Part shown: one piece after another, positions 1 through 64,000 of the stretch | Layout: each line of letters opens with the position of its first letter | How positions within the stretch are numbered: the stretch's first letter is position 1 | Virus record (IMG/VR): IMGVR_UViG_2915168811_000001 | Source: a virus | DNA length: 64,000 bases | Reading direction: 5' to 3' (one strand) | Notes under the pieces: generated by a model | Told to the model about the DNA's origin: nothing | The model's input: the letters and a program-made list of their open reading frames with translations, nothing else | Database searches by the model: none | Made by a program: the position numbers and the translations under genes

Positions 1-1
1 G

Positions 2-256
2 AAGGCGACCTGGGCGCTCGTAGACGGCGTCGGCTACGACCTGCAGAAGGATCCGATCACCGACTCCGGCATGAAGAAGAGCGCACGGGGACGCCTCGCC
101 GTCTTCCCGGACGAGAACGGCGAGCTGTACCTTGTAGAGCAGGCCACCGCCGAGCAGGAAGCAGCCAGCGAGCTGCAGCCGGTCTGGACGGACGGCCGAT
201 TCATTCGCAAGCAGACCTTCGCCGAAGTGCGGGAAGTGTTGGGATCCTCGAAGTGA
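2..256 (+). CDS. nadV: Nicotinamide phosphoribosyltransferase (NAMPT), C-terminal part (5' truncated by window)
   Basis: Frame from nt 2 reads KATWALVDGVGYDLQKDPITDSGMKKSARGRLAV...FAEVR, the typical NAMPT C-terminal KDP(I/V)TD-KKS-xGRL signature. Confidence 0.85.
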   Translation, partial: KATWALVDGVGYDLQKDPITDSGMKKSARGRLAVFPDENGELYLVEQATAEQEAASELQPVWTDGRFIRKQTFAEVREVLGSSK

Positions 257-870
257 CCATGCCAGATCAGCCCCTCGTTTCAGTGGACGTCGTCGCAGTC
301 CGCTGGGACGGGGGCGCCCTGCGTTACGCAATCCACCACCGGAAGTTCGAGCCGTTCCTGGGCGAGCTCGCGCTCCCCGGAGTGCTGCTGCTTCCCGGTG
401 AATCGCTTGAAGCCGCCGCCCGGCGAGCGGTATCCGCCAAGCTCGGACTGCCCGACACATCCATCCGCCACGTCACGCAGTTCGGGGCGTTCGACGAAAC
501 GAACCGAGATCCCCGCGGCGCGACAATAGCGATCGGGCACCTCGCCTTCCTCACGGATGGGCCCGACGGGGAGGCCACCTGGGTGGACTTCACCGATACA
601 GCAGTCCCGCTTCCGTTCGACCACAACACCATCGTCACTGCGGCATGGGACTCGCTGCGCTCCCGGGTGTGGATCGACTGGCCAGTCACGCGCGCGCTCC
701 TCGGCGAGGGGTTCACAACCGGGCAGGTCATCACGCTCGCGACGCTGCTGGACCACATGCCTTACCAAGTCTCAAACCTCGCGCGCTGGCTCGCCGGAAC
801 CGGTCACATCGAGAAAGCAGGGATGCGCGGCCGCGACACCGTATGGCGCTGGATCGAGAGAACAGCTTGA
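253..870 (+). CDS. Nudix hydrolase / NrtR-like (ADP-ribose-sensing Nudix plus C-terminal wHTH-like region)
   Basis: VSVDVV, ALPG..L..GESLEAAARR Nudix box, RDPRG, LPFDH; GTGA overlap with the NAMPT stop. Confidence 0.8.
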   Translation: MTMPDQPLVSVDVVAVRWDGGALRYAIHHRKFEPFLGELALPGVLLLPGESLEAAARRAVSAKLGLPDTSIRHVTQFGAFDETNRDPRGATIAIGHLAFLTDGPDGEATWVDFTDTAVPLPFDHNTIVTAAWDSLRSRVWIDWPVTRALLGEGFTTGQVITLATLLDHMPYQVSNLARWLAGTGHIEKAGMRGRDTVWRWIERTA

Positions 871-1610
871 ACCAGATCCACCAGTCCCCGGGAGCTCTGC
901 ACCGCGAGATCAAAGAAGCGGTTCGTCTTGCCCTTGATCCCCGTTCGACGCACTCCGATGATCCTCGACTGCCGGCATTGAGGGCAGCGGTGAGGAGTCA
1001 CGGGCAGCTCAGTCCGCTCGACATCTACGCACCAGGGGCAACAGATGATGAATGGCTGCATGAGATGCGATTGACAATGCTCTCATCGCAGTCATCCTCT
1101 AACGCTGACTCGAAGAACCCGGCGTTCATCGTTGCGCAGAATTGGCATCATCCAGAACAGGCTGCAGATCTGCTTGGCCTGCCTGAGAACGATCCCGTCT
1201 TTGGATTACTGCGAGACATTGTGGCCGAGCATGTTGAACGGACCCAAGAGGGTATCGGATCCCTTGGATACGAAGCGGTCACGATGTACCGTCAGGGCCA
1301 CAGGCAGGAGCTCGATCCCGAATCTCAGCATCACGGGTGGCTGAAATCCTGGTCAATGATCGACGTGACCGGAAGCAGCTACCAAGGCGACACAGAATTC
1401 ATATGCGATGTCCCGGTTGAGCACATCGTGGCGGTCCGTTGGGGTGAGGCAGAATTTCTAGTGTCCAGCCGCTCGCTTCAAGAACGCACTGACCTTCTTG
1501 CCCCGTTCGCGAGATGGGAAGGGATGGCGGAGCCGCCGCCGACCCCGCTATCCGTGCCAGATCCTGGCCCGACAGGCCTACGGCAATGGTATCGAAAGCT
1601 TTTCAGTTGA
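867..1610 (+). CDS. Putative ADP-ribosyltransferase-fold protein (R-S-ExE type)
   Basis: VTMYRQG ... LKSWS ... VPVEHIV ... GEAEFLV pattern; TTG start overlapping the Nudix stop is assumed. Confidence 0.5.
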   Translation: MNQIHQSPGALHREIKEAVRLALDPRSTHSDDPRLPALRAAVRSHGQLSPLDIYAPGATDDEWLHEMRLTMLSSQSSSNADSKNPAFIVAQNWHHPEQAADLLGLPENDPVFGLLRDIVAEHVERTQEGIGSLGYEAVTMYRQGHRQELDPESQHHGWLKSWSMIDVTGSSYQGDTEFICDVPVEHIVAVRWGEAEFLVSSRSLQERTDLLAPFARWEGMAEPPPTPLSVPDPGPTGLRQWYRKLFS

Positions 1611-1649
1611 ACTGGATCCCCCGTCAGCGGCCTCCGGTACCGAGGAAAC

Positions 1650-2795
1650 ATGACCGCGATGAATGAACTTCCCCGCATGCAACCCGCCGCCGCGGAGCTT
1701 GTAGCCGAGCTCGAGGCGCTCGCGAGACACCAGCAGGCAGAGATTGACGGCCACTTGCTGGCCGGCGACGACCTGGCGTTCAGCAGGAAGAAAGTCGGGT
1801 CTGCGGTCGTGCACCGCGCCGCGTGCCGGACGATCGCGAAACAGCTTGATCGGCGGAGTGTGTGGAACGGGGTTCTGGACGCCTTGCGTTTCGCTGCGCA
1901 GCACGATCCGGACGCAGATTTACATGAGGTTCGAGCTGCGGTCGAAGCGACCGGGGTCACGAAGATGCCAGTCCTAGTGACGGTTGACGACCTCGCCACG
2001 GCGCCGAAATATCGTGAATGCGCCACCTGCAAACCGAAAATCCCCGCGCACCGCCGAGCGGCACCCGGGCAGGTGGGGCGGCTGACGCAGGGCACCACCC
2101 ATTTCGGCGTCGCCGTGAAACCCGGAAGCTACGGCCTGACCATCGATCGCTCGAAACATGCTGAGGTGGACAAGAAATCGTCACTCCCCGGCACCGACCG
2201 ACTGTTCGCGGCCGGACACCTGCATGAGAGCATCGCAGCCCGCTACGCTGACGCCCCGAACTTCACGACCTACACCGACGAATGGTGCGCGCAGCATCAG
2301 GCTGACGCACTCCGAAACTTCGACCTCAACATGGCGTTCTTCGCCGCGATCGACCGCCAGGACTTTGAAGCAGAGCTGAGCCGCGTGCTGGCACAGGAAC
2401 CGAAATTCACGCAGGTCACGAACCTCATGGAGATCGACGGTATCCGCGGCGTCTACGTCATGGTGCTCGACGAATTCAAGCAAGCGTACGTCGGAATCTC
2501 TGGAGACATGGCGAAACGCATCCGCCAGCATTGGAGTCGGCAGCGCGCGTTCGACCGCCTCATCTTCGGGACCGTCGAAACCTCCATCCTGTCGATCGAC
2601 AGCTTCCGCGCCTTCGACACCACCCGCCTGTACGCGATGAAGACGGACAGCCCTGAGACGGCAGAGGAGCGGATAGTCGCCGCCTTCCAGCCCAACTTCC
2701 TCCTGAACCGAACCGCCGGCGGCGGGAAGCTCAGAGGGCTGCAGGCCGAAATACTCACCGGCACTGTCAAGAGGCGGTCACTCGTTACAGAGTGA
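1650..2795 (+). CDS. GIY-YIG nuclease-domain protein with long N-terminal region
   Basis: GVYVMVLDEFKQAYVGISGDMAKRIRQHW; RBS GAGG upstream. Confidence 0.7.
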   Translation: MTAMNELPRMQPAAAELVAELEALARHQQAEIDGHLLAGDDLAFSRKKVGSAVVHRAACRTIAKQLDRRSVWNGVLDALRFAAQHDPDADLHEVRAAVEATGVTKMPVLVTVDDLATAPKYRECATCKPKIPAHRRAAPGQVGRLTQGTTHFGVAVKPGSYGLTIDRSKHAEVDKKSSLPGTDRLFAAGHLHESIAARYADAPNFTTYTDEWCAQHQADALRNFDLNMAFFAAIDRQDFEAELSRVLAQEPKFTQVTNLMEIDGIRGVYVMVLDEFKQAYVGISGDMAKRIRQHWSRQRAFDRLIFGTVETSILSIDSFRAFDTTRLYAMKTDSPETAEERIVAAFQPNFLLNRTAGGGKLRGLQAEILTGTVKRRSLVTE

Positions 2796-3366
2796 CAGGC
2801 GCGCCAGTGTCGTCCGGATTCCGGGGACCCTCGCTCGCGAACGCCGCTGCGAGTATCTCCCGGACCACCTCCACATTCCGGGTGGCGCCGCTGTCGTTGT
2901 AGGCGCGCACAGCGTCGTTAATCATGCGCCGGGTGATCTTACAGTGATGGTCCCCGGCAGCGCGGGTGGCCGCTTTGATGATGGCGGACATGAGCGCGCG
3001 GCCGTCACGGTCCGTGGTCCGCCATTCGACGATCGCCGCCTCGCACATCGCATCGGTGACTTCGCGGCCCGCGTCCCAGTCGACGCCGCACCCATAATGG
3101 ATCAGAGCACGGCCGACGTCTGACTGGCGAGCGTACGACTCGAGGTTCCGCTGGAGCAGGTGGCGCCAGATGTTTCGGCGGTGGCCACGCGGGATGTCTT
3201 TCACGAGCATCGTCACACCATCACGCGTCGTCCAGGTGACTGTGGCGAGATCGAGGTCCGGATCCCCCAGAGGCGCGGGCAGAATGAACTGCCATGCAAT
3301 CCGGGGTCCGCGCTCAAGCGCTTCGGAGAGATCCCGCTCAAGCATGTCGTCGGCGAAGTCACCCAT
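2785..3366 (-). CDS. Hypothetical protein
   Basis: ORF 2785..3399; ATG at 3366 overlaps the end of the upstream ORF. Confidence 0.55.
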   Translation of the reverse strand: MGDFADDMLERDLSEALERGPRIAWQFILPAPLGDPDLDLATVTWTTRDGVTMLVKDIPRGHRRNIWRHLLQRNLESYARQSDVGRALIHYGCGVDWDAGREVTDAMCEAAIVEWRTTDRDGRALMSAIIKAATRAAGDHHCKITRRMINDAVRAYNDSGATRNVEVVREILAAAFASEGPRNPDDTGAPVTL

Positions 3367-3649
3367 GATGTGAGGTTCTCGTCCCTGAAGCCGGGGCACC
3401 TGCCCGCAACGCTTCGACGAGTCCCTGCTCGCGGGAATCGAGCTTGCCGCCCCACCACTGCATGTCGCCCGCGGCGTTGCGGTGCTTGCCAGTATGAAGG
3501 TCCGCCCGAGCGCATTCCGTCAGGATCCCGGTACCTATCAGTTCGACAAGCTTCTCGCTCAGCCCACTGGATGACGCCTGCGGGCAGTATCCATCCTTGC
3601 GGCCGCCGCGCCATCGTTCAGGCTTGGCCTTCTTCTTGGATTCAGTCAT
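3359..3649 (-). CDS. Hypothetical protein (96 aa)
   Basis: RBS GAGGA and a class A motif upstream. Confidence 0.55.
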   Translation of the reverse strand: MTESKKKAKPERWRGGRKDGYCPQASSSGLSEKLVELIGTGILTECARADLHTGKHRNAAGDMQWWGGKLDSREQGLVEALRAGAPASGTRTSHHG

Positions 3650-3696
3650 CAGGGGTCCTCGTCAGTGTCGGCAGCGTTGTCGCTGCATCTGGTGTC

Positions 3697-3708
3697 AGTG
3701 ATGCGCGG
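3697..3708 (-). promoter_or_regulatory. Class A motif CCGCGCATCACT
   Basis: Exact copy upstream of 3359..3649. Confidence 0.75.
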
Positions 3709-4004
3709 CGCTACGATAGGCCGCGCGCCCCGGTGAGCGCCGCAAGGCCATTGTTCACAGATCCAGGCTCGTAGGCTGAATGCCGCTGATTCGCGTGCAT
3801 TCCGGGAAGCGATCGACTCCGCGAACCCGTACGATCACTGAGTGCAGGTAGGGCCCGCCGCGCTCAAAAGCTCGTCGGTTTCAGGGTTCCTCCAAGCGGG
3901 TGATCGAACGGCGCTTCGCCCGTTTGGAGGATCTCGCAATGGCTCTTCCCGTCAGGCGGTCCGCCGCGCTACGTTTGCCTGACACCCGCACCAAGGAGAA
4001 CCCC

Positions 4005-4100
4005 ATGAATAAGCCCGCCGCGCGCCCGACGTATCAACCGTCGACGCTGTCGCAGCCGCGCTCATGGCGTTCGAATGCGGGCACTCAGAAGCCCTGGTAG
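4005..4100 (+). CDS. Small ORF, 31 aa (MNKPAARPTYQPSTLSQPRSWRSNAGTQKPW)
   Basis: AAGGAG RBS 6 nt before ATG; followed by a terminator. Confidence 0.4.
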   Translation: MNKPAARPTYQPSTLSQPRSWRSNAGTQKPW

Positions 4101-4123
4101 CACTCCTCCAGGATCACTCTGAA

Positions 4124-4160
4124 CCCGCTCCGCCGACATTCGGCTTGGGCGGGTTTTTCA
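4124..4160 (+). terminator. Intrinsic terminator
   Basis: GC hairpin cccgctccgccga/tcggcttgggcggg followed by ttttt. Confidence 0.7.
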
Positions 4161-4174
4161 TTTCTCGGCATCCA

Positions 4175-4186
4175 CCGCGCATCACT
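4175..4186 (+). promoter_or_regulatory. Class A motif CCGCGCATCACT ahead of tRNA array
   Basis: Ends 18 nt before tRNA-Trp, immediately after a terminator. Confidence 0.8.
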
Positions 4187-4204
4187 GTAAGCGAAGCACC
4201 AAAT

Positions 4205-4280
4205 GGGGATGTAGCTCAGCTGGAAGAGCAGCGGTCTCCAAAACCGCAGGCCGCAGGTTCGAACCCTGTCAGCCCCGCCA
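4205..4280 (+). tRNA. trnW: tRNA-Trp(CCA)
   Basis: Cloverleaf, anticodon loop CTCCAAA, TTCGA loop, encoded CCA; one acceptor-stem mismatch. Confidence 0.93.
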
Positions 4281-4282
4281 CA

Positions 4283-4301
4283 CTTTGATAACTCAACAGC
4301 G
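4283..4301 (+). promoter_or_regulatory. rrn-leader/boxA-like element CTTTGATAACTCAACAGCG
   Basis: Close match to the TTGAGAACTCAACAG segment I recall from actinobacterial rRNA operon leaders. Confidence 0.5.
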
Positions 4302-4314
4302 CACCACAACACAC

Positions 4315-4397
4315 GGGCCGGTATCCAAACTGGCGAAGGAAGCTGACTGTAAATCAGCCACGAAGACACGCTGCGGGTTCGACTCCCGCCTGGCCCA
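4315..4397 (+). tRNA. trnY: tRNA-Tyr(GTA)
   Basis: GCTGA-CTGTAAA-TCAGC arm, long variable region, GGTTCGACTCC; no encoded CCA. Confidence 0.92.
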
Positions 4398-4399
4398 CA

Positions 4400-4479
4400 G
4401 GAGATTGCGCGGATTGAACTTCCGCATTTGCTGTCGCACGTTCTAGGCGTGCGGCTCCGCCACTGCGGGTATCTCCCCT
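4400..4479 (+). ncRNA. tRNA-like three-hairpin structure with CTA in the central 7-nt loop
   Basis: GGAGAT/ATCTCC closing stem; hairpins GCGGA/TCCGC, CGCACG-TTCTAGG-CGTGCG and CCGC/GCGG; no canonical T loop. Confidence 0.35.
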
Positions 4480-4480
4480 C

Positions 4481-4555
4481 CCGGATGTAGCTCAGCTTGG
4501 CTAGAGCACCCGCTTTGGGAGCGGGAAGTCGCAGGTTCGAATCCTGTCATCCGGA
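4481..4555 (+). tRNA. trnP: tRNA-Pro(TGG)
   Basis: CCCGC-TTTGGGA-GCGGG arm, CCGGATG/CATCCGG acceptor. Confidence 0.93.
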
Positions 4556-4822
4556 CCGCGGACGTGCCATGTGTACGAACCGTATCCGTCCCCGTCGAAT
4601 CGGCGAGGACAGCGCTCGAGACGGAAGTACTGCCGATCGAGAGCCTGCGGAGACTAGCTAAGTAGCGACTCTCGCGGTAGGCACCCAATACTTCCTGACG
4701 CGCACCGACCTGGTGGCGCCGCATGTTTTAGCTCAAGCGGGCATGCACTTAGACAGTCGGGAGACCGCAGAATCGTCGCACCGCGGAAAGGCGGCGGGAA
4801 CAGCGGCGAAACTCCAGGCCAT
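4556..4822 (+). ncRNA. Unidentified structured RNA (about 265 nt)
   Basis: Nested stems GGAAGTA/TACTTCC, TGCC/GGCA, GAGAG/CTCTC, GTCC-CCG/CGG-GGAC, GCATG/CATGC; no convincing ORF. Confidence 0.5.
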
Positions 4823-4895
4823 GCACCTCTAGCTCAGTTGGTAGAGCATCCGGCTTTTAACCGGCGGGTCCTGGGTTCGAGCCCCAGGGGGTGCA
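4823..4895 (+). tRNA. trnK: tRNA-Lys(TTT)
   Basis: Loop CTTTTAA, GCACCTC/GGGGTGC acceptor. Confidence 0.92.
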
Positions 4896-4955
4896 CGAAA
4901 ACGAAAGGTGCTATCGAGGCACGGCTGAGCCAGCGTATGCGAATCAGCCGAATAT

Positions 4956-5028
4956 TCCGACGTAGCTCAGCTGGCAGAGCGCCGCACTGTTAATGCGGAT
5001 GCCGCAGGTTCGAACCCTGCCGTCGGAG
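4956..5028 (+). tRNA. trnN: tRNA-Asn(GTT)
   Basis: CCGCA-CTGTTAA-TGCGG arm, TCCGACG/CGTCGGA acceptor. Confidence 0.93.
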
Positions 5029-5071
5029 CGGCCTGGTCAGAGTACGGCGTGCACGCCGCTGACCTGGCTTT

Positions 5072-5156
5072 GGATGGTTGGCAGAGCGGCCGAATGCACA
5101 GGTCTTGAAAACCTGAGCCCTTCACGGGGCCCCGAGTTCGAATCTCGGACCATCCG
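5072..5156 (+). tRNA. trnS: tRNA-Ser(TGA)
   Basis: CAGGT-CTTGAAA-ACCTG arm, long variable arm GCCC-TTCAC-GGGGC. Confidence 0.93.
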
Positions 5157-5311
5157 CTGGGGCGAGCGAGCCCTTCTGTGAGGTTTGCCACGGCAGGTCG
5201 ACAAACCAGAAGGGCGCGGTACGTGCGCGGCGCGGGTTGCCATCCGTGTCCAGAAATCCGGGGCTTCGGCTGCCGGTACCTGGGGGTCGATTTCCCGGGC
5301 GTTCCACAAAT

Positions 5312-5370
5312 GGCTCTGTACATCTCAACTGGTAGAGGTACGCGCGTCGGTTCGAGTCCGACCAGGGTTC
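5312..5370 (+). ncRNA. tRNA-like RNA lacking the anticodon arm
   Basis: Acceptor GGCTCTG/CAGGGTT, D arm CTC-AACTGGTA-GAG, perfect T arm GTCGG-TTCGAGT-CCGAC; only 8 nt between D and T arms. Confidence 0.55.
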
Positions 5371-5441
5371 GCCCTGTAGCTCAGACGGTAGAGCGAGAGG
5401 CCTGCGGGCCTCGGGTGCGGGTTCGAATCCCGCCGGAGCCG
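5370..5441 (+). pseudogene. Degenerate tRNA (6-nt anticodon loop CTGCGG; Arg(GCG)-like or undetermined)
   Basis: Normal D and T arms, mismatched acceptor, non-canonical anticodon loop. Confidence 0.55.
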
Positions 5442-5469
5442 CTGCAACCCAGAAACTGGGTTGCGATAT

Positions 5470-5545
5470 TCCCGGATGGTCTGTTGGCAGGCCGCCTCGG
5501 TTCTGGGCCGAGATGTATCCGCTGGTTCGATTCCAGATTCGGGAG
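5470..5545 (+). tRNA. trnQ: tRNA-Gln(CTG)
   Basis: CTCGG-TTCTGGG-CCGAG arm, TCCCGGA/TTCGGGA acceptor; slightly atypical variable/T region. Confidence 0.8.
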
Positions 5546-5549
5546 CTAT

Positions 5550-5623
5550 TCCCCCGTGGTGTAGCGGCAGCACACCTGACTTTGGATCAGGAAGCCTTGG
5601 TTCGAACCCAAGCGGAGGAGCCA
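5550..5623 (+). tRNA. trnQ: tRNA-Gln(TTG)
   Basis: CCTGA-CTTTGGA-TCAGG arm, encoded CCA. Confidence 0.93.
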
Positions 5624-5754
5624 ACGTGGTGCGCTGTTCCCGAACAGCCCGGCCTATGCCTGGTCGCACGAGTTCGGGATGCTGCTTGCGCGCAAAAGCG
5701 AGCCGCACGACGGCGCCGGCGTGCGCAGGATTAACGGGAGCGTCAGCGGAGAAG

Positions 5755-6126
5755 TCATTTCGTACGGTCATGGTTTCCCTCGTCGTGGTCGGTAGGAGTT
5801 CGTTTTGAGGTGCCGCGTCGAAGGCCGCGCTCGAGGCGCTTCAGGGTTGCTGATTCTGCACGGTCATCTGCTTCGTTTTCGACGATGACGTACCGGCGAG
5901 GTATGAGCACGATCATTTTCGGGAAGTGATTTAACCACACCTTCTTGCAGCCTTTGGTCCATTCGTCAGCCAGCCGCTGCGCGACTTGAATCGAAGTTCT
6001 CGGGTCCTGGAGTCCATTCAGGACACGCTCGTACCCCTCTAACTGAAGCCCTTCGCGCTCCACATACCCGACCCGGAGTTCAATCTGCCGGACGAGATTC
6101 AGTGCAGTGATCTGCTTCGGCTTCAC
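5755..6126 (-). CDS. Hypothetical protein
   Basis: Last gene of a stop/start-overlapping minus-strand operon. Confidence 0.6.
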   Translation of the reverse strand: MKPKQITALNLVRQIELRVGYVEREGLQLEGYERVLNGLQDPRTSIQVAQRLADEWTKGCKKVWLNHFPKMIVLIPRRYVIVENEADDRAESATLKRLERGLRRGTSKRTPTDHDEGNHDRTK

Positions 6127-6716
6127 GACGCCCCTCCTGACGTCTGCGCGACCAGCCAGGCGGTCACGTCATCCCACCCGAGGCCGGCGAGCGTCAGCCG
6201 GCGCTCCTCCCGCTTGTGCTGCGCGTCGACGAGCACGAGCTCGTTCCCTTGGCCGTACACGAAAACCTCGTTGCGCCTAGGCGTGAAGACCGGCGTCGCG
6301 GCGACGTGGTATCCGCTCCACTCCAGGTTCGCGCGGCTCATGGCACAGCTCAGATTGGCGCCCATGTCGTACCGCTCCCCCGCGCGCCCGAGGATCGCGG
6401 ATGCTTTCTCCCAGGGCAGGCCGAGCATGGGTGCGAAGATCGCCTCGAACTCAGTGCGGATCTCCTTGCTGGTGAGGGCCCGTTGCTCGGCGATCAGGGT
6501 GAATGGCTCCCACGCAACCTTCGGAAGTCGCCAGCGAACACCGTCCAATTCGACGACAAGGTATGAGCGCGGGATCAGCTCAGACTCCGCGTGCCTCATA
6601 TTGCTCCAGGAGAACATCGACAGCTTGCTGCCATCCGGCCGGACACCGCTGACCATCCCGCGGGCTTGGATCGGTTCGTAGCCGTGCTCAGCGAGAATGC
6701 GTTCGAGGAGGTTCAT
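6123..6716 (-). CDS. Hypothetical protein
   Basis: Overlaps both neighbours (ATGA/GTGA type). Confidence 0.7.
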   Translation of the reverse strand: MNLLERILAEHGYEPIQARGMVSGVRPDGSKLSMFSWSNMRHAESELIPRSYLVVELDGVRWRLPKVAWEPFTLIAEQRALTSKEIRTEFEAIFAPMLGLPWEKASAILGRAGERYDMGANLSCAMSRANLEWSGYHVAATPVFTPRRNEVFVYGQGNELVLVDAQHKREERRLTLAGLGWDDVTAWLVAQTSGGAS

Positions 6717-7060
6717 GATGTGCTCGTTTCTGCCTCGGCGTCGACACTCGCGAGGTATTTCGTTCCCTCGCGTGAGATGTGGAAGATGGTCTGATGGATG
6801 TCGTTGTGTTCGGCAGACACCATCCCCAGATCCTTTACGCGGTACCCGAGACGGGCGCCGTTCATCGGCATAGTCCCGCCCTTGGAACCGCTGAAACCGG
6901 GACGTGACCGCGTCGTGCGACTCCAGGCCGGCGATTCAGGCCACACCTGCTCGGCAATGTACCGGCCAGGCGCGCCGCGGTCCCCCGCCGACGCGATCGC
7001 GCGCAGGGCGCGCAGCTGCGGGTCGGTGAGTCGAACTTGAATATCAGGCAGGGATTTCAT
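6713..7060 (-). CDS. Small wHTH-like hypothetical protein
   Basis: LTDPQLRALRAIA...LGMV...FHISREGTKYL; RBS AAGGAG; class A motif upstream. Confidence 0.55.
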   Translation of the reverse strand: MKSLPDIQVRLTDPQLRALRAIASAGDRGAPGRYIAEQVWPESPAWSRTTRSRPGFSGSKGGTMPMNGARLGYRVKDLGMVSAEHNDIHQTIFHISREGTKYLASVDAEAETSTS

Positions 7061-7095
7061 GTGAGGTGCTCCTTCGGCCGCGCGGTCTCAGTCAC

Positions 7096-7107
7096 AGTTA
7101 TGCGCGG
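7096..7107 (-). promoter_or_regulatory. Class A motif CCGCGCATAACT
   Basis: Overlaps the TAA stop of 7098..7784; upstream of 6713..7060. Confidence 0.75.
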
Positions 7108-7784
7108 TGCTGAAATCCCATGCGATCCAGGATCAGGGAGTTTGTGGTCTGGTCGTCTGTCACATCCCGGGTGACTCTGCGGAAGAGCTTCCGTCGACGG
7201 ACCGGGGTTCTATCCGGCATCGCGCCGATGAGGTCGAACTGCTTGAACTCCTCAAGCTGACCGATCCGTGCGACTTCTTCTAATAGCCAGGTGACCCCGC
7301 GACCACCCAGTACGGCCAATTGACGATCGGCGTCTGGGACGAGACTGAAGGGGGCTGCACTGAGGTCCTTGAACCATTCCGAACCGCTGTTGAACAGGTC
7401 AATGTAATCGATGATTTGCACACCCCACGCCCCGGCCTCGGACAGGTCTGCATACACGCGCCGAAGATCAGACTGGACGTTACGTTCCATGGTCGCCGTA
7501 TCGACGATCACCAGATCCGCGGTGCTGAGAACAACGCTTTCGATAAAAGCTGTCACATCCTCTTCCGGTACAGGCGGGTACCGCCCCTGGAAAGAGAGAT
7601 CAGCAACATCGACGAGCATCCCTCTACTTCGCGCCAGCGACGCCACCTCCGCGGCAAGAGTTGACTTCCCGCTCCCGCCTCTTCCTGACCAGACAATGAG
7701 GATTTCAGGAGCCTTCTTCTGCTGTTCGATAGTGGCGCTCGGTGCGAGTGCCGTGTCGCTGGTCGTGTCGTAGTGCTCGCTCAT
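7098..7784 (-). CDS. P-loop NTPase (ParA/MinD-like)
   Basis: GRGGSGKST Walker A, VADL, DLVIVDT. Confidence 0.7.
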   Translation of the reverse strand: MSEHYDTTSDTALAPSATIEQQKKAPEILIVWSGRGGSGKSTLAAEVASLARSRGMLVDVADLSFQGRYPPVPEEDVTAFIESVVLSTADLVIVDTATMERNVQSDLRRVYADLSEAGAWGVQIIDYIDLFNSGSEWFKDLSAAPFSLVPDADRQLAVLGGRGVTWLLEEVARIGQLEEFKQFDLIGAMPDRTPVRRRKLFRRVTRDVTDDQTTNSLILDRMGFQHRA

Positions 7785-10204
7785 CGCCCCAGCTCCTCGA
7801 ACTCGGCTGCGGCCATGACCTCGATGCCGAGCGCTTCGGCTTTGGCGAGCTTCGATCCCGCTTTGTCGCCGGCAATGAGCAGGTCGAGGTTCTTCGATAC
7901 GGAGGACGCGACGGTGCCGCCGTGCTCCTCGATACGCTCCTCCGCCTGCTTGCGGGACAGGGTCGGGAATGTGCCGGTGACGAGAACACGCTTGCCGGTG
8001 AGGGGCTGCACGGGGTGTGCTGATTGGCCAGCGTTTCGAGTGCTGGCCAACTTCGCGCGAATCTCGTCAGGGAGAAAGTCGCTCTTGGGAGCAGCCAGGT
8101 CGGATGTGCTGTTCGCTTCAGGTAGGTATTTCGACCAGTCCCAAGTCATCATCATCCGGGCGCTGCCGACCCACTTCCAGAGCCGCTCCATCACCTCGGG
8201 TTCGCGGAGTTGAGCCAAGGTACCTTCCCCGAACCCAGGGATGGACAGGATCTCCTCGTTCGTCATGTCATGCAGGTACAGGAACGGCCCCGTGCTCGTG
8301 TCCAGATATGCGGTGCCTCCGCGCGCATCAGCAATCGCTTGAGCGATCTTCTTCCCTGCTCGCACCCCAATACCTGTGGCGCCGACGGCGGCGATCCATT
8401 TGGCTGGATCCTGGGGTTCGCTTAGCTTGAGATCGATTTCCTCTGCAAGCTTGTCCACCAGCTTCTGAGTACCGCGCTCGAATGGAAGCACCTTTCGGAA
8501 CCTGAACGATTCAGCCAGCTCAGGGAAGTCAGTGATCTCCGGATTCGATGCCAGCAGGCGACTGACAACGTCTTCGCCGAGGCCGAGGATGTCGAGTTTC
8601 GACGCAGCGAAGCTGATCGCCTTCACCGGATCGGTGCCGTTGTCGTGCACGAAATCACGGCCCTCGCGGCGGTAGGGAGTAGTAATTTTCCAGGCGATGA
8701 GGCAGCCTTCGAGCCAGCGTTGCACGGCGAAAACCATTTCATCCTGATCAAACGCTGCAGCGAGGCTGCGCTCGATGTCGTCCCCAAACTCAGGGGGTGC
8801 AAAAAACGCCGAGTGGTCGAAATACTCGCGGTCTTCAAGATCAGCCTGGCGCTCCCGGTTCCCGTCAAAATCAGTAACGAGCTTGATGTCGTCCCCTCGA
8901 CCGGGTTGGAAATTGATGACTGTAATGAGGCGGTTGTCCCTGCTTCGCCCGAACTCCTGCCAGCACAGCACTCCGGCTCCGATCGGCCATCCGTCAGGCC
9001 CGGGGATCGGCGTCGCGCCCGCGGCGTGCTCACCGATGCGGCGCACGACGTTCGGGATGACTTCGTTCGCTCGGGTGACTTCGATGGTGTCGCCGATCCA
9101 CACGTCGAGCTCTTCGAGGAAGGCGACGTTGTTCAGGGTGGCGCGCGACACCATCGCACCGGACAGCTCGACGGTGTCGAACACCGCGGTGGGTACAACG
9201 CGGCCGGTGCGGGTTTCTGACCACTCCACGGCGCGCAGTACGGTCTGCTTGGGGCGATTCGGGAACTTGTAGGCGAGCGCCCAGCGCGGGGCAGTCGACG
9301 ACTCGCCCAGCTCGGCGCGGAGCGAGGGGTCGGTGAGCTTCACGACGACGCCGTCGGTTTCGACGTCGAGGAGTTCCGCTTTGGCGTCGAGCCAAGCGAC
9401 AGCGGCGGCGACCGGCGTGCGGTGGTCCGCGAAAGGCGACTGCGGCAGCAGGTGCCGGGCGAAGTGCGAGGTCAAGCCTGACGGCTTCGCGCTCAGATCG
9501 GTGGCTTCCGTGGATCGGTCTGCGAGGGAGACTGCGCCGTCGGCGTCGTACGCCAGGAAGGTGAGGAGTCGCCCCGCTTCTGCGGCTGCAATTGCAAGGG
9601 CATCCCGCTTCGCGGGCTTGCCGATGTTCCGTGCGATTTTGGCGATAAGGCCAGCGGCAGCGTTGCGCGGATTCGAGAGCAGTTCCTCGTTGACGGACGC
9701 CAGCACTTCGTTGTTGTGATTGAACTTGGAGCGTGTCATGACGATCTCGCCCCGCACTTCGCCGGCGCCATCCAGCTTGAGGGGGAAACCCTGCCGGGCG
9801 AAAATCTCCCGGATCGCAGGCGTGATGTCCTCGCCGCGCTCCCCGTCGCCCCGGGTGAGGGCCCGCTCGAGATGCCCGTCGGCGCCGTAGCGGACGGACG
9901 CGGCCAGCCCGTCCCACTTCGGCTCGATCGCGTACGCGGCGTCAGGGTGTGAGGCCAGCAGGGCTTCGAGGTCGGCGACGTCGTGCACCTTTTTCAGGCT
10001 GAGCATGCGTCGCCCGTGCGCGATCTTGCCGCCTGTGGCGCCGTGCCCAACCTGCTCGGCTACACCGCGGGACGCCAGTTCGGCGGTGAGGCTGTCGAAG
10101 GCATCATCGGTCAACGGTGATCCGTCGCCGCCGTAGTAGGCGTCGGCGGCGCGGTCACGCTCCGCAATCAGGTCGTCGGTCGCGCGGGTGCTGAGGTCGG
10201 ACAT
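7781..10204 (-). CDS. ligA: NAD+-dependent DNA ligase with atypical central insert
   Basis: EPKWDG adenylation motif, EVRGE, TDGVVVK, PRWALAYKF, OB fold, HhH, C-terminal BRCT (VLVTG...VSKNLDLLIAGDKAGSKLAKA). Confidence 0.95.
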   Translation of the reverse strand: MSDLSTRATDDLIAERDRAADAYYGGDGSPLTDDAFDSLTAELASRGVAEQVGHGATGGKIAHGRRMLSLKKVHDVADLEALLASHPDAAYAIEPKWDGLAASVRYGADGHLERALTRGDGERGEDITPAIREIFARQGFPLKLDGAGEVRGEIVMTRSKFNHNNEVLASVNEELLSNPRNAAAGLIAKIARNIGKPAKRDALAIAAAEAGRLLTFLAYDADGAVSLADRSTEATDLSAKPSGLTSHFARHLLPQSPFADHRTPVAAAVAWLDAKAELLDVETDGVVVKLTDPSLRAELGESSTAPRWALAYKFPNRPKQTVLRAVEWSETRTGRVVPTAVFDTVELSGAMVSRATLNNVAFLEELDVWIGDTIEVTRANEVIPNVVRRIGEHAAGATPIPGPDGWPIGAGVLCWQEFGRSRDNRLITVINFQPGRGDDIKLVTDFDGNRERQADLEDREYFDHSAFFAPPEFGDDIERSLAAAFDQDEMVFAVQRWLEGCLIAWKITTPYRREGRDFVHDNGTDPVKAISFAASKLDILGLGEDVVSRLLASNPEITDFPELAESFRFRKVLPFERGTQKLVDKLAEEIDLKLSEPQDPAKWIAAVGATGIGVRAGKKIAQAIADARGGTAYLDTSTGPFLYLHDMTNEEILSIPGFGEGTLAQLREPEVMERLWKWVGSARMMMTWDWSKYLPEANSTSDLAAPKSDFLPDEIRAKLASTRNAGQSAHPVQPLTGKRVLVTGTFPTLSRKQAEERIEEHGGTVASSVSKNLDLLIAGDKAGSKLAKAEALGIEVMAAAEFEELGR

Positions 10205-10244
10205 TTCACTCCAGGTCTTCGCCGCACGTTGCGGCTCTCACCTC

Positions 10245-10256
10245 AGTGATGCGCGG
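10245..10256 (-). promoter_or_regulatory. Class A motif CCGCGCATCACT
   Basis: 40 nt upstream of the ligA ATG. Confidence 0.8.
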
Positions 10257-10258
10257 TG

Positions 10259-10708
10259 TCAGAAAACGATCGGGCAGATGCTCGGGTCGTGACCGACGCC
10301 GGACTTCTTGCCGTAGTGCCAGAGCTCGGCTTTCTGTTCGACTCCACGAACTTCCCAGCAGTCAGGGAGGCGTAGGACAGAAACCACGGACTTCGGCGCG
10401 ATCCCTGGTCGTGCGCGGTACTGGTCCGCGGCGTCACAAGCGGTTATACCGTTGGGGTTGAATCCGTGCTCAGTGCTGATGGAGCGGACCAGTCGCTCGA
10501 ACACTGCGCCGCCGGGCACGCCAAACATGATCTGCCCGCCGGTCAGAGCGGCCCGAGCTGCTGCTGCGGCGGTGATCTTGCGCATCGAAGTGAGCTGGGG
10601 ACCTCGGATGTACCAGCCCGCTTTCGAATGCCGTCGGATTTCGAAGTACTGGTCGGTGTATCCATGGAGCGCGGACCCGTCACCTTTCAGGGACTCAGCC
10701 ATCGTCAC
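10259..10708 (-). CDS. Hypothetical protein
   Basis: 149 aa ORF, overlaps the upstream stop. Confidence 0.6.
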   Translation of the reverse strand: MTMAESLKGDGSALHGYTDQYFEIRRHSKAGWYIRGPQLTSMRKITAAAAARAALTGGQIMFGVPGGAVFERLVRSISTEHGFNPNGITACDAADQYRARPGIAPKSVVSVLRLPDCWEVRGVEQKAELWHYGKKSGVGHDPSICPIVF

Positions 10709-11103
10709 TCACTCCCATTGCCGCGATGCAGCAGCCGCACACGTGGTGAATATTGTCCGAATCGGGTGCTGAAGGCGATCACGCGATCGCTCGGCTCGAG
10801 TGTGTCCCCGTCTTCCCGATCGCTCGGGTCAAGGCGTAGCCACCCGCGAACGGATAGCTTCTCGAAGTACACGTAGTTGGGCTGGGGCCCGTACTGCTCG
10901 GGCGCCGCAGATTCGTCGACTTGGACTAGAGATCGGGTGGGAAGGAGATCGAGCTGAACGGCTGATGTGATGCGCGTGCCTGTAAGCGCCGCGACGAGTT
11001 GCGAGATCAGTCCGTGCGCTTCTGAGGCATGAGGGGCGGAAGGATGGTTGAGCCAGGATTGCGCGCGCGCGATTAGCTTCGCGAAGTCCGGAGCGCCACT
11101 CAT
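10705..11103 (-). CDS. Hypothetical protein
   Basis: ATG at 11103 overlaps the DUF3039 stop (ATGA). Confidence 0.55.
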   Translation of the reverse strand: MSGAPDFAKLIARAQSWLNHPSAPHASEAHGLISQLVAALTGTRITSAVQLDLLPTRSLVQVDESAAPEQYGPQPNYVYFEKLSVRGWLRLDPSDREDGDTLEPSDRVIAFSTRFGQYSPRVRLLHRGNGSE

Positions 11104-11351
11104 TTCGGCATCGATTCGTACACCTTGACGCAGTCGGGGCAGATCGGGAACTTCTCGGGGTCGCGCGACGGCGTCCACAGCTTCCCGCAGAGCGCCTTGA
11201 CCGGCTTGCCCGTCAGCGCGGACTCCAGGATGAGCTCCCGGGGCACGTAGTGCGAGAACCGCTCCTGGTCGCCGTCCTCAACGAACGCGCGCTCGGTGGT
11301 CTCTTCTATGCGTTCGAGGAGGTCGGTGCCTCCGGTGTCGGTGTTCGTCAT
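11100..11351 (-). CDS. DUF3039-family protein (conserved actinobacterial, Cys/His-rich)
   Basis: FSHYV...ALTGKPVKALCGKLWTPSRDPEKFPICPDC. Confidence 0.9.
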   Translation of the reverse strand: MTNTDTGGTDLLERIEETTERAFVEDGDQERFSHYVPRELILESALTGKPVKALCGKLWTPSRDPEKFPICPDCVKVYESMPK

Positions 11352-11392
11352 GGGCTCCTCGATTCCTGGCCGAACGTTTCGACCTCACTTGC

Positions 11393-11404
11393 AGTGATGC
11401 GCGG
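11393..11404 (-). promoter_or_regulatory. Class A motif CCGCGCATCACT
   Basis: 41 nt upstream of the DUF3039 ATG, just after a terminator. Confidence 0.8.
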
Positions 11405-11441
11405 TGAAGGCCTGGTGCGTGGCAAAACGGCGTAAACACAG

Positions 11442-11485
11442 CAACGAGGCCAGCTCCCTGAGCATCACGGAAGCTGGCCTCGTTG
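11442..11485 (-). terminator. Hairpin terminator
   Basis: caacgaggccagct/agctggcctcgttg inverted repeat after the lipoprotein stop. Confidence 0.7.
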
Positions 11486-11496
11486 ACTGACTGCGC

Positions 11497-13296
11497 TTAC
11501 AGAACCGGCTCAACCTCTGCTTCCAGAACCGTCACTGCGTCTTCGGTTGCCGGGTCGACGACCACAGGCTCCTCAGCAGGTGCTGGTGGCTCGACGATTT
11601 CCACCTGGACCACCTCGTCAGTCACTGCCGGCGCCGGGCTGTTCACCTCGACGTTCACGAAGTCGTCCGTGGCGACGCTTTCGTCAGCCGTCACCTCATC
11701 CTGGGGTACTGCCGGAACCGCTTCGGGAGCGGTAGCGCGACCCTGCAGGCCCGCGGCGACGGTGACCTTCACTTCGCCGGAACCCATCGCTCCTACGGTG
11801 ATGACGGTGCCGGTGCCGGGGATCGTGAATGACTCCCCGGTGCTCCAGGTGGTGTCGTCCTTCCCGTTGGCGCCTGAGCGTGCGAACGCCTCGGTGGAGC
11901 CGTCTGCTTTCAGTTCGATGAGGCGGACGCCGAACTCGAAGTCGGGGTTGTATTTCTGCCCATCTGCGTAGAGCGCTCCGCTGTCGCGGCCTGAACCGTC
12001 GCGGTATTCGAGGAAAATCTTCCGACCGTCGCCGGTTTCGAAGACAATCGCTCGGGTGTCACCATCGCCGCTGATCGCCTGGAGTGTGAACTCGCGGCTC
12101 TCGCCAGCTTTCAGGTCCGGCTTCACGTAGTCACCGCTGAGCTTGTTCAGCTTCCACTGGTGTCCGGCGTTCAGCGCTTCCAGGGTTTTGTCGTTGCTGA
12201 TGACGGTGCCGTTGTAGCTGTAACGCCATCCGAGACTCATGGGGTCGTAGATGTCGTAGTACTCCAGCGCCTCGGCGCAGTTCTTGAGCTCGGCGTCGCA
12301 TTTCTTCAGGTTCGAATGCCCGATGCCGTAGTTGTGACCCATCTCGTGCGCGAGTGCGTGAAGACCGCGGCCAGCTGCCCCGTCGATCGTTGCCCACGCC
12401 CAGCCGCCGTTCTGGAATCCGGTGCCGACAGATGCGACACCGTTTCCGACGCTACTGCCGCTGCAGCTGGGGTCAGTGAGCATGATGATCTGGTCTGTGG
12501 GAAGACGTCCGGGGAGCAGCGCGGACGCCGCCTGGGCGGCTCCTCCGTAGCCTCCACCGCATCCGGAGCCCGTGCTGTCACGGATGACGACTCCATGCAG
12601 TTCATATGCCTGGAAGCCCGAGCCGGCGTCTGCATACAGCGACGCAATCTTCGCCAGCATCTCGTCGATCTGCGCGTCCGTCGCAACGGCGTTCGTGTCC
12701 ACGCCAGGCTTGGTGAAAACGACGACGCTGACCTTCTTGGTGACGACCGGATCGACGGGATCGGTCGGATCGACTGGGTCTACCGGGTCGACAGGATCTA
12801 CCGGGTCCACCGGGTCCACTGGATCGACCGGGTCCACTGGATCGACCGGGTCCACAGGGTCCACTGGATCCGCGGGGTCAACGGGATCGACCGGATCGAC
12901 CGGGTCAACGGGATCGGTCGGCTTCACTGGATCGGTCGGCTTCACCGGCTTCACTGGTGGCTTCAGTGCGGGCGGCACGAGCTGCGTGTTCCCGGGGACT
13001 CGGGTTGTGGGCACGGTGGGAGGCACTGCGGCGGGGTTACTCCACGTGGCCAGCGACGGGACTCCGACCGGCACGGCGCCTGATCCGGTGTCACCCTGAG
13101 GAGTGTTGTCGCTCGCTTTACCGCTGCTGGGCGCCTGCGACTTCGATTTCTCCTTCGCGGGCGCGGCGGGCGCAGGCTGCTTCGGCGAGACGTCAGGGTC
13201 CGGGGTTGAGCTTGTCTGGGTGCAGCCGGTCAACGCGATGGTTGAGATACAAGCGGCCGCGATGAGCGTGAACGTGTTTTTGCTGGAGCGTTTCAA
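11497..13296 (-). CDS. Lipoprotein with metzincin-type metallopeptidase domain and (DPV)n linker
   Basis: Lipobox LTGC; [11 protein letters not shown] (HExxHxxGxxH); PMS Met-turn; acidic tail. Confidence 0.8.
12746..12945 (-). repeat. 9-nt coding tandem repeat encoding about 20 DPV/DPT/KPT triplets
   Basis: Repeated gatccggtc/gacccggtg/gacccagtc variants. Confidence 0.9.
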
Positions 13297-13379
13297 GATT
13301 TCCTCTCAAAGAGATGAGGTGTAGTCAGGTGGGGCGCGCGTGAAGCTCCTTCTTCCGCGTGGGAAAACCCCTCGACGGT

Positions 13380-13391
13380 ATGTATGCGCGG
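13380..13391 (-). promoter_or_regulatory. Variant motif CCGCGCATACAT
   Basis: Upstream of the lipoprotein peptidase; shares the CCGCGCATA core. Confidence 0.5.
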
Positions 13392-13446
13392 GGGCTCCAA
13401 CCTCCAGATTCGAGATGCAATTACGGTCTGTCACGAAGTGCCCCAG

Positions 13447-13494
13447 ACCACGAAATGCCCCCGTCCAGACTGCGGAACGGGGGCATTTCGTGGT
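13447..13494. terminator. Hairpin terminator (18-bp arms)
   Basis: accacgaaatgcccccgt / acgggggcatttcgtggt. Confidence 0.8.
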
Positions 13495-13509
13495 GAACAC
13501 GATGTGTGG

Positions 13510-14022
13510 TTAGCCGATGGGGAACTCCGTGTAAACGAACTTTGTGATGCCGTTTGCCGGCTCAGTAACGACGGTCACGCCTCGCATTACGTCGCCTTCC
13601 TGAGCGTGCCAGTCCTGCTGCTCTGTGCCGTCGTGCACGGAAGTGCCGGCTGAGGTCCAGCCCATCTGTTCGAGCAGGACGCCGTAGTCAGTAATCACCG
13701 ACTGGTCAGCGATCCGCCCAGCAATGGTGAGAGTCGTGTACCCCGAAGCTTCCGACTGGTCGAGGTTGAAACCGACCTCCATGTTGCGGATCTTCGGCAG
13801 ACCCATTTCGTCGACCCAGCGCGGGCCGTAGTCGCCGATCGCCGACGGGTGATCCAGCGCGACGTCGAGAGGCTGCACTTCAGCTGCCGCTTCCTCGGTC
13901 GCAGCAGGCTTCGTGTCCGCCGTCTCCGCCGAGCCGCCGCCGGCGCAGCCGGTCAGCAGCAGCATGGACGTGACCGCGGCGACGCCGGTCGTGATGATTT
14001 TTGTGCGCAAAGAACCCTGCAT
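13510..14022 (-). CDS. Predicted lipoprotein
   Basis: MQGSLRTKIITTGVAAVTSMLLLTGC lipobox; start moved to ATG 14022. Confidence 0.75.
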   Translation of the reverse strand: MQGSLRTKIITTGVAAVTSMLLLTGCAGGGSAETADTKPAATEEAAAEVQPLDVALDHPSAIGDYGPRWVDEMGLPKIRNMEVGFNLDQSEASGYTTLTIAGRIADQSVITDYGVLLEQMGWTSAGTSVHDGTEQQDWHAQEGDVMRGVTVVTEPANGITKFVYTEFPIG

Positions 14023-14073
14023 TGATGCCTCATTCTGTCGAAGTGCAGCGAAGTCAGACACCTCGCCACCAGA

Positions 14074-14085
14074 AGTAATGCGCGG
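14074..14085 (-). promoter_or_regulatory. Class A motif CCGCGCATTACT
   Basis: Upstream of the 13510..14022 lipoprotein. Confidence 0.75.
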
Positions 14086-14116
14086 CGCAAGCGAACCCGA
14101 GGCCGAACTGGCCGCT

Positions 14117-14130
14117 GGATCGTATGTGTG
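14117..14130 (+). promoter_or_regulatory. Class B motif GGATCGTATGTGTG
   Basis: At the 5' end of the FtsK-like gene. Confidence 0.65.
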
Positions 14131-15837
14131 CAGGTAGGACATGAAATCTGGAAGGAGTCCGCCTTGGCTCAGGAGCGCACGTACGTTGACGTCCCCGACA
14201 AGTTCGACAACGGCAACCAACGCATGGTGGAGATGCTTACTGCGAAGGTGTCAGAGAAGAAGGGGCCCGGCTGGGTTGTTGATTCGTTCGACCCGGGGAT
14301 CCGTCGCATGCACTTCGTGCGCGAAACGGAGGTGACGCAGGTGAACCGCGGCTCCGGCGACTCCCTGCTTGTGGAGCTTGGCCGCATGGTGAAGGCGACC
14401 GAAGGCGAACGGGTTTCCCAGAAGCTCGAAGATGACAACCCCGGGTACTTCCTCACTGAGTTCCGGCCCCATCTCAAGCAAGCTCGGCTTTCCCGTCTGA
14501 ACGACGACGAGCGGCGATGCCGTGAAGCGGTGGCAGGCGTCATCGGTGTTCCCCGATGGGAGATCCAGGTTTCTCAGCGCAGCGACGGGGGCTTTTCGCT
14601 CATCCTCCCTCCGAAGTACTCTCCCGCGAAGCATGACAGGGGTCTGCAGGCGGTCGCAGATGAAGTTGTGGGCCGGGAGGGCTGGCTGGCGTCCATTGAC
14701 GCGCGCACGCTGCGCGGCGAGCTGATCCCAGCAGAGCCGCCGACGTTCCCCGCGATGATCAGTTACCCGTTCAAAGCGAAAGCCCGGAGCCAGTGGTCGA
14801 TCCCGGTCGGTGAGCGCCTCGGCGGTCTCGGTGAAGCGAACACGCCCCTGGAGATGGATTTCTCCGCCACCGCAGGCACCATGGTTTCCGGTACGGCTGG
14901 CGGCGGTAAGTCGGTCGGGATCAACGCCATGCTGTTCGGGTTCCTCAGCCGCGGCTGGGAGGTCGCGATCGGTGACATCAACCACAAGCAGCTCGACTTC
15001 ACGTGGATGAAGCCCTGGGTGCGCGAGAACGGTTGGGGTTGCGACTCACTCGCCCATACTGTCGCGATGCTTGGCGAGGTGTACGAGCAGAAAGAGCGCC
15101 GCACGGAGCTGCTGAATAACTACGGCGTGCAAAAGCTGCAGGACCTGCCGGACAGCGTGCGACCCAGGCCCATCGTGGTGATCATGGATGAGCTCACCGC
15201 CCTCTTCACGCAGGAGCCCATCCCGAAAGGGCTCCCGAAAGACCATCCGATGGTGATGGAGGCCCAGCAGCAGAACCTTGAGGTCGAGCTGATGAAGAAG
15301 TTCGTCCGGCGGATCCCCGCAGAGCTCCGGTTCGTCGGCATCCGAATCATTCTTGCGTCACAGATCTCGCAAGCGAACACCGGCGTCGATTCGACCATGA
15401 AAACGAACCTCCCGAACCGACTACTGTTCGGCGCCGCGGCGACGAAGAACCAGCGCGGCCATGCCTTGCTGAACCCGGAAGGGGTGCCGGAGGTGCCGTC
15501 CTGGGTTCAGAACGACAAGAGCGCCGCTCGAGGTTCAGGGCTGTTCGAGTTCGAAGGGGTCGAGCCGGGTGTCTTCAAGTCCTACTTCGCATCCACTGAC
15601 GACTATCGAGCCCGCCTTGAGGCGCTACGGCTGCCGACGACGATCAACACGACTCCGTCCCCGTCGACGATCGAGAAGCACGTCATCTCGTTGACTGACT
15701 CGGCGGAGGACGAGGGGTTCGGCCGCAAGGAACGGACGCTGGAGGCCTGGGAACTCGGACCGGACGGGCGTCCGTTGCAGGGCAGGGAGCGGGCAAATGC
15801 TGCCCGCCACCAGGCGACGATCGGCGCAGCCGGGTGA
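14128..15837 (+). CDS. FtsK/SpoIIIE-family ATPase
   Basis: GTAGGGKS Walker A, IVVIMDE Walker B, GIRIILASQ, RLLFG; start uncertain. Confidence 0.8.
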   Translation: MQVGHEIWKESALAQERTYVDVPDKFDNGNQRMVEMLTAKVSEKKGPGWVVDSFDPGIRRMHFVRETEVTQVNRGSGDSLLVELGRMVKATEGERVSQKLEDDNPGYFLTEFRPHLKQARLSRLNDDERRCREAVAGVIGVPRWEIQVSQRSDGGFSLILPPKYSPAKHDRGLQAVADEVVGREGWLASIDARTLRGELIPAEPPTFPAMISYPFKAKARSQWSIPVGERLGGLGEANTPLEMDFSATAGTMVSGTAGGGKSVGINAMLFGFLSRGWEVAIGDINHKQLDFTWMKPWVRENGWGCDSLAHTVAMLGEVYEQKERRTELLNNYGVQKLQDLPDSVRPRPIVVIMDELTALFTQEPIPKGLPKDHPMVMEAQQQNLEVELMKKFVRRIPAELRFVGIRIILASQISQANTGVDSTMKTNLPNRLLFGAAATKNQRGHALLNPEGVPEVPSWVQNDKSAARGSGLFEFEGVEPGVFKSYFASTDDYRARLEALRLPTTINTTPSPSTIEKHVISLTDSAEDEGFGRKERTLEAWELGPDGRPLQGRERANAARHQATIGAAG

Positions 15838-15843
15838 CCCTGG

Positions 15844-15855
15844 CCGCGCATCACT
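15844..15855 (+). promoter_or_regulatory. Class A motif CCGCGCATCACT
   Basis: 6 nt after the FtsK-like stop, upstream of 15929. Confidence 0.75.
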
Positions 15856-15884
15856 GCGGGAGTTACTTTTGCGCGCCCGCGCCT

Positions 15885-15898
15885 GGATCGCATGTGTG
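15885..15898 (+). promoter_or_regulatory. Class B motif GGATCGCATGTGTG
   Basis: 30 nt before ATG 15929. Confidence 0.7.
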
Positions 15899-15928
15899 TG
15901 AGTAGACGACAACAATTTGGAGGCACCA

Positions 15929-16489
15929 ATGTTCACGAAGCTTGACCCTGAAGCGGCTGCTAAGCCGGACGCGGAAGTGTTCCCGTTCACCTTCCTGCTG
16001 CAAGACAACTCGTTGATCGGATCGGACACCTTGACGGGGATTTGCGAAGCCACGATCGAGGGCTATGCAGACATTGGTGAGGCGGACACCGCTGACGGCG
16101 TCGACGAGCATCTTATGGCCCGCACAGACGCCCTAGCGAGCCTGGGCGGCACGCTGCAGGCTGTGCTGCTGGCTGAGGTGTCCGGTCGGATCCCCGGCAC
16201 CGAAGAGGCCCTGTCGGAGGACCAGCTGACCGCACTGCTGCATCCGAAAGGGGCTGAGGTGCTTGAGTTCGATGAGTGGACGCACCCTGACATCCCCTTG
16301 ATCCTGCTGGCGACACAGTACGCGCCCTACAACGACGAAGTCATCGCACCGGCCGGAGAGAACATCGTCTGGCTGAACGGCCACGACGAGCGCCGGTTCA
16401 TTCAGTCTCTCGAGCTGGTCGGTATGGGCAGTCTGCTGGTCAACGAGGCGAAACTCGAAGAGCGAGCACTTCTCGCTGAAGCTGCGTAA
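15929..16489 (+). CDS. Acidic hypothetical protein
   Basis: GGAGG RBS before ATG 15929. Confidence 0.7.
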   Translation: MFTKLDPEAAAKPDAEVFPFTFLLQDNSLIGSDTLTGICEATIEGYADIGEADTADGVDEHLMARTDALASLGGTLQAVLLAEVSGRIPGTEEALSEDQLTALLHPKGAEVLEFDEWTHPDIPLILLATQYAPYNDEVIAPAGENIVWLNGHDERRFIQSLELVGMGSLLVNEAKLEERALLAEAA

Positions 16490-16498
16490 GCGTCCGTC

Positions 16499-16509
16499 CC
16501 GCACATACT
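16499..16509 (+). promoter_or_regulatory. Class C motif CCGCACATACT
   Basis: Starts exactly 18 nt before ATG 16517. Confidence 0.75.
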
Positions 16510-16516
16510 CCGAACC

Positions 16517-17605
16517 ATGAACACGTCACTGAGGCACACGGCAGGAACAGTCACTGCGAGCGAGAAGGTCGGAGGCCGTTTTCGGTCGCAGGAGCGCGAC
16601 ACCGCTTCGGCGCCCCCAATCCCTGAAAGCGACGGTCCGCTGGACCGCTACTTCGACTCAGTGGAGGAGAAGGTCGCAGCTATGTCCGCGGAACTGGAAA
16701 CGCTGGTGAAGAACCTGGAGACGGATGAGGGCTGGAATAACTACCTCTCCGCGATGGAGAAGTTCCACAACTACTCCTTCGCGAATCAGATGCTGATCGC
16801 GATGCAGAAGCCGGACGCAACCAGAGTTGCCGGCAAAGGCGCTTGGGCGGCTCTCGGCCGCACTTTGAAGCCGGTCGAGGAACGCGGCCGCGGCATCTCC
16901 ATTTTCCGTCCAAAGATGGGGCGCGCTGACGCGAAGGACCAGGACGGGAATCCGCGCCTGGGCCCGGACGGCAAGCCTCTCAAGGAAATGCGGGTCTTCG
17001 GGTACACGACGACGACGGTGTACGACATCTCCCAGACCGAGGGATCTGAGCTTCCTGTGGGGGTGCCGCACCTCACGGAGGAGCCGCCCGCCGGTTTCAT
17101 TGAGGACCTCGAAGCTGCGATCACGGAACGTGGCTACCCGGTTTCGTATGAAGACATTCCTGGGTCGAAACGCGGATACACGTCCATCAACCGCCTGACC
17201 GGCGAACGTCGCGTAGTCGTGTCGTCGAATCTGCCGGTGGGCGATCGCGCTCACGTGCTGGCGCATGAGCTTGGACACATCGCCGCTGGCCATATGGATG
17301 AAACGGACGACTATCACACGGGTGAGGGCGGACGTCGCGGCGTCATGGAGGTGGAGGCTGAGTCGATCTCTCACGTGCTGACCCGCATGAACGGAATGCA
17401 GACTCCCGGGGAGGCGACAGCGCCGTATGTGGCCGGCTGGGCGAACGTGCAGGGCGGCGACTCCACCGTGAAGGACGCCGGCGTCCGAGTTCAGAAGGCG
17501 ATCAAGGAGATCGTCATCGGGCGGGTGTGGGCGAACGTCGATGGGTCAGGCCCGAAAGCGGAATATGTGCGCAAGCCGCGCGCGAAGAAGGGATCGAAGA
17601 AATGA
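16517..17605 (+). CDS. ardC: ArdC-like ssDNA-binding / zincin antirestriction protein with N-terminal GG(Q/R)F peptide
   Basis: FHNYSFANQMLIAMQKPDATRVAG..W..LGR (ArdC-N-like), VYDISQTEG, HELGHI and EVEAES metallopeptidase motifs. Confidence 0.8.
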   Translation: MNTSLRHTAGTVTASEKVGGRFRSQERDTASAPPIPESDGPLDRYFDSVEEKVAAMSAELETLVKNLETDEGWNNYLSAMEKFHNYSFANQMLIAMQKPDATRVAGKGAWAALGRTLKPVEERGRGISIFRPKMGRADAKDQDGNPRLGPDGKPLKEMRVFGYTTTTVYDISQTEGSELPVGVPHLTEEPPAGFIEDLEAAITERGYPVSYEDIPGSKRGYTSINRLTGERRVVVSSNLPVGDRAHVLAHELGHIAAGHMDETDDYHTGEGGRRGVMEVEAESISHVLTRMNGMQTPGEATAPYVAGWANVQGGDSTVKDAGVRVQKAIKEIVIGRVWANVDGSGPKAEYVRKPRAKKGSKK

Positions 17606-17826
17606 CAGCATCAGAGCGATTCGAGTTCCCCGTCGAGATCATCGACGAAGCGGAAGGCGAGGTCCTGATCTTCGATGACGCTGAGATGTTCGCAATGTTC
17701 GAGGAGGCCGAGGCGAGCAGTGACCCCACGTTCGACTACGACCAGATCCGTCGGCGCGCGCTGACGTTGCGCGATCACCTGTCATCCATGGTTGGCGAGC
17801 TCGACATCCTGCTTGCTGCGGCATGA
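17602..17826 (+). CDS. Small acidic hypothetical protein
   Basis: ATGA overlaps on both sides. Confidence 0.6.
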   Translation: MTASERFEFPVEIIDEAEGEVLIFDDAEMFAMFEEAEASSDPTFDYDQIRRRALTLRDHLSSMVGELDILLAAA

Positions 17827-18437
17827 CCGATCTGGATGAGCTGCTCACTGCAGCTGACACTGAACCACCAGCCGTCACTGCGGGTAAAGCGGATATGCCG
17901 GCGCCGCGCCGCCGCCGGTGGGGCGTCGTTGTGCTGTCCCTCCTCGCTATCGCGGCCCTCGGGATTTGCGGGTGGGTCTTGGCGGTCATCCTGACGACCG
18001 GGTCTCCACCGAAAGCTGTTGAGGAGTTCGTCGGCACCGCATCCACTGAGGTGAGGAAGGCCGCGACAACGGTCACTGGCGGCACCCCGACCGTCACGCT
18101 GGGTGGTGTTGGTGGGCAGGCGCAGTTGGATGTGTGCGACGGGAAGTTCATCGAGATGGATGCGTACCGCGTTCAGGCGGACCTGCCCCCAACGTTCTCG
18201 GCGCACAACGGCTGCGGCGGAGACACCGTACTGATGGTTCCGGTGGGCGGGGTGATCGACGTAGTCGGTCGCGACGGCGTCACGCGCACGTTCACAGTGA
18301 CGGAGGAGCGTCGACTGAACAAGGACACGACGACGACCGCCGATGTTGCCGGGATGACAGGCGAACATATCCTGCAGACCTGCTTCTGGGACGACGCGAC
18401 AATGCGGTTCATCTCACTGGCACCGGCAGCAGTCTGA
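17823..18437 (+). CDS. Sortase-like protein
   Basis: N-terminal TM after RRRR; AHNGC His, LQTC catalytic Cys, downstream Arg. Confidence 0.7.
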   Translation: MTDLDELLTAADTEPPAVTAGKADMPAPRRRRWGVVVLSLLAIAALGICGWVLAVILTTGSPPKAVEEFVGTASTEVRKAATTVTGGTPTVTLGGVGGQAQLDVCDGKFIEMDAYRVQADLPPTFSAHNGCGGDTVLMVPVGGVIDVVGRDGVTRTFTVTEERRLNKDTTTTADVAGMTGEHILQTCFWDDATMRFISLAPAAV

Positions 18438-18475
18438 AAAATCTTTTGGGAAGTTCGTCACATTTTGGCGTGAGG

Positions 18476-18487
18476 CCGCGCATAACT
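18476..18487 (+). promoter_or_regulatory. Class A motif CCGCGCATAACT
   Basis: Upstream of 18544. Confidence 0.75.
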
Positions 18488-18543
18488 ATGGGTGCCACCG
18501 ATGGTGGTCCATTGGAGTACCCAAAACACGAAAGGATTTACCC

Positions 18544-19914
18544 ATGAACGACAAGAGCAGCGGCACCGACGGGGACATCACCCCCGAGGGCACCGCGACG
18601 CCTGACACGACTGCTGTTGCAGTTGCGGCTCCCGTGAAGAAGCGGGTCACGAAGCGCACCGCCCTGATTGCTGGTGGCGTTGCTGTCGCTCTGCTCGCCG
18701 GCGCTGCGGCGTTCGCTACCCCGGTCCTGATCCACAACAGCCAGGTGTCCAGCTACAACGCAATCGTGGATGAGTCGGCGACGGTCCGTGCCGATCAGAC
18801 CACAGCGTTCCAGCTCGCTGAGCTCGGCGAGCCGATCTACAACCGCGAGCTCGTCGAAGCTGCTGGCCTGGCCGGCAAGATCGCCGGTTTCGGTAAGACG
18901 GCTGAGCCGGTGCTGACGAAGAAGCAGGCTGAGGAGCTCGGCAAGGCCGGCGCGGTCGCTGTGAAGGCGATCGGTGAGGCTCCGAAGATTGACCCGAAGG
19001 CGGAGTTCGAGGTTCGCCTGGCTGAGCTGACCAAGGCTGATGAGGCTGCGGCGAAGAAGGCTTCGGATGCGAAGAAGGATGCGCCTGAGAAGGTCGTTCC
19101 GGCGTCGTTCCTGGGTCTGCCTGCCGCTGAGGTGGCCGCTGCTGTCGATCCGAAGTCGGATCTGAGTGAGTTCCCGCTGCCGGCCGCGAAGACGGTCGCT
19201 GACGAGAAGGTGAACGGCGACGTTGTCTCGGCTGCGGAGAAGGATCTCGCTGACGCGAAGGCGTGGCTGGCGAAGACCCAGAAGGCTGCTGACGGCTGGT
19301 CGGCGAAGTCCGACAAGCTCGTCGCCGCGCTGGACGCCACGGCACCGGCGGTTGACGCTGCTGCGAAGGGCGCTCCGGTGCAGGCGAAGGCTGTTGTGGC
19401 CGCTGCCCCGAAGGCTTCGGCTGAGGCACAGAAGAAGGTGACCACGACCGCTCAGGCGGCCGCTGACGCGGTGAAGGGCGGCGACTCGATCGTCACTGCC
19501 CGTGCGCTGGTCGCATATGTCGATGCCGCGAACGCTGCGGTGGCAGCACACAAGGCCCAGGTCGACAAGGAAGCTGCCGAAGCCGCTGCGGCTGCCGCGG
19601 CCGCTGCAGCGGCAGAAGCTGCCGCGAACGGTGCAAGCGGTTACACCGACCCGAACACCGGCGGCTGGGTGCCCAGCAACAACGGCGGCGGTGGCGGCGG
19701 TAACTGGGGCGGCGGCGGCACGACCGGCGGCGGTAACTGGGGCGGCGGTGGCGGCGGCGGCACGACCGGCGGCGGCGGCTCGACTGGCGGTGGCGGTGGC
19801 GGAGCGCCTGTTTGCCCCGGCCCTCCTGGCCCTGGGTGGTACCAAGGTGGTGGCTCTTCCGGTGGCTGCCCGACCTGGGTTGCTCCGGGTAGCGGCGGCG
19901 TCGACGACTGGTAA
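18544..19914 (+). CDS. Membrane-anchored Ala-rich coiled-coil surface protein with Gly-rich C-terminus
   Basis: KKRVTKR plus TM; long helical region; GGGGNWGGGG repeats and CPGPPGP...CPTW tail; RBS GAAAGGA. Confidence 0.75.
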   Translation: MNDKSSGTDGDITPEGTATPDTTAVAVAAPVKKRVTKRTALIAGGVAVALLAGAAAFATPVLIHNSQVSSYNAIVDESATVRADQTTAFQLAELGEPIYNRELVEAAGLAGKIAGFGKTAEPVLTKKQAEELGKAGAVAVKAIGEAPKIDPKAEFEVRLAELTKADEAAAKKASDAKKDAPEKVVPASFLGLPAAEVAAAVDPKSDLSEFPLPAAKTVADEKVNGDVVSAAEKDLADAKAWLAKTQKAADGWSAKSDKLVAALDATAPAVDAAAKGAPVQAKAVVAAAPKASAEAQKKVTTTAQAAADAVKGGDSIVTARALVAYVDAANAAVAAHKAQVDKEAAEAAAAAAAAAAAEAAANGASGYTDPNTGGWVPSNNGGGGGGNWGGGGTTGGGNWGGGGGGGTTGGGGSTGGGGGGAPVCPGPPGPGWYQGGGSSGGCPTWVAPGSGGVDDW

Positions 19915-19934
19915 ACCGCTGCTGTGAAGCTGTT

Positions 19935-19964
19935 GGGGTGTCACTTTAGGGTGGCACCCCTTTT
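19935..19964 (+). terminator. Intrinsic terminator
   Basis: GGGGTGTCAC/GTGGCACCCC plus TTTT. Confidence 0.8.
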
Positions 19965-20128
19965 GCGTGCGTGGACGCAGAAGTTGCGCGGCAGTCGATG
20001 CCATGGGAATGCTCCTCGGTAACGGGATGCTCGGCCTGTTCGGCCTCACCCCATTGATGCGCGGCAGCTGGCAGGGGTTTTGACGCTCTCAGCTGTTTTC
20101 CAGGTTCACGAGGGAATTCGGGCTGATC

Positions 20129-20142
20129 GGATCGCATGTGTG
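20129..20142 (+). promoter_or_regulatory. Class B motif GGATCGCATGTGTG
   Basis: Upstream of the adhesin gene. Confidence 0.7.
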
Positions 20143-20220
20143 TGGGAGAAGGCAATTTTTCTTGCCGGAAGTGATGCGCTGCCACAAGGGCAGGCAGACT
20201 GACCCGAAAGGCACCACACG

Positions 20221-23088
20221 ATGCACAGCATGGCCCCGCCGCTGAATCGAGCCGAGCGACGCAAGCTCGGCAACACCAGCAAGAAGTTCGTTGCTCTGAC
20301 CCTCGCCGGTCTCGTTGTCGCCAGCGGCATGTCCGCCAGCGCAACCCTTTTCCCGACGTCCCGCGCTGAAGCGATCACCATCGGCGCAGGCATCTGGGAC
20401 GGCAGCGGCGTCGGCACCGGCTCCCTGGCGCACTCCAGCGGCCAGCAGGTGTACTGCATGGAGCTCGGCCGCATCGTCGATGGGGCGAACTCCGACGCGG
20501 CTCTCTCGCCGACCGCGACGCTTCCGGGCTACAACGCCGCGTCGTTCAACTTCCAGGGCACCAACTTCAACAACGTCAGCACTGGCGATGTTTCAGGTGT
20601 AGAGATTCAGAAGCTCAACTACGTCATGCAGAAGTACGGCCAGACCGCCGACCCCCAGCAGGCCGCAGCGGTGCAGCTCGCAATCTGGCAGCTGCGTTCG
20701 GCTGGTGCCAGCCAGTCCTACAACGACCTCCTCGCGCTCCAGACCTCCTGGACTGAGCAGCGCTCCCCCGGTGTGACGGATCGCGCGAACGCGATGGTCG
20801 CCGAAGCGCAGAGCGCAAGCTTCGCCGCAACAGCACCCGCATCGCCGGTGATTTCGATGCCAATGCCCTATGCGGGGACGGTGAACCTCGAGGCGGGCAC
20901 CACTGACGTCACGATCACCAATGGCCAGTTCCACTCGCCTCCCGCAGGTGTCACGCTGTCAGCAGACGGCAAGACGGCCACCATCACAGACGGCGCAGCG
21001 AAGTCGATCCCGTTCTTCGGCCAGCCGCCTGAGCTGGAGAACGGCGACATTGATCGCTTCTACCCCGTCACGGTCAACGGCAACTACTCCGTGGCGATCG
21101 CCAGCACCGAGGTCAACTACTCCCGCAACGGCGGCATCTCCCAGGGCGTTGGCGCTCCCGGCGCAGGTGGCACCGAAGAGGGCGCATTCGAGGCAGTCGC
21201 TTTTGACCCCGACACCATCTGGTCGCCATCCCTGACCACGGAGACCCCGTCGAAGATCATCCCCAAGGGCGAGAAGTTCAACGACACCGTCACGTTCGGC
21301 GTCGCCGAGAACTCCAACCCCTGGCGCGTTGGTTTCACCTCCGCTGGTGCGAAGAAGTTCGCACCTATCACGGCCAAGGGAACGCTCTACGGCCCGTTCC
21401 TGACGGATCCTGCACTGAACCCGTCCGCCACGCCTCCCGTGGGTGCTCCGGTCGCAGCGACGGCCACGGTGACGACGGACGCTCTTGTGGGCCCCGGAGC
21501 CTATGAGGTCGAGACTGACATCGTCTCGCAGGAGGCCGGCTACTACACCTGGAAGTGGGACATTGTCGGCGATGACCAGGCACCCTCGGTCGTCAGCCCG
21601 GCTTCGGGCCACTCGTCGCTCCCGGAGAACTACTTCTTCACCGACGGCTTCGGCACGGTGTCGGAAGGTCAGCTGACCGGTTCGGACATTCAGTTCTCGA
21701 CCCAGCTCTCCGACGACCAGGTCACCATCGGCGGCTCGTTCACCGACGAGCTGAACGTGTTCCTCGCGAACGGCGGCTGGCTGCAGACGGACGGTGCGCG
21801 CACCGAGTTCGTGGTGCAGGGTGTCGTGTACGGCCTGAACGAGCGCCCGACGCAGTCGGACGAGGTTCCCGCTGACGCCGCTGTGATGGCGACGACTCAG
21901 ATGACGATCAACGGCCCCGGCAAGGTGAACTCCGAGCCGATCACCGTCCCGCTGAACACCGAGTACGACTTCCTGACGGTGCGCTGGTGCCTCACGGACG
22001 ACCTGCAGACCCCGGAGAACGCCGGTAAGGCTGTCGAGTTCTGCGACGACTTCGGAGTCCCTTCGGAGACCGCCGAAATCGTCCGTCCCGAGGTCAGCAC
22101 GCTCGCGCAGCCTGACGGCGCAGTGAAGGGCAACATCAAGGACAAGGGGTTCATCGAAGGCAGCATGCCCGACCTGCCCGCCGAGATCGGATTCACCGCC
22201 TACATGAAGCCCGAGGTCGGCAAGCCGGTTCTCGATGAGAACTGGAAGCCGACCGTCGACGAGGCCGGCGAGCCCGTGCTGTGGACGCAAGAGATGATCG
22301 ACGAGGTCGGCGAGGACGCGATCTGCTCAGCACAGCCCGTCGCGACGACCGAGCGCGTCCCCGTGACCGGCACCGGAACCTACGACTCCCCTGAGGTTCT
22401 CGCGAACACGCCTGGCACCGTCTACTGGGTCGAGGAGCTCTTCATTGAGGATCCTGAGACCGGCGAGATGGTTTCCGTCCACAAGGGCGAGTGCGGCCTG
22501 CCGAACGAGACCACCATCGTGGACTACCCGAAGGTGACCACGAAGGCGACCCCCGAGGCTATCCCCGGTGACAGCATCTTCGACACGGGAATCGTTGACG
22601 GAGTTCTCTCCACCCGCGACGAGGTCAGCTACGAACTGACGTTCGAGGCGTACGAGAACAAGAACGGCCCGACCACCGCTCCGGACGAGAAGCTCTGCAC
22701 GGTTGACTCGAAGGTGTGGGAGTCCACGGAGCCCACCGCCGTCGGTTCGACGGGCGAGTACAAGTCGGAGTCGTGGAAGGTCACGACTGAGCAGATCGGA
22801 TCCGAGATCCTCTGGGTGGAAACCCTCTGGATGACGGAGAAGACGGACGAGGGCGAGATCAAGTCGGAGATCCACCGCGGCGAATGCGGCGCGGCCGACG
22901 AGATCACCCGAGTCAAGGCAGCCCCGGCCGCGGCAGCAGCTGCAACCGGTACTGACCTCGCTCTCCCGATCGGCATCGGCGCCGCAGCCATCGTGCTCCT
23001 CGCCGCAGGTGGCCTCATCGTCACCCGCCGCCGTCGCAACCGCCTCACCGCTGCCCCGGCAGCAGCTGAGGGCGTCAGCGCGGAGTAA
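20221..23088 (+). CDS. Cell-wall-anchored adhesin with thioester-like domain and tandem Ig-like repeats
   Basis: Signal peptide; VYCMELG and AVQLAIW (YC / TQxAIW-type); four repeats; C-terminal AAATG + TM + RRRR sorting-like signal. Confidence 0.75.
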   Translation: MHSMAPPLNRAERRKLGNTSKKFVALTLAGLVVASGMSASATLFPTSRAEAITIGAGIWDGSGVGTGSLAHSSGQQVYCMELGRIVDGANSDAALSPTATLPGYNAASFNFQGTNFNNVSTGDVSGVEIQKLNYVMQKYGQTADPQQAAAVQLAIWQLRSAGASQSYNDLLALQTSWTEQRSPGVTDRANAMVAEAQSASFAATAPASPVISMPMPYAGTVNLEAGTTDVTITNGQFHSPPAGVTLSADGKTATITDGAAKSIPFFGQPPELENGDIDRFYPVTVNGNYSVAIASTEVNYSRNGGISQGVGAPGAGGTEEGAFEAVAFDPDTIWSPSLTTETPSKIIPKGEKFNDTVTFGVAENSNPWRVGFTSAGAKKFAPITAKGTLYGPFLTDPALNPSATPPVGAPVAATATVTTDALVGPGAYEVETDIVSQEAGYYTWKWDIVGDDQAPSVVSPASGHSSLPENYFFTDGFGTVSEGQLTGSDIQFSTQLSDDQVTIGGSFTDELNVFLANGGWLQTDGARTEFVVQGVVYGLNERPTQSDEVPADAAVMATTQMTINGPGKVNSEPITVPLNTEYDFLTVRWCLTDDLQTPENAGKAVEFCDDFGVPSETAEIVRPEVSTLAQPDGAVKGNIKDKGFIEGSMPDLPAEIGFTAYMKPEVGKPVLDENWKPTVDEAGEPVLWTQEMIDEVGEDAICSAQPVATTERVPVTGTGTYDSPEVLANTPGTVYWVEELFIEDPETGEMVSVHKGECGLPNETTIVDYPKVTTKATPEAIPGDSIFDTGIVDGVLSTRDEVSYELTFEAYENKNGPTTAPDEKLCTVDSKVWESTEPTAVGSTGEYKSESWKVTTEQIGSEILWVETLWMTEKTDEGEIKSEIHRGECGAADEITRVKAAPAAAAAATGTDLALPIGIGAAAIVLLAAGGLIVTRRRRNRLTAAPAAAEGVSAE

Positions 23089-23094
23089 CAGAAT

Positions 23095-23190
23095 CCGGGG
23101 CGGCGATGTTGTGCCGCCGCCCCGGTAATGGGTTCCCCCGGACCCGCACCACCAGAAAGCCCCGGTCTAGCCCTTGGGACCGGGGCTTTC
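23095..23190. terminator. Two tandem hairpins
   Basis: ccggggcggcg/cgccgccccgg and gaaagccccggtc/gaccggggctttc. Confidence 0.75.
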
Positions 23191-23399
23191 GCCTTGCCAT
23201 GGGGCATCTCGCGTGACACGCCTGACGTTCACAGCCTGCCACAGCCCGCCGTATGGCGTGCGCGTCAGCTACTCGCGGTGTCGCGCTACCCTGATGCTGT
23301 CTCGATGCACCTCGTATGCAGGTGAAGCAATGCGTATGCAGTTGCGACACACCGGCGCGGCAAGCGTATGACACGGATGGCGCAGTACAGAATGTGACC

Positions 23400-23888
23400 A
23401 TGAGTACCGCAGCAGTTGTCAGCCCCCGAGTCGCCGAAGGTGGCCGGAAGACCGAACGCGGCTCCTACTCAATGCCCCTGGCACTGAAGGAGCAGATCGA
23501 TTCGGCGGCGAATGAATCCGGGATGTACGCCTCGACGTATCTCGAGCTCCTGCTGCAAACTCGTTTCCCCGAAGGCCTTCCCCGCCTGGTGATGGTTTCC
23601 ATCGGCAAGGACGGCACTCGCCACGAAATCCCCCTCGGCATGCTCAAGCGCGTCACGATGCAGCTTGCAGCCGAAGAGGGCAAGACGGTCCGTCCGACCT
23701 ACACTTTCACCTCTGACCTCAAGGCGAGCATTGAGCAGGCGGCAGAAGCCTCGCAGCTTGGCTCAGCCTCCGCCTACCTCCGCCGGCTACTGGCTCAGGC
23801 CTGGCCCGAAGGACTGCCGCACTTTGGCATGGCGATGTTTGATCTTGACGACCTCCAGCTGACCGAAGGGAATATCGCGATGGTCTAG
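23400..23888 (+). CDS. Tandem ribbon-helix-helix (CopG-like) regulator
   Basis: Two internal repeats SYSMPLALKEQIDSAA...STYLELLL...PEGLP / TYTFTSDLKASIEQAA...SAYLRRLL...PEGLP; CAGAAT + 6 nt + ATG suggests leaderless expression. Confidence 0.65.
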   Translation: MSTAAVVSPRVAEGGRKTERGSYSMPLALKEQIDSAANESGMYASTYLELLLQTRFPEGLPRLVMVSIGKDGTRHEIPLGMLKRVTMQLAAEEGKTVRPTYTFTSDLKASIEQAAEASQLGSASAYLRRLLAQAWPEGLPHFGMAMFDLDDLQLTEGNIAMV

Positions 23889-23957
23889 GAGCGAGCGGCA
23901 CGCCCGCGGCACCGGCTTGGCGGCTGGAGCGGCACACGGCGAGAGGCCCGCAAACGA

Positions 23958-23989
23958 CGAAAGCCCCAGCTTGGCGGCTGAGGCTTTCG
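23958..23989. terminator. Hairpin between RHH gene and rep
   Basis: cgaaagcc-cagc/gctg-aggctttcg. Confidence 0.55.
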
Positions 23990-24081
23990 GGAAAAGTTCT
24001 CGGGAATAGATTTGGCGATCGACCCGAGTAAGTGGACTAGAACCCGCATCTGAATCGAAGATCCAGATAATCACGGGGGCT

Positions 24082-26124
24082 TTGTCATGTTTTGTTATCG
24101 AACCCATCCAAGCGGTTTTGGCGAACCGTTGTGTTTTGGAAGGCAGGATCATCGTAACCCGGAAGCGACCGAAATTCCAGGTAGTTCCCGCAAACGACCC
24201 GTTGGCGTGTCGTGAATCAGCGGAACTCTCTTGGCAGCTCACGCGGGACATTTCCCCGCGGAGCCGAGTTCGTGTCCCCTCACAGGAGGCGTCCGGGGTG
24301 TGGACGAATGCGTACCCGGTCACCCACAAAACCGCTGATGAGATCCCTGTTTCACCGTGGGCAATGCCGCTCACCGACAACCGCAACGAATACCGCTTCC
24401 TGAGCTTCGACTTCGACGCAAAAGCAGGGAACCCGGCGAAGGATTCGGCGCGACTCATCGCCATTCTGGACGCCGCGAACATCGGGCGTGTCGCCACAAC
24501 TTCCGGCCCCACTGGAGGCCGCCACGTATGGGTCGGAATGGCCGAATCGGCGCCGCCTGAGCTCGTGCGGAAGCTCGCCCAGCTTGCAAAGTCGCTGTGG
24601 CCGTCACTGGATACGACACCGCTCATGAACGCCGCCACAGGCTCCGTGCGGCCCCCGTTCTCCCCGCACCGCGTCCCTGGATATTGGTCCCGCCCTGACT
24701 TCACTGACTGGGATTGTGAAGCGCTGAAAACGCCGTCGACGACCCTTCAGCAGCTGCGTCTACTCATCCTTCATCTTGAGGACATTGGCGCCGAACTTCC
24801 CGTATCTGCGATGCAGAAACTCCACGGCGTGAAGTTTGACAGTGATGGAAACGCGCACCTCTCCGGCGCGCAGCGGAAGGTGTCGACGAGCGTCCAGGTT
24901 CTGCTGGCCACGATCCCTCCTGACGGAGCGGACCTCTCAGTCCTCGCATCACGCATCCTCGCCGGCCTGGCCCGCGCGCGTCATTCATATAAGTCCGTCC
25001 GACAGCTTGCCGAGACGGCTCCTGGGCTCGAACATCTGCGGTCGATCGCTCATCCCTCCGGGGGACGCGTCCCGCGCACTGCCCGGGGTGCAGAGGCGAC
25101 CTTGGCGCGCAAATGGGGGTACGCGGTGCAGTTCGTGGCCCTCTCCCCTGCGACTGCCGCTACAGCGGACGACGACGAGTTCGAGGACCGCCTGATCGAC
25201 GTCACAGACCAGGTGGCTCAGGCGCTTGACCACGCAGCGACGATGCCGGGTCGCTGGCTGCGCTCAGGACAGGCTCACCGCCTGGTCCTGGACGCGCTCT
25301 GCACGAACTTCCTCCTAGCGGTGCGCACTGAGATTGAGATGGACGTGCGACGGCTCGCAGAAGCCACTGGATACTCCCGCAGCACGTGCGCGCGAGCTCT
25401 TCACGCGCTGGCGGCAGATGGATGGGTGGAGCGCACTGAGCTTGCTGATGGAGTTCACGGAGCCCGCTGGCGGCTGAACCCCAAAAAGTTCTCCACAAGG
25501 CAAGTCGGTACTGATGGGACACAAGGGGTGACCCGCGCCCCCTCCTTCGGCCTCCCCCGTGAGACCCTGCTGCGCACCCTCGAGCATCGGCTTTCGCTCG
25601 AAGCCCAGCCTCTTTTCGCGGCTACCGGTTCGCTGGGACGTCTCGCAGGTCGAATCGTCTCCCTCGCCCCAGGTGAGGTGGCGTTTACGCTCGAGGACCT
25701 CGCCGGCTGGCTCCCCCTCCCGCGCGGCACCCTCCTGCGAGCATTGCGCAGTCTCCACACGCACGGGCTTGCTGCCAAGCTTTCGGCCGGTAACTGGATC
25801 CTCCAGCTCACCGAGTTCAGCATCCGGCGGGCCACAGACGTCCTAGGCCTCACCAACTGGTCCCGCCATCGTGCTGAACGCCTCGCGACAGAGCGCTACG
25901 TCTGGTCCTGGTGGACAGCCGAAGTCACCTGGATGCGCAAGCGGAAGAAACGACGAGACCGCCGGGCGGGATCAGGCTCCACACCTCTGTTCGGTGGACT
26001 GAGCCAGATCCCCTCCTTCCCTCGCTACCCACGGAATGCGAAGCGTCGCGGTGACCATGCACTCGCGCGCGCCCTTGCCGAGCTCAGAGATACCGAGTCG
26101 CTTGGCCGCGCCGCGGCCGCCTAG
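24082..26124 (+). CDS. Plasmid replication protein (prim-pol-like N-terminus, wHTH C-terminus)
   Basis: FLSFDFDAK (DxD), SGPTGGRHVW, SVRPP; MDVRRLAEATGYSRSTCARAL HTH; start uncertain. Confidence 0.7.
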   Translation: MSCFVIEPIQAVLANRCVLEGRIIVTRKRPKFQVVPANDPLACRESAELSWQLTRDISPRSRVRVPSQEASGVWTNAYPVTHKTADEIPVSPWAMPLTDNRNEYRFLSFDFDAKAGNPAKDSARLIAILDAANIGRVATTSGPTGGRHVWVGMAESAPPELVRKLAQLAKSLWPSLDTTPLMNAATGSVRPPFSPHRVPGYWSRPDFTDWDCEALKTPSTTLQQLRLLILHLEDIGAELPVSAMQKLHGVKFDSDGNAHLSGAQRKVSTSVQVLLATIPPDGADLSVLASRILAGLARARHSYKSVRQLAETAPGLEHLRSIAHPSGGRVPRTARGAEATLARKWGYAVQFVALSPATAATADDDEFEDRLIDVTDQVAQALDHAATMPGRWLRSGQAHRLVLDALCTNFLLAVRTEIEMDVRRLAEATGYSRSTCARALHALAADGWVERTELADGVHGARWRLNPKKFSTRQVGTDGTQGVTRAPSFGLPRETLLRTLEHRLSLEAQPLFAATGSLGRLAGRIVSLAPGEVAFTLEDLAGWLPLPRGTLLRALRSLHTHGLAAKLSAGNWILQLTEFSIRRATDVLGLTNWSRHRAERLATERYVWSWWTAEVTWMRKRKKRRDRRAGSGSTPLFGGLSQIPSFPRYPRNAKRRGDHALARALAELRDTESLGRAAAA

Positions 26125-27347
26125 TCGGACTCAGGAGCGGGGCGGTCCCACAGCGGGCCCTCTTCGAGCCGGGTGGCGAGCATCAGAGAAACCTCTCGGA
26201 GCATCGGCGCTGCCCCGAACACTGTCCCTTGCCGGCGGATCTCCGCGGCGAGCTTCACCCGGTTCGAAATCTTCCCTCGATGCGCGAAATCGTTCAGCAG
26301 ATTGATCGCACTCCGGTGTTTGTCGTGCTCCCCGCCTGAAATCAATTGATGCGGACCCTCGGCGCGGGCGCGCTCAAATGCGGCTGCCCAATGCTCGGGT
26401 TGCATGTTCTTGACCCCGATTCGCCGCACGTCAGCGGCAGGATCCTTCGATTCAATCCATGCGGAACGAATTTCTACGAATTCGCGCTGATCAACTGATT
26501 CATGGTTTTGCAGATGTCCGAGCAGCAGCTCCGGGTCGTAGCTTGAGACTCCAGTCCCCATTGAGTGCAGGGTCCCCGCTTCAGCTTCGCCGCCATTGGC
26601 TGAGATGCTCTCGCTGGTGACGCACTCGCTGTCCATCTTTGCAGCACGGACAGCCTCAAAAGCTGGCGCTGGACCGTTCAGTCCGAGCCTCACGTCGCCC
26701 TCGAAATGACCGGCCAGCCACTCTTCGATCTCCGGTCGGTATTCACGCGCTGTCGCCGCAGAGACGCCGCGCAGTGGTGCGGTCATGGTCTGCGTCACGG
26801 TGACCGAACCGTTTTCACGTCGAACGAACACCTGGTATTTCTCTGAAGCACCCTGGCTCTTCCACTCCTCGCTGTGGTTCGAGTTCACCATGAGGAGGTT
26901 TTCATCAGACCAGCGGGAGGTACGCGTGAAGGCCTCGGTACGCTCAGTCAGTACCGCAATGTCACCCGTGAGCATCGCTCTGGTTCGGCTGTCGAGAGAC
27001 CGCTGATCGATGTTCTCGAGCCGTTGCAGTTCCGCACAATCGAGCAGGTGCTCGGCGATCTCCGGGTAGGCGAGTTCCTGCTCACAGTCAGGGAGCTCGC
27101 TGAGCCGGGTGATCTCCTGCCGGTGCTCCCCCTGGACAGTTACCAGGTAGAGCCTTTCGGAGTCACCGGCACAGGTCATTCCGCTGATCTGATGCAGCGC
27201 CATGGACTCCAGCACCGCGGCTTCCTGGCCTGCAGGAGTGCGGTGCGGCACAGAACCGCTCTCGGAGCGGATCAGGGAAGCAAACTGACCGCCTACCTTC
27301 GAACCCGCTTTGACGGACCCGGCTCGTTCTCTCGCTATGGTGCTCAT
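26121..27347 (-). CDS. Hypothetical protein with N-terminal GGQF peptide
   Basis: MSTIARERAGSVKAGSKVGGQF; convergent stop shares CTAG with rep. Confidence 0.75.
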   Translation of the reverse strand: MSTIARERAGSVKAGSKVGGQFASLIRSESGSVPHRTPAGQEAAVLESMALHQISGMTCAGDSERLYLVTVQGEHRQEITRLSELPDCEQELAYPEIAEHLLDCAELQRLENIDQRSLDSRTRAMLTGDIAVLTERTEAFTRTSRWSDENLLMVNSNHSEEWKSQGASEKYQVFVRRENGSVTVTQTMTAPLRGVSAATAREYRPEIEEWLAGHFEGDVRLGLNGPAPAFEAVRAAKMDSECVTSESISANGGEAEAGTLHSMGTGVSSYDPELLLGHLQNHESVDQREFVEIRSAWIESKDPAADVRRIGVKNMQPEHWAAAFERARAEGPHQLISGGEHDKHRSAINLLNDFAHRGKISNRVKLAAEIRRQGTVFGAAPMLREVSLMLATRLEEGPLWDRPAPESD

Positions 27348-27354
27348 GCTCAGG

Positions 27355-27365
27355 AGTATGTGCGG
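27355..27365 (-). promoter_or_regulatory. Class C motif CCGCACATACT
   Basis: Starts exactly 18 nt before ATG 27347. Confidence 0.75.
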
Positions 27366-27368
27366 CGT

Positions 27369-28136
27369 CTACAGCGCTACGCCGAGCACGTTCACGGCAA
27401 GGCCGGCGAGCGTGTACAGCCCGAGGGTTGCCCCGAACATGTACTCGAGCACAGACCCTGTCTCCGCGAGGATCGGGACAGCCATGTAGCCGTTGCCTTT
27501 CCAGATTTTGTTGAGGATCGGGATCTTCTGCACAGCTTTTGGTGCGCGGATCTTCAACGGCCAGAACCAGTTGATCCCTTCGACGGTGAGGAAATCGCCG
27601 AGGATGTGAGCGGTGAAGCCAACGGTGACGCAGAGCTGAAACCAACCCATGTCGTTCGGGAGGAACAGCGCCATTGCGGCTGCAGCCAGGATTCCGATCA
27701 TCCACGCCTTCGGCCAGCTTTTCGCGACCTGCAGCACCTTCAACGCGAAGGTGAGCAGCGCAGCCGTAGCGACTGCGGCCCCGAGCTGAATCGTTGACCC
27801 CCACCACGGAGCATCCCACGTGATTTGTCCGATCCAACCCATCGCGAACCAGCAGCCCACAATCGCCAGAATCGAGTGCATGCCGTGGCGGTGCCCGCCT
27901 GAAATTGCTCCGACAGCTCCCGCAGCGACCCGCCCAGCGATCGGCACTGAGTGCGCGATCGTGGCGTTGTGGTGGTCAGCGTCCGGCAGCAGTGCGGCTC
28001 CAGCGCACACCAGCGCTCCGGTGACCATGTGCAGCGGTTCAATTTGCACGATGCCGAGAGCTGGGAATGACGGCGCAGTTGAGGCGACGGCCACCCATGC
28101 GGCGGCGCCGGAAAGGGCGTGGTTGGTTCCCATCAT
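27369..28136 (-). CDS. YdjM-like inner-membrane metal-dependent hydrolase
   Basis: MMGTNH, LLPDADH, HRHGMHS, HILGDFLT..G motifs; multiple TMs. Confidence 0.85.
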   Translation of the reverse strand: MMGTNHALSGAAAWVAVASTAPSFPALGIVQIEPLHMVTGALVCAGAALLPDADHHNATIAHSVPIAGRVAAGAVGAISGGHRHGMHSILAIVGCWFAMGWIGQITWDAPWWGSTIQLGAAVATAALLTFALKVLQVAKSWPKAWMIGILAAAAMALFLPNDMGWFQLCVTVGFTAHILGDFLTVEGINWFWPLKIRAPKAVQKIPILNKIWKGNGYMAVPILAETGSVLEYMFGATLGLYTLAGLAVNVLGVAL

Positions 28137-28148
28137 GGTGGATAGTCC

Positions 28149-28889
28149 TTAGTCGTTGCAGGCGTGGACGGTGACGGTGCCGTCAGGAGTGACCGATGCG
28201 GCCCACGGACCAGTGGCGGTAATGTCGACGGACTGGCCGGCAGCGAACTGCTGAACCAGCAGCACGTCCCCGAGGTTCTGGCAGGCGGATGTGAAGCCAG
28301 CTGACTGGTTGATCGTGACTGGCTCGGGAGGGGCCGGTTCCGGTTCCGGCGCGGGTGCTGGAGCCGGTGCAGCCACACGGTTTCGGACCGGAAGGTCAGC
28401 CATCACTTCAGCGAAATCAGCTGCGGAAGTGGCGACGATACTCACCAGTTGACCGTCGAGCGTGCGGGGACCTCGAGGTGGAAGCCACTCCCCCAGGGTG
28501 TCGCGTGTGGGTGAATACGAGTCCACCTGCACCAGATCGAGGTCCTTTGTGAGCTGCTCTGCACCGAGGTACAGATGTTCAGACAGCTCCATGACCAGGT
28601 CTGCCTGGGACCGCAACACGTCGTCAGCTTTGGACGCGGTGACTCCGTCCAGCGCTTTGCGCGCATCGGAAAGATCGGACCGCATATCGGCTGGGATCAG
28701 CCACTCCGGCGCCTCTGCGAGGCGATCGTACGCTGAGGCGGCACGCTGCATGGATTCTGCTTCCACAGACTGGACGCTGGCGACAACTGTGGCTGATGCA
28801 TCGTCACCAGATGTGGGAATTGTGCTGCATCCGGACGAGGTGGCGACACCCGCCAGGAGTGCTGCGACCACGAGGAGCCGAGCGTTCAC
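28149..28889 (-). CDS. Exported/lipoprotein-like hypothetical with PAPEP linker
   Basis: N-terminal hydrophobic segment ending SSGC. Confidence 0.65.
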   Translation of the reverse strand: MNARLLVVAALLAGVATSSGCSTIPTSGDDASATVVASVQSVEAESMQRAASAYDRLAEAPEWLIPADMRSDLSDARKALDGVTASKADDVLRSQADLVMELSEHLYLGAEQLTKDLDLVQVDSYSPTRDTLGEWLPPRGPRTLDGQLVSIVATSAADFAEVMADLPVRNRVAAPAPAPAPEPEPAPPEPVTINQSAGFTSACQNLGDVLLVQQFAAGQSVDITATGPWAASVTPDGTVTVHACND

Positions 28890-29386
28890 AGCGCAACCTC
28901 ATTCTGGGAAGTGGTCATTGCGATGTCGTCGATCAGACGCTCCGAGGCCTTCACGAGGTGCAGATCATGGGACAGTCGGTCGCAGGTGAATACCGCCATG
29001 AGCACGTGAGTGTTTGTCACCTCGGCGAGGTATCGCAGTTCGACGCCGGCATCTGAACGCGTCGTGCGACGGCGGACCGGGCCGATGTGCCGGGACTTGT
29101 ACAGGCCTGGCCAATCTGAGTTCCGTGACTCCTCGCTGTCCGGGGCGACTTTAGCGACTGAGATCGAGGCGAACGCGTATCGACCGTTCAGAAGCGCAAC
29201 AAACAGGGTCTGGGCGTCGAGGTTCTCGCCACGAGCGAGTGTGGCTTCGACTCCTTCGGCGATGAGCTCAGCGCTGGCATCGGGGCCGGAAATCGCAGTG
29301 ATGAACGACTCGGTAGCCGCCTGATCCGCCTGGGCTGGCCAGACATGCCAGAACATTTGCTCATGACTCAACGTGATGGTTCGCAT
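28886..29386 (-). CDS. Hypothetical protein
   Basis: 166 aa ORF in operon. Confidence 0.6.
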   Translation of the reverse strand: MRTITLSHEQMFWHVWPAQADQAATESFITAISGPDASAELIAEGVEATLARGENLDAQTLFVALLNGRYAFASISVAKVAPDSEESRNSDWPGLYKSRHIGPVRRRTTRSDAGVELRYLAEVTNTHVLMAVFTCDRLSHDLHLVKASERLIDDIAMTTSQNEVAL

Positions 29387-29389
29387 GAT

Positions 29390-29620
29390 TTACTCCAGGC
29401 GCCAGGTGGCGTCAATCTCGGGGATCCATGCAGCGGGGCCTGTGATGAACTTCTCAGCGCCTTCGGGTGTAAACACCCATCCGGTCGGCATGCCGATCTG
29501 GTCGACGAGATGTTTCGCCGTAGCGACATCAGGTCGCTCGCCGGTCACGGCGCAGACGCTGCGCGCTGCAAGCTCATCGCGGTATCGGGCGAGCACTTCG
29601 CGTTCTTCTAGGGTCATCAT
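29390..29620 (-). CDS. Small hypothetical protein
   Basis: Start moved to ATG 29620, downstream of a class A motif and AAGGA. Confidence 0.55.
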   Translation of the reverse strand: MMTLEEREVLARYRDELAARSVCAVTGERPDVATAKHLVDQIGMPTGWVFTPEGAEKFITGPAAWIPEIDATWRLE

Positions 29621-29671
29621 GGGTACTGCAGGATCCTTCGTTTCTGGGCGCGGGTTCACGCCTTCAGCCTG

Positions 29672-29683
29672 AGTAATGCGCGG
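29672..29683 (-). promoter_or_regulatory. Class A motif CCGCGCATTACT
   Basis: Just downstream of the large FtsK stop, upstream of 29620. Confidence 0.75.
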
Positions 29684-29715
29684 TGCGAGTCGGCGCCGCG
29701 CCCAACGCACGAACT

Positions 29716-32700
29716 TCATCCGAACAGGTCAAGCAGCGGAGTGCCGCCTCGCTTCACCGCAGGCTTCTTCGGCTCCCCGAAATCGACCGGTGCAGGGGGC
29801 ACGAACTGGGGTTCAGCAGGGGTTACGGGTTCAGCATCAGCAGCCGGTGTAACTGCGCCGAAGTCGACGGGGGCGGGAAGCGGCATAGGTCCTGGAGTGG
29901 CACCCACTTCGGAGTCGGCCCTCGGAGCTGTAAGCGCTACCTCCGGTGTCGGCTCGGGATCAAGAGGGAACACAAGGTCTGCCATCTCAATCACCGGCTC
30001 TGGCGCGCGTTCCTCCGCCGGCTGGTTCGGAGCAAGCGGGGTGACTTCCGCGATCGATCTCGCGACGGTGGCGGTCAGGCCGGCGTCCGCGAAATAATCG
30101 GCGAGGCTGATCCCCAGGTCGTCTTCAGCCCCCGCTTCCTCCGTGATCACCAGCAGCGGCCCCCAGCCCCCGGCAGGAGCGTGGCTGACGATAAGGTCGA
30201 CGATCGCTCCGAGCTCGGCTGCGAACGGGACAGGGATGGCCGGGAACCCCAGCGCATCCGCCAGGACAGCGTCATCCGACAGCAGCACGACTTCCCCGAT
30301 GGTCCGCACCGCGGCGAGAGCTTCGGTGTCGAGTTGGTCCACCCCGTATTCACAGTCCACCTGACCGGAGCCAATCCCCGTGATCACGCCAGTGGGGGCA
30401 ACCAGGCAGACCGCAGCGCCAGGTGCAATTTCGAGGCCCACGTCCGCCCCGCCGACCTGCACGCCTCCCAACCAGGAGGTGTCGTACGCTGAGCTTGCAG
30501 AATCACCGTCACCGAAAGCAGAAGCCACCGCTGCCGCGATTTCATCTTCCGCCGAACGCGCGGCCTCCGCTCCGACAGGCGAAGCGGCTTCATTCCCGTT
30601 TTCAGGCTCGGCGAGAGATTCAAAGTCGAGATCATCCCAGTCGAGATCAACCTCACCGAGATCGATGACCTCGGCAGGCGCCGCTATCGAATCAGGACCC
30701 TCAGCGATGATTTCGCCGAACACCGCCGCGACCTTCTCGTCCTTGCGCAGCTCCGCGTCCGTGAGTCGATCTGTCTCCGGATCACGGACCGCTGAAATGC
30801 GCGCCACCATCGATTCGAGATGGACGGTGCCAGCTTCCCGACCATCCCAGCCTTCCTGTGACTTTGCGGACGGGTTACCGTCGAACCAGGATTGGAAAAT
30901 CAGCGGAGCGCCTGCGGATCCCTCAAAGATCCCGCGGCCTTTCGGTACGGTCTCCCCCAGATCCGGCACCAACTCGATGTCCTTGAACGCTGACGCCTTC
31001 TGCCCGAACGAAGCCTTGCCGAGCAGAACCGTTGCAGCCTGGTTCTTGATGTTGCCCATCGCCGGAGATTCCTTCATATCGGCGGCGTTCATCGTCTGAC
31101 CAGCCACCAGCATCGAAACGCCAGCAGAGCGTGCCTCACGCATGATCTTGCCCACCTGCAGACCGATCTGGGACTTGTCATGGTTGATCGCCGAGATGCG
31201 GTCGAAATCCTGCATCTGCTCCTTCGACTCCTCACCTGTCAGCCGGGGAAGCAGCTCAGGCTTCAGCGTCGAAGTGAACTCGTCGATCATGACCAGCATG
31301 TGCGGCGGGCGCACTTCTTCGGGCAGCTCACTGACGCGAGGTGTCGAGTACTCATGGTTCAGCAGCTTGCGGCGCTCCACCTCCGCGTAAATGCGCGAAA
31401 GTGCTTCGGCAATCGTGCCGTAATCCGTCGCGACCGACTTCGCGTAGGGGAACAGGTACGTGTAGTCGGCAGCCAGCTTCGGCTTGTCGAAAATGTGCAG
31501 TTCGTACTGTTTGATCGCCGCTGCCGTCAGCACGGACTGCAGGAACGCGCTCTTACCGGAACCCGAGCTGCCCATCACCACGAGGTGGGGGTCCTCGAGC
31601 ACATCCAGCACTACCGGCTCCCCTTCGACGCCGTCCGCAAAAGCGAGACCGCGTGCCACTGGGATCTCGTCCCACTTGAACGGGGCGAGGTTCGGAAGCG
31701 GCGAATCCTCAGCAGACAAGATTTTCGCCTGACTGGCTTTGTCTCCTGGGCGAATTTCGAGGAACGAATTCCCTGTCGTCCCGCCGAGAGCGTCTCTTTT
31801 CTTGCGGAGGTCGCCGATCGACAGCCCGGGCGGGATCGAGAATGTCAGTTCGGACACAAGCTCGTTCTTTGGCAGCGTGCTGCGGTTGATCAGCATCGGC
31901 ACCTGCCCCGATGAGTTTTCCACCTTCGCTTCAGAGAATGCGAACTCCCAGTCAAGCGCGGTCGTTCGAAATCGTGCGGAGTCGTCCTTGAGCTCAGTGG
32001 CGCGCCGTGAGTTCGGGTTCGACCCCACTGCGATGCGGCAGCCCTCCGGAGCCTCGGAGATGCGAATCCAGTCGCACCCACCCATCGCCAGTCGAAGCTG
32101 TTCTCGGGCTTTCTTGACCGAAGCCAGGGTCACTCCCCCGTACAGGGCGAGTGTGAGCTCCCAGACATGGGAGCGTGACGTGCGCTTCGTGAGCTGCTCC
32201 ACCTTCACGACCTCAGGCCGATCGAGCTTCGCGGCCGCGAACGCCCGCGTGATCGCGCCGGTCAGGGCCCACCGAGACGCATCCTTGTCTTTGAGGTCAC
32301 GGGACTGACCAATAGCGGCGGGGTTCAGAGGGATTGACTGCTCCGACCAGAAGACGTGCAGTGAGTTCGGGTACCGCTGACGGTTGCCGTCGACGAAGTA
32401 GGACAGCGACGCCCAGCGAGCGTTCGGCAGGCCGGACTGCAGCGTCTCCAGGCTCACCTTGTCGAAGTACTTTGATGACGTGAGGCCTTGAGGTGCCATG
32501 AAGAGCCGGGAGTGGATGGTCTCACCCGTGGACAGCCGCGCTGTCTTGTTGTGCTCTGGGAAGTACGAAGGGTTCTGCAGCCCGATGCCGGTCATGTCCG
32601 TCCAGCGTTTCGCCCACATCGAGCGCTCCGCTTCCGCCTCGAGCTGTTCGATGATGCTGGGGTCAAGCAGGTCAGTCGTCGGTGCAGTGACCGCGCCGAC

Positions 32701-34059
32701 ATACAGTGCGTCACCAAACGGATACACGCCGGCTCCGCCGAGAGCGTTGCTGATCACGTTCGCGAGATAGTCCAGGCTTCCCGACACTTCCGCGCCGGCG
32801 ACTGTCAGTCCGTAGCTCACCTTCCATGCAGCGGTGGCACCTTCCGGATACTCCCCCGCTTCAGCGAAGAGCGGCTCGGGAGGCCCGAGCGGGATCATGG
32901 CGAAGTCAGCACCAGAGTCATTCACACATGCCTGGGTGACGTTCATTTCCAACCAGGCGGCGAGCAGCGTGCGATCCACGTTCGGATCTTCAATGTCAAC
33001 GGGGAAGTCGGACTTCCAGGTGATCACCTTGTATCGAAGCTTCGAGCGTGACAGCAGGATCGGCTGACCTTCGACGTCGGTGTCCGGTGCGGACATGAAC
33101 ACCGCCACCGTGTTTGGCGGCAGAGTCGGAGCGATGTCGTCGGGCGTCGGCGTTGCCGTCCAGTTGACCGCGGCGTTCGACATGGGTGCCTCGAATACGT
33201 CGATCCAGCACTCCTCCTGCTCACCGTGGCGTTCATGGGAGATGAGCTGAGGTCGTTCTTTCAGCTTGGGGACGGCGGCGAATCGTGCCTCCCACACGGC
33301 GCGTGACTCCACGGTGTTGCTCCACTTTGTGAACGTGGCGGCCGCGATAGCTTGATGGCCGATCCCCGCAGCGGTGAGCATAAGAACGCCGGCGCCGAAC
33401 ACGGGCGCGGGGTAGATGTAGTACCAGTCCGCGGCGTACAGCCACCACCAGGTGATCGCGCCGAGACCACCGGCGAACACGATCATCATCGCCGTGGAGG
33501 ACGTGATTTTCGCGTCCGTACCGACGCCTGCGAGGTAATCAGCGACCATCGTTGCGGGCTTCGGATCCCGCTCGGCGGCGAACCGTCGGCGAACTGCCGA
33601 CAGCTGTGTGGCCAGGAGGTACGCCGCCAGGGCGTTGAGAAAAGGTATCGCGGGCAGCGCTGCTTCTGCCCCGAAGCTTTGCAGCAAGGGGTAGGTGCCT
33701 TCGATCGGAAGCGTGAACGCCACCAGAGCGGCCCCGAGGCCTGCGACATGCTCGAATGACATTGGCCACGGAACGGCAGGGACCAGGATCTGCGTTCGCG
33801 CGGTCTGCCAGAACTGATGCTGGGCGACTTTCTTCCGCTCGCCAGGGTTCCCCACGGTTGGGCGTAGAGAGACCGGGTCTTTCGGTCCGGTCAGGGCGGG
33901 CGGCTGGGAGAAGAAACCAGCAATGGATACGCCGATCAGCAGAATGAAAGCGCCGGGGTACTGGAACCAGGCAGCCAGCGCGGCGGCCGCCACGGCGACA
34001 ACGAGTACGACCGGGGTGAGCGGCGCGCCTTGGTCTTGCTGCTGTTTCGAAACGGCCAT
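29716..34059 (-). CDS. Large membrane FtsK/SpoIIIE (TraB/TcpA-like) DNA translocase, about 1447 aa
   Basis: N-terminal TM helices; GSSGSGKS, MIDEFT, GVSMLVAGQ; acidic Pro/Ala tail; RBS AGGAG before ATG 34059. Confidence 0.8.
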   Translation of the reverse strand: MAVSKQQQDQGAPLTPVVLVVAVAAAALAAWFQYPGAFILLIGVSIAGFFSQPPALTGPKDPVSLRPTVGNPGERKKVAQHQFWQTARTQILVPAVPWPMSFEHVAGLGAALVAFTLPIEGTYPLLQSFGAEAALPAIPFLNALAAYLLATQLSAVRRRFAAERDPKPATMVADYLAGVGTDAKITSSTAMMIVFAGGLGAITWWWLYAADWYYIYPAPVFGAGVLMLTAAGIGHQAIAAATFTKWSNTVESRAVWEARFAAVPKLKERPQLISHERHGEQEECWIDVFEAPMSNAAVNWTATPTPDDIAPTLPPNTVAVFMSAPDTDVEGQPILLSRSKLRYKVITWKSDFPVDIEDPNVDRTLLAAWLEMNVTQACVNDSGADFAMIPLGPPEPLFAEAGEYPEGATAAWKVSYGLTVAGAEVSGSLDYLANVISNALGGAGVYPFGDALYVGAVTAPTTDLLDPSIIEQLEAEAERSMWAKRWTDMTGIGLQNPSYFPEHNKTARLSTGETIHSRLFMAPQGLTSSKYFDKVSLETLQSGLPNARWASLSYFVDGNRQRYPNSLHVFWSEQSIPLNPAAIGQSRDLKDKDASRWALTGAITRAFAAAKLDRPEVVKVEQLTKRTSRSHVWELTLALYGGVTLASVKKAREQLRLAMGGCDWIRISEAPEGCRIAVGSNPNSRRATELKDDSARFRTTALDWEFAFSEAKVENSSGQVPMLINRSTLPKNELVSELTFSIPPGLSIGDLRKKRDALGGTTGNSFLEIRPGDKASQAKILSAEDSPLPNLAPFKWDEIPVARGLAFADGVEGEPVVLDVLEDPHLVVMGSSGSGKSAFLQSVLTAAAIKQYELHIFDKPKLAADYTYLFPYAKSVATDYGTIAEALSRIYAEVERRKLLNHEYSTPRVSELPEEVRPPHMLVMIDEFTSTLKPELLPRLTGEESKEQMQDFDRISAINHDKSQIGLQVGKIMREARSAGVSMLVAGQTMNAADMKESPAMGNIKNQAATVLLGKASFGQKASAFKDIELVPDLGETVPKGRGIFEGSAGAPLIFQSWFDGNPSAKSQEGWDGREAGTVHLESMVARISAVRDPETDRLTDAELRKDEKVAAVFGEIIAEGPDSIAAPAEVIDLGEVDLDWDDLDFESLAEPENGNEAASPVGAEAARSAEDEIAAAVASAFGDGDSASSAYDTSWLGGVQVGGADVGLEIAPGAAVCLVAPTGVITGIGSGQVDCEYGVDQLDTEALAAVRTIGEVVLLSDDAVLADALGFPAIPVPFAAELGAIVDLIVSHAPAGGWGPLLVITEEAGAEDDLGISLADYFADAGLTATVARSIAEVTPLAPNQPAEERAPEPVIEMADLVFPLDPEPTPEVALTAPRADSEVGATPGPMPLPAPVDFGAVTPAADAEPVTPAEPQFVPPAPVDFGEPKKPAVKRGGTPLLDLFG

Positions 34060-34090
34060 GCCGAGGTTCTCCTGAACGTGCGATTGCGTA

Positions 34091-34675
34091 CTAGTTGGCG
34101 AGGGCGGCGAGGGCGACCATGATGTCCGGCCGAGCGCCCTGCGCCTTGGTGTGTCGTTTGAGCCAGTGGCTGAGCATCGCTCCGCGCACCACTCGCGTGT
34201 CCCCTGCCGGCCGGTAAGCGGCGAAGGAGACCGGAGTTGTGTTCCAGACGGCAAGTAGCGGGCGTTCGACGATGAAGTCGCCGATTCCCTGCTTGTGCAG
34301 GAACCTCTGAATTGCGCCGGCGGCGGTTGGCAGTGTCTTCTTGTCTGCCTCGGGGAACATCGTCATTCCGCGCCGGGTCACTCCCCCGACTGTCCAGAAC
34401 ACTCCCCCGGCCCACGCTTTTGCGTCGATCAACAGAATTCGGTTGCCGTGCATGACGAGGTGGTCGATGTTCGCTTTGAAACCAGGGATCGGGATTCGTA
34501 GGTCGTTGATCACCGACGGACCGCGCTTCGTGTTCTCGAGCAGCGCCTCCCCGGTCCGGACCTCGGCCCCCTGCCCGACTTTGCGCACTGCGTCGTTTGC
34601 GACCCAGTTGGCGCCGGTGTCGAGTGACCGCCCTGCTCGCCCAAGGTATTGACCTCGGACCTGCGGGGCGCTCAC
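34091..34675 (-). CDS. NERD-domain nuclease-like protein
   Basis: INDLRI...NIDHLVMHGNRILLIDAKAW. Confidence 0.75.
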   Translation of the reverse strand: MSAPQVRGQYLGRAGRSLDTGANWVANDAVRKVGQGAEVRTGEALLENTKRGPSVINDLRIPIPGFKANIDHLVMHGNRILLIDAKAWAGGVFWTVGGVTRRGMTMFPEADKKTLPTAAGAIQRFLHKQGIGDFIVERPLLAVWNTTPVSFAAYRPAGDTRVVRGAMLSHWLKRHTKAQGARPDIMVALAALAN

Positions 34676-34818
34676 TGGAAGGCCTCGAAGATGATGGCGG
34701 CGACGAACAGCACTCCGAGGCCGATGATCACGGTCAATCCGACCCTGCTCGTGAAGAACCCGGCGACGCTGTCTACATCACCCTCGTTCGGTTCAATCAG
34801 GTTCTTGAAAAAGCCCAT
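34672..34818 (-). CDS. 48-aa single-TM protein (not in ORF track)
   Basis: MGFFKNLIEPNEGDVDSVAGFFTSRVGLTVIIGLGVLFVAAIIFEAFQ; RBS GAAAGGGG; GTGA overlap with NERD start. Confidence 0.7.
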   Translation of the reverse strand: MGFFKNLIEPNEGDVDSVAGFFTSRVGLTVIIGLGVLFVAAIIFEAFQ

Positions 34819-34844
34819 GTGTAGCCCCTTTCGCTCTCACTGAG

Positions 34845-34857
34845 ACACATACGATCC
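34845..34857 (-). promoter_or_regulatory. Class B motif GGATCGTATGTGT
   Basis: Heads the small-TM / NERD / FtsK operon. Confidence 0.7.
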
Positions 34858-34928
34858 GGCCAGGACCGCAGAGGCAGACTTTGGCCGTTTCGAGCGTTTG
34901 GGGTCCGGTACGACGCAGTTGATTCTCG

Positions 34929-34940
34929 CCGCGCATCACT
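34929..34940 (+). promoter_or_regulatory. Class A motif CCGCGCATCACT (leaderless spacing)
   Basis: 6 nt before ATG 34947. Confidence 0.85.
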
Positions 34941-34946
34941 CTGGGC

Positions 34947-36077
34947 ATGGACCAGGAGTCGTTACGCGCACGCCGCGACAGCGCAGACATCGACGCGCGC
35001 GAACTCGCGGCCCTGGGAGCTGTTCTCGAGCAGCAAGGCGAGAGCTCCTTGAAGGTGCGTCAGGATTTGGCGTTTCTGCTGCTGGATCCGAATCTCAAGA
35101 TCATCGAGCAGACGATGCGCGGGCTCAGTCCGCTCACGCCCTCGCTCATCCGGGACAGCGTCGAATACCGGCTGATCAATGCGATCGAGCGCCCATTGGT
35201 GGGTCCTCTTACTTCTCGCAGCGCTGGATTGATGGACTTACAGCGCCTGTCCACGTCATCGCCAGTGTCCTGGGCCATAGGGTCACTGGCGCAACCCTTT
35301 CGCTGGGCGTTGAGTAACGCGAATCGTGACATGGAACGGTTCATGGAATTCGACGATGAGATCCTGTCGCCCCACTCCCCCGGTATCGACATCGCCCCCA
35401 GTCCCGAATGTGAGCTCGAAGTACTCATCGAGGAAGACGGCAACTTGGAGGACGCCATTCAGGGTCGCCGCGGAAGTGGCCGCGTGGCTGCCGGGGCCCG
35501 GCTGCTTCACAAGCTGTTCACTATCCCGCCAGTTTCCGCGCCTTTGTCGCGCGCCGACAGAGAAGCACTCCTCGCGCTCATCGAACATGACTCTCAGCCC
35601 TTGCGTGACTCTCTAATTGAGGCCTCTGAAACGGAGCCTTCAGGCCGGCATCACGTGATGAGCGGACTTTGGGCTCAGTTTGACCGAGATGACGCGAGTG
35701 CGCTCCTGGAGCGTGCGCCGAGAGTAGTTGACGTGGTGGCTCTTTCAGCTCTGGCGCAACGCCCAAGGCCGAGCATTTCAGAGATTCAGTCGCTGAAGAT
35801 CGCTGTCGCTTCCACGTCCTCCCACGAAGGGTGGCCTGCGGTTGCCAAGACTCTGGTTGACGCTTGGCTTTTCGAGTTCTACGCAGACCGCCACGAGTAC
35901 GACACCACTGACTCAGCGCCGATCAGCTATACAGCCGACTGCTGGCAGGTTCTCGCTAACCATGTTCTGAACCACCCGAAGAAGCCCCTCGGGCTGGAGC
36001 ATCGCACTCCCGCTGACGTCGACCAGCTGTTGCGCAGCACACTGCACTGGTCGACGTCAGGGGAGCTGAGCGACTAG
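34947..36077 (+). CDS. Hypothetical helical protein
   Basis: 376 aa ORF, apparently leaderless. Confidence 0.7.
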   Translation: MDQESLRARRDSADIDARELAALGAVLEQQGESSLKVRQDLAFLLLDPNLKIIEQTMRGLSPLTPSLIRDSVEYRLINAIERPLVGPLTSRSAGLMDLQRLSTSSPVSWAIGSLAQPFRWALSNANRDMERFMEFDDEILSPHSPGIDIAPSPECELEVLIEEDGNLEDAIQGRRGSGRVAAGARLLHKLFTIPPVSAPLSRADREALLALIEHDSQPLRDSLIEASETEPSGRHHVMSGLWAQFDRDDASALLERAPRVVDVVALSALAQRPRPSISEIQSLKIAVASTSSHEGWPAVAKTLVDAWLFEFYADRHEYDTTDSAPISYTADCWQVLANHVLNHPKKPLGLEHRTPADVDQLLRSTLHWSTSGELSD

Positions 36078-36637
36078 ACCTCGTTTTTCGGGGGTCGACC
36101 TGTTGCTCGCTGCTGAAACGGTGACTTGGGGAAAGGCTGTCCCCCGTTGTACCTGTTCTGCTCGCGCTCAACCTTCTCTCGAATAGCTGCTTCCACGAAG
36201 TGTGACTCGCGGGCGTACAGACCCGTATCGAGGAGAGCGATTTGTGCGTTCGTGAGCAGGTACTGCACCTCATTCGACAGATAGAACGTGCGTTTCGTTC
36301 CGCCGGGTGCGTACGGAAGCGGCGCCGGTTCGATGATTGATGAGGGCTCTGCAGCCGGTGCCGGCGCTGGTGCTATGGGAGCCGGTGCACTTGCTGCTTG
36401 ACGAAACGGGGCGACTGGTGGCGCCGGAGCTTCCACAATTGGTTCAACAGCATCAACTGGCAATTTGACTGCCGGCAGCACAGGAGAATCAGCAGCGGGC
36501 GGCGGCGTGGTGGGTTCGGCTTGCACTGAGGATGGCGTGAGTGGAGTCAAATCAGTCGGCACCACATGGTTGTTGATCAGTGCTGAACCGGACACGCGAC
36601 GCTTACGCGGAGGAAGGCGCAGGCTCTCGTCACTCAT
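36074..36637 (-). CDS. Putative partition adaptor (C-terminal RHH-like)
   Basis: Pro/Ala-rich linker then KRTFYLSNEV...ESHFVEAAIREKV; overlaps the parA stop. Confidence 0.6.
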   Translation of the reverse strand: MSDESLRLPPRKRRVSGSALINNHVVPTDLTPLTPSSVQAEPTTPPPAADSPVLPAVKLPVDAVEPIVEAPAPPVAPFRQAASAPAPIAPAPAPAAEPSSIIEPAPLPYAPGGTKRTFYLSNEVQYLLTNAQIALLDTGLYARESHFVEAAIREKVEREQNRYNGGQPFPKSPFQQRATGRPPKNEV

Positions 36638-37664
36638 CTGACATGACCTCACCTGCGGTGCCCTGCTCCGCCTCTGTGATGCGTGTCACCAGTTCACGCG
36701 CCACGGACTTCACGTCCGAAGCCGCTGAACTCGCCGAATCAGGGATGTGCGACGTCGCGCTCTTCGAGCGGTTCAGCACCTCCCACCATCGCGGCTGCAG
36801 AGCGGCTTCTTTCTCGAGCTCGTGATAGAGCTGACCTCTTTCTCGAGACTCCTGTGCCACCTTTTCGAGGTGTCGGATCGCGGAATCGAATAGCTCAGGC
36901 ATCTCCTCGCCTTCGATCTGCAGCTGCCTCCTAAGTTGCAGGCGCGCGGTGCGCTTAATCTGCGTCCCGGCTACCGTGCTGTCCACGAGCAGGACGCCGA
37001 TAAGTTCAACGGATTCGTTCGCTCCCCCAGGCACGCTGATTTCGTTCATTGATTCAACGGTTTCTGTGACACCCTGAATTGAAGCGCTGTCTGATTTCGT
37101 TGGCGCGAGCACCCACCGAGATGCGCCCAAGGCGGCCATCCTCAGTGAGAGATCCCCTGGTGGCAGGTCAACGAGAATCAACTCGTACTGGTCAGCGATC
37201 GGGCGGAGTACTTCACGCAGTGACACTTTTGCGAGGTCCGGATTCTGGCCGAGCCATGGAGTTACTCGATGCAACCACTTCCCGCCCATCAGTACGTCGA
37301 GACCGGGACGCACATTCTTGAGGGGCTTCACCGGAGTTCCGTCTGAGCTCCCGGATTCAAGCAAAGCCATCGTGAGCTCTCGGCCCTTGTCGTCATTTGG
37401 GGTGTCGATGTACCCCAGGTCACGCGCGATGTTGCCTTGGGGGTCCAGGTCGACTATCAGAACTGGATAGTCCGGCGCAGCGAGGAGCGCCCCGACATTC
37501 GAAACGACGGTTGTTTTAAATACTCCGCCCTTTGCGTTGCCCACCGTCACTACGCGGTCAAAAAGTTCATCCAGCTGTGCCAAGTTGTTCTCCCCTGTTT
37601 TGTGCTCTTCCGGTGTCGAGGTTACGGGGCATCCACTCCCCCGGTCTTGGGGCGCACCGAGCAC
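36630..37664 (-). CDS. parA: ParA partition ATPase
   Basis: NAKGGVFKTT deviant Walker A, VDLDPQGN, LILVDLPP; true start probably downstream of 37664. Confidence 0.9.
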   Translation of the reverse strand: MLGAPQDRGSGCPVTSTPEEHKTGENNLAQLDELFDRVVTVGNAKGGVFKTTVVSNVGALLAAPDYPVLIVDLDPQGNIARDLGYIDTPNDDKGRELTMALLESGSSDGTPVKPLKNVRPGLDVLMGGKWLHRVTPWLGQNPDLAKVSLREVLRPIADQYELILVDLPPGDLSLRMAALGASRWVLAPTKSDSASIQGVTETVESMNEISVPGGANESVELIGVLLVDSTVAGTQIKRTARLQLRRQLQIEGEEMPELFDSAIRHLEKVAQESRERGQLYHELEKEAALQPRWWEVLNRSKSATSHIPDSASSAASDVKSVARELVTRITEAEQGTAGEVMSDE

Positions 37665-37686
37665 TCATGAATCAACGTGCACGTTC

Positions 37687-38226
37687 AACAAACACCCACG
37701 TTGCTGAAACGTAGCCGTTATAGAAACGTGGGTGTTTGTTGTCTAGTGAGTGAAATAACACCCACGTTTCGCCAACACCCACGTTGGCAAAACGTGGGTG
37801 TTGGCGAATGTGTCTCCGGTGTTGAACTGGAACGCGAATGGCCATTTCTCACCCGAAGTCGAAAACGGCGATTTAAGGGATGTTTGCGCATCAGCCTAAG
37901 CACGTACCCCTAGACGTGCTTTGGGCCTCTTCCAGGCGGCGTAGCGTGTTGCACAGCGTGGCCCAATTCGTTCTCCACGCAGATCGAACGTCGTTTGTAA
38001 GCAACTCGGCAAAAAATCCCCTGGGATTGCGTTTGCCGGTACCTAGAAATGTTGCCGTCGCTAATCCGGCGCAGTAAGTCAGAAAAGTCACCGTTCAAAG
38101 AACGTGGGCGTTGTATAAACGGATACGTTATGAGAACGTGGCCGTTCCTAGAACGTATCCGTTCAACAGTCGTGAACAAAACAGCCACGTTTCGGTAAAC
38201 GGCCACGTTCTCCGAACGCCTACGTT
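37687..38226. repeat. Array of 12-bp AAC-N4-ACGTT repeats (centromere/iteron-like)
   Basis: AACACCCACGTT at 37691, 37725(rc), 37757, 37774, 37791(rc); variants at 37708, 38101, 38118, 38135, 38152, 38180, 38198, 38215; lower-GC region upstream of parA. Confidence 0.8.
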
Positions 38227-38244
38227 TCACAATAGGCAGAAACA

Positions 38245-38273
38245 CGAAAGGCCCCGGATGAAGGGGCCTTTCG
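38245..38273. terminator. Hairpin terminator
   Basis: cgaaaggcccc/ggggcctttcg. Confidence 0.75.
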
Positions 38274-38346
38274 TTCGGCCTAGTGGCCGCGGGGGAGTGG
38301 GGCAAGCTTGGAAGAGCGCCCCACGCCAGTCAGTGTAACTGCGATG

Positions 38347-38520
38347 CTAGAAAGCGGCTATCTCAGTTGAAGGCAGTTCGTATCGGCTAGGGAACAGGGG
38401 AGTCGGCGGCGTGGCGTCAAGCACTGGTTGTGCGATGAACCCGTCCGCGACACTGTCAGGAGCGTAGGGCTCAAAAACAGGCTCGCCGCGATCGTAGACA
38501 AGGCGAAGGTGTGCGGCCAT
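38347..38520 (-). CDS. 57-aa small ORF (MAAHLRLVYDRGEPVF...)
   Basis: Strong RBS GAAAGGAAGG; below the ORF-track threshold. Confidence 0.45.
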   Translation of the reverse strand: MAAHLRLVYDRGEPVFEPYAPDSVADGFIAQPVLDATPPTPLFPSRYELPSTEIAAF

Positions 38521-38543
38521 GAGCGGCCTTCCTTTCCGGTGGA

Positions 38544-38573
38544 GAGCTGGGTGGGATCGCTCCCACCCAGCTC
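38544..38573 (-). terminator. Hairpin after 38579..39178
   Basis: gagctgggtggga/tcccacccagctc. Confidence 0.7.
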
Positions 38574-38578
38574 AGAGC

Positions 38579-39178
38579 CTATGCCGCTACCGGCTGCTGC
38601 GCGTTGATGAAGCGCTGCAACTTATTCGGATCGAGCCCGAGAGCCTGCAGAGCCAGCTGCTGCACCTGGAATCCTTCGACAACTCCATCGGACAGAGAAC
38701 GCATGCTGTAGATCATGCGGATCTTGTTGCCGTTCGCCATCTTCTCCATGGCGCCCACGCAGAGGACCTTGTGACCAACAAGGTGCTGAGCTGACTGCGC
38801 CAATGCCTGAGCGGTGGCGTCCCACTCCACATTACGAGTGCGAAGCACCTCCTGCCCGGACATCTTGTTGTGGTCAGACGGCGGGTTGAGCAGGACGATC
38901 ACACCTCGCTTCGAGGTGACCTCCTTGTCGACCCAGTTCAAAGTGCCGATGATCGTCTTCCACTCGATTACGTCCTTGTACTGACGCTCCACCGAGCGCA
39001 CTGCGCTTTCGAGCATCGAAGCTGGCGAATACAGATTCGCGATACGAACAACCTCGTCGTACAGCTTCATGTCCGCCGAACGAGGGTCGTCGAGCTGGGG
39101 GTTGTTCGCCATGGAAATGATGGCGGTGTTGATGATGTTCTGAGTCTGTTCAGGGGTGAACTTAAATTCATCAGCCAT
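38579..39178 (-). CDS. Hypothetical protein
   Basis: RBS GAAAGGA; 199 aa. Confidence 0.75.
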   Translation of the reverse strand: MADEFKFTPEQTQNIINTAIISMANNPQLDDPRSADMKLYDEVVRIANLYSPASMLESAVRSVERQYKDVIEWKTIIGTLNWVDKEVTSKRGVIVLLNPPSDHNKMSGQEVLRTRNVEWDATAQALAQSAQHLVGHKVLCVGAMEKMANGNKIRMIYSMRSLSDGVVEGFQVQQLALQALGLDPNKLQRFINAQQPVAA

Positions 39179-39195
39179 GATCGGATCCTTTCGGG

Positions 39196-40962
39196 TTACG
39201 CGGTAGCCAGCGCGGCGTTTGCCGCACTAGAAGTCGGAGTGAACAGCTGGGCGAGAGTGGCCGGACCGCCAGGCTGGGGATAGATGAGCGTGTGCTCGAG
39301 GGAGTCCTGGTTCCAGATCGCCTCGGCGGTCATCATCAGCGACACTGCAAGCGTTTCGATGCGCTGAACCCAGTTGGCCCAGTCATCCTCAGTTCCGCCG
39401 AACACCGGAGTGATGGTGTCCACGGCAGACTTCACCGAGTAGACCGCCCGTGAGGCGGCGCCGAGATTCAGGCTCTGATTGCCGCTTACGATCTTTTCGA
39501 CCCGTCGAGTAATCGTGCCGAGGACGGACGCAAAGCCGTTCAAGCTGGTCGCGGTCAGCGGCTGTGCGTTGTACCGCAGCGTCCGGAGCGCGAACGTCGC
39601 CAGATCGGAGGAGTTGCGTGCGGCGTGCGACATCAGATTGAGCTCGACACCGACCGTCTCCTGATCCATGCGCGCTTCTGGGCGAGGTGCTCTAGTGGAA
39701 GACATTTTCAACCTTTCAAATGGTGAGAGTGATTCGACCTCAGTGATGCGCGGTGCTTCGCTCACCGGTGCAGGCGGCGGAGTTTCCGTTTCTGCTGGCG
39801 TCTGTGCGGCGGCCACCTCTTCAGCTGTCGCTTCCCGAACAACGTCGACACCGCGCTCGTTCGGTGCGATCAGGAACGTGGGCGCCTCGGAATGGAATCG
39901 GCTGTCGTCGAGCACGCCCAGGTCAGTACCGAGTGAAGTGATTACATGAATGCCGAGCTCGTCCGCGGAACGCTTAGTGCGCGCTGAGGCGTCAGCTTTC
40001 ACCGCCTTCTCAAGAGCGACCTCGAGCGGCTTCCAGCGAGTACCGACCGCATTGGCAGGCACCGGGATATTCGCGACAGGGCACGAACGGGCGAGGTCGC
40101 ACCAGGAGCAGAGGCCGCCTGGGGTCGCCGGGAACAGCTTCGCTTTCACGAGGCCTGTTAGTTTTGCTCGCGTTTTCTTGAACCCGTCGAGTGTTGCCTG
40201 CTGCTCACTCTCGACAATGTCGAGGTCGCGAATGATTGGCTCACGCGGGTAGATGATCCGGAGCGAATCGACTGGCACCCCGAAGTTCGTGACGTACAGG
40301 TCCCGGTACAGATGCTGCTGCGCTTTGTACCCGTCATGAAATTTTGGGTTCGGGACACCTTTCCAGACGCCGAACTTGTAGTCATCTGATCCGAAGGACC
40401 CGTCTGGAAGACGCCGAACACGGTCGATCTTGCCCGTGGACGATACCCCGTTGGACGTCAGAAGACCTTTGAGCTCCACTTCAGTGCCGACGACGTCGAC
40501 GTCCTGCGGATTCTCGAGAAGCACAATACGCATCGCCCAGTTCAAGACGGTGTCGTGCCATTCAGCGCGAAGCTCGCGGTTAGCTTCCAGTGTCTGGGGG
40601 AACTGATCCACGAGCTTCGACTCAGACCATTTCCGCTCAGACACTTCGTCAGCGAGCCGGCGGAACTCGTCCTCCAGTCGCTTCGCCGGCGGAAGGAGAT
40701 AGAAATGCTCCAGAATGTCGTGCGAACCCGAGCCGAGCACGTTCGCATCGAAGGGGTGCTCATGACGGGGGAGGTTGCATTTCGCGGCGTGGGACGCAGG
40801 GCACTGCTCCACGGCTTCAGCCACCGAGTGTGACAGCAGCTCGCGGTCAGCGTTTTTGGCCTGCTCGGCGCTGACGGAGAGCGCATACGAGCCGGGGGAC
40901 TGCTCGATGAAACGCATCCCCTTGACGCTTTTCGGCTTCCGCGCCTGAAATGGTTCGCTCAT
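39196..40962 (-). CDS. PD-(D/E)XK RecB/AddB-type nuclease (Cys-cluster) fused to a helical C-terminal domain
   Basis: EQCP, GSGSHDILE, TGKIDRV, DDYKFG, QQHLY, LCSWCDLARSC. Confidence 0.8.
   Translation of the reverse strand: MSEPFQARKPKSVKGMRFIEQSPGSYALSVSAEQAKNADRELLSHSVAEAVEQCPASHAAKCNLPRHEHPFDANVLGSGSHDILEHFYLLPPAKRLEDEFRRLADEVSERKWSESKLVDQFPQTLEANRELRAEWHDTVLNWAMRIVLLENPQDVDVVGTEVELKGLLTSNGVSSTGKIDRVRRLPDGSFGSDDYKFGVWKGVPNPKFHDGYKAQQHLYRDLYVTNFGVPVDSLRIIYPREPIIRDLDIVESEQQATLDGFKKTRAKLTGLVKAKLFPATPGGLCSWCDLARSCPVANIPVPANAVGTRWKPLEVALEKAVKADASARTKRSADELGIHVITSLGTDLGVLDDSRFHSEAPTFLIAPNERGVDVVREATAEEVAAAQTPAETETPPPAPVSEAPRITEVESLSPFERLKMSSTRAPRPEARMDQETVGVELNLMSHAARNSSDLATFALRTLRYNAQPLTATSLNGFASVLGTITRRVEKIVSGNQSLNLGAASRAVYSVKSAVDTITPVFGGTEDDWANWVQRIETLAVSLMMTAEAIWNQDSLEHTLIYPQPGGPATLAQLFTPTSSAANAALATA
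39742..39753 (-). promoter_or_regulatory. Class A motif internal to nuclease gene
   Basis: Followed by GAAAGG RBS and in-frame ATG 39705. Confidence 0.7.
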
Positions 40963-41363
40963 GCTGACGGCACCCCCGCGGCGACCTTGACTTGCCTTTT
41001 AGGCATTTTGGAGGCGTAGAAAAGTGTCCCGGTGCAGCCAACAATGAGGGTGCATTTGGCTCCCTTGGTTGGGGCCTTCACTGCCAAAGCCCAACGACCG
41101 CATACATCGCAGACGGTGATCGAGCGAAGGGGTGCACGCTGGAGGTGCTGCAGCACGTACGGATGCTCGTCGATCAGGCGTTGCTGTTCGGCAGTCAGCA
41201 GAACGCGCTCCCACACCTCAGGGCTTTCAACGAGCGCCTTCCAGGTGTTGCATCCCGTCGCCCCGAGAGTGAGTAGCGCTACGTGCGCAGCCTGTCCGAG
41301 CTCAGGAAGCTCCGTGTCATGGGTGACGAGCTTGACCTTGACTTTGGGCTTTGCGCGCGCCAT
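40959..41363 (-). CDS. Small Zn-ribbon-like protein
   Basis: CDVC and CTLIVGC. Confidence 0.6.
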   Translation of the reverse strand: MARAKPKVKVKLVTHDTELPELGQAAHVALLTLGATGCNTWKALVESPEVWERVLLTAEQQRLIDEHPYVLQHLQRAPLRSITVCDVCGRWALAVKAPTKGAKCTLIVGCTGTLFYASKMPKRQVKVAAGVPSA

Positions 41364-41572
41364 TACAGCGCCTCCACAGCTCGGGGGGCGCGGCGAATCA
41401 GCAGGGCGCAGCCTGCAAAGGCGGCGAGCAGGGCGAGAAGCGAGGCGCCGTTGAAGACAAGGTCATTTGCGGCGATGCGCACTGGAATGCTGACCACTGC
41501 CGAAGAAATCAGCGCGAAAGCAATCAGCGTGCGAGTCGCCGCGAAGCGTTCTGGGGTTGGGTTCTTGCTCAT
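41363..41572 (-). CDS. Small two-TM membrane protein (leaderless)
   Basis: ATG 6 nt after a class A motif; two hydrophobic segments. Confidence 0.6.
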   Translation of the reverse strand: MSKNPTPERFAATRTLIAFALISSAVVSIPVRIAANDLVFNGASLLALLAAFAGCALLIRRAPRAVEAL

Positions 41573-41578
41573 GTGTTC

Positions 41579-41590
41579 AGTGATGCGCGG
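41579..41590 (-). promoter_or_regulatory. Class A motif CCGCGCATCACT (leaderless spacing)
   Basis: 6 nt before ATG 41572; back-to-back with the copy at 41665. Confidence 0.85.
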
Positions 41591-41664
41591 CGCGGCCGAG
41601 CAAATGATCGTCACTGCCGAGTCGCTCAGGGTGACATGCCGGAAAGGCGGGTCAGGCTGAGCTG

Positions 41665-41676
41665 CCGCGCATCACT
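41665..41676 (+). promoter_or_regulatory. Class A motif CCGCGCATCACT
   Basis: Upstream of the RNase H gene. Confidence 0.8.
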
Positions 41677-41718
41677 GCGAGTGAGGAGCAGGGAGCTCCG
41701 CAGAAAAGGAACGCAGCC

Positions 41719-42657
41719 ATGTCGAAACTTCTGGCCCTACCTCGGCCTCCATCCACCGTCACTCCGTTGAGCTCGCCAAGACCAGAGGCACCTTCACTTG
41801 GACGCATCGACGCCCTTGTCTGGGTAGAGCGCGCGGGACTGAGCCTGAACTGGGCGCTCTCCATCGACGACCCGGTGACGAGCCCGGTCCCGAGACGGCT
41901 CGCTGCGGGGGAGTCGCACGGAGGCAGGGGAGAGCGGGACGGCCGCGCCTGGTACCGGCAAGTAGCAGCGCACCTAAAGCGTCAAGTGACCGGCGACGGT
42001 CGTGAGATTGTCCTGCATCTTGGCTCTGCCACTACAGCGCGGGCGCGCGAACTGCACGCCCAGGCTTTCGAAGGCAAACTCCCGCCGGGAGTTCGCTTGG
42101 CTGACCCGCTGGAAAGTATCGACCGTCATCATCTCCTCAGTCCGATCGCGGAAGCATCCACCCCTGGCGTTATCTGGGATGGACCCGCCGTGATCGCGAC
42201 GGACGGCAGCGTCTCCCACCACAACGGCCATGCCGGCTGGGGGTGGATCTCCAACCGAGGGGCATTTGGCCTCGGTGCGCTCGGGTCAACCCATGACGTC
42301 TGCCACTCCGAGCTTTCCGGAGTCCGGGACGCGCTCGCGCGTGTCCGTGACGGACGCCAGGTGGAGGTGCTCGTGGACTCCACCGAAGCAATCAGTCTGA
42401 TCGACCGCTACATCAGGGAGGGTGACTCGAGCGTGTTCGTGTCGCGTCGCCGTCGCGCAGCGCTTCGCGGTCTCGATCGCACTCCGGTGAGAGAGGTAAC
42501 CATTTCGAAGGTCGCCGGCCACTCCGGCCACCCGCTGAACGAGGGAGCAGATCGTCTGTCGAAGCTCGCGCGCCGCGCCTCTGAAGGCGGGTTGGAGCCA
42601 GCAACTGTGTGGAAGCAGGCGTGCGGCATCCGAGATGACGTCATGGCCGCACTTTGA
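41719..42657 (+). CDS. rnhA: Ribonuclease HI with N-terminal extension
   Basis: IATDGS, GWGW, SELSGV, VLVDS, KVAGHSGHPLNEGADRLS. Confidence 0.85.
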   Translation: MSKLLALPRPPSTVTPLSSPRPEAPSLGRIDALVWVERAGLSLNWALSIDDPVTSPVPRRLAAGESHGGRGERDGRAWYRQVAAHLKRQVTGDGREIVLHLGSATTARARELHAQAFEGKLPPGVRLADPLESIDRHHLLSPIAEASTPGVIWDGPAVIATDGSVSHHNGHAGWGWISNRGAFGLGALGSTHDVCHSELSGVRDALARVRDGRQVEVLVDSTEAISLIDRYIREGDSSVFVSRRRRAALRGLDRTPVREVTISKVAGHSGHPLNEGADRLSKLARRASEGGLEPATVWKQACGIRDDVMAAL

Positions 42658-42667
42658 AATATGGTCG

Positions 42668-42679
42668 CCGCGCATCACT
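42668..42679 (+). promoter_or_regulatory. Class A motif CCGCGCATCACT (leaderless spacing)
   Basis: 6 nt before ATG 42686. Confidence 0.85.
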
Positions 42680-42685
42680 GTGGGT

Positions 42686-43444
42686 ATGAAACGTATCTCC
42701 AGCCTGTTCATCGCGGTCGTCGTCCTTGGCCTCTTCGCTTCCCTCTACATTCAGCAGGGTAAGTGGGACGCCTCAGTGCTCGGTCCGATCCGTGCAGTAG
42801 CGGGCGATGAAGCAGCGGCGAAGGTCGACGAAGGTGTCCGTGGTGGTCTGGCCGCCACCGACGAGTTCGTCGCGGAGGCTGGCGCGTCAACGGTTCCTGA
42901 TCTGGTGGCGAAGCTCGGCACGTTCACCGCCCCCGAGGTTGGTCGGATGCCGAAGTACGAGCGTGAGCAGTTCGGTGACGGCTGGCTCTCTAACGTCGGG
43001 GATGGATGCTCGACCCGTGAAGCCATCCTGATGCGTGACCTCACTGAGGTCACGATGCGCGAGGACCGTAAATGCAAGGTCCACACCGGCGTACTGAACC
43101 CTGATCCGTACACGGGCAAGGTCATCAAGTTCAATTCAGTCGAAGACCCCATGGCAGTGCAGATCGATCACGTCGTGCCTTTGTCGGAAGCCTGGAAGAA
43201 GGGCGCATGGGAGTGGGATCCGAACCTTCGTGTGCAGTTCGCGAACGATCCACTGAACCTCATTGCGTCTGACGGCCCGGAGAACAACCGAAAGAGCGAC
43301 AAGAGCCCGTCGCGCTGGATGCCCAAAAACAAGGCGTTCACGTGCGAGTACGCCGAGCGATACGTTCAGATCACGGACAAGTACGCGCTGTCGATGGATC
43401 CGGCTGACGCAGATACGCTCGGGCGGGTGCTTGAGCAGTGCTAA
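42686..43444 (+). CDS. Exported HNH nuclease (DUF1524-like)
   Basis: Signal/TM; YEREQFG.GW, CSTREAIL.RD, QIDHVVPL, FAND..NL, NNRKSD. Confidence 0.85.
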   Translation: MKRISSLFIAVVVLGLFASLYIQQGKWDASVLGPIRAVAGDEAAAKVDEGVRGGLAATDEFVAEAGASTVPDLVAKLGTFTAPEVGRMPKYEREQFGDGWLSNVGDGCSTREAILMRDLTEVTMREDRKCKVHTGVLNPDPYTGKVIKFNSVEDPMAVQIDHVVPLSEAWKKGAWEWDPNLRVQFANDPLNLIASDGPENNRKSDKSPSRWMPKNKAFTCEYAERYVQITDKYALSMDPADADTLGRVLEQC

Positions 43445-45534
43445 CCCAGACTTACGCGCCCCCGGTAGCCGTCCAGCCGCGCACCGGCACTGCTCTGCTG
43501 ACCGGGCGTCCTTCGAAGCCTGAGCTGTTCATCGACTTCCCCTACACCGCCACCCATCCGCAGTCCGGGGTGCCGCTGCGAGAGATGCTGAAAGCCTGGC
43601 CTGGCGCCCGCTGGCAGAAGGCTACGAGCAACTGGCGGGTCACGGGGACTCCTAGGCACCCGGACGAACTGCTGCGCGCAGCAGGGCTCGAGGTCATCAT
43701 CGACCCCGTCGCCATGCCAGGAATTCGATCGCTCGAGGACGTGTACTGGCCGGTCGCAAAGCTCGATGACAACGGACGAACCGTTGCGATTCGCCACCGC
43801 CTCTGCGGGTATGTCGCAGCCTCGTTCATGCTTGGCCTCGCATCGTCCTGGGATAAAGCCGATGAACTGTTCCGCATCCCCGTCACCGACGTGTACGACA
43901 AAGGCTTGCCCCGAAAGAACGTGCAATGGGACCAAGCATCCCTCGACGCCGCCTACACCGCCCTGACAGTCATTCCCGGGCAGGCCGGGTTCGAGCAGGT
44001 CGCCGGTGATCTCGGTCGCGCGGTGTCGATGGGCCCGCAGTCCCAGGAATGGGCGAAAGAGAACATCGCGAAGCTACCGGAGTGGTGGGCGCGTGAAATG
44101 TTCGCGTTCCAGGAGCCAGGGGCGCTCTCGGTCTTTCTGGGGCACCGCCTCCTCGCTGATCCCCCTGGATTGGGGAAGACGCTCCAATCCATCGCTGTCG
44201 CCGCGATGCAGGAGTCCGAACGCATCCTGATCGTCTGCCCGCCGCTGCTCGCGGTGAACTGGGGTCGCGAGTTTGAGAAATGCGGCTACCCGGGCGAGAT
44301 CGCCGTGTTTAAGGCCGGACGCAAGGAGCCCGTAATCCCTGACGCCGGCGTGGTGATTGTGCCGGACAGCCTGATCACCTCCCGCGAGGAGCTGCGCCAG
44401 CGCATCATCGACTGGGAACCGCAGACCATGGCGGTCGATGAGGCACATCGGATGAAAAGCCTGTCGGCGAAACGAACGAACGCAATTCTTGACGTCTCAG
44501 TTCATGTTCCGGTTCACGGGCGCATCGCGATCACCGGAACACCTGTCATGAGCACGCCGGCGGAGCTTGTGCCGCTGCTGGAGTTCACCGGGCACCTCGG
44601 CCCGATCTTCGGGGGCGCGGACGCTTTCCTGCAACGCTTCTGCACAGTGACCCCGTTCGGGAAGTTCAACCCCCGCCAGTCCTCCCTCAACGAGCTGCAC
44701 CTACTGCTGCGCCAGCACGTGTGGGTGCGCCGGGAGAAAGCGCGCGTGCTCCCGTTCCTGCCCTCCCGCATGCATACCGGCGTCGAGCTCGTCGTGGACG
44801 CGAAGCCTTACCGGGAAGCGCACGACGCTGTGCTCGAAAAGATCATGGAGTGGGCAAAGGCTTTCTACGAGGAAAACGGCGTGCTTCCGGGCAAGGAGGA
44901 GCAGGACGAGTTCTGCAACCAGTCCCTCAGTATGGTGTCAATGCTTCGCGTGGCGTCCGCGCTGACGAAGATCCCGGCCGCCCGCGAGATGATCGCTGAG
45001 CACATCGCCAACGACCCAGACAACGAATCGCCGCTCGTCGTCTGGGTGCATCACCACGAAATCACGCTCGCGCTCGCTGAGCAGATGGAAGAGCTCGGGG
45101 TGACGTACCGAATCCTCGACGGTCAAGAGTCAAACACGCGGCGACAGGCAGCGGTCGACGACTACCAGGCCGGAAAGATCCAGGTCCTGATCGCCGGAAT
45201 CATTGCCGCAGGCGTCGGCATCACCCTCACCCGCGGATACGAAGCGCTGTTCGCCGAGACCGACTGGACGCCCGCGAACGTCACACAATGCATGGACCGC
45301 CAGCACCGCATCGGACAGGAGAAACCCGTCTTAGCGCGCACCCTCGTCGCGCTCGGCACCCTGGATGAACACATCCAGAAGCTGCAGCTGAAGAAGCAGC
45401 AGATGCTGGAGCACATCCACGGCGACAACCAGTCCAACGTCGCAGTGCTTTCAGGCGGCGAACTCATCGGCCCCCGAGACATCATCCGCCAGCTCGTCGA
45501 CATCGTGATCACGAAAGCGCGCAAGGAGCTGTAA
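43438..45534 (+). CDS. SNF2-family helicase (SMARCAL1/HARP-like)
   Basis: LLADPPGLGKT, VDEAH, ITGTP, QCMDRQHRIGQ. Confidence 0.9.
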   Translation: MLTQTYAPPVAVQPRTGTALLTGRPSKPELFIDFPYTATHPQSGVPLREMLKAWPGARWQKATSNWRVTGTPRHPDELLRAAGLEVIIDPVAMPGIRSLEDVYWPVAKLDDNGRTVAIRHRLCGYVAASFMLGLASSWDKADELFRIPVTDVYDKGLPRKNVQWDQASLDAAYTALTVIPGQAGFEQVAGDLGRAVSMGPQSQEWAKENIAKLPEWWAREMFAFQEPGALSVFLGHRLLADPPGLGKTLQSIAVAAMQESERILIVCPPLLAVNWGREFEKCGYPGEIAVFKAGRKEPVIPDAGVVIVPDSLITSREELRQRIIDWEPQTMAVDEAHRMKSLSAKRTNAILDVSVHVPVHGRIAITGTPVMSTPAELVPLLEFTGHLGPIFGGADAFLQRFCTVTPFGKFNPRQSSLNELHLLLRQHVWVRREKARVLPFLPSRMHTGVELVVDAKPYREAHDAVLEKIMEWAKAFYEENGVLPGKEEQDEFCNQSLSMVSMLRVASALTKIPAAREMIAEHIANDPDNESPLVVWVHHHEITLALAEQMEELGVTYRILDGQESNTRRQAAVDDYQAGKIQVLIAGIIAAGVGITLTRGYEALFAETDWTPANVTQCMDRQHRIGQEKPVLARTLVALGTLDEHIQKLQLKKQQMLEHIHGDNQSNVAVLSGGELIGPRDIIRQLVDIVITKARKEL

Positions 45535-45625
45535 ACGACGGCGCCCTTGCCTTGACCCCTGTGAGGGCGCGCTGTCGCTGGGATGCGCTGAGACCCCGAC
45601 TGAACGCGCCGAATGGTCATGGGCT

Positions 45626-45662
45626 GCTCCGGGTGTGACTTTCTAGCACACCCGGAGCTTTT
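45626..45662. terminator. Terminator between convergent genes
   Basis: gctccgggtgtg/cacacccggagc plus tttt. Confidence 0.8.
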
Positions 45663-45681
45663 GAATGCCACCAGCTGCGAG

Positions 45682-48600
45682 CTACTCCAAGCCGAACAGC
45701 GCTGCGAGTGACTGTCCATCCGGGGCTGGGACTGCTGCGGACGCGGGTGTCGATGCTGGAAGAGCTGACTCCACCTGCTGCGGCCGTGCCGGCATCTGCG
45801 GCGCAACCTCGTCCACGCGCTCGATCGCCACTGGTTCATGGTCGGCGGTGAGTGCCGGAACCGCTTGGAGGTAGGGAACAGGGTGGCGAGTCTCTGGGAC
45901 TGTTTCGGTGACGATCGCCTCTCCCGCGATCATCGGCACGAGCGCGAGCGCGCCTTGCATCCGCGGTGCGCTGTGCGGTGCAGGCAAGCTGGGCCCGCCC
46001 TGAGTAGCACCAGCAGTGTACGTGCTCGACGGTGACAGCGAGGGGTCAGCCTGCGTTCGCGACGTGCTGGGGAACTCCGGGGGAGTCCCATCGACGGTTT
46101 CGGTGACGAACACTGACTGCGCGTCTCCGGCAGGCTCAGGAGCCTTCTGTGCGAGGGTGAAGTCGATGCGCGGGAACGACGAGCCGGGCATGCCGCCGGA
46201 CGGCGTCAGATCCACGGGGATGGGGTAAATGCCGCGCACGGTGATTTCGCGGCGCGTCACTTCCTCCTCTACTTCCTGGTCGTTCTCATCAACGGAGTAC
46301 AGCGTGAAGGAGCGCGTGGCGACCTTGCCGTACAGCACAACAGGGAATCCGGTCTGGGGAATGCTGCCGGATTCCTTCGCCTGCGCGCGGTCCTGCTCCC
46401 ACATGACGCCCTCGAGCGATCCCGATGCGTCCTGAATTTCTATGCGAGCAAGGACGCCTTTTGAGTAGGCCTTCTCTTCGAACGCTGCCAGTACGCCGGA
46501 GACGTACACAATCGAGCCGTCCGTGAAATCCATGCCGTTGAGCTCACCAACCGGGATCGCTGTCGGGGCGTGAAACCCGCCCTCGTGCGTCGATGGGTGC
46601 ACCCATGAGGACAGAGCCGACTGAATGTCGTCACGCACACGGGTGTCGAGGGTCATCAGCAGGCGGTCGGCCTGGCGGACACCAAGCTCCACGGAGGCGT
46701 ACTCCATGTCTGGGATGATTGCGCCGGGCTGCGTCAGCGCGCGCGCGGCGAAGCGCATACCCATCCGCGGGCCGAAAGCATCGCAAGCACCGGATTCAAT
46801 GAGCGCGTCCACTCTGTTTGTCGCCAGTGGTTTGCTGGCCTCACCAGTGGTCACACGGGTCAGCAGATCCGCGAGCGAAGTGAAGATCCCTCCTCGCTCG
46901 CGCTCGCGGATCAGATCCTCGGCGACATCGCCGAACCCCTTGATCTCCGCGAGCCCGATGCGCACAGCATCAGTCCCGTCGGGGAGTGTCGCGAACGAAG
47001 AAATATTCACGTCCGGAGGCAAGATCTCCATGCCTTCGCCGAGCAGCGCGCGCATCGCTGCGAGGCGTTTATCCTTCTTGTCGGCTCCAGTGACCGACAG
47101 GGTCGCGGCACCGTAGTGGCCGGGGTAGTTCGCCTTCAGGTAGGCGGTGTAGTACGCGACAAGGGCGTACGCGATCGAGTGAGATTTGTTGAATAGGTAC
47201 TCGGCGCTGCCTCGCATTGCGTCCCAGACCCGTTCAGCGGTCTGCCGTGAGAACACCGGCGAAATAAGCTCGTCGTCGGGGCTCCGGAACTCCTGTTCGG
47301 CGTCTCGCATGAAGCGACCGCCGACTTCGATCATGAGCTGCTCGTTCTTCTTCGAGACTGCCTTGCGGAGCTTGGAGCGCCAAACGTCATCGAAGCCGGC
47401 TACGACCCGACCCAGTTGCATGATTTGCTCCTGGTATACGAAGACGCCGTAGGTCTTGCCCATTACCTTGTCGAGCCACTGCGCCTCGACCGGGTTGCTT
47501 GTCAGGTAGTCGTAGGAAACGACCTCGCGGCCGTGCTTACGGTCCGCATATTTCGTGTGCATGCCGGCGGACAGCGGGCCAGGGCGAAACAGGGCGACGA
47601 CCGCGGACAGCTCTTCGAGCGTATCCGGGGCGACGTCCTCAAGCAGTCGGGTCATCGCAGCGCCTTCGAGCTGGAACACGCCAGCGGTGCGGCCGTCCCG
47701 CAGCATCTCGAACGTCTTCTGGACGCGAGCATCGTTCTGGTGAATGTCAGGGTCTGGGAGGCCGTAGAGGTCAAGGTGCTCGCCGTTGAATTGCTCAACC
47801 AGCTCCATCGCGATGTCAGCCATGTCGAGGTTGCGGATCGCGAGCACATCGAACTTCACAAGCCCGAACTCTTCAATGTCGTGGTGATCCCACTCCGTCA
47901 CCCACCGGAAGCGGTCGGAGGAGCCTGGTTTCGCCCAGCGCATCGGGATCAGGTCGGTCAGCGGCTCGGGGGAGATGATCACACCGGAGGCGTGGATGCC
48001 CTGTTTGTCGGATACCTCGTAGAACTCCTGCAGCAGGGTGAGCACCTGGTCGATGTGGGCGATCTTGTTCGCGGCGGCCCAGAACTCCGTGAGGCGGGGG
48101 TCGTCGCTTCCAGCGATCAACTCCACGGCGGTGAGGTCGCTCGGGATCAGCTTGGACAGCCGGTCCGTGACCGAAGTGGGCTCGCCGAGCACCCGCATCG
48201 CAGCTTTCCATGCGCCGCGGATCAACGGACGCCCGACGCTGCCGATCTGAGCAACGCAGTCCTCACCCCACAGCTCGGCCAGGTGCAACAGCACAGCCTG
48301 CTTGTGGCGGGACTCGAAGTCGACGTCAATATCAGGCAGCTCCGCCCGTCCGGGCTCCAGGAATCGCTCGAACAGCAGCCCGTACGTGATCGGGTTGACC
48401 TGGGTGATGCCGAGCAGGTAGGCGACGAATGAACCTGCGGCGGATCCGCGGCCGGGGCCGACGAGGAAATTCTGGCTGCGGGCCCAGCTGATCATCTCCT
48501 CCACGATCAGGAAGTAGTCGACGAACCCCATCGAAACGATCACACTGAGCTCTTCGTTGAGTCGCGCTCGCTCCGTCAGACCCAGGCCGGAAGGGAAGTG

Positions 48601-49860
48601 GCGCTCAATGCCGATGTTCAGGAGGTGGCGAAGATATTGGGTGTCACGTTCGAAGCCTTCGGGGACAGGGAATTTCGGCAGTCGAATCTGAGGCGCCGGC
48701 ATGATGTCTGCGTCGACTCGTTCTGCAACAAGCAGCGTGTTTCGGCACGCTTGCGTCCACCAGTCCTCGTCGACGAGCGCCTCCATCTCAGCGGCGTCTC
48801 GCAGATGGTAGCCCGTGCCGTGGAATGAGAACTTCGGGTTGTCGAGCGTGGATTTCGTGCGGACAGCGAGCCACGCAGCGTGCGCGACCCGGTCCTCATC
48901 CTTGGTGTGGTGGGCGTCATTCGTCGCGACGACCATCAGTTCGTACTCTTCCGCAAGCGCGCGCAGAGCGGGAAGCGTCGCCCGTTCGTCCTCATTGCCG
49001 TGGTCCATGACCTCGACGTACACGTTCTCTTTGCCGACAGCTGCGATCAGCTTCTCGACGTTGGTGCGGGCACGGTGGCGTTCGTAGTCCACCTGGCTGG
49101 CAAGCTCGGCGACAGCCAGGACCGTGCTGCCGGGGGCGAGCATTGCGGTGAGTTCTTCGTGGCGCCGGTCCATCTCGCTCTCAGCATCCCTGAGGCTTGA
49201 TTCGTCGCAGTCTTCCTGCGAGCTGAGCGCGTTGAAAATCTTCAACGCCATCGTGTACTCGGCGCCGACGGTGATCGGGTCGAGCTCGTCTGTTCCCGGC
49301 AGCATGAGCGCGCGCATCTGCGCCTCAGCGTCCATGGCGCGTGAGAGGGGGCCGAACACCGGTCCGCCGATGCAGCCGGTCAGAACCATCAGGCCTTCGC
49401 CGTGCTCGGCGAGTAGGTCGTAGTCGATCAGCTTCGCGCGGCCGGAGGTGTTCTTGGATGACTCGTTCTGCAGCCGCACGAGGTTGTGCCAGCCGGCGCG
49501 GTTGCGCGCCAGGATTGTCAGGTGCTCGTAGGTGCGCGACTTCGTGGCGGACTTCTGGGCTGCCGAGTCAGCGTCGCCTTCAGATGCGCCGTCATCTTTC
49601 GTGACGAAAATCTTGTCGCGGTCGTGACGTGATCCAATGGCGACATAGGCCTCGAGGCCGGGGATCAGGGACACCCCAGTTCGCTTTGCGTGCTTCGCTG
49701 CCTGCCACATACCCATGAGGTCGCCATGGTCCGTGACAGCTACAGCGGGGGCGCCCTGCGCGGCAGCGGTCTCGAACAAGTCACCCATGCGGATGAGTCC
49801 GTCGAGCATCGAATACTCGGTGTGCACGTGCAGGTGAACAAAGCTCACGGGTGTCTCCAA
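45682..49860 (-). CDS. dnaE: DNA polymerase III alpha subunit
   Basis: HLHVHTEYSMLDG PHP, GPGRGSAAGS, PDIDVDF, IHASGV, FRPGP, FNKSHS; probable start GTG 49848. Confidence 0.95.
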   Translation of the reverse strand: METPVSFVHLHVHTEYSMLDGLIRMGDLFETAAAQGAPAVAVTDHGDLMGMWQAAKHAKRTGVSLIPGLEAYVAIGSRHDRDKIFVTKDDGASEGDADSAAQKSATKSRTYEHLTILARNRAGWHNLVRLQNESSKNTSGRAKLIDYDLLAEHGEGLMVLTGCIGGPVFGPLSRAMDAEAQMRALMLPGTDELDPITVGAEYTMALKIFNALSSQEDCDESSLRDAESEMDRRHEELTAMLAPGSTVLAVAELASQVDYERHRARTNVEKLIAAVGKENVYVEVMDHGNEDERATLPALRALAEEYELMVVATNDAHHTKDEDRVAHAAWLAVRTKSTLDNPKFSFHGTGYHLRDAAEMEALVDEDWWTQACRNTLLVAERVDADIMPAPQIRLPKFPVPEGFERDTQYLRHLLNIGIERHFPSGLGLTERARLNEELSVIVSMGFVDYFLIVEEMISWARSQNFLVGPGRGSAAGSFVAYLLGITQVNPITYGLLFERFLEPGRAELPDIDVDFESRHKQAVLLHLAELWGEDCVAQIGSVGRPLIRGAWKAAMRVLGEPTSVTDRLSKLIPSDLTAVELIAGSDDPRLTEFWAAANKIAHIDQVLTLLQEFYEVSDKQGIHASGVIISPEPLTDLIPMRWAKPGSSDRFRWVTEWDHHDIEEFGLVKFDVLAIRNLDMADIAMELVEQFNGEHLDLYGLPDPDIHQNDARVQKTFEMLRDGRTAGVFQLEGAAMTRLLEDVAPDTLEELSAVVALFRPGPLSAGMHTKYADRKHGREVVSYDYLTSNPVEAQWLDKVMGKTYGVFVYQEQIMQLGRVVAGFDDVWRSKLRKAVSKKNEQLMIEVGGRFMRDAEQEFRSPDDELISPVFSRQTAERVWDAMRGSAEYLFNKSHSIAYALVAYYTAYLKANYPGHYGAATLSVTGADKKDKRLAAMRALLGEGMEILPPDVNISSFATLPDGTDAVRIGLAEIKGFGDVAEDLIRERERGGIFTSLADLLTRVTTGEASKPLATNRVDALIESGACDAFGPRMGMRFAARALTQPGAIIPDMEYASVELGVRQADRLLMTLDTRVRDDIQSALSSWVHPSTHEGGFHAPTAIPVGELNGMDFTDGSIVYVSGVLAAFEEKAYSKGVLARIEIQDASGSLEGVMWEQDRAQAKESGSIPQTGFPVVLYGKVATRSFTLYSVDENDQEVEEEVTRREITVRGIYPIPVDLTPSGGMPGSSFPRIDFTLAQKAPEPAGDAQSVFVTETVDGTPPEFPSTSRTQADPSLSPSSTYTAGATQGGPSLPAPHSAPRMQGALALVPMIAGEAIVTETVPETRHPVPYLQAVPALTADHEPVAIERVDEVAPQMPARPQQVESALPASTPASAAVPAPDGQSLAALFGLE

Positions 49861-49897
49861 TCACGCTGACCTGTGGTGGCCGGGGCGTCGTACATTC

Positions 49898-49909
49898 AGT
49901 GATGCGCGG
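49898..49909 (-). promoter_or_regulatory. Class A motif CCGCGCATCACT
   Basis: In the gap upstream of dnaE. Confidence 0.8.
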
Positions 49910-49926
49910 CGCCCCGGCAATTCGGG

Positions 49927-52900
49927 TTAATCGCTGATCGAGCCGACGATTGATTCGAGCGGAACCAGCACCCCGCGCACACGCCCCTTCCCCATCGAGA
50001 CTCGCTGGGCGTAGGAGCGCGCAGCGGTCTGAGACTCGCCGGAAGGTGCTACTGCGAGACCTTCAGCAATCGCTGCCCGCCACGAACCCTCAGCCTTTTG
50101 GCCGTGAGGAACCTGCGCGGGGTAGTGGCGCTGCGCGAGCTGGAAGGCGTTCGAAGAGTTGAAGACGGCGTATTTCCCGTGGTCGAGGTTGCCAGCGAAG
50201 CCGATGCTCTCGCCACGACTGGTCCAGTCTCCGCGAACGATCTCCCAGCCCAGTGCGCGGTTGATCGCTTCATGCTCCTGGCCGATGAACGGTGGAATTC
50301 CGGGCTGGTTCGGGTTCGCCAGGTGGCCCTTTCCGCCGGCGAGGGCGTCGGACAGGGCATGCATCAGGCTTGCACCGTTCTTCTTCTCCGTCAGCACCTT
50401 GAGTTGCTCAGAAGCCATGTCGAGCATTTCAAGCGTCACGTTGAAGAAGCCGGGGATGCTGGAATACCCGCTACGGGTCTTCTCATAGTTACTAGGGACG
50501 CCGAGAGACAGAGCCAGCATGCTGTTCTTGTCGCCGCCGGACCATTCGTACAGGCGCCGCATGTAGTCGAGCACCAGTACGACTTCGGATACCAGCTGGA
50601 CGCGACGATCCGAAGCGCCCTTCGCGAGGCCGTAGTGTTCCGTGAGGTGCTGCGTCATGCGGTGACGCACGTTTTTCAGGACCCCATCGAGGTTCTCGAT
50701 CTTCTCTAGCCAGGTGGTGGAGACACCAACGCGGCCGACGTTCTGATGCTTCTGATACCAGAACCGGACCATTGCCCCGGCGACTCGAGACAGGGCGAGC
50801 GTGTCTAGGGCTTCCGAAATCAGCGCCTTCGAGGCTTTGTCGTCGATGATGCCGCTTTCAAACTTCAGCTCCAGTACCCGCTCGAGCACGGAGGTTGACG
50901 TCAACCCGTTCTCTGCGGTGATGGCGAGCATGGCGCGGGGCTGCCCGGACTTGGCCAGCCCACCGTCTTTCGTCCCTCGCTGCCGGCTGGAGTCGTTGAA
51001 CACTGATCGCACGATGGACTCCATGCCAGCTTCTGCGTTCACGGCTGCGGACTGGGAGACAGACGGGGCCAAGTCGTCAGCTACCCACATGCCGCCGCCG
51101 CACACCGACATGATTTTCTCCAGCGCGAACGCGGTCGAAGAGGCCGAGCCGGGGAGGTGCTGTGCACTCCACATCCCAGGGCGTGACTGCCAGGCCGCCA
51201 TAGCCATAGCGATCGAGTACGACTTACCGGAACCAGGGGTTCCCGAAAGGTACAGCGGGACGCCCGGACGCTTCGGGAGCGTGGTGCGAAGTGCTGAGGC
51301 GAGCAGGACGATGCCGTACTCGCGGTGGTTCTTCCACACCCCGGTCTCGAGGAAGTGATGGTAGACCTGCTCGATGTCCGCTTTGACCTGTGCGCGGTAC
51401 TGCGCGAGACCGCTTTCGCTCAGTTCGCCGGCGCCGGAGGGGTCAACCAGATCCCACCAATTGTCAGCGACACCGAAGTCGAACACGTTCGGCAGAACGG
51501 CGTCGTCTACGCCGAGGCCTGTTGACAACTCACTATCTCGGGTCGGACCGAGCACCTGGTGGCCAATGACGTACACCGGATCGCCGTTCGCGCACGGCAC
51601 CCAGCCGGTCGCGCCCCAGGACCGCTTCGATGTCCAGTCGATGCCGGAGTTGCGCTTGATCGCCTGCACCCAGGACACCGCCTCCTTGCCCTGCGGCGGC
51701 CAGGAAGGGTGCATGGTGAGCTTCGGCGGGAGAGACGACTGCACCTCCTTCGTCCAGCGATCCGGGGTCGAGTTCAGCATCGCTGTTTCGATCTCCAGCG
51801 TCACTGACTCCTGTTCGCCAGTGAACTCGCTCCGCCAACTCAGCACAAGATTCGCGCGCTGCGTGACCTGGCGATCCTCCGACGGGTGGATGCGGCCCTG
51901 GCGGACTTCTTCCAGCGTGGGAGTGCGGTTCACCGTAATTGACGTGACGACGCCGCCAATCGGGATCATCGGCTGCCAGGTGTTTCCGAACTGGCCGGAG
52001 ACGAACTGTTCGGTCGACAACCCATCGGCGCTCACCCGCCAGTCGCCGATCCGGTAGCCGTCATCATTCGCCTCGGGTCGGACCGGAAGTTCCGTGTCGA
52101 CGTAGCTCAGCAGTGTCTCCAGCGTGCCGACATGGGACAGGTAGTCGTCTACACCGAGGGCAACCACCTTCCCGTCAACGGTCTGCCCAACGTTGCGGAA
52201 CTTCTCAGTGGCGGCGATCTCCATGCGCGCGGCCGCGGATCCGAGCGCCAGAATACGCGGGTGGGCCCCACGGTCGGAAAGGTAGCTCCACAGCTTCTCC
52301 GCTTCCCGCCACACATTAGGGTTCGACTTCACGTCACCGTCGAACGCAATCGTGACCGTCCGGCCCTGCACTGAGAGAGTCGCGAACTGCGCGGTGTTCC
52401 ATGACTGGACTCCTGACGCAGAAACGGGGGTGATGCGCTTCTCCACCGGGACCCGATCGAACAGCGCGCGCAACAGAGCGAATCCAGTGCTGCGGGCCCA
52501 ACTGTCGATGTCACCTCGAGCCACTGAGGGAAGCCCAAGCTCAGCTTCGGTGACGCCTGCGTCGAGGAGCAGGGCCGTGACGAGGGCGTCCTCTTTCAGT
52601 GTCCCTTCGGTGATCATGATGCGTTGGGCGGAGTCCACCCACGCTTTAGTGAATGCAGGGTGCAGAGAGACGAACGTGCCGGCGTCCTTCGGGAAGACGT
52701 ACTTCATCGTCTTCCCGTCCTTTACCCGGGGGTTCTCAGGACGGACCTGGTTCGACGAAGGCCAGGCTGGGCTGTCTGTTTCTGAGTCGAGCACGCCGGC
52801 GAGTGAGAAGATCGGCATCACCATGACGTCCCCGCCGTCCCGGAACAGCGACTGAACCTCTGGGGCTTTGAACGGGACAGCTACTTTCTTCCCGAAGCTT

Positions 52901-53061
52901 GAGTAGTCGGCGAGCTCTTTCGCCGGTTTCGTGTTCTCGCCGCTCGAGAATGAGCGGTAGCCACGGACCGCGGCGACCAGAGGGGCCACCTGGCTGTCCG
53001 CTAGCTTCGCGGCGCCGGAGCCAAACACGAACGGGAAGTAGTCGTCAGGGGTGAACGTCAT
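49927..53061 (-). CDS. Primase-helicase-like protein (Toprim/DUF3854-like N-terminus, P-loop C-terminus)
   Basis: IMITEGTLKED, IAFDGDVKSNPNV, GVDDYL; GTPGSGKS, VADD. Confidence 0.7.
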   Translation of the reverse strand: MTFTPDDYFPFVFGSGAAKLADSQVAPLVAAVRGYRSFSSGENTKPAKELADYSSFGKKVAVPFKAPEVQSLFRDGGDVMVMPIFSLAGVLDSETDSPAWPSSNQVRPENPRVKDGKTMKYVFPKDAGTFVSLHPAFTKAWVDSAQRIMITEGTLKEDALVTALLLDAGVTEAELGLPSVARGDIDSWARSTGFALLRALFDRVPVEKRITPVSASGVQSWNTAQFATLSVQGRTVTIAFDGDVKSNPNVWREAEKLWSYLSDRGAHPRILALGSAAARMEIAATEKFRNVGQTVDGKVVALGVDDYLSHVGTLETLLSYVDTELPVRPEANDDGYRIGDWRVSADGLSTEQFVSGQFGNTWQPMIPIGGVVTSITVNRTPTLEEVRQGRIHPSEDRQVTQRANLVLSWRSEFTGEQESVTLEIETAMLNSTPDRWTKEVQSSLPPKLTMHPSWPPQGKEAVSWVQAIKRNSGIDWTSKRSWGATGWVPCANGDPVYVIGHQVLGPTRDSELSTGLGVDDAVLPNVFDFGVADNWWDLVDPSGAGELSESGLAQYRAQVKADIEQVYHHFLETGVWKNHREYGIVLLASALRTTLPKRPGVPLYLSGTPGSGKSYSIAMAMAAWQSRPGMWSAQHLPGSASSTAFALEKIMSVCGGGMWVADDLAPSVSQSAAVNAEAGMESIVRSVFNDSSRQRGTKDGGLAKSGQPRAMLAITAENGLTSTSVLERVLELKFESGIIDDKASKALISEALDTLALSRVAGAMVRFWYQKHQNVGRVGVSTTWLEKIENLDGVLKNVRHRMTQHLTEHYGLAKGASDRRVQLVSEVVLVLDYMRRLYEWSGGDKNSMLALSLGVPSNYEKTRSGYSSIPGFFNVTLEMLDMASEQLKVLTEKKNGASLMHALSDALAGGKGHLANPNQPGIPPFIGQEHEAINRALGWEIVRGDWTSRGESIGFAGNLDHGKYAVFNSSNAFQLAQRHYPAQVPHGQKAEGSWRAAIAEGLAVAPSGESQTAARSYAQRVSMGKGRVRGVLVPLESIVGSISD

Positions 53062-53104
53062 GGTGATGCTTCTTTCTGGAAACGATAGTTTCGGGGGTCA
53101 CCAC

Positions 53105-53116
53105 AGTGATGCGCGG
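53105..53116 (-). promoter_or_regulatory. Class A motif CCGCGCATCACT (one arm of an inverted repeat)
   Basis: Upstream of the primase-helicase; paired with CCGCGCATCA at 53136. Confidence 0.8.
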
Positions 53117-53167
53117 TACAGACCCGTTTTAGGGTCCGCGCATCAGCTGGGCGGGGAGGGGTAAGCG

Positions 53168-54046
53168 CTAGGCGTATTCGCGCTGAGCGGCGGCGAACAC
53201 GCCCACCTCTTCGGAGATGATGGCCAGTGCCGCCTTCGCCTCCGCTTTCCGGCACTGCGTTGCGTTGCAGAGCGCCATGACCCCTGGGGTGCTTCCCTCG
53301 AAGACGCATCGCATCCATGCGATCGCGCAGCGCATCAGCACCTTGTCTCCCGGGTATGAGTCACGCAAATGCGAGGTGAACGCACGCACCGCTTCATCGA
53401 GCTCCGCTCGAATGAAAGGCTGCTCGGCGGCTGGATCCTCCATGTCGAACTTCTCGGAACCGTCTTCGTAGCGCTCCGAAGTGGACAGAGGATCGATGGG
53501 TGCGAAATCTGCCTCTGACAGGATCATCCCGCTGCGAGCGGCGTCTTTGCGCCGGGCGATCATGCGCTCGTTTACATGCTCGATGACTTCAGCGTCCGTT
53601 GCATCCTCGCCGGTGAGTGCGCGCAGCTCAGCCCGCCCCTTCACGATCTGCTTCTTTCGTCGAACCACTCCGGTGAGCTCCGTCATCCCGGTCCGAGCGC
53701 CGGACTCCTGGTAGACCATCACCGCATACCGTGCGCAGCCGTAGAGGTGCGGGATGTAGAGCGCGCGAATCTTCTCCACTTGCGGGGCGGTCACTCCGAC
53801 CAACCATTCGTACACGGTGAGGTTGACGATCTGCGCGACATCGCTGCTTTCATCCACCAGCTGATAGCGGCGCGCCAGGGAGAGCGACCACTTCTTCAGG
53901 ACGTCAGTGTCCTGAAGATGCCGGATGGCGACTTCCGCGAGCTTTCGTCTGCCGATGTCTCCTTCCGGCAGGGATGCGATCGGAGCGATCAGGTCCCCGA
54001 GCTTCTGGTTCTGGGTCGCGGCGTCGACGTTCACGAAGACGGTCAT
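53168..54046 (-). CDS. Sigma-70-family (group 3-like) factor
   Basis: Region 2-like LARRY...DVAQ...HLYGCARYAV; region 3-like ELRALTGEDATDAEVIEH; degenerate C-terminal HTH; RBS AAGGAG before ATG 54046. Confidence 0.6.
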   Translation of the reverse strand: MTVFVNVDAATQNQKLGDLIAPIASLPEGDIGRRKLAEVAIRHLQDTDVLKKWSLSLARRYQLVDESSDVAQIVNLTVYEWLVGVTAPQVEKIRALYIPHLYGCARYAVMVYQESGARTGMTELTGVVRRKKQIVKGRAELRALTGEDATDAEVIEHVNERMIARRKDAARSGMILSEADFAPIDPLSTSERYEDGSEKFDMEDPAAEQPFIRAELDEAVRAFTSHLRDSYPGDKVLMRCAIAWMRCVFEGSTPGVMALCNATQCRKAEAKAALAIISEEVGVFAAAQREYA

Positions 54047-54063
54047 GTTCTTGCTCCTTGTGT

Positions 54064-54447
54064 TCACAGGGCGGGCTTGTGAGTGAGGGGGAAGCCGGGC
54101 CATGGCGGGCCGTGCGGCTTGATGAGGTTTGAGAAGGCGACGAGGCGACGTCCGCACGCGCGCGAGTCGATGAGCCAGCCGACTGAGAGCCGGGACGCGC
54201 TCATGGAGGTCGGGCAGACCAGCGCGAGTTCCCGAACGAGCTGCTTGCGTCGGCGTTCTCCCCAGCCGTGCTGGGTGGCCATCAGACGGCGGATTGTGAT
54301 TGCGCGCAGCGGGGCGCCGTCCGGGCCGGCGGCGTACGCGATCAGGTCAGCGACCGAGGCGAGCCCTTCGGAGAGGGAGATCAGCCAGTCGCCGCGGGTG
54401 CGGTTAGCAACCGCGCGAGCGGCTGTGAGATCTGCGGCGACAGTCAT
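54064..54447 (-). CDS. mIHF-like (H2TH) nucleoid-associated protein
   Basis: AARAVANRTRGDWL..LSEG..SVADL...ITIRRLM...GWG aligns with the actinobacterial IHF pattern. Confidence 0.55.
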   Translation of the reverse strand: MTVAADLTAARAVANRTRGDWLISLSEGLASVADLIAYAAGPDGAPLRAITIRRLMATQHGWGERRRKQLVRELALVCPTSMSASRLSVGWLIDSRACGRRLVAFSNLIKPHGPPWPGFPLTHKPAL

Positions 54448-55370
54448 GCCGCGGCGTCCTCTTCGAAGAGAAGGTCTTGCATCTCCTCGGCGACACTGAA
54501 TGACGCTGCGTTGACGCTCGCGTCAACCGTCAGGGAGCGAAGGATCCGCTCGTCGGAGAGTCCAGAGCGTTCCGGATACCGGTCCTTCCAGACCTTCTTG
54601 ATCGCTTCGCTTGACGTGTTGGCGCCGAGCTCGCGGTGGATGAGGCGAATAGAGCGCCCGAACGTGGGGTCACCGATCGCGCGGCGAACTGAGCTCTCGA
54701 GGGCTGACTCGGCGTTGCGAACGATGTACGTGACGCGGTCACCGACCGTGCTGGGAAGGTCTCCGACGGCGCGCTCGACGATGATCGGGAAGAGCACTTT
54801 GCGCTTGCGGTCGATGTCGCCGAGGAGGAAGTCATCGGCGAGCGATTCCTGCTCGACGGAGTCGATGACTCCGCTGCCACCCAGGGTGCCTTCGCTGATT
54901 TCAGCTGCGACCTTCTTCGACGCGATGCCAAGGAGGTGCACGACGTACGGGCGGAATAGTTCTGAGAGCTCCCACTGGGACCTGACACCGACCTGCTTGA
55001 TGCGCTCGATCTCGCGGGCAAGAACTCGCGGAGTGCGAAAACGTGCGATACGAAGGTCGATCGAATCGGTCGGCTCGGCGCGCGTGTGCAGGCGCACTTG
55101 GCCAGACTGCGGACCGACGTATCGGTCTGCGTGCCGCCAGGTCGCCTCGAGCTCTTCCCCATCCACGAGCGCGCCGACAAGAGGGACATCCCACGTGATC
55201 GCCACGTTCGTGTCCCGCAGGAACAGCGGGAGCGCGTAGAGAAAACCCGGCGCCGGCGAGTGCACTGTCGCGGTGACCTCGGCGGCTGACCGTGCGTGAC
55301 GGATGTCGGTGAGAAGAGCACTGCATTCCTTGGAGCTCGGGGCGAACGCACCGGCGTATGGGCGGCTCAT
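54444..55370 (-). CDS. Second sigma-like protein, apparently lacking region 4
   Basis: ELSELFRPYVVHLLGIASKKV (region 2.1-like); SIRLIHRELGANTSSEAI (region 3-like); weaker resemblance than 53168. Confidence 0.4.
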   Translation of the reverse strand: MSRPYAGAFAPSSKECSALLTDIRHARSAAEVTATVHSPAPGFLYALPLFLRDTNVAITWDVPLVGALVDGEELEATWRHADRYVGPQSGQVRLHTRAEPTDSIDLRIARFRTPRVLAREIERIKQVGVRSQWELSELFRPYVVHLLGIASKKVAAEISEGTLGGSGVIDSVEQESLADDFLLGDIDRKRKVLFPIIVERAVGDLPSTVGDRVTYIVRNAESALESSVRRAIGDPTFGRSIRLIHRELGANTSSEAIKKVWKDRYPERSGLSDERILRSLTVDASVNAASFSVAEEMQDLLFEEDAAA

Positions 55371-57307
55371 CGGGCGCCCCGACCGAAAAGACGCAGTCCA
55401 CGCTTCTTTGGTTCAATCCGTTCGGGAGCGAACCGTGCGTCACCAGTGACCTGATGTAGGGCTTCATTCAGCACCGGTCGGACGGTCTCTGACGAAGTCG
55501 GGATGAAGCCGCCAAAGGACTGGTCTTTGAAGAACTCGTCCTCCAGAGCAGTCCCCAGAAAGCGTGCTGACCCCGTCAGAAACTGGGTTATGAACTGTCC
55601 TTCGTCTGTGGAGAAGGCAGGCCATCGGTTGCCGATCGCAATGAATCGGGCGTTACTCACGCCGCGCGCCATCAGCGAGGCGATGATCGTTTTAAGGTCA
55701 GGCAGTGACGGCGGGGATGAATCAAACAGGCCGAACGCCCATGCGCCGGATCGCAGCTGCGGGATCATCACCTCCAGCCACAGGTCAGTGAGATGCGCTT
55801 CTGCGATCTGCGTGTCGATGATCACGAGGTCGTATTCCCTCGTCAGCTCACCGATGACTTCCGCGTACAGCGACGCTGGTGTGTGCTCGGGGGCGGCAAG
55901 ATGATCCGGGGGCCCGAAGACCGTGTCGAAGTGCACCGGTCCGTGAGCACGGCGCACAGCGCTGAGCGTCTCTGCGCTGACGACTGCGGCGCGCCAGCCG
56001 CCTCGGACGGCGTCATAGATGCTGGGCAGCTGGGCGTTCGTGGCGCGCGTGTACCGACGGATGTTCGCTTGGCCGCGGTTCGCATCCACGACACAGGCGC
56101 GCAGTCCGGCAAGCCCTGCCATCTCGGCCAGGGTCAGCGCGAACGACGTCTTACCGACACCGCCCTTTGCCGCCCAGCTGATGATGACCTGAGGGTTCAG
56201 CTGTGACTGGACGTGCTGGATAACCTGCCGGTTGCTCCGATCGAAGAACTCGGAGGGGTCCATGACAGGCGCCGCTAGCGGGGCAGTCGCGGCAGGCTCC
56301 TGGTGTGAGGGCTGGGCAGTTTGCTGCATCCACGGAGCGGACGGCTGCGCGACAGGCTGCTGCGGGGCGACGTAGGCAGGCGCGGGAGCAGGAACTGGAG
56401 CAGGGGCAGGCGCGGGAGCAGGCTCAGTCCATTGCTGGATGGGCTGGGCATCGGCTGCCGGTACGGGCTCCGGTTGAGCGGGCACATAGCTCGGGATCGG
56501 CTCAGGAGTGAGCTTCGGCCTGGGGCGTGCGAACTCAGGCAAGGGTGACGGGGTGAGCACGTCCGCGTCCGCGGCTGCCGCTTGCGCCGGGTTCACCTGG
56601 GTGTTCAGGGTTGGCGTTGCCTCCCCGGGCGCTACCGGCTGAGTCGGGGGCTTAGTCGCTGCGTTCATGCGGGTCAGCCAGGCGGGAGTGGAGGGCCCAG
56701 CCCCGGGGGACACTGCGGGAGGAGCTTCCGATGGGACGGCGGCTGCTCGAGTGACCTCGGGGCTGGGAGTGTGTGGGGCGTCCGCAGGGACGGGCTCGCT
56801 GACGGGAGCCCGATGGGCGTCCGAATACGCCGTTGGTGCCGGACTGGGCGCGTCGAAATCGACTGGCGGGGGAAGCTGGGTGTCCGCGGCAGTCGGAATC
56901 GCGTCCTGCATGATCGGAGAGCTGTCGGCTGCAGGCACCCCGCCGAATCCGATCGAAGTGTCAGCGAGATCTGACAGCGCGACGGGGACGCCGAGATCCG
57001 TGAGAAGCTCTGCGACTGTGATCGGCAGGTCCAGCGCGAATGGGTTGCCGGTAAGGGTTCCGCCCGGTCCCGGAATCACCCGAACGTCGGTGCGCTGCGC
57101 CTGAGAGTGCACCCAGGGGCTGATCCGCCCAAGGCCTTCCAGGTCAGCTACCACTACGGGGAACACCCCGTGCTGCTCCTGCGCGCCCTTGATTGCGTGT
57201 GCATGGGCTGGGTATTGATCCCCGCCGAATACGTGAAGGCCCAGGCCGGTCAGAAGCTCGATGAGCCCTGCCGGTCCGATGACGCCAATAAAGTTGCTCT
57301 GTCCCAT
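55367..57307 (-). CDS. MinD/CpaE-like ATPase with long Pro/Ala linker
   Basis: AKGGVGKTS, VDAN, DLVIIDT. Confidence 0.75.
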   Translation of the reverse strand: MGQSNFIGVIGPAGLIELLTGLGLHVFGGDQYPAHAHAIKGAQEQHGVFPVVVADLEGLGRISPWVHSQAQRTDVRVIPGPGGTLTGNPFALDLPITVAELLTDLGVPVALSDLADTSIGFGGVPAADSSPIMQDAIPTAADTQLPPPVDFDAPSPAPTAYSDAHRAPVSEPVPADAPHTPSPEVTRAAAVPSEAPPAVSPGAGPSTPAWLTRMNAATKPPTQPVAPGEATPTLNTQVNPAQAAAADADVLTPSPLPEFARPRPKLTPEPIPSYVPAQPEPVPAADAQPIQQWTEPAPAPAPAPVPAPAPAYVAPQQPVAQPSAPWMQQTAQPSHQEPAATAPLAAPVMDPSEFFDRSNRQVIQHVQSQLNPQVIISWAAKGGVGKTSFALTLAEMAGLAGLRACVVDANRGQANIRRYTRATNAQLPSIYDAVRGGWRAAVVSAETLSAVRRAHGPVHFDTVFGPPDHLAAPEHTPASLYAEVIGELTREYDLVIIDTQIAEAHLTDLWLEVMIPQLRSGAWAFGLFDSSPPSLPDLKTIIASLMARGVSNARFIAIGNRWPAFSTDEGQFITQFLTGSARFLGTALEDEFFKDQSFGGFIPTSSETVRPVLNEALHQVTGDARFAPERIEPKKRGLRLFGRGAR

Positions 57308-57394
57308 GCCCTAGAAGCACCGGGAGCCCAGAGACAGCGAAGGGGCGCTTCCACGTGATTACGCGAAAACGCCCCTGGGGTACTCAGCTAACTG

Positions 57395-58198
57395 TCAGCT
57401 TGCGACGAGGTACTGCACCGGCACCTCTGCAGTGACCGGCGGGACCCCCACCATTACTGGCGAGCTCGGCACTACGACTGGCTGCCGCGTCAGCGGGGGA
57501 ACGGTGAATAGTCCGTCCTCAGAGACAGTGAGCGCGGGCAGTGGTTCGGAATCGAACGGGGCTTCTTCCGCTACCTCTTCAGGGTCGATCTCCGCTTCAC
57601 GGCTCAGGTGCTCCGCCCAAGCGGCATCCAAGTCAGGTTCGTAGGCATCGGCAGCGCGCTCATAAGTGGGTTCGGGCACGAAAGTGGAGACTTCAGAGAT
57701 GGCTTCTTCCCGTGCGGCCGCCACTTCACGCTGGAACGAAAGCCGCACAACCTCCTCGGCTGACACCAGTGCTGCGAGGGGAGCCGAGATCGCGATCAAG
57801 ACACCAAAAAATGCTTCGTAGCGTGTGAAATCCCATGACCAGTGCGATCCCGCATGTGCACCGTTAATCAGGACGGAAATGATCGTGAAGGTCCACAGCC
57901 AGCGGCGGGCGATTCCAGAGTTCTCCAGCTCGCCCCGCCACCGGTAGATAGCGAACGACACCGTGTAAGTGAGGATCGCGCCGTCGATGAAGATCGGGGC
58001 GAGAAACTGCACCCATTCAGCGCCCTCTGGAGGCCCTGCCCATTTCGCGGCCTCGGCGATGGTGGCGTACGAGAACACGTACGACGCGACCATGATGGTC
58101 ACGACCAGGGCGATCGCAAACCATCCAACGGCTTGGCGGTCAGGCGAGATGCGGGCAGAGCTCTTCTTTTTCTCAGTCACATTCATGATCAGATCCAT
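57395..58198 (-). CDS. DUF2637-like membrane protein (Spd-type)
   Basis: Four TMs; SYATI...APIFIDGAIL...SVLINGAH...IAISAP. Confidence 0.7.
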   Translation of the reverse strand: MDLIMNVTEKKKSSARISPDRQAVGWFAIALVVTIMVASYVFSYATIAEAAKWAGPPEGAEWVQFLAPIFIDGAILTYTVSFAIYRWRGELENSGIARRWLWTFTIISVLINGAHAGSHWSWDFTRYEAFFGVLIAISAPLAALVSAEEVVRLSFQREVAAAREEAISEVSTFVPEPTYERAADAYEPDLDAAWAEHLSREAEIDPEEVAEEAPFDSEPLPALTVSEDGLFTVPPLTRQPVVVPSSPVMVGVPPVTAEVPVQYLVAS

Positions 58199-58201
58199 TC
58201 G

Positions 58202-59701
58202 CTAGTAAAGGTCGACGTCTTCGTCGATGTCGTTAATCCAGGAGAGTGCGCCGGTGTCCAGCGCATCTTTCGCCCGCGTCACGGTGACGTAGGAGATGCG
58301 TGCCTCTTCGGCCTGGAGCTCAAGCCGATCGGTGGTGTCGTTCCGCTTCGGCTCCGGGAAGTCCTTCGACACGCGAACGGAGCCCCACTCGAGGCCCTTG
58401 GCGATGTGCGCCGTGGAGATGACGAGATCAGCAGAAGCCATGTCGCAACGCTCGAGCGCATCGACCACCTTCTCCGCGGTGAACCGGTCGACGACCTTCA
58501 CGAGCGGGGCGAAATCCTTGCCCTCGTCGGTCTCGGAGATCTCGACCACCTGATCCCAGGTTTCAAATGCCTGGAAGTCGGGGTGGCTGGTCCGACCCTT
58601 CACCTGCAGGTCCACAGCAGCCTTCGCGAGCCGCTGCAGTTCCTGAGCCTTTCGCTCGCCGGCAACACCCACGGTTCGGTTCTTCTCCAGCCCCTTCAGG
58701 ACCTCGAAGATCGCTCCGCCGTTCGTGCGGCAGATCACTGCGTCAGGCGCTGTCACACGACCCACGCGAGACTGCTTCGCAGGGTTGCCGCGGATCGTCA
58801 GGTCAGCACCAAGCAGATCGAGCCACTTCTGAGCTTCCTCAGCGACCTCTTCGCCGAACCGGAAAGACTGACTGAGCTGCGCGACGTACGCACCGGGAAG
58901 GTTGCTCATTGCATCCATCGTTCCCGTGCGCCAGCCGTAAATGGCCTGGCTGCGGTCCCCGACAAACACCCGCTGGGCGTCCTGCTTCAGCAGCACGTCC
59001 ACCATCAGCCCGTCGGCGTCCTGGGCTTCGTCGAGGCATACGAAATCGACGTTGAGCTTCGGGTTGGATAGCTGCCACATCTTCAGGTAGGAGTCGTGCT
59101 TGAACGGCAGCGTCCCGAAGGGATCGCGCTGATCGGCCCACACAGTTTCCGCGAAGTCGAGGATGGTGCGAGCCAGGTCTTCTTTCGCTGCCCGATTGCC
59201 TACGACGAGTGCTTTCGGGAGAGCGACGTGCTGCAGTCCGAGCACCGCATCGGCGGTGCGCTGGAAGCGGGTCACTGTCTCCTGCGCGAGCTGCGTCAGA
59301 GACTCCCGCCGGATCTTCCGAGTGGTCGACTGTGCGTCGGGGCCAAAAACGTAGTCGGTTTCGATGCCGACCCGCTTCGCAATGACGCCCCACGGAGTGA
59401 ACCGAGGCGTGTTGTTCAGGCGCTCACGGAAAGGGGCCGCCATGGACCGCCAGGCGAGAGAGTGCACTGTGAACGGGTTGGTCTGGGTTCCGCTGAAACG
59501 GGCCTGCGCTTCCTGCGCGACGCTCTTATTGAACGCGAGATACATGCCTCGGCGGTGCGGCGCGTACCGGGCCAGTAGCTCCAAGGTCGTCGTCTTTCCG
59601 GAACCCGCGGCCGCCTCAATGACGAGGTCCTTCCCGGTTCGATAGCACAGCAGGGCGTGCTCCTGCTCAGCTGTGGGAGCGTGCTGGACGGCGGTGGACA
59701 T
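58202..59701 (-). CDS. UvrD/REP-family 3'-5' helicase
   Basis: AAAGSGKTT, LDEAQD, VGDRSQAIYGWR, LSQSFRFG, HIAKGLEW, YVTVTRAK. Confidence 0.9.
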   Translation of the reverse strand: MSTAVQHAPTAEQEHALLCYRTGKDLVIEAAAGSGKTTTLELLARYAPHRRGMYLAFNKSVAQEAQARFSGTQTNPFTVHSLAWRSMAAPFRERLNNTPRFTPWGVIAKRVGIETDYVFGPDAQSTTRKIRRESLTQLAQETVTRFQRTADAVLGLQHVALPKALVVGNRAAKEDLARTILDFAETVWADQRDPFGTLPFKHDSYLKMWQLSNPKLNVDFVCLDEAQDADGLMVDVLLKQDAQRVFVGDRSQAIYGWRTGTMDAMSNLPGAYVAQLSQSFRFGEEVAEEAQKWLDLLGADLTIRGNPAKQSRVGRVTAPDAVICRTNGGAIFEVLKGLEKNRTVGVAGERKAQELQRLAKAAVDLQVKGRTSHPDFQAFETWDQVVEISETDEGKDFAPLVKVVDRFTAEKVVDALERCDMASADLVISTAHIAKGLEWGSVRVSKDFPEPKRNDTTDRLELQAEEARISYVTVTRAKDALDTGALSWINDIDEDVDLY

Positions 59702-59748
59702 GAGTCTCCTTGGGGTCTGCGAACACATAGGTTCGGGGGTCTGCCCCT

Positions 59749-59760
59749 AGTGATGCGCGG
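59749..59760 (-). promoter_or_regulatory. Class A motif CCGCGCATCACT
   Basis: Upstream of the UvrD-like gene. Confidence 0.8.
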
Positions 59761-59781
59761 TGCTCTGCGAGAGAGAGCCGA

Positions 59782-60771
59782 CTACGCGGCGACGCGGTCG
59801 AGCTCAGCTGCGGCCAGCTGAAGGCCTGACGTGATCAGAACTTCACGGGACTTCGATGGAGTAGTAATCCGATGCGACGCGTTCTTGTAGTCAAAATCGA
59901 GATCCAGTACCCGGTAGTCGCGGGCGGCAAGCCAGGCGAGCATCCGGGTGTGGTCCTGCCCTTTGTGGGTGAGGACGTTCGACATCGCGAACGGGATCCC
60001 GCGGTCTGCGAGCCCGTCGAGCCAGTCAAGAAGCTCGTCATCGATTGACGCGTTCCAGCTCGCCTTGTTGTACGGCGCCGCACCGAGCAGATACGGTGGG
60101 TCTGCGTAGCAGAACACGTCACCGTCAGGCAGCTGCATTTCACGGAAGTCGATGTTCGTGATCGAGTGGTCAATCGTGGCCAGGCGGGCGACGGTGTCCG
60201 CGAGATTCTTCCGCACGTTCGCATTGAAGTCGCGCTTGCCCGCGGGGTTACGCCAATGCCCGTCACGCGCCCTCAGCCTGATTTGGTTATTGAACCCAAA
60301 CAGCACCAAGGCGAACGTTGCTGCGTCCCGGCGGCGTCCGGCAAACACTCCAGAGTTGTAGTCGTCACGCAGTCGTTCATATGGCCCGCGGTTGTGGCTG
60401 ACCAGACCGGAAGAGGATGTGCCGCCGAACGCCTCGTAACCGTGGGTGCGTGAATCGGAGAAGCCATACCCCTCGATCAGCGCCTCGATTTCCGCTTCGA
60501 TCTGACCTGGGTGTGAGCTTGAGAAATATCGGGCGAGGCCCGCGGCTTCGGCCGAAGCGTCGTTGAACCAGACATGCGCCGCGTCGACGTTCATGCCGAC
60601 GTTCATGCCCCCGCCGAACACGTCCACAAACGTCGACCCGGTCAGATCCCCGAACTCAGGGATGATCGTGTGCAGCAGCCGAATCTTGTTCCCGACGTAG
60701 TTCGTCGGGGCTTTCGTGAAACGGCTGATGGGGGCTTTCGGACGGCGCCGAACTGGTGCTGTGCTGTGCAT
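59782..60771 (-). CDS. Orphan N6-adenine DNA methyltransferase (D12/Dam family)
   Basis: NYVGNK, DVFGGG, GFNNQIR..G....P.GKRDFN, YADPPY, FAMSN, EVLIT. Confidence 0.9.
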   Translation of the reverse strand: MHSTAPVRRRPKAPISRFTKAPTNYVGNKIRLLHTIIPEFGDLTGSTFVDVFGGGMNVGMNVDAAHVWFNDASAEAAGLARYFSSSHPGQIEAEIEALIEGYGFSDSRTHGYEAFGGTSSSGLVSHNRGPYERLRDDYNSGVFAGRRRDAATFALVLFGFNNQIRLRARDGHWRNPAGKRDFNANVRKNLADTVARLATIDHSITNIDFREMQLPDGDVFCYADPPYLLGAAPYNKASWNASIDDELLDWLDGLADRGIPFAMSNVLTHKGQDHTRMLAWLAARDYRVLDLDFDYKNASHRITTPSKSREVLITSGLQLAAAELDRVAA

Positions 60772-60780
60772 GAGGACTTA

Positions 60781-60789
60781 TATGTGCGG
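60781..60789 (-). promoter_or_regulatory. Class C motif CCGCACATA
   Basis: Starts exactly 18 nt before ATG 60771. Confidence 0.75.
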
Positions 60790-60818
60790 CGAGCCCGAAA
60801 TTCGGGACCACCGGCCTC

Positions 60819-60827
60819 CCGCACATA
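60819..60827 (+). promoter_or_regulatory. Class C motif CCGCACATA
   Basis: Starts exactly 18 nt before ATG 60837. Confidence 0.75.
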
Positions 60828-60836
60828 TGGGTAACC

Positions 60837-61550
60837 ATGAGTAGCGCAAGAAACCAGCCCCGAATTTCAGCAGGAAATCGCGTCGCCGGACGCCCCGCCG
60901 GCGGGCAGTTCGCCGCCACAGTCAGACTGTCCGGGGTAGCTCCGCAGCTCATTCCCTCCACAGGGCCGGCAGAGCAGCCGGCAGAGCAGCCCGTGTCACG
61001 GTTTGCGCCACCAGCTCACGTCGCTGCATATGAGCCACCCGTCATTTGGGATGCAGAGTTTGCTGTCACTCCGTTTGACCTCCTCCCGGAGCTCCCGGCC
61101 TCCGGCGGCAGTGAGCGGGAGTGGTCGGACTACGTCTCGCATCGAAAACGGATCGGAGACGCCGTGCCCATCTCGAGGTATCAGGTGCGAATGCAGCATG
61201 AAGCGAACGCCGCCGCGCTGTTCAATGAGCTGGAGGACATGCGCGGGATGGTGCCCGTCGATGACCCTGCCTGGCTGCAGAAACGAGATGCCGCTCTGAT
61301 CCAGTCAGCACTTGCCGCGGACCCTGACGCTACGGAGTTGATCATCACCCGGGACATGGCAAGCAACATCACTGTCGAGCTGGATGTGCCGCAGGACCTC
61401 TACCTGCGCCCCAACCTCCAGCAAGTCGCACTCCCGATGCGGGTTAAGCGCGCGATTGGAGTCGCCACAACTGCGGGGCTGGAGTGGAAGTACGGCCCGG
61501 TGGGGGACCGTGGAGCGACACAGGTTGTGCGGATCCCGCTGCGCAGCTGA
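60837..61550 (+). CDS. Hypothetical protein with N-terminal GGQF peptide
   Basis: MSSARNQPRISAGNRVAGRPAGGQF. Confidence 0.75.
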   Translation: MSSARNQPRISAGNRVAGRPAGGQFAATVRLSGVAPQLIPSTGPAEQPAEQPVSRFAPPAHVAAYEPPVIWDAEFAVTPFDLLPELPASGGSEREWSDYVSHRKRIGDAVPISRYQVRMQHEANAAALFNELEDMRGMVPVDDPAWLQKRDAALIQSALAADPDATELIITRDMASNITVELDVPQDLYLRPNLQQVALPMRVKRAIGVATTAGLEWKYGPVGDRGATQVVRIPLRS

Positions 61551-61565
61551 GGGGCCCTGAAACAA

Positions 61566-61600
61566 AAACGCCCCGACTTCGAGATGAAGTCGGGGCGTTT
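61566..61600. terminator. Bidirectional terminator
   Basis: aaacgccccgacttc/gaagtcggggcgttt. Confidence 0.85.
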
Positions 61601-61610
61601 GCTGTTTCAG

Positions 61611-62585
61611 CTACGTTCCGGGGTCGGGAGTGACCGCAGACCGGTTTTCGGCCGCGACCATCGCCTCCAATTCATTCGCCTCATGTGCCAGCTGCGCCAA
61701 CACTTCCGAGTGCGCCTGGTAGACGCCGGCGCAGAGTGGCATCAGGAAATCGATCGCCTCTTGCAGCGTGATCGCCGGTTCATCGGCGTTCGCCGCATGC
61801 AGAAGTGACTGCACCTGAGGGTCGACTGGTTCGCCCGTGTCGGTGACGGCGCCGCCGAGCCATCCGATCGCTGCGAGGAATCCCAGCCGCTGGGTTTCCT
61901 GCGTCAGGTTCACATCGCGGCCAGCTGCGAGGTCTTCGGCGAGATCCTGGCACACCCGTCCGAGGTAGTCCGCTGACTGCGCCCATTGCGCGCGCTGGAA
62001 TTTCTCGTGATCGAGCAGCGCGTTCTTGGCGCAATCTGACTCCGGCCCGAACAGCTCGAACATCGGAGAGAGGTCGATGGCATCGAGCTCGGCATCCTCC
62101 TCCCCGTCGCACCAGAGCACGATCCGCGCCTGCACGCGCTCATCGTTCACATCGAGTCCGTGGAACGCCAGGACGTCCAGCCATGACCCCATCTCGATGT
62201 CGAGCAGCCCGGCCTCGACGCATTGCATCGTCACCCGAAGCAGCCACTCCTCGTTGGTTTCCACGCGAGGCGCACCATCTGGTTCCTCGATGAGCTGCAC
62301 CCGGTATGCGATGTTCGCCGGAAGCCACAGCAGTGGATGCCAGAACATTGCCGGGTTCACGCCCTTCCACCGCAGCATCTTGCCGTCACTGCCGCGGGCG
62401 GCTTGCGGGATCGGGAACGCCACCAGCGGCGACAGGACCACGTCCTCCAGGTCAAGGCCGGTGTCATCCATGAACTGCGTGAACCGATCAACGAACAGCT
62501 GCAGGTCAGAGGAGATAATCACCCCTTCGCCCGGTGCAAGCAAATACCCCCGTCGGAGCTGGAGCTCCGGTGTCTGATCGGTCAT
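61611..62585 (-). CDS. Acidic hypothetical protein
   Basis: RBS GAAAGGA before ATG 62585. Confidence 0.75.
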   Translation of the reverse strand: MTDQTPELQLRRGYLLAPGEGVIISSDLQLFVDRFTQFMDDTGLDLEDVVLSPLVAFPIPQAARGSDGKMLRWKGVNPAMFWHPLLWLPANIAYRVQLIEEPDGAPRVETNEEWLLRVTMQCVEAGLLDIEMGSWLDVLAFHGLDVNDERVQARIVLWCDGEEDAELDAIDLSPMFELFGPESDCAKNALLDHEKFQRAQWAQSADYLGRVCQDLAEDLAAGRDVNLTQETQRLGFLAAIGWLGGAVTDTGEPVDPQVQSLLHAANADEPAITLQEAIDFLMPLCAGVYQAHSEVLAQLAHEANELEAMVAAENRSAVTPDPGT

Positions 62586-62617
62586 TGGGTGGGCCGTCCT
62601 TTCATTGCGTCTACCTC

Positions 62618-62631
62618 CACACATACGATCC
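62618..62631 (-). promoter_or_regulatory. Class B motif GGATCGTATGTGTG
   Basis: 32 nt before ATG 62585; back-to-back with a class A copy. Confidence 0.7.
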
Positions 62632-62659
62632 GGCGGGCACGTCACCCTCAACGCCGGCG

Positions 62660-62671
62660 CCGCGCATCACT
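62660..62671 (+). promoter_or_regulatory. Class A motif CCGCGCATCACT
   Basis: Upstream of the 62717 operon. Confidence 0.8.
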
Positions 62672-62716
62672 GGGGATGAGGCTGGATTCGCTGGCCGATA
62701 ACTTTCCCGAGATGAG

Positions 62717-63055
62717 ATGACCATGTCGACCACCATCAGCGTCAACGCCCCAGCCGTCAGTGAAGATCCGTTCGCCGGACTGAACCGAGAGCTCCTCCTG
62801 GCGCAGAAGGAAGCGAACGCCGCTCGCGCGAACGCTCAAGACATCCGCGCTGCGGCTGAGAATGCCGGCCGTCGCCACAGTGCCGAGCGCGCACAGCTGC
62901 AAGGGGAGCTGAACGCCGCCAACTGTGTCATCAGTGCGATGAAGGACCTCGTCACCCAGGCGCAGCTCGAAGCGAAGATCAACAGCAACGGCTTCATCCC
63001 GACGATCGCCGTCGCGGACCTAGCCGAACTGCTGCTGACCCGGAGCGCGCGATGA
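62717..63055 (+). CDS. Coiled-coil hypothetical protein
   Basis: Ala-rich heptads; ATGA overlap with the next gene. Confidence 0.65.
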   Translation: MTMSTTISVNAPAVSEDPFAGLNRELLLAQKEANAARANAQDIRAAAENAGRRHSAERAQLQGELNAANCVISAMKDLVTQAQLEAKINSNGFIPTIAVADLAELLLTRSAR

Positions 63056-63861
63056 GTCATCTCCGTGAGCAGCTCAGCCAGGTCGCTGATGTCTATGTGG
63101 CAGGGGACTGGCATGCAGACACGAAGTGGGCGAGGCGCGCGCTCGAGTCGATTTCCGGCGAGGACTGCCAAGTGCTGCTGCATGTCGGCGACTTCGGTTA
63201 CTTCCCGAACCACACGCACGGTGCCCAGTACCTGCGGGAAGTCTCCGCGCTCGCCGTGCGTTCCGGCATCCAGATTCTGGTGACCCCCGGGAATCACAGC
63301 GACTACGCCTCGCTGAACGCAGGCCTTGCGCTGTCAGGAGGCGAACCGTTCGAAGCGGCACCCAACGTGCATCTGTTGCCGCGAGGCTGGCGGTGGACCA
63401 TGAGCGGCCGTTCATTCGTATCCCTCGGTGGCGCAGTCTCTGTAGATCAGCGGCAGCGGCTCGAAGGGGTGAGCTGGTGGCCGGAAGAAGTGATCACGCG
63501 CGAGGAGGCGGAAGCTGTCGCCGCCGCCGGCGCAGCAGACGTGCTCATCACCCATGACACTCCGTTGCGTGACTCAACTCCGGAGGTAGCGCTGGCGCGT
63601 CTCGATCCGAGATGGGATCTGCCCACATGGCTCCAGGATGCCTCAACCCACAGTGCGGAGCTCGTACAGGTCGCCCGGGACGGCGTGAAGCCAAAACTTC
63701 ATTTCCACGGCCACTGGCACATACCCACCTCGCTCCAGAGTGACGACGACAGCGCGATTATCTCCCTTGGGATGAATGGCCAGCGGTTCAACCTTGTCTC
63801 CCTGGATCTTGACGCCCTGGCGTGGACTGAGCACCACGTACACAGCTGGGATGCGTCATGA
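63052..63861 (+). CDS. Calcineurin-like metallophosphoesterase
   Basis: GDWH, GDFG, GNH, THD, FHGHWH. Confidence 0.9.
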   Translation: MSHLREQLSQVADVYVAGDWHADTKWARRALESISGEDCQVLLHVGDFGYFPNHTHGAQYLREVSALAVRSGIQILVTPGNHSDYASLNAGLALSGGEPFEAAPNVHLLPRGWRWTMSGRSFVSLGGAVSVDQRQRLEGVSWWPEEVITREEAEAVAAAGAADVLITHDTPLRDSTPEVALARLDPRWDLPTWLQDASTHSAELVQVARDGVKPKLHFHGHWHIPTSLQSDDDSAIISLGMNGQRFNLVSLDLDALAWTEHHVHSWDAS

Positions 63862-64000
63862 GCCCGGGATTCGAGGTCTGCGCCGACTGTGCGCTCCTGG
63901 ACTACGGACGCGCTCCAGGCAGGGTGGCGGAGTTCGTCGCCCACCGAGAGCGAGAGCACATCGGCGTGATCGTCGACTACTCCTGGATTGTCGAGGGCAT
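63858..64000 (+). CDS. Hypothetical protein (3' truncated by window)
   Basis: ATGA overlap; MSPGFEVCADCALL... open to the window end. Confidence 0.5.
   Translation, partial: MSPGFEVCADCALLDYGRAPGRVAEFVAHREREHIGVIVDYSWIVEG

Follow-up and report, generated by a model that had tools for sequence, protein, structure and literature searches.

The 12-mer CCGCGCATHACT is almost certainly the core of a promoter that is used only by the large actinobacterial mobile element represented here by a 64-kb stretch of DNA (the window), and the reader of this word is probably a sigma-like protein of the element itself that has so far gone unannotated. We consider the explanation as a whole to be likely: the sites form an element-specific promoter class that is recognized, not by the primary sigma factor of the host, but most likely by divergent sigma-70-family proteins encoded in the element. 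Promoter function is suggested by the fixed spacing of 9-10 nt between the word and gene starts in many independent relatives, by the copy located ahead of a tRNA array, and by an invariant purine at the predicted start of transcription; the promoter reading proposed in an earlier note on this DNA is supported by comparative evidence.

A rigid, strictly oriented word at the heads of transcription units

The earlier note listed 18 copies of CCGCGCATHACT, and exactly those 18 were recovered. Its rough estimate of fewer than 0.1 copies by chance agrees with the 0.07 copies expected from 100 dinucleotide-preserving shuffles, in which the largest count was 1. The word is rigid because allowing up to two mismatches raises the count in the window only to 34 sites, with about 18 expected by chance. 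As had also been claimed, all 18 copies are oriented in the same direction as the downstream start codon or, in one case, the tRNA array. GC3-based ORF calls assign about 83% of the window to coding sequence, and about 17 of the 18 copies are non-coding. The sites, which we denote class A, are the following:

3697..3708 (-), core CCGCGCATCACT, ahead of the ORF starting at 3649
4175..4186 (+), core 19 nt 5' of tRNA-Trp, heading the array of nine tRNAs (4205-5623), with a T-run directly upstream
7096..7107 (-), core CCGCGCATAACT, ahead of the ORF starting at 7060
10245..10256 (-), core 52 nt 5' of ligA (7781-10204), Shine-Dalgarno sequence present
11393..11404 (-), core ahead of the ORF starting at 11351
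14074..14085 (-), core, TACT variant, divergent from the class B box at 14117
15844..15855 (+), core in tandem with the class B box at 15885, gene start near 15917
18476..18487 (+), core, AACT variant, ahead of a membrane-protein gene (18544-19914)
29672..29683 (-), core, TACT variant, ahead of a small ORF and 3' of a 1512-aa FtsK-like gene
34929..34940 (+), core with the leaderless-type ATG 34947 (376-aa ORF)
39742..39753 (-), core inside a PD-(D/E)XK nuclease gene (the sole copy in a coding region), followed by a Shine-Dalgarno sequence and the in-frame ATG 39705
41579..41590 (-), core with the leaderless-type ATG 41572 (69-aa ORF)
41665..41676 (+), core 54 nt 5' of the RNase H gene (41719-42657)
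42668..42679 (+), core with the leaderless-type ATG 42686 (GmrSD_C/HNH protein with a signal-like N-terminus), SNF2 helicase gene next
49898..49909 (-), core ahead of dnaE (45682-49860)
53105..53116 (-), core 55 nt 5' of the primase-helicase gene (49927-53061)
59749..59760 (-), core ahead of UvrD
62660..62671 (+), core ahead of the ORF at 62717, divergent from the class B box 62619-62631

Two near-variants are also present in the window, the first of which is possibly a further promoter:

13380..13391 (-), near-variant CCGCGCATACAT, intergenic, ahead of a 599-aa gene
20053-20064 (-), second near-variant CCGCGCATCAAT

For all class A copies except the one preceding the tRNA array, that is, 17 of the 18, the start codon of an ORF of at least 60 aa is found within 12-73 nt. 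Fifteen copies lie 24-73 nt ahead of a start that has its own Shine-Dalgarno sequence, and the word itself bears no likeness to such sequences. At 34947, 41572 and 42686, the ATG is located exactly 6 nt downstream of the word, as originally noted in all three cases. Seven nucleotides past the final T (offset 18), a purine is present at each of the 18 sites, and the position preceding this purine (offset 17) is a pyrimidine at 15 of them. We detected no shared -35 element upstream of the 18 sites, the sole hint being a C at -17 from the word start in 14 of them. The -12 to -7 stretch of these sites reads ATCACT, and the TANNNT of primary sigma factors is absent.

Fixed spacing and privacy of sister words in related elements

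Relatives of the element were gathered via the primase-helicase gene and include those from Leucobacter, Microbacterium and Arthrobacter, Curtobacterium pCPAA3, Pseudarthrobacter pACHL01, and others; in PLSDB, this query retrieved only plasmids of Arthrobacter, Pseudarthrobacter, Paenarthrobacter and Curtobacterium. Sister words, mostly CCGCRCAY, occupy matching intergenic spots in the relatives: one is found, for example, at the spot orthologous to 53105..53116 in relatives L002-L006, and the arrangement within the nuclease gene (39742..39753) recurs in L002, L004 and pACHL01. Megaplasmids and integrated elements of a wide family, most of them from Micrococcales, have the 5' half CCGCRCAY in common, and the 3' letters vary by lineage.

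Across the family, the distance from the octamer to the start peaks at 8-10 nt, with 77 cases versus about 21 expected (three distances at about 7 each, derived from the flanking distances), and a reversed-word control gave 10 cases in all, without a peak at 8-10 nt. The same geometry matches independently called gene starts in four relatives (L001, L002, L003 and L004) and is also seen on a RefSeq-annotated start in pACHL01. The latter plasmid contains CCGCACACAT 139 times, versus 0 for a control word, and at 77 of these sites, an ATG or GTG that begins an ORF of 40 aa or more follows 9-10 nt past the octamer; the corresponding count for the integrated element of Microbacterium gorillae is 33 of 53. 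At offset 17, 92 of the 139 pACHL01 sites have an A, and 125 have A or G. This plasmid, with its 139 copies of the word, was sequenced years ago.

Two statements of the earlier note on promoter architecture are only partly borne out. That a shared -35 element is missing holds for the window and for class A-type sites in M. gorillae, and fails for the pACHL01-type relatives, which have a -35-like YGGNGAG. That position -11 is occupied by T rather than A depends on the spacing: with the 9 nt seen in most relatives, the A that is invariant in the family falls at -11.

A spacing of 9-10 nt is the geometry of leaderless mRNAs, by which the word would lie at about -18 to -7 and comprise an 'extended -10' together with the -10 region. 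The start position of transcription, like the identity of the reader protein, is inferred. Transcription would start at the purine 7 nt past the final T; an ATG that begins with this purine would give a leaderless mRNA, and otherwise a leader of 30-70 nt with a Shine-Dalgarno sequence, or the tRNA array, would follow. The targets in the window would be the replication and maintenance backbone of the element, namely ligA, dnaE, primase-helicase, RNase H, SNF2 and UvrD with its downstream genes, as well as the tRNAs.

In the relative M. gorillae, the word is private to the element: 51 of the 54 copies lie within 2.452-2.637 Mb, a single 185-kb island in a 4.5-Mb chromosome. With only three copies outside this island, no host regulon uses the word there. 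The expectation that the motif is rarer on the chromosome than on the element is thereby borne out in this genome.

Further probable promoter classes

The element has at least three related promoter classes, of which the word described so far is A (CCGCGCATHACT); the others are B (GGATCGYATGTGT) and C (CCGCACATA). The class C and class B sites of the window are:

16499..16507 (+), class C core CCGCACATA, leaderless-type ATG 16517 (M78-like protein)
27357..27365 (-), class C core, leaderless-type ATG 27347 (408-aa ORF)
60781..60789 (-), class C core, leaderless-type ATG 60771 (D12 adenine methyltransferase)
60819..60827 (+), class C core, leaderless-type ATG 60837 (237-aa ORF)
14117..14129 (+), class B box GGATCGYATGTGT
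15885-15897 (+), class B box
20129-20141 (+), class B box
34845-34857 (-), class B box
62619-62631 (-), class B box

The octamer followed by 10 nt and a gene-opening ATG is found at seven sites in the window, three of class A and four of class C. By manual count on the site sequences, all five class B boxes have a purine 9 nt past ATCGYATG, and the class B box is similar to the second promoter class of pACHL01, TCTACGCATGTT.

Divergent sigma-like proteins next to parA

The copy at 59749..59760 heads a co-directional run of genes, UvrD, DUF2637, ParA, a sigma-like gene, an IHF-like gene and a sigma gene, which presumably form one operon. The candidate readers of the word adjoin parA, and either or both could serve, with the gene for an IHF-like protein between them:

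53168..54046 (-), divergent sigma-70-family gene, 292 aa, with domains 2 and 3 and a domain-4-like C-terminus, candidate reader
54064..54447 (-), sIHF/mIHF-like gene, 127 aa, between the two sigma-like genes
54444..55370 (-), second sigma-like gene, 308 aa, domain 3 preceded by a domain 2 that has a beta-sheet insertion, domain 4 missing, candidate reader with weaker evidence

The cassette ParA/sigma-like/IHF-like/sigma is syntenic in at least 16 relatives and is a core feature of the backbone. Since the sigma-like genes lie within a run headed by a copy of the word, the proposed arrangement would result in positive autoregulation and, with a sigma-like reader of its own, the element would control its transcription much like a phage.

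The family profile of the 292-aa protein finds FliA (1rp3; E = 1.3e-4), the best PDB sequence match of this family, at very low identity and with an alignment that spans regions 2-3; the other matches are mostly SigA, RpoD and RpoS chains, and region 3 of many SigA/RpoD chains is matched as well. Among the 57 members of the family, Pfam matches are to Sigma70_r3 in 27, Sigma70_r2 in 3 and Sigma70_r4 in 1, several members match generic HTH families, and the protein of the window, taken alone, gives no Pfam match. In the structure model of this protein (pLDDT 87), residues 13-122 superpose on domain 2 of sigma-E and SigW at 2.6-2.8 Å (Z = 9), residues 210-291 form a confident four-helix C-terminal domain, and full-length alignments are obtained with SigB, SigA and sigma-S; nearly all top Foldseek matches are sigma factors. 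Judged by the family profile and the predicted all-helical fold, for which Z values of 8-10 are moderate, this is a very divergent sigma-70-family protein. The model of the 308-aa protein aligns to domains 2-3 of SigA (Z of about 7-8) and ends without domain 4, so that, by its predicted structure, this protein looks like sigma domains 2-3 alone.

The earlier proposal of an element-encoded sigma factor is therefore plausible. The analogy with gp55 of phage T4 that was drawn with it is not accompanied by homology: neither sigma-like protein has a PHROG match, to gp55 or otherwise. The 292-aa protein, having a domain-4-like C-terminus, is not itself a truncated sigma of the gp55 type. Relatives encode further sigma genes: pACHL01 has an ORF with a canonical region 2/3, and the M. 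gorillae island gives weak matches, so the reader could be another protein.

Alternative readings

It is conceivable, if unlikely, that the word is a promoter read by a host factor, either the primary sigma assisted by an element-encoded activator on the GC-rich half or a conserved alternative sigma of the host, and that the sigma-like genes near parA do something else. The elements need some means of expression when they first enter a cell, CCGCRCA (the 5' half) is kept across hosts of several families, mostly Micrococcales, as a conserved host factor would lead one to expect, and the A at -11 in most relatives is like that of ordinary -10 elements. A host reader is hard to reconcile, however, with the confinement of all but three of the 54 copies in M. 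gorillae to the island, with the lack of TANNNT at -12 to -7 in the window, and with 3' letters that differ between elements even though their hosts stay related; the sigma-like cassette, moreover, belongs to the core backbone.

We regard as quite improbable the possibility that a repressor encoded by the element uses the word primarily as its operator, in overlap with otherwise ordinary promoters. The stoperators of mycobacteriophage L5 are asymmetric, orientation-biased repressor sites, and the word, an asymmetric 12-mer with many intergenic copies that all follow the direction of transcription, often right after a stop codon or terminator, has a comparable layout. The motif of plasmid pMP7017 was interpreted by Dineen et al. 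as a transcription-factor site overlapping the -10 (PMC10832533). However, stoperators have no fixed distance to starts, whereas here the spacing to gene-opening starts is fixed at more than 100 sites and a purine is found at the predicted +1, which would put the word exactly at the required -10 position, with no other -10 there. Stoperators of the L5 type were rejected for CCGCGCATHACT on such sequence grounds, its fixed distance to starts and its location at the heads of transcription units. A repressor could additionally bind at these sites.

Very improbable, too, are a role of the word in RNA, where it could mark translation starts or be a site of processing, and a role in DNA metabolism, such as partition, nicking or methylation. 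A distance of 9-10 nt to the ATG does resemble Shine-Dalgarno spacing, and Cluster K mycobacteriophages have 'start-associated sequences', but the word is unlike any Shine-Dalgarno sequence, 15 of the 18 copies precede starts with Shine-Dalgarno sequences of their own at greater distance, and one precedes untranslated tRNA genes. The copies on both strands are aligned with genes in strict orientation; centromere or iteron arrays differ in this respect and form separate tandem clusters in the relatives.

Comparison with known systems

The earlier note suggested that a plasmid-wide regulon of this sort may be undescribed. Private regulons of that extent have precedents in SigN on pBS32 and the pMP7017 motif; these are the closest published parallels, and our literature search found no paper describing the present promoter system. 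SigN is said to drive the genes of its plasmid after DNA damage. Two reports describe SigN (ZpdN) as a sigma factor encoded on the large Bacillus subtilis plasmid pBS32 (PMC6751061, PMC10601692). In both cases, a sigma factor (here, a candidate) is encoded on a large plasmid; the present hosts belong to another phylum. Unlike the SigN system, the elements analysed here have 18-139 very rigid, mostly leaderless sites per replicon, two sigma-like genes and an IHF-like gene in the replication/partition backbone, and at least two to three promoter classes.

The conjugative Bifidobacterium megaplasmid pMP7017, which has a tRNA array, carries 19 copies of a 34-bp motif at the -10 region that drives about 24% of the coding capacity and does not occur on host chromosomes (Dineen et al. 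2024, PMC10832533). This motif is AT-rich, with a canonical TATACT -10, and the authors propose a transcription-factor site and no sigma factor (PMC10832533). The actinobacterial host, the tRNA array and a plasmid-private motif at the -10 are shared with our element, and the motif sequence is unrelated. A search of PLSDB found no pMP7017-type plasmid carrying the primase-helicase of this element; with neither motif nor backbone shared, we rejected a regulon of the pMP7017 type.

Phage sigma factors with their own promoters include T4 gp55 (late promoters TATAAATA) and gp28 and gp33/34 of SPO1. T4 late promoters are -10-only, and gp55 lacks domain 4. As in the gp55 system, the host core RNA polymerase is proposed to be redirected to private promoters, class A seems to be -10-only, and the 308-aa protein seems to lack domain 4; in contrast, the 292-aa sigma has a domain-4-like end, some relatives (pACHL01) have a -35-like element, and activation that depends on a sliding clamp is not known here. 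No matches were detected in phage and viral collections, and a scan of ten large ORFs against PHROGs revealed no families of phage structural proteins, so that the element is a plasmid or an integrative element rather than a phage.

E. coli sigma-28 and sigma-32 promoters also need a defined -35. Koo et al. 2009 are said to have described a composite 'extended -10' for group 3 sigmas, GCCGATAA for sigma-28 and CCCCATNT for sigma-32. Like the word, these promoters have an extended GC-rich stretch directly next to an A-T step in the -10 region, a tentative and partial resemblance; FliA, the best PDB sequence match of the sigma family, is itself a sigma-28.

In the SigA-dependent leaderless promoters of Actinomycetota, TANNNT ends about 7 nt before the start codon, which is the 5' end of the transcript. 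The word is similarly placed, its -10 region ending 6-7 nt before the ATG or GTG. Unlike in SigA promoters, this region reads ATCACT (in relatives, stretches running into GTG or ACAT) instead of TANNNT, and near-absolute conservation extends 6 bases further upstream.

Implications

If our interpretation is correct, a widespread family of actinobacterial plasmids and integrated elements of 180-600 kb transcribes most of its backbone from a promoter code of its own, through sigma-like proteins that are now annotated as 'hypothetical' or 'HTH domain-containing'. Because the motif pins the leaderless ATG, many gene starts in these elements can be corrected. The boundaries of integrated copies can also be drawn easily with the motif, which by itself outlines the island of M. 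gorillae. The system may further provide orthogonal sigma/promoter pairs for high-GC Gram-positive hosts.

A more far-reaching scenario, which we offer tentatively and consider doubtful in its entirety, is a self-contained, phage-like programme in which the two cryptic sigma-like proteins, one of them domain-4-less, with a beta-sheet insertion, and functionally gp55-like, together with the IHF-like protein, would serve two to three private promoter classes that differ in timing, some for establishment and others for maintenance or transfer. Host control would then not reach 50-140 mostly leaderless transcription units on each replicon, and this would apply throughout the family, mostly in Micrococcales. 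The element-specific promoter class itself, if read as proposed, would be a large-scale plasmid case of a strategy that is otherwise known mainly from phages.

Gene content of the element

The window has the gene set of a large plasmid or integrative element of actinobacteria. The set comprises replication and repair genes (NAD-dependent ligase, DnaE, a 1044-aa primase-helicase, RNase H, a UvrD-like helicase, an SNF2 helicase and a PD-(D/E)XK nuclease), transfer and partition genes (two FtsK/SpoIIIE-type translocases and ParA-type ATPases), as well as a D12 methylase, a DUF2637 protein and tRNAs; the contig carrying the window is 217.8 kb long. The combination of FtsK-like translocases with ParA points to a plasmid or an integrative conjugative element, and no near-identical plasmid was found in PLSDB. 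A phage origin was considered and rejected: searches of the phage collection, at the nucleotide and the protein level, came back empty, as did those of viral contigs, and no phage structural-protein PHROG was detected among ten large ORFs scanned. The tRNA array includes a 266-nt gap (4557-4822) without an Rfam match at the gathering score, and a tRNA-like gene (5370-5442) that has an irregular anticodon loop according to ARAGORN, yet scores 42.6 bits as a tRNA in Rfam.

A rigid word in front of genes and tRNAs

The 18 copies of the 12-letter word CCGCGCATHACT (hereafter, class A) claimed in the earlier note were all recovered, each at the position assigned to it, compared with 0.07 expected from dinucleotide-preserving shuffles. 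The word is rigid: allowing up to two mismatches yields only 34 occurrences in the window, with a chance expectation of about 18. In the alignment of the 18 copies with their flanks, the conserved block extends from a C and a purine just before the word through its last T, and a purine, usually preceded by a pyrimidine, is found 7 nt past this T in every copy. The same alignment bears out the claim that there is no shared -35 element, the sole hint being a C in 14 of the 18 copies at 17 nt before the word.

Every copy aims at a nearby start codon or at the tRNA array, in agreement with the co-orientation originally proposed. The start codon of an ORF of at least 60 aa is located 12-73 nt downstream of 17 copies, and the 18th lies 19 nt upstream of tRNA-Trp, at the head of an array of nine tRNAs. 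An ATG had been placed exactly 6 nt past the word at 34947, 41572 and 42686, correctly so, and none of these three has a Shine-Dalgarno sequence; the remaining copies that precede start codons are accompanied by a normal one.

The sole truly intragenic copy, at 39742, is embedded in the PD-(D/E)XK nuclease gene (39196-40962, minus strand), with a Shine-Dalgarno sequence and then an ATG downstream. The same arrangement, with their own word variants, is found in three relatives (L002, position 20577; L004, 19399; L039, the pACHL01 locus, 16785), and in the two cases where the frame was read, the window and L002, the ATG belongs to the reading frame of the nuclease. This recurrence suggests a separately expressed C-terminal product. 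Elsewhere, an imperfect inverted copy, CCGCGCATCAGC (53136-53147, plus strand), faces the exact copy at 53105-53116 (minus strand) across about 19 nt; the pair forms a hairpin at the 3' end of the sigma-like gene 53168-54046, which may be a terminator made from the promoter word. Two one-mismatch copies (20053-20064 and 20170-20181, both minus strand) aim into the antisense strand of a membrane-protein gene (18544-19914) and may be antisense promoters or non-functional; the 488-aa antisense ORF there is Arg/Ala/Pro-rich, lacks homologues and looks like a shadow frame.

Relatives with sister words

Single-protein scans of viral and genome contigs yielded no relatives. An alignment-based scan with the primase-helicase recovered 33 loci in species genomes, some of them chromosomal, from Microbacterium, Arthrobacter, Pseudarthrobacter, Sinomonas, Kocuria, Curtobacterium (plasmid pCPAA3), Brevibacterium, Branchiibius, Microlunatus, Nakamurella, Mobiluncus and others. 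In PLSDB, eight plasmids encode a match to this protein; they measure 375-608 kb, and pACHL01 of P. chlorophenolicus A6 is one of them. A search with the primase-helicase also found relatives at 27-52% identity, and their contigs share a common gene order: methylase, UvrD, DUF2637, ParA, proteins of about 310, 130 and 295 aa, primase-helicase and DnaE. Each relative has its own over-represented word in the same intergenic spots, for example, before UvrD, primase-helicase, DnaE and tRNAs.

Over-represented words in relatives of the element (L-numbers denote loci found via the primase-helicase)
L002 and L004: CCGCGCATTC
L001: CCGCGCATAG
pCPAA3: CCGCGCATAGG, one copy before the same tRNA-Trp
L005 and Microbacterium gorillae: CCGCGCATGTG
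Nakamurella MAG: CCGCGCAT(A/G)T
Arthrobacter and pACHL01: CCGCACACAT
L032: CCGCACACCT
Mobiluncus MAG: CCCCACACGG
Branchiibius: GTCGCACCGT
Leucobacter: CGCGTCCTATAG

Thus, the family as a whole shares the 5' half of the word (about CCGCRCA), and each lineage has its own 3' letters.

The earlier note had regarded a motif equally common on the host chromosome as evidence against a private promoter. In the relative M. gorillae, where this comparison was run, the word is private: 51 of the 54 copies of CCGCGCATGTG fall within 2.452-2.637 Mb of the 4.5-Mb chromosome, and three lie elsewhere. The copies thus delimit an integrated element of 185 kb, and the host makes no use of the word.

Some relatives show features of their own. 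Tandem arrays of short repeats are located just upstream of the primase-helicase gene in L031 (9565-9867, eight units of CCTTCGACAC) and L022 (9093-9277, five units of GGTGGTCCAC plus degenerate copies); these resemble iterons or a centromere and differ from the promoter word, which is dispersed. DnaE contains an intein and LAGLIDADG domains in L002 (13415-18757) and L003 (12599-17143); the window DnaE (1392 aa) has neither.

Spacing to start codons

The spacing between words and gene starts was measured from the octamer, the 5' part of the word (in the family, mostly CCGCRCAY). Among the relatives, an ATG or GTG called as the gene start by gene callers or RefSeq repeatedly lies 9-10 nt after the octamer (L001, 1910; L002, 18779; L003, 20052; L004, 17645; pACHL01, 342867, which is position 22962 of L039). 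With all loci pooled, the distance from the octamer to gene-opening starts peaks at 8-10 nt, with 77 cases, against a baseline of about 7 per flanking distance, or about 21 expected over the three distances; the reversed-word control gave 10 in all, without a peak.

Whole elements, which give larger samples, show the same geometry. There are 139 exact copies of CCGCACACAT in pACHL01 versus none of a control word; at offset 17, 92 of these copies have an A, with T and then G behind it in about 80 each, and 77 have the start of an ORF of at least 40 aa at offset 17 or 18. In the M. gorillae island, an ORF opens at the same offset in 33 of the 53 sites. Leaderless mRNAs are common in Actinomycetota, and their signature is a start codon that keeps a constant distance from a conserved block and leaves no space for a ribosome-binding site. 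This geometry places the conserved block at about -18 to -7. In the window, all seven sites of the leaderless type, with the start codon at the presumed 5' end of the transcript (three class A, four CCGCACATA), have a spacing of 10 nt; the spacing of 9 nt in most relatives puts a family-invariant A at -11. In the main class of pACHL01, a clear YGGNGAG element stands 15-21 nt upstream of the octamer, and no such element was found in window class A (n = 18) or in the M. gorillae class (n = 53).

Further promoter classes share this geometry. The window contains five copies of GGATCGYATGTGT (class B), often placed divergently to class A or in tandem with it, and four of CCGCACATA (class C), all leaderless-type; in a direct count from the sequences, all five class B copies have a purine 9 nt past ATCGYATG. 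A second class in pACHL01, TCTACGCATGTT, has 30 copies, all with a purine at offset 17, and one in M. gorillae, CCGCAGGGGTGG, has 17. A further word, GGCGGCCAGTTCGCC, occurs about 40 times across the whole of pACHL01 (NC_011879.1) and may be a repeat within coding sequence or a different signal.

Other readings of the word and known systems

An additional repressor that also binds the word is possible. If the word were purely an operator or 'stoperator', its constant placement in the -10 region of leaderless genes would be unexplained. A host factor reading the word is unlikely given its privacy in M. gorillae and the absence of TANNNT. A role at the level of RNA or translation is contradicted by the copy before tRNAs and by the 15 copies far from their start codons that have their own Shine-Dalgarno sequence.

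Phages provide known cases of element-encoded sigma factors that have private promoters (T4 gp55, SPO1). SigN is described as a plasmid-encoded sigma factor of pBS32 (PMC6751061). In the Bifidobacterium megaplasmid pMP7017, a plasmid-private motif at the -10 position of 19 promoters was read as a transcription-factor site (PMC10832533); both that motif and the plasmid backbone are unrelated to those of this element. A literature search that reached few subscription journals found no paper on these words or the sigma-like proteins and nothing relevant on promoters of pACHL01 or pCPAA3.

Candidate sigma factors

The candidate readers of the word, two sigma-like proteins, are encoded together with an IHF-like protein in a cassette beside parA:
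53168-54046: sigma-like protein, 292 aa
54064-54447: IHF-like protein, 127 aa
54444-55370: sigma-like protein, 308 aa

None of the three matches Pfam when searched alone. A profile search with the 292-aa protein retrieved a family of 283 proteins, and an alignment of 57 members matches FliA/sigma-28 (1rp3; E = 1.3e-4) in regions 2-3 and many primary sigmas in region 3; among these 57, Pfam detects Sigma70_r3 in 27, r2 in three and r4 in one. Its AlphaFold model (pLDDT 87) retrieves almost only sigma factors. Superposition of domain 2 gives 2.6-2.8 Å against sigma-E and SigW, and that of domains 2-3 about 5 Å against sigma-S, SigA and sigma-28, with the highest Z, 10.6, to S. aureus SigB; the confidently modelled four-helix C-terminal domain resembles region 4. 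For the 127-aa protein, the only PDB matches are sIHF (E = 0.014) and mIHF (E = 0.65). The model of the 308-aa protein (pLDDT 83) aligns to domain 2 (4x8k; 121 of 122 residues, 17% identity) and domain 3 of mycobacterial SigA, with a beta-sheet insertion and no domain 4, at Z of only 7-8; a PDB search with its sequence returned antibody matches only, which we dismissed as spurious.

The cassette adjoins parA in at least 16 relatives, and RefSeq names the pACHL01 orthologues 'HTH domain-containing protein' or 'hypothetical protein'. In the distant relative L005, a WhiB-family gene (7296-7685, minus strand) is located between ParA and the cassette, a further hint that the role of the cassette involves RNA polymerase. 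Beyond the cryptic sigmas, pACHL01 encodes a canonical one (NC_011879.1, 378959-379423, plus strand) with a strong Sigma70 region 2 (87 bits) and region 3, and the M. gorillae island contains weak sigma matches, including a region 2 at 2556028-2556189. Because the relatives carry these other sigma genes, the pairing of readers with promoter classes is a candidate assignment.

A scan of the sigma operon region for the primary-sigma promoter consensus found none beyond chance, and no start-up promoter was identified upstream of parA. In the window, the class A copy at 59749 heads a run of co-directional genes that includes the cassette, and the parA operon of M. gorillae begins directly with a leaderless-type copy. 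Each of the two cases suggests positive autoregulation of the cassette. That the word is a promoter is well supported, and this promoter is plausibly sigma-specific, with its candidate reader encoded in the element itself.

What the first reader, a model, noticed from the sequence alone, without database searches (positions are those of the whole stretch)
4556..4822. Unidentified structured ncRNA of about 265 nt inside the tRNA array
Seen: an ORF-poor spacer far longer than needed, with nested long-range stems (GGAAGTA/TACTTCC enclosing TGCC/GGCA and GAGAG/CTCTC) and further hairpins. The 3' part contains CTTAGA...AGTC and GCGAAACTCCAG, which from memory recall conserved segments of the raiA-motif RNA. 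Large ornate RNAs such as GOLLD and ROOL are known to sit among tRNAs on mobile elements. It does not look like tmRNA, RNase P or SRP RNA.
Basis: partly seen in the sequence, partly recalled or inferred. Interest (0 to 1): 0.65.

Follow-up and report, generated by a model that had tools for sequence, protein, structure and literature searches.

The report
New folded RNA inside tRNA array
The long gap between two tRNA genes on this large actinobacterial mobile element encodes a folded RNA of about 210-265 bases that matches no catalogued RNA family; its shape is kept in one distantly related element, but its job is unknown.

Summary
The 265-nt gap between tRNA-Pro and tRNA-Lys is real and non-coding. 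It matches no Rfam family, even at E<=10 on the stretch alone. This sequence on its own folds no better than shuffled copies (z -0.6).

The evidence comes from one diverged relative, contig L014, whose ligase is 51% identical. L014 has the same tRNA order and a 231-nt gap at the same place. The last 208 nt of both gaps align and have the same length. They share 44 base pairs in six main helices. Fourteen pairs vary and all stay paired; nine changed on both sides. Three unpaired stretches and the base of one helix are nearly invariant. The shared fold is far more stable than column-shuffled alignments (z -4.5 to -6.1) and favours the tRNA strand. Neighbouring spacers cannot be aligned.

Most likely this is a new RNA gene, transcribed with the tRNAs and cut out by tRNA processing. 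Function and expression are untested.

Apart from L014, only short near-identical contigs in four metagenome runs were found. This scan has noted folded RNAs in tRNA-array gaps on other DNA, but no look-alike of this sequence.

The parts
4175..4186 (+). Promoter-like box CCGCGCATCACT, 18 nt before tRNA-Trp. It is the probable start signal for the whole tRNA/RNA transcript.
   Evidence: Found by motif search. A similar box, CCGCGTATAGCT, sits before tRNA-Trp in L014. The promoter role is inferred; earlier notes of this scan reported the box across the element.
4205..5623 (+). Same-strand array of 9 tRNA genes: Trp, Tyr, Pro, Lys, Asn, Ser, one with an odd anticodon loop, and two Gln.
   Evidence: ARAGORN and Rfam tRNA matches. 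The same gene order occurs in L014.
4481..4555 (+). tRNA-Pro(UGG). Its 3' end defines the upstream border of the RNA.
   Evidence: 67.8 bits. It is 91% identical to the L014 tRNA-Pro.
4556..4614 (+). Variable 5' extension of the RNA: 59 nt here, about 23-26 nt in L014. It forms local hairpins that are not conserved.
   Evidence: Alignments A1 and A2. Identity is at the level of shuffled sequence.
4615..4641 (+). H1: hairpin of 5+3 bp with an 8-nt loop, AAGUACUG here and AAAGACAG in L014.
   Evidence: All 8 pairs are kept and 2 changed on both sides. Coordinates.
4643..4682 (+). H2: long hairpin. Its base, including an internal loop GGA/GCG, is almost invariant (21 of 22 columns); its tip is variable.
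4692..4763 (+). Three-way junction. H3 (4692-4699 paired with 4756-4763) encloses H4 (4700-4719) and H5 (4721-4746), plus the conserved single strand 4747-4755, ACUUAGACA.
   Evidence: H3, H4 and H5 are fully paired in both sequences, with 1, 1 and 3 pairs changed on both sides. Coordinates.
4727..4740 (+). Loop of H5, UUUAGCUCAAGCGG, with 12 of 14 bases conserved. It reads like the 5' half of a tRNA D-arm (UAGCUCA..GG).
   Evidence: Conservation. The tRNA likeness is seen directly by comparison with the tRNA-Lys sequence at 4830-4842.
4773..4797 (+). H6: 7-bp hairpin with an 11-nt loop, ACCGCGGAAAG (4780-4790), with 10 of 11 bases conserved. The loop contains the self-complementary CCGCGG.
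   Evidence: Two pairs changed on both sides and two on one side, all kept. A G>A variant at 4797 in a metagenome relative turns U.G into U-A.
4798..4822 (+). Poorly conserved 3' tail, which is also the 5' leader of tRNA-Lys. An RNase P cut at 4822/4823 would set the 3' end of the RNA.
   Evidence: 9 of 26 columns identical. The processing step is inferred from the general mechanism of RNase P.
4823..4896 (+). tRNA-Lys(UUU), which directly abuts the RNA. Its positional counterpart in L014 is tRNA-Lys(CUU).
4399..4480 (+). Second conserved non-tRNA element, X1: an 82-nt four-way-junction fold just before tRNA-Pro.
   Evidence: 79% identical to L014 2961-3044. All 24 predicted pairs are kept. 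Model R2 finds it only in the window and L014.

Best explanation
The stretch 4556-4822 (+) is a gene for a structured non-coding RNA of a family not yet catalogued.

Shown here:
- A conserved 208-nt core (4615-4822) folds into six main helices, including a three-way junction.
- The helix stems co-vary.
- Three unpaired stretches and one helix base are nearly invariant.

Inferred:
- The RNA is transcribed with the tRNAs from the element's own promoter-like box at 4175.
- It is freed by the enzymes that trim tRNAs. 3' processing of tRNA-Pro would set its 5' end near 4556-4559, and the RNase P cut before tRNA-Lys would set its 3' end at 4822.
- The released RNA then acts in trans through its invariant surfaces: the tRNA-D-arm-like loop 4727-4740, the strand 4747-4755, the CCGCGG loop 4780-4790 and the H2 internal loop.
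- The most plausible targets are a protein or enzyme that handles tRNA, or another copy of the RNA itself, in support of the array's role in supplying or protecting tRNAs for the element.
For: Homology and position:
- Contig L014 carries the same array order: Trp, Tyr, (Lys), X1, Pro, gap, Lys, Asn, Ser ... Gln. Its ligase is 51% identical to the window's.
- L014 has a 231-nt gap at the same place.
- The gaps align, and the core is 208 nt in both.

Structure:
- The two sequences share 44 pairs, and every one forms a standard pair in both.
- Nine pairs changed on both sides and five on one side; none is broken.
- None of 500 shuffles reached these values. When the pairing partners were slid by 1-3 columns, only 29-51% of cells paired, with 0-2 double changes.
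- The consensus fold energy is -61 to -64 kcal/mol, against about -37 to -41 for column-shuffled alignments: z -4.5 to -6.1, with 0 of 300 shuffles as low.

Strand:
- The + strand gives a structure conservation index (SCI) of 0.72 and z -5.1. The - strand gives 0.57 and z -1.8.
- Six G.U pairs in the window copy would be A.C mismatches on the other strand.

Selective conservation:
- H5 loop 12 of 14, H6 loop 10 of 11, H2 base 21 of 22, strand 4747-4755 7 of 9.
- The Trp-Tyr and Lys-Asn spacers are at the level of shuffled sequence.

Variants listed in near-identical metagenome contigs fall in loops or the tail, or keep pairing. G>A at 4797 makes U.G into U-A. Changes at 4636 and 4637 swap one pair for another.

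Not coding: the alignment has frame-breaking indels.

No sigma-70-type promoter or convincing terminator lies inside the array. The only promoter-like box lies before tRNA-Trp.
Against: - Only two diverged sequences exist, so covariation cannot be tested with proper statistics (for example R-scape). The structure was also derived from the same two sequences.
- The window sequence alone folds no better than shuffles.
- There is no evidence that an RNA accumulates, or of its ends.
- The family is very rare. Pattern scans and blastn found nothing in IMG/VR, JGI metagenome contigs, GTDB genomes, PLSDB plasmids or the phage collection.
- Related Leucobacter and Pseudoclavibacter elements lack it.
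- The trans-acting role and any partner are pure inference. No conserved pseudoknot was found among the unpaired columns.
Confidence: 0.6

Rival explanations
1. It is a cis-acting structured spacer rather than a separate RNA. The fold would organise processing of the polycistronic precursor, for example by keeping neighbouring tRNAs from misfolding, by guiding RNase E or RNase P, or by setting how much of the downstream tRNAs is made. It would be degraded after cleavage.
For: It sits flush against both tRNAs, and its 3' tail is the tRNA-Lys leader. Other spacers of the array also form hairpins of unrelated sequence in the two elements, as seen directly. No separate promoter or terminator was found.
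Against: Insulating hairpins need no invariant loop sequences. Here a 14-nt loop and an 11-nt loop, a 9-nt junction strand and an internal loop are almost unchanged while the stems drift. A 208-nt architecture of fixed length is far more than the other spacers need: they are 3-82 nt.
Confidence: 0.17
2. It is a relic of decayed tRNA genes with no present function. The similarity between the two elements would reflect shared descent or recent transfer of the array.
For: The H5 loop reads like a tRNA D-arm, and 4748-4754 (CUUAGAC here, UUCAGAC in L014) reads like a leucine anticodon loop. Both arrays do hold tRNA remnants: T-arm-like pieces at about 5340-5360 here, and in the L014 Lys-Asn and Thr-Gln gaps.
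Against: Unselected spacers in the same arrays have diverged beyond alignment, yet this one keeps its exact length and every pair, with compensating changes. The tRNA model and ARAGORN find nothing convincing in it, even at relaxed settings.
Confidence: 0.1
3. It is a much-reduced member of a known family that the Rfam models miss, such as RNase P RNA or raiA. From memory, short words in it recall RNase P RNA: GAGGAAAG in L014, GCGCACCGCGG and AAACUCCA.
For: Only word-level resemblances, recalled from memory.
Against: No Rfam match of any kind was found in the window stretch or the L014 copy at E<=10. GAGGAAAG lies inside a local hairpin (H1) here. I found no partner strand for a P4-like long-range helix by eye, and no terminal helix joins the two ends. 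The automated search for extra long-range helices among the unpaired columns of the core also found none.
Confidence: 0.04
4. It is a DNA-level site, such as an attachment site or a protein-binding region, rather than an RNA.
For: The conserved blocks could in principle be binding sites. tRNA regions are common integration targets; this is general knowledge and was not tested here.
Against: Compensating changes in stems, strand asymmetry and G.U pairs point to a single-stranded RNA on the tRNA strand. No repeats or other copies occur in the window.
Confidence: 0.03

Closest known systems
Phage T4 RNAC and RNAD, the small RNAs of the T4 tRNA gene region
   Same: They are small non-tRNA RNAs transcribed from a mobile element's tRNA cluster, and their biological role is unknown (PMC3014915). 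This is the closest analogy for how the RNA here would be made.
   Different: No sequence or model relationship was tested or seen. The RNA here is longer (about 210-265 nt), has a three-way junction and no tRNA-like ends, and lies on a high-G+C actinobacterial element.
GOLLD and ROOL, large ornate RNAs
   Same: [quoted passage not shown] The RNA here also sits in a tRNA array and has a conserved loop containing the 6-nt palindrome CCGCGG.
   Different: No Rfam match. It is much smaller than the 550-833-nt ROOL and GOLLD RNAs listed in that review. Self-association is only a possibility raised by the palindrome.
raiA-motif RNA
   Same: Similar size class and occurrence in Actinobacteria (from memory).
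   Different: No match to any Rfam model at E<=10 on the 281-nt stretch, so membership is not supported.
tRNA-punctuated transcripts, such as the mitochondrial punctuation model and mascRNA-type release
   Same: The flanking tRNA structures would serve as the cutting signals that free the RNA between them.
   Different: That model is established for other systems. Here, processing is inferred from gene layout only.

Membership tests
raiA-motif RNA (Rfam) | Match to the family covariance model (sequence plus structure) | tested here: not met
   cmscan of 4550-4830 against all 4227 Rfam families gave no match at E<=10. The same holds for 4100-5800 and for the L014 copy.
GOLLD / ROOL | Match to the family covariance model; length of several hundred nucleotides with many helices | tested here: not met
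   No match. The gap is only 265 nt.
Group I intron | Match to the family model; insertion within a tRNA or other gene with a catalytic core (P3-P9) | tested here: not met
   No Rfam match. The flanking tRNAs are complete and separate genes.
Bacterial RNase P RNA | Match to a family model; long-range P4 helix and a terminal P1 helix joining the two ends | tested here: not met
   No Rfam match at E<=10. The conserved fold has no helix that closes the ends. No additional long-range helix was found among the unpaired columns of the core.
tRNA / tmRNA | Cloverleaf with acceptor and T arms (tRNA); tRNA-like domain plus tag reading frame (tmRNA) | tested here: not met
   No RF00005 or RF00023 match inside the gap. 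ARAGORN at default settings finds nothing, and at relaxed settings gives only overlapping, inconsistent calls.
Structured RNA gene (general criteria) | Conserved secondary structure with compensating base changes, on one strand | tested here: met
   All 44 pairs are kept and 9 changed on both sides. Consensus-fold z is -4.5 to -6.1. The + strand is favoured. Caveat: only two diverged sequences.
Structured RNA gene (general criteria) | A stable transcript with defined ends | not testable with these tools
   No RNA run holding the stretch was listed.

The most novel reading that the evidence does not exclude
This is the founding member of a new class of RNAs released by tRNA processing on giant actinobacterial mobile elements. 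Its invariant loops would make it either a mimic or decoy for a tRNA-binding factor, through the D-arm-like loop and the anticodon-loop-like strand, or a self-associating RNA, through the CCGCGG loop. Together with the neighbouring cloverleaf-like X1, it would show that such tRNA arrays also serve to deliver non-tRNA RNAs.
Probability: 0.15. Interest if true: 0.75.

Novelty: new variant of a known kind. Interest (0 to 1): 0.5.

Why it matters
tRNA arrays on phages and plasmids are usually read simply as spare tRNAs. Here, two of the gaps in such an array are under selection for RNA shape, and the larger one matches no known family. That adds an actinobacterial, plasmid-like example to the short list of unexplained RNAs that travel inside tRNA clusters: T4 RNAC and RNAD, GOLLD and ROOL. 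It also gives a compact object of about 210 nt with clearly marked conserved surfaces, suitable for probing, partner pull-down and structure work. Its rarity limits how general any lesson will be.

Tried and rejected
No whole genome is held for the window, and the NCBI loci fetched could not be used as search centres.

Searches for homologues that found nothing useful:
- blastn of the gap against plasmids and phages gave only chance-level or no hits.
- Exact or gapped patterns from the gap found nothing in IMG/VR. Two chance hits were rejected by model R1 and had no tRNAs.
- JGI metagenome contigs gave nothing, then one chance hit on eukaryote-like DNA, L016.
- GTDB genome contigs gave nothing.
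- The ligase was not found in IMG/VR.
- Earlier notes of this scan hold no look-alike sequence.

Relatives found through flanking proteins:
- Pseudoclavibacter elements (48% identical neighbour protein) have no tRNAs there.
- Leucobacter elements have at most a lone tRNA-Lys, and its upstream DNA shows no similarity to the gap.
- Contigs L013, L015 and L017-L019 have no array or are too short on the relevant side.
- The Curtobacterium plasmid NZ_CP126274.1 has a 34-tRNA array with a tmRNA but nothing like this RNA.

Sequencing runs: no RNA holder was listed. DNA contigs from four runs cover only parts of the gap.

Ideas tested and dropped:
- Small protein: flat codon-position G+C and frame-breaking indels.
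- tRNA with an intron, or a tRNA frame carrying an insert: ARAGORN with introns allowed found none on the + strand.
- RNase P-like core: no Rfam match.
- Conserved pseudoknots: none of 4 bp or more among the unpaired columns.
- A kissing contact between the H5 loop and the H2 tip works in the window (UUAGCU with AGCUAA) but not in L014, seen directly.
- Other L014 proteins near its array, including YqeY, have no counterpart in this window.

Full report
**What is there.** The window carries nine same-strand tRNA genes at 4205-5623 (Rfam tRNA matches). A promoter-like box, CCGCGCATCACT, lies at 4175, 18 nt before the first tRNA. Earlier notes of this scan report this box as element-wide. Most spacers are 3-82 nt. 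The gap between tRNA-Pro (which ends at 4555, followed by CC) and tRNA-Lys (which starts at 4823) is about 265 nt.

The ORFs that overlap the gap do not have the third-position G+C excess of the window's real genes. So the basic observation, a long non-coding spacer, is correct.

**Known families.** cmscan against all 4227 Rfam families gives only tRNAs at gathering score. It gives nothing in the gap at E<=10, whether 1.7 kb is searched or the 281-nt stretch alone. This covers raiA, GOLLD, ROOL, group I introns, RNase P, tmRNA and SRP RNA. ARAGORN finds no tRNA or tmRNA there at default settings, and only inconsistent overlapping calls at relaxed ones.

**The single sequence.** That fold (-101.6 kcal/mol) is no better than dinucleotide shuffles: z -0.59 on the + strand and +0.10 on the - strand. 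This sequence on its own gives no evidence of structure.

**Finding relatives.** No genome is held for the window. According to the protein index, the window lies on a 217,787-bp contig. Earlier notes call it a large actinobacterial plasmid-like element.

Direct DNA searches of phages, plasmids, IMG/VR, JGI metagenomes and GTDB genomes found nothing.

Laying Logan contigs from four runs on the stretch (soil, two wastewater, one coded organism) showed short low-depth contigs, 87-100% identical, that span non-tRNA parts of the array. Two cover parts of the gap: 4520-4674 with 8 differences, and 4484-4683 with 11 differences and one gap. A third covers 4762-4992. Close relatives of the element therefore exist, but they are too similar to be informative.

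The neighbouring NAD-dependent ligase (7781-10204, -) has a small clade of 49-62% identical relatives. One of them lies on ENA contig L014 (14,170 bp). This contig has a syntenic array: Trp, Tyr, Lys(UUU), Pro, a 231-nt gap, Lys(CUU), Asn, Ser, Arg, Thr, a gap, Gln. The ligase is the only protein near that array that also occurs in the window (51% identity).

**Comparative evidence.** The two Pro-Lys gaps align. After a variable 5' part (59 nt here, about 23-26 nt in L014), the remaining 208 nt are the same length in both.

RNAalifold gives a common fold. After removing isolated pairs it has 44 pairs (coordinates):
- H1: 4615-4641.
- H2: 4643-4682.
- A three-way junction: H3 (4692-4699 with 4756-4763) enclosing H4 (4700-4719) and H5 (4721-4746).
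- H6: 4773-4797.

On this structure every pair is a standard pair in both sequences. Nine pairs changed on both sides and five on one side. None of 500 shuffles reaches these values. Sliding the partners by 1-3 columns drops pairing to 29-51%, with 0-2 double changes. H5 is the clearest case: GCAUGU/GCAUGC here becomes GCCACC/GGUGGC in L014, around an almost unchanged 14-nt loop.

The consensus energy (-61 to -64 kcal/mol) lies 4.5-6.1 standard deviations below column-shuffled alignments, and 0 of 300 shuffles are as low. The + strand is favoured (SCI 0.72, z -5.1) over the - strand (SCI 0.57, z -1.8). The window copy has six G.U pairs that would be mismatches on the other strand.

Conservation is patchy, in the way expected of a functional RNA:
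- H5 loop: 12 of 14.
- H6 loop: 10 of 11.
- Base of H2 with its internal loop: 21 of 22.
- Junction strand 4747-4755: 7 of 9.
- H2 tip: 9 of 18.
- Tail: 9 of 26.

The Trp-Tyr and Lys-Asn spacers of the same arrays are no more alike than shuffled sequence. Recent transfer of the whole array therefore cannot explain the similarity.

Variants listed for the near-identical metagenome contigs fit the fold:
- 4621 and 4636 lie in the H1 internal loop.
- 4636 and 4637 together exchange one pair for a neighbouring one.
- G>A at 4797 turns a U.G into U-A.
- 4799, 4803, 4821 and 4822 lie in the tail.

That list is incomplete, because the tool did not show 33 further differences.

The long-range stem GGAAGTA/TACTTCC is absent from L014. 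In the conserved fold, those bases belong to H1 and to the junction before H3. GCGAAACTCCAG lies in the poorly conserved tail.

**Caveats.**
- There are only two diverged sequences.
- The structure was derived from the same pair, so the counts lean towards it.
- The column shuffle does not keep dinucleotide content.
- No RNA data exist for this element.
- Model R1, built from the pair, finds only the two founders among 245 kb of related loci, including the 34-tRNA array of Curtobacterium plasmid NZ_CP126274.1.
- Patterns made from the conserved blocks found no further copies in IMG/VR, JGI or GTDB.

The family is real on present evidence, but very rare.

**How it most likely works.** Shown: a conserved, strand-specific fold placed flush between two intact tRNAs, with no promoter box inside the array and no convincing terminator.

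Inferred: one transcript starts at the 4175 box. RNase P cuts at 4822/4823. 3' trimming of tRNA-Pro frees the 5' end. The excised RNA of about 265 nt (about 230 nt in L014) then acts through its invariant surfaces.

Two features seen directly in the sequence suggest what these surfaces might do:
- The H5 loop (UUAGCUCA.GCGG) repeats the 5' half of a tRNA D-arm. Next to it, the strand CUUAGAC (UUCAGAC in L014) resembles an anticodon loop.
- The H6 loop carries the palindrome CCGCGG flanked by purines, the kind of sequence that forms kissing-loop dimers.

I therefore favour a trans-acting RNA tied to tRNA handling or to self-assembly. This step is a guess.

The main rival is a purely cis-acting processing spacer. 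It is less likely because insulating hairpins do not need invariant loops. A neutral tRNA relic is unlikely given the compensating changes. A hidden member of a known family, or a DNA site, is unlikely given the Rfam results and the strand asymmetry.

**Comparison with known systems.** The production route resembles the T4 tRNA region, which yields RNAC and RNAD of unknown role (PMC3014915). The location resembles that of GOLLD and ROOL, which are frequent in tRNA arrays and assemble through kissing loops (PMC12990946). Membership in any of these families was tested by covariance model and not met.

This scan has noted structured RNAs in tRNA-array gaps of other mobile elements. None shares sequence with this one.

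**Verdict.** This is a real and probably functional RNA gene of a new, rare family, in a known kind of setting. Interest is moderate: the structure signal is clean, but breadth, expression and function are all still open.

Noticed in passing
window 4399-4480 (+); L014 2961-3044 (-): The 82-nt spacer just before tRNA-Pro is 79% identical between the two elements. It folds into a four-way junction: a closing stem, an arm with a T-loop-like 7-nt loop UUGAACU, a 7-bp arm and a 4-bp arm. All 24 pairs are kept and one is compensated. It has no Rfam or ARAGORN match, and model R2 finds it only in these two elements. It may be a rearranged tRNA look-alike.
   Followed up: partly
window 5310-5369 (+): A tRNA-like piece with an acceptor-like stem, D-arm-like and T-arm-like parts but no anticodon arm lies directly before the next tRNA. 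It gives weak Rfam matches to mascRNA (23.8 bits) and to the tRNA-like part of YrlA (36.5 bits, E 7e-6, below threshold).
   Followed up: no
window 5370-5442 (+): This tRNA scores 42.6 bits, but ARAGORN cannot name its anticodon. The anticodon stem GAGGC/GCCUC encloses only 6 bases (CUGCGG), so it may be non-decoding or unusual.
   Followed up: no
window 4006-4100 (+); L014 about 3584-3510 (-): A small ORF that starts MNKPAA...QPS (MRMNTKPAANQPS in L014), followed by a hairpin with a T-run, precedes the array's promoter-like box in both elements. It is probably the end of the upstream operon.
   Followed up: no
window 4175-4186 (+); L014 about 3434-3423 (-): The element's promoter-like box CCGCGCATCACT before tRNA-Trp has a counterpart, CCGCGTATAGCT, before tRNA-Trp in L014. 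The box type therefore seems to be shared by the two elements.
   Followed up: partly
L008 (NZ_CP126274.1, 450500-469500): The 607-kb Curtobacterium plasmid, a distant relative through the sigma-like protein, has 34 tRNAs and a tmRNA. They are interleaved with small genes, an ATP-dependent RNA ligase and a HAD-domain protein. Several of its long gaps were not examined.
   Followed up: partly
L014 2447-2579 and 1805-2039 (-): The Lys-Asn and Thr-Gln gaps of L014 contain T-arm-like remnants (GGGGTTCGAATCCC and GCCAGGTTCAATCCCTGGC). This shows that tRNAs decay within these arrays.
   Followed up: no

What the first reader, a model, noticed from the sequence alone, without database searches (positions are those of the whole stretch)
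16499..60827. Sister motif CCGCACATA exactly 18 nt before four start codons
Seen: at 16499+, 27365-, 60789- and 60819+ the first C is 18 nt before the ATG of ardC-like, 26121..27347, the MTase and 60837..61550, with no RBS. This is the same register as the leaderless class A copies (12+6 nt), sharing a CCGCRCAT core. Inference: a sub-class of leaderless promoters for establishment and anti-restriction genes that must be expressed immediately after entry.
Basis: partly seen in the sequence, partly recalled or inferred. Interest (0 to 1): 0.75.

Follow-up and report, generated by a model that had tools for sequence, protein, structure and literature searches.

The report
Second class of private leaderless promoters
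Four genes of a large actinobacterial conjugative element carry the same 9-base signal exactly 18 bases before their start codon; it is most likely a second version of the element's own promoter, and related elements use such a version mainly for proteins that share an odd N-terminal peptide, often plus a DNA methylase.

Summary
CCGCACATA occurs 4 times (0.23 expected). Each first C lies exactly 18 nt before the ATG of a long ORF with no Shine-Dalgarno: an ArdC-like/M78 protein, a 408-aa protein, a D12 DNA methylase and a 237-aa protein.

The motif shares the core CCGCRCAT with the abundant class A box (CCGCGCAT[CAT]ACT, 18 copies). Three class A copies also have their ATG at 18 nt.

Relatives show a real promoter sub-class, not chance:
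- A syntenic contig (L205) keeps a non-main-class box (CCGCACGTAAT / CCGCCAGTAAT) 17-18 nt before the methylase ortholog and its divergent neighbour.
- Other Microbacteriaceae-type elements put CCGCACA[TC] boxes 17 nt before start codons. One does so for 7-8 N-peptide genes plus a methylase.
- A 701-kb Leifsonia replicon has two box classes.

The box is not a host promoter. It is at background in 120 other family genomes. In Leifsonia it lies only where a divergent sigma-70-like gene lies, and the window has that gene at 53168-54046.

The common denominator of the sister genes is a shared N-terminal peptide (3 of 4), not anti-restriction. "Expressed immediately after entry" is untested, and no RNA data exist. 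The wider CCGCACAC-type private promoter was already noted by this scan on other DNA (e1-5343801).

The parts
16499..16507 (+). Sister motif copy 1 (CCGCACATA). It starts 9 nt after the stop codon of the upstream gene, whose stop ends at 16489.
16517..17605 (+). ArdC-like / M78 (ImmA/IrrE-type) metallopeptidase gene, 362 aa, with the N-terminal peptide RHTAG..KVGGRF
   Evidence: Pfam PF06114 and PF08401; 270 homologs, the closest in Leucobacter, Agromyces, Microbacterium and Leifsonia; N-terminus
27357..27365 (-). Sister motif copy 2; starts 3 nt after the TAG stop of the upstream YdjM-like gene 27369-28136
26121..27347 (-). 408-aa protein with no Pfam family and the N-terminal peptide RERAG..KVGGQF; homolog in Leucobacter locus L001
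60781..60789 (-). Sister motif copy 3, left arm of a back-to-back divergent pair
59782..60771 (-). D12-class N6-adenine DNA methyltransferase, 329 aa, without the N-terminal peptide
   Evidence: Pfam PF02086, E 1.1e-13; ortholog in L205
60819..60827 (+). Sister motif copy 4, right arm of the divergent pair
60837..61550 (+). 237-aa protein with no family and the N-terminal peptide RISAG..AGGQF
60794..60806 (.). Perfect 6-1-6 palindrome CCCGAAaTTCGGG between the two divergent sister promoters; candidate operator
   Evidence: Only exact copy in the window
53168..54046 (-). Divergent sigma-70-like protein, candidate reader of the CCGCRCAY promoters
34929..34946 (+). Class A copy with ATG at 18 nt (leaderless register)
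42668..42685 (+). Class A copy with ATG at 18 nt, before the GmrSD-like gene
41573..41590 (-). Class A copy with ATG at 18 nt, before a 69-aa ORF
   Evidence: the positional counterpart in L205 is also at 18 nt

Best explanation
CCGCACATA is the upstream half of a second sequence class of the element family's private promoter, which has no -35 element.

The shared core CCGCRCAY occupies about -18 to -11 relative to the start codon. It is most likely recognised by host RNA polymerase carrying the element-encoded divergent sigma-70-like protein (53168-54046). Transcription would then start at, or within a base or two of, the A of the ATG, giving leaderless mRNAs.

The class-specific bases after the core (ATA[CT]N here, against CACTG in class A) set this group apart. 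The group is a small regulon: proteins with a common N-terminal peptide (ArdC-like and others) plus a DNA methylase.

Shown:
- the motif, its register and the lack of a Shine-Dalgarno;
- conservation of position and class in relatives;
- restriction of the motif to DNA that also carries the sigma-like gene;
- the association with the N-terminal peptide.

Inferred:
- that it is a promoter;
- that the transcription start is on the ATG;
- that the sigma-like protein reads it;
- that the class difference has a regulatory meaning (timing or strength).
For: 1. Statistics in the window. There are 4 copies against 0.23 expected. All 7 perfect-core boxes with a start codon within 16-19 nt have ATG at exactly 18. 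The flanks are at random-level identity.

2. The class is distinct. The sister class is leaderless in 4 of 4 copies, against 3 of 18 for class A (hypergeometric p = 35/7315 = 0.005). It carries the N-peptide in 3 of 4, against 0 of 18 (p = 19/7315 = 0.003).

3. It is a promoter, not a translation signal.
- Class A also precedes the tRNA array (4175+, tRNA 30 nt on).
- Class A also precedes Shine-Dalgarno-bearing leaders of 47-95 nt.
- In the syntenic relative L002 the boxes sit at the same gene positions but with leaders.
- In L005 the CCGCACACA box is 17 nt before two N-peptide genes, but about 50 nt (box start 9315, ATG 9365) before ArdC, which has its own Shine-Dalgarno.

4. Positional conservation of the sub-class. 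In L205 the main class is CCGCGCATTC. The methylase ortholog has CCGCACGTAATTAGTGA-ATG and the divergent gene has CCGCCAGTAATGAAGTGC-ATG, back to back.

5. The same pairing occurs elsewhere.
- L208: nine CCGCACATCTAC boxes, 7-8 before N-peptide genes and one before an N6_N4 methylase.
- L207: CCGCACATCC 17 nt before at least three N-peptide genes (5279, 7073, 8649; a fourth box at 9508 opens a reading frame that also encodes the peptide).
- L001: six N-peptide genes with CCGGTCTCAC.CAGA..C-ATG at 18 nt.
- Leifsonia contig C5: class 2 (CCGCACACYTA) N-termini carry the peptide in 8 of 17, against 2 of 20 for class 1 (p = 0.023, using a regex written after seeing the data).

6. The motif is private, not host-wide. 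CCGCACATN{9,10}ATG occurs 39 times in the Leifsonia genome and 0-5 times in each of 120 other genomes of the family. Within Leifsonia the hits lie on contig C5 and in C1:389-475 kb. Those are exactly the two places with a homolog of the sigma-like protein.

7. The protein at 53168-54046 is sigma-like.
- Its family profile hits only sigma factors at the top of the PDB list (FliA, E 0.009).
- 9 of 40 family members match Sigma70_r3 and 3 match Sigma70_r2.
- The AF2 model has pLDDT 86.8.
- All 50 best Foldseek PDB hits are sigma factors aligned over the full length.

8. No sigma-70-type -35/-10 promoter is found at the three sister loci. No -35 conservation is seen over the pooled boxes.
Against: - There is no transcript data at all. 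No RNA run holds the window or the Leifsonia relative, so the promoter function and the transcription start are inferred.
- A at position 5 also occurs in a main-class box of L002, and G-type boxes with A at position 9 exist (13391-, 7107-, 18476+). The classes are therefore not separated by any single base.
- The ArdC ortholog of L002 has no recognisable box.
- In the second Leifsonia element (C1) the CCGCACACGTA class drives pilin-like membrane proteins, not N-peptide proteins.
- The Foldseek E-values for the sigma-like model are weak (0.02 and above, TM 0.25-0.29). No binding was tested.
- One sigma-like gene faces two box classes in three elements, so the factor that tells the classes apart, if there is one, is unknown.
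Confidence: 0.58

Rival explanations
1. The sister copies belong to the same promoter class with no separate function. They are ordinary sequence variants (perhaps weaker ones) of class A that happen to sit in front of leaderless genes.
For: - They share the core and the register with class A.
- L002 tolerates A at position 5 in a main-class box.
- Intermediates such as CCGCGCATACATA exist (13391-).
- Each element has only one sigma-like gene.
Against: - Four identical 9-mers stand against random flanks.
- None has the CACTG tail that 18 class A copies share.
- The link to the N-peptide is significant here (p = 0.003).
- The same link recurs in L208, L207, L005 and Leifsonia C5.
- The non-main-class box is kept at the orthologous methylase locus in L205.
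Confidence: 0.2
2. The motif is a protein-binding operator or a start-associated element, comparable to the mycobacteriophage L5 stoperators or the cluster K start-associated sequences. It would not be the promoter itself.
For: - It is a short asymmetric motif locked to the gene strand and lying in very short intergenic gaps (21-27 nt at two sites). From my own knowledge, that is how stoperators look.
- A palindrome lies between the divergent pair.
Against: - The 17/18-nt register to start codons without a Shine-Dalgarno holds in dozens of copies.
- The same family precedes tRNAs and long leaders, so the link to translation is not obligatory.
- No other promoter-like element is present.
- The motif co-occurs with a sigma-like gene rather than with an identified repressor.
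Confidence: 0.1
3. The sister motif is a host-read early promoter. It would be recognised by a host sigma factor, so that ArdC and the methylase are made before any element protein exists.
For: - The idea fits anti-restriction logic. Leading-region anti-defence genes of Gram-negative plasmids are expressed early from special promoters (PMC11541004).
- L207 and L208 show the box without a sigma-like gene in the 21 kb that could be read.
Against: - The box is at background (0-5 per genome) in 120 Microbacteriaceae genomes, and on Leifsonia contigs outside the two sigma-bearing regions.
- No TANNNT lies in the right place and there is no -35.
- It shares its core with class A, which drives the element's replication genes.
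Confidence: 0.07
4. The motif and its register are relics of a duplicated 5' module (promoter plus N-peptide coding region) and are not under selection of their own.
For: - In L001 the box and the first 11 or so codons are nearly identical at the DNA level in six genes.
- The ArdC and g408 copies here share 54-67% identity just downstream of the motif.
Against: - The methylase copy has no N-peptide.
- Identity outside the 9-mer is 0.29-0.37 on average.
- Three class A genes without the peptide share the 18-nt register.
Confidence: 0.05

Closest known systems
Leaderless-mRNA promoters of Actinobacteria (housekeeping sigma A, -10 TANNNT a few bases before the start codon; own knowledge of M. tuberculosis and M. 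smegmatis transcription-start maps)
   Same: There is no Shine-Dalgarno. The start codon lies at a fixed short distance from a -10-region element, there is no conserved -35, and ATG is used.
   Different: The conserved element is CCGCRCAY (8-13 nt), not TANNNT. It is absent from host chromosomes and confined to one family of mobile elements.
Phage T4 late promoters (TATAAATA) read by the divergent sigma gp55, and other phage or plasmid sigma-dependent private promoters (own knowledge)
   Same: It is a -10-region-only promoter with a long invariant box. It is presumably read by host core polymerase with a very divergent sigma encoded by the mobile element. It sorts genes into classes.
   Different: The setting is a conjugative element of high-G+C Gram-positives and the mRNAs are leaderless. 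The sigma-like protein appears to keep a C-terminal helical domain. Two box classes face one sigma-like gene.
Private CCGCACAC-N9-ATG promoter of an actinobacterial ICE, noted earlier in this scan (e1-5343801); similar notes on Bifidobacterium (e1-2947698) and sponge-actinobacterial elements (e1-5263084)
   Same: It has the same core (CCGCACA[CT]), the same 9-10 nt spacer to the ATG and the same proposal of an element-encoded divergent sigma.
   Different: Those notes describe one element-wide box. Here the element has a main class (CCGCGCAT[CAT]ACT) and a minority class tied to N-peptide proteins and a methylase.
Leading-region anti-defence genes with single-strand promoters (Frpo) in Gram-negative conjugative plasmids (PMC11541004)
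   Same: Anti-restriction genes (ArdC-type) and methylases have a dedicated promoter type of their own.
   Different: Frpo promoters are long hairpins that form in the entering single strand. Here the intergenic gaps are 21-66 nt and the signal is a short linear box. Early timing is not shown.
Mycobacteriophage L5 stoperators and cluster K start-associated sequences (own knowledge)
   Same: They are 13-nt-scale asymmetric motifs, strand-locked and repeated before many genes in short intergenic gaps.
   Different: Stoperators bind the repressor and have no fixed register to start codons. Start-associated sequences contain the Shine-Dalgarno. Here there is no Shine-Dalgarno and the register is exact.

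Membership tests
Element-private CCGCRCAY leaderless promoter family (Microbacteriaceae-type conjugative elements) | Core CCGCRCAY on the gene strand | tested here: met
   All four copies are CCGCACAT.
Element-private CCGCRCAY leaderless promoter family (Microbacteriaceae-type conjugative elements) | Start codon 9-10 nt after the core (17-18 nt from the first C), with no Shine-Dalgarno | tested here: met
   ATG lies at 18 nt in 4 of 4 copies. Relatives have 17-18 nt.
Element-private CCGCRCAY leaderless promoter family (Microbacteriaceae-type conjugative elements) | Occurs on DNA that also encodes the divergent sigma-like protein, and not on host chromosomes | tested here: met
   The window has 53168-54046. 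Leifsonia has two motif regions and two sigma-like genes. 120 other genomes are at background. L207 and L208 could not be judged because only 21 kb was read.
Element-private CCGCRCAY leaderless promoter family (Microbacteriaceae-type conjugative elements) | Transcription starts at or next to the ATG | not testable with these tools
   No RNA runs were listed.
Housekeeping sigma A leaderless promoters of Actinobacteria | -10 hexamer TANNNT ending 6-8 nt before the start codon | tested here: not met
   The hexamers at that place read CATACT, CATATA and CATATG (or ATACTC and so on). Class A reads CATCAC. The sigma-70 scan found 0 sites.
Housekeeping sigma A leaderless promoters of Actinobacteria | Used genome-wide by the host | tested here: not met
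   0-5 hits per genome in 120 genomes, against 39 in the genome with the element.
T4-gp55-type -10-only promoters read by a mobile-element sigma | No conserved -35 element | tested here: met
   No column upstream of the box is conserved. Upstream identity of the sister copies is 0.32.
T4-gp55-type -10-only promoters read by a mobile-element sigma | Element encodes a divergent sigma-family protein | tested here: met
   Profile, Pfam-on-members and fold searches all point to sigma factors. Binding to core polymerase or to DNA was not tested.
T4-gp55-type -10-only promoters read by a mobile-element sigma | The sigma lacks region 4 | tested here: inconclusive
   The model has a C-terminal four-helix domain after a disordered linker. 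Foldseek aligns about 290-310 columns to full sigma factors.
Frpo-type single-strand promoters of plasmid leading regions | Long imperfect hairpin that forms a -35/-10 duplex in ssDNA | tested here: not met
   The intergenic gaps are 27, 21 and 65 nt, and the box is linear. Only the divergent pair has a 13-nt palindrome.
L5 stoperators / cluster K start-associated sequences | Variable distance to start codons (stoperator) or an embedded Shine-Dalgarno (start-associated sequence) | tested here: not met
   The register is an exact 18 nt and there is no Shine-Dalgarno.

The most novel reading that the evidence does not exclude
The sister class marks a conserved "cargo" regulon. The shared N-terminal peptide (R/K-x-P-x-G-x3-GG-Q-F) would be a delivery or processing signal. 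This promoter class would time the synthesis of proteins that are shipped with, or act first on, the transferred DNA (ArdC-like peptidase and others), together with a protective methylase. That would be a two-tier, sigma-dependent transcription programme in giant actinobacterial conjugative elements.
Probability: 0.2. Interest if true: 0.8.

Novelty: new variant of a known kind. Interest (0 to 1): 0.6.

Why it matters
Large conjugative elements and megaplasmids of Microbacteriaceae-type actinobacteria appear to run their genes from a private promoter that makes leaderless mRNAs. This finding adds that the promoter comes in at least two classes. One class is tied, across several diverged elements, to proteins with a common N-terminal peptide (including the ArdC-like anti-restriction candidate) and to DNA methylases.

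If confirmed, it gives a simple sequence rule for predicting a co-regulated set of establishment or interaction proteins in uncultured elements. It also gives a tractable system (Leifsonia sp. Leaf264 is cultured) for asking how one divergent sigma factor, or an unknown partner, tells promoter classes apart. My four literature searches found no paper describing this promoter or the peptide.

Tried and rejected
Searches that gave nothing:
- Megablast of 20 kb against the plasmid and phage collections found no match.
- The search for related loci with the single ArdC protein found nothing. The alignment-based scans returned mostly distant Firmicutes ArdC loci, and only L005, L085 and L086 were useful.
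- Three encoding-contig look-ups of the window's own proteins found nothing on record.
- No RNA-seq exists for the window or for the Leifsonia relative.
- The word-index homolog search for the sigma-like protein found only the protein itself. The exhaustive HMMER search was needed.
- The genome behind L205 is not held for whole-genome pattern search.

Ideas tested and not supported:
- A second "sigma-like" gene at 54444-55370. It shows no profile similarity to the sigma-like family and its AF2 model is poor (pLDDT 52), so its sigma-likeness is not supported. It is, however, conserved next to the sigma-like gene in Leifsonia.
- A common class-specific consensus for the "second class" across elements. 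Beyond the shared core I found none.
- The N-peptide link is not universal. It is absent from the second Leifsonia element.

Technical points:
- The permissive pattern CCGCRCAYN{9,10}ATG has a high background in G+C-rich genomes (20-45 per genome). The A-specific pattern was used instead.


Full report
OBSERVATION

CCGCACATA occurs exactly four times in the window: 16499+, 27365-, 60789- and 60819+. Dinucleotide-preserving shuffles give a mean of 0.23 and never more than one.

In each case the first C lies 18 nt before the ATG of a long ORF:
- 16517-17605(+), 362 aa;
- 26121-27347(-), 408 aa;
- 59782-60771(-), 329 aa;
- 60837-61550(+), 237 aa.

The nine bases between motif and ATG contain no Shine-Dalgarno-like run.

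I scanned both strands for a perfect CCGCRCAY core followed by a start codon 16-19 nt downstream that opens a coding ORF. This finds exactly seven sites, all with ATG at 18 nt: the four sister copies and three class A copies (34929+, 42668+, 41590-).

The four sister copies are 100% identical in the 9-mer. Their identity is only 0.29-0.37 upstream, in the spacer and in the first 80 coding bases. The motif and its register are therefore conserved against near-random flanks.

CONTEXT

The window is part of a 218-kb wastewater-metagenome contig with 62-64% G+C. It encodes the following:
- DnaE, an NAD-dependent ligase and a primase-like protein;
- SNF2 and UvrD helicases and RNase H;
- two ParA-like and two FtsK/SpoIIIE-like ATPases;
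- a DUF2637 protein;
- an array of nine tRNAs.

There are no phage structural hits. The closest homologs of the ArdC-like protein are from Leucobacter, Agromyces, Microbacterium and Leifsonia. This is a large conjugative element or plasmid of a Microbacteriaceae-type actinobacterium.

Function of the four sister genes:
- the first is an ArdC-N plus M78 (ImmA/IrrE-type) metallopeptidase protein;
- the third is a D12 N6-adenine DNA methylase;
- the other two have no family.

RELATION TO CLASS A

CCGCGCAT[CAT]ACT occurs 18 times. Nothing upstream of the box is conserved, so there is no -35 element.

Most class A copies lie 47-95 nt before start codons that have their own GGAG-type Shine-Dalgarno. 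One lies 30 nt before the first tRNA. Three have ATG at 18 nt. Class A therefore behaves as a promoter, not as a translation signal. The 18-nt register is the geometry at which the mRNA would begin on the start codon.

The sister copies share the core and the register but none has the CACTG tail. Within the window the sister class differs from class A in two ways:
- It is leaderless in 4 of 4 copies, against 3 of 18 (hypergeometric p = 0.005).
- Its genes encode the N-terminal peptide R..AG..GG[QR]F in 3 of 4 cases, against 0 of 18 (p = 0.003).

RELATIVES

1. L002, a 15-kb metagenome contig, is syntenic with the window. It carries CCGCGCATAACTACAGGTG at the same gene positions as class A, but with leaders and Shine-Dalgarno sites where the window is leaderless. 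One copy there reads CCGCACATAACTACAGGTG, so A at position 5 alone does not define a class. Its ArdC ortholog has no recognisable box and no Shine-Dalgarno.

2. L205, a 163-kb contig of an NCBI assembly with 60% G+C, is syntenic with window 45-62 kb. Its main class is CCGCGCATTC, at the orthologous UvrD, primase, DnaE and small-gene positions. The methylase ortholog has CCGCACGTAATTAGTGA directly before its ATG. The divergent neighbour has CCGCCAGTAATGAAGTGC before its ATG. The two boxes stand back to back, 8 nt apart. So a non-main-class box at 17-18 nt is kept at the orthologous locus.

3. L005, L207 and L208 carry CCGCACACA, CCGCACATCC and CCGCACATCTAC boxes 17 nt before start codons.
   - In L208, 7-8 of nine copies precede proteins with the N-peptide and one precedes an N6_N4 methylase. 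This is the same mix as in the window.
   - In L005 the box is 17 nt before two N-peptide genes. It starts at 9315, 50 nt before the ArdC ATG at 9365, and that gene has its own Shine-Dalgarno. This again argues for a promoter rather than a translation element.

4. L001 (Leucobacter) has six N-peptide genes, including ArdC and the homolog of the 408-aa protein. Each is preceded by CCGGTCTCAC.CAGA..C-ATG at 18 nt, while neighbouring genes have Shine-Dalgarno sites.

5. Leifsonia sp. Leaf264.
   - CCGCRCAYN{9,10}ATG occurs 103 times, against 9 for the reversed control. About 65 hits are spread over one 701-kb contig (C5) and a few lie in C1:389-475 kb. Other contigs show only consensus-less hits.
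   - C5 has two classes: CCGCACATG[TA]NGGTG, and CCGCACAC[CT]TA.
   - By a simple regex, 8 of 17 class 2 N-termini and 2 of 20 class 1 N-termini carry the peptide (p = 0.023). The regex was written after seeing the data.
   - In the C1 element the CCGCACACGTA class drives pilin-like membrane proteins instead. The link to the peptide is therefore frequent but not universal.

WHO READS THE BOX

The box is not a host promoter. CCGCACATN{9,10}ATG occurs 39 times in the Leifsonia genome and 0-5 times in each of 120 other genomes of the same family. No sigma-70-type -35/-10 site is found at the sister loci. The hexamer in the -10 position is not TANNNT.

The protein at 53168-54046 has no Pfam hit of its own. 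An exhaustive HMMER search found 94 relatives. The evidence that it is sigma-like:
- 9 of 40 relatives match Sigma70_r3 and 3 match Sigma70_r2.
- The family profile's best PDB hits are sigma factors (FliA, E 0.009).
- The Atlas look-up gave sigma-factor neighbours.
- The AF2 model (pLDDT 86.8) has sigma factors as all 50 best Foldseek PDB hits, aligned over nearly the full length. The E-values are weak (0.02 and above) and the global TM is low, as expected for a multi-domain protein.

In Leifsonia the profile finds exactly two homologs, on C5 at 648 kb and on C1 at 451 kb. Those are the two motif-bearing regions. In the 121-genome sample the protein occurs in three genomes. I take this as good circumstantial evidence that this divergent sigma reads the CCGCRCAY core.

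The neighbouring genes 54064-54447 and 54444-55370 are conserved with it in Leifsonia. I could not support a sigma-like nature for 54444-55370.

One sigma-like gene faces two box classes in the window, in C5 and in C1. The simplest reading is that one sigma reads the shared core. The class-specific tail would then set strength or be read by something else. Between the divergent sister pair lies the only exact copy of the palindrome CCCGAAaTTCGGG, which is a candidate operator.

INTERPRETATION

Independent comparative evidence now supports it.

The functional label "establishment and anti-restriction genes" fits two of the four genes. The better-supported common denominator is the N-terminal peptide, which is also widespread at the N-terminus of ArdC homologs, together with a methylase.

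"Immediately after entry" is untested. If the promoters need an element-encoded sigma, they cannot be the very first genes expressed unless that sigma is supplied in some other way. The sigma-like gene itself lies downstream of a class A box (59760-) in a co-oriented gene string.

COMPARISON AND NOVELTY

The design resembles two known kinds:
- actinobacterial leaderless promoters, in geometry;
- T4-type -10-only promoters read by a private sigma, in logic.

It fails the defining tests of the host sigma A type: there is no TANNNT and it is not host-wide. It is unlike Frpo single-strand promoters of plasmid leading regions (PMC11541004), because the gaps are too short and there is no hairpin. 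It is unlike stoperators and start-associated sequences, because the register is exact and there is no Shine-Dalgarno.

My four literature searches found no paper on the box or the peptide; the Iyer et al. paper that I opened mentions neither.

The scan itself has already noted the CCGCACAC-N9-ATG private promoter on another element (e1-5343801) and similar designs elsewhere. The element-wide promoter is therefore not new to this scan. New here are the two-class structure and its tie to a protein family defined by an N-terminal peptide.

I rate this a new variant of a known kind, interest 0.6. The main weakness is the complete lack of transcript data.

Noticed in passing
16517-16600, 27260-27347, 60837-60930; L001:9983-16800; L207; L208: An N-terminal peptide (R/K-x-P-x-G-x3-GG-Q/R/E-F, or an HPR..G.F variant) heads many otherwise unrelated proteins of these elements and most ArdC homologs. 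In L001 the box plus the first 11 or so codons are nearly identical at the DNA level in six genes. Its function is unknown; a delivery, processing or tagging signal is possible.
   Followed up: partly
60794-60806; also 60859-60871, 49914-49926, and downstream of 59760- and 53116-: The perfect palindrome CCCGAAaTTCGGG lies between the divergent sister promoters. CCCCGAA-type half-sites recur just downstream or upstream of class A boxes, and also in L002. They may be operators of an unidentified regulator.
   Followed up: partly
G001 contig C5 (701 kb; holds L086 and L182): The whole 701-kb contig of Leifsonia sp. Leaf264 is decorated with CCGCACA[TC]-N9/10-ATG boxes. It also encodes DnaE, SNF2, GmrSD, ArdC and the sigma-like cassette. 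It looks like a giant separate replicon or element with its own transcription system.
   Followed up: partly
G001:C1:389000-476000 (L209-L215, L183): A second, smaller element in the same Leifsonia genome has its own sigma-like gene and two box classes. The CCGCACACGTA class drives pilin-like membrane proteins.
   Followed up: partly
54064-55370 (-): Two genes upstream of the sigma-like gene (a 127-aa and a 308-aa protein) are conserved in the same order in Leifsonia C5, and the same layout appears in L205 and L206. The 308-aa protein has a beta-rich N-terminal part and a helical C-terminal part in a low-confidence model. Its role is unknown.
   Followed up: partly
15885-15905; L002:80-110: A GGATCGCATGTGTGTG-like motif lies downstream of the class A box at 15844+. 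A GGTTCGCATGTGTGTG motif lies before the FtsK-like gene of L002. This may be a third box type that shares CGCAT.
   Followed up: no
18538-20064: A CCGCGCATCAATG box at 20064- points into the 3' end of the + strand gene 18544-19914. A 503-aa antisense ORF (18538-20049) with lower coding score lies there. This could be an antisense promoter or a chance copy.
   Followed up: no
5370-5442: ARAGORN calls a tRNA with an undetermined two-base anticodon loop inside the tRNA array.
   Followed up: no
L208:20973-21011: An RbpA-family gene (RNA-polymerase-binding protein of actinobacteria) is encoded on a related element that uses CCGCACATCTAC boxes.
   Followed up: no
L002:4852-6108: An rve-family transposase is inserted right after the ArdC ortholog in the syntenic relative.
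   Followed up: no
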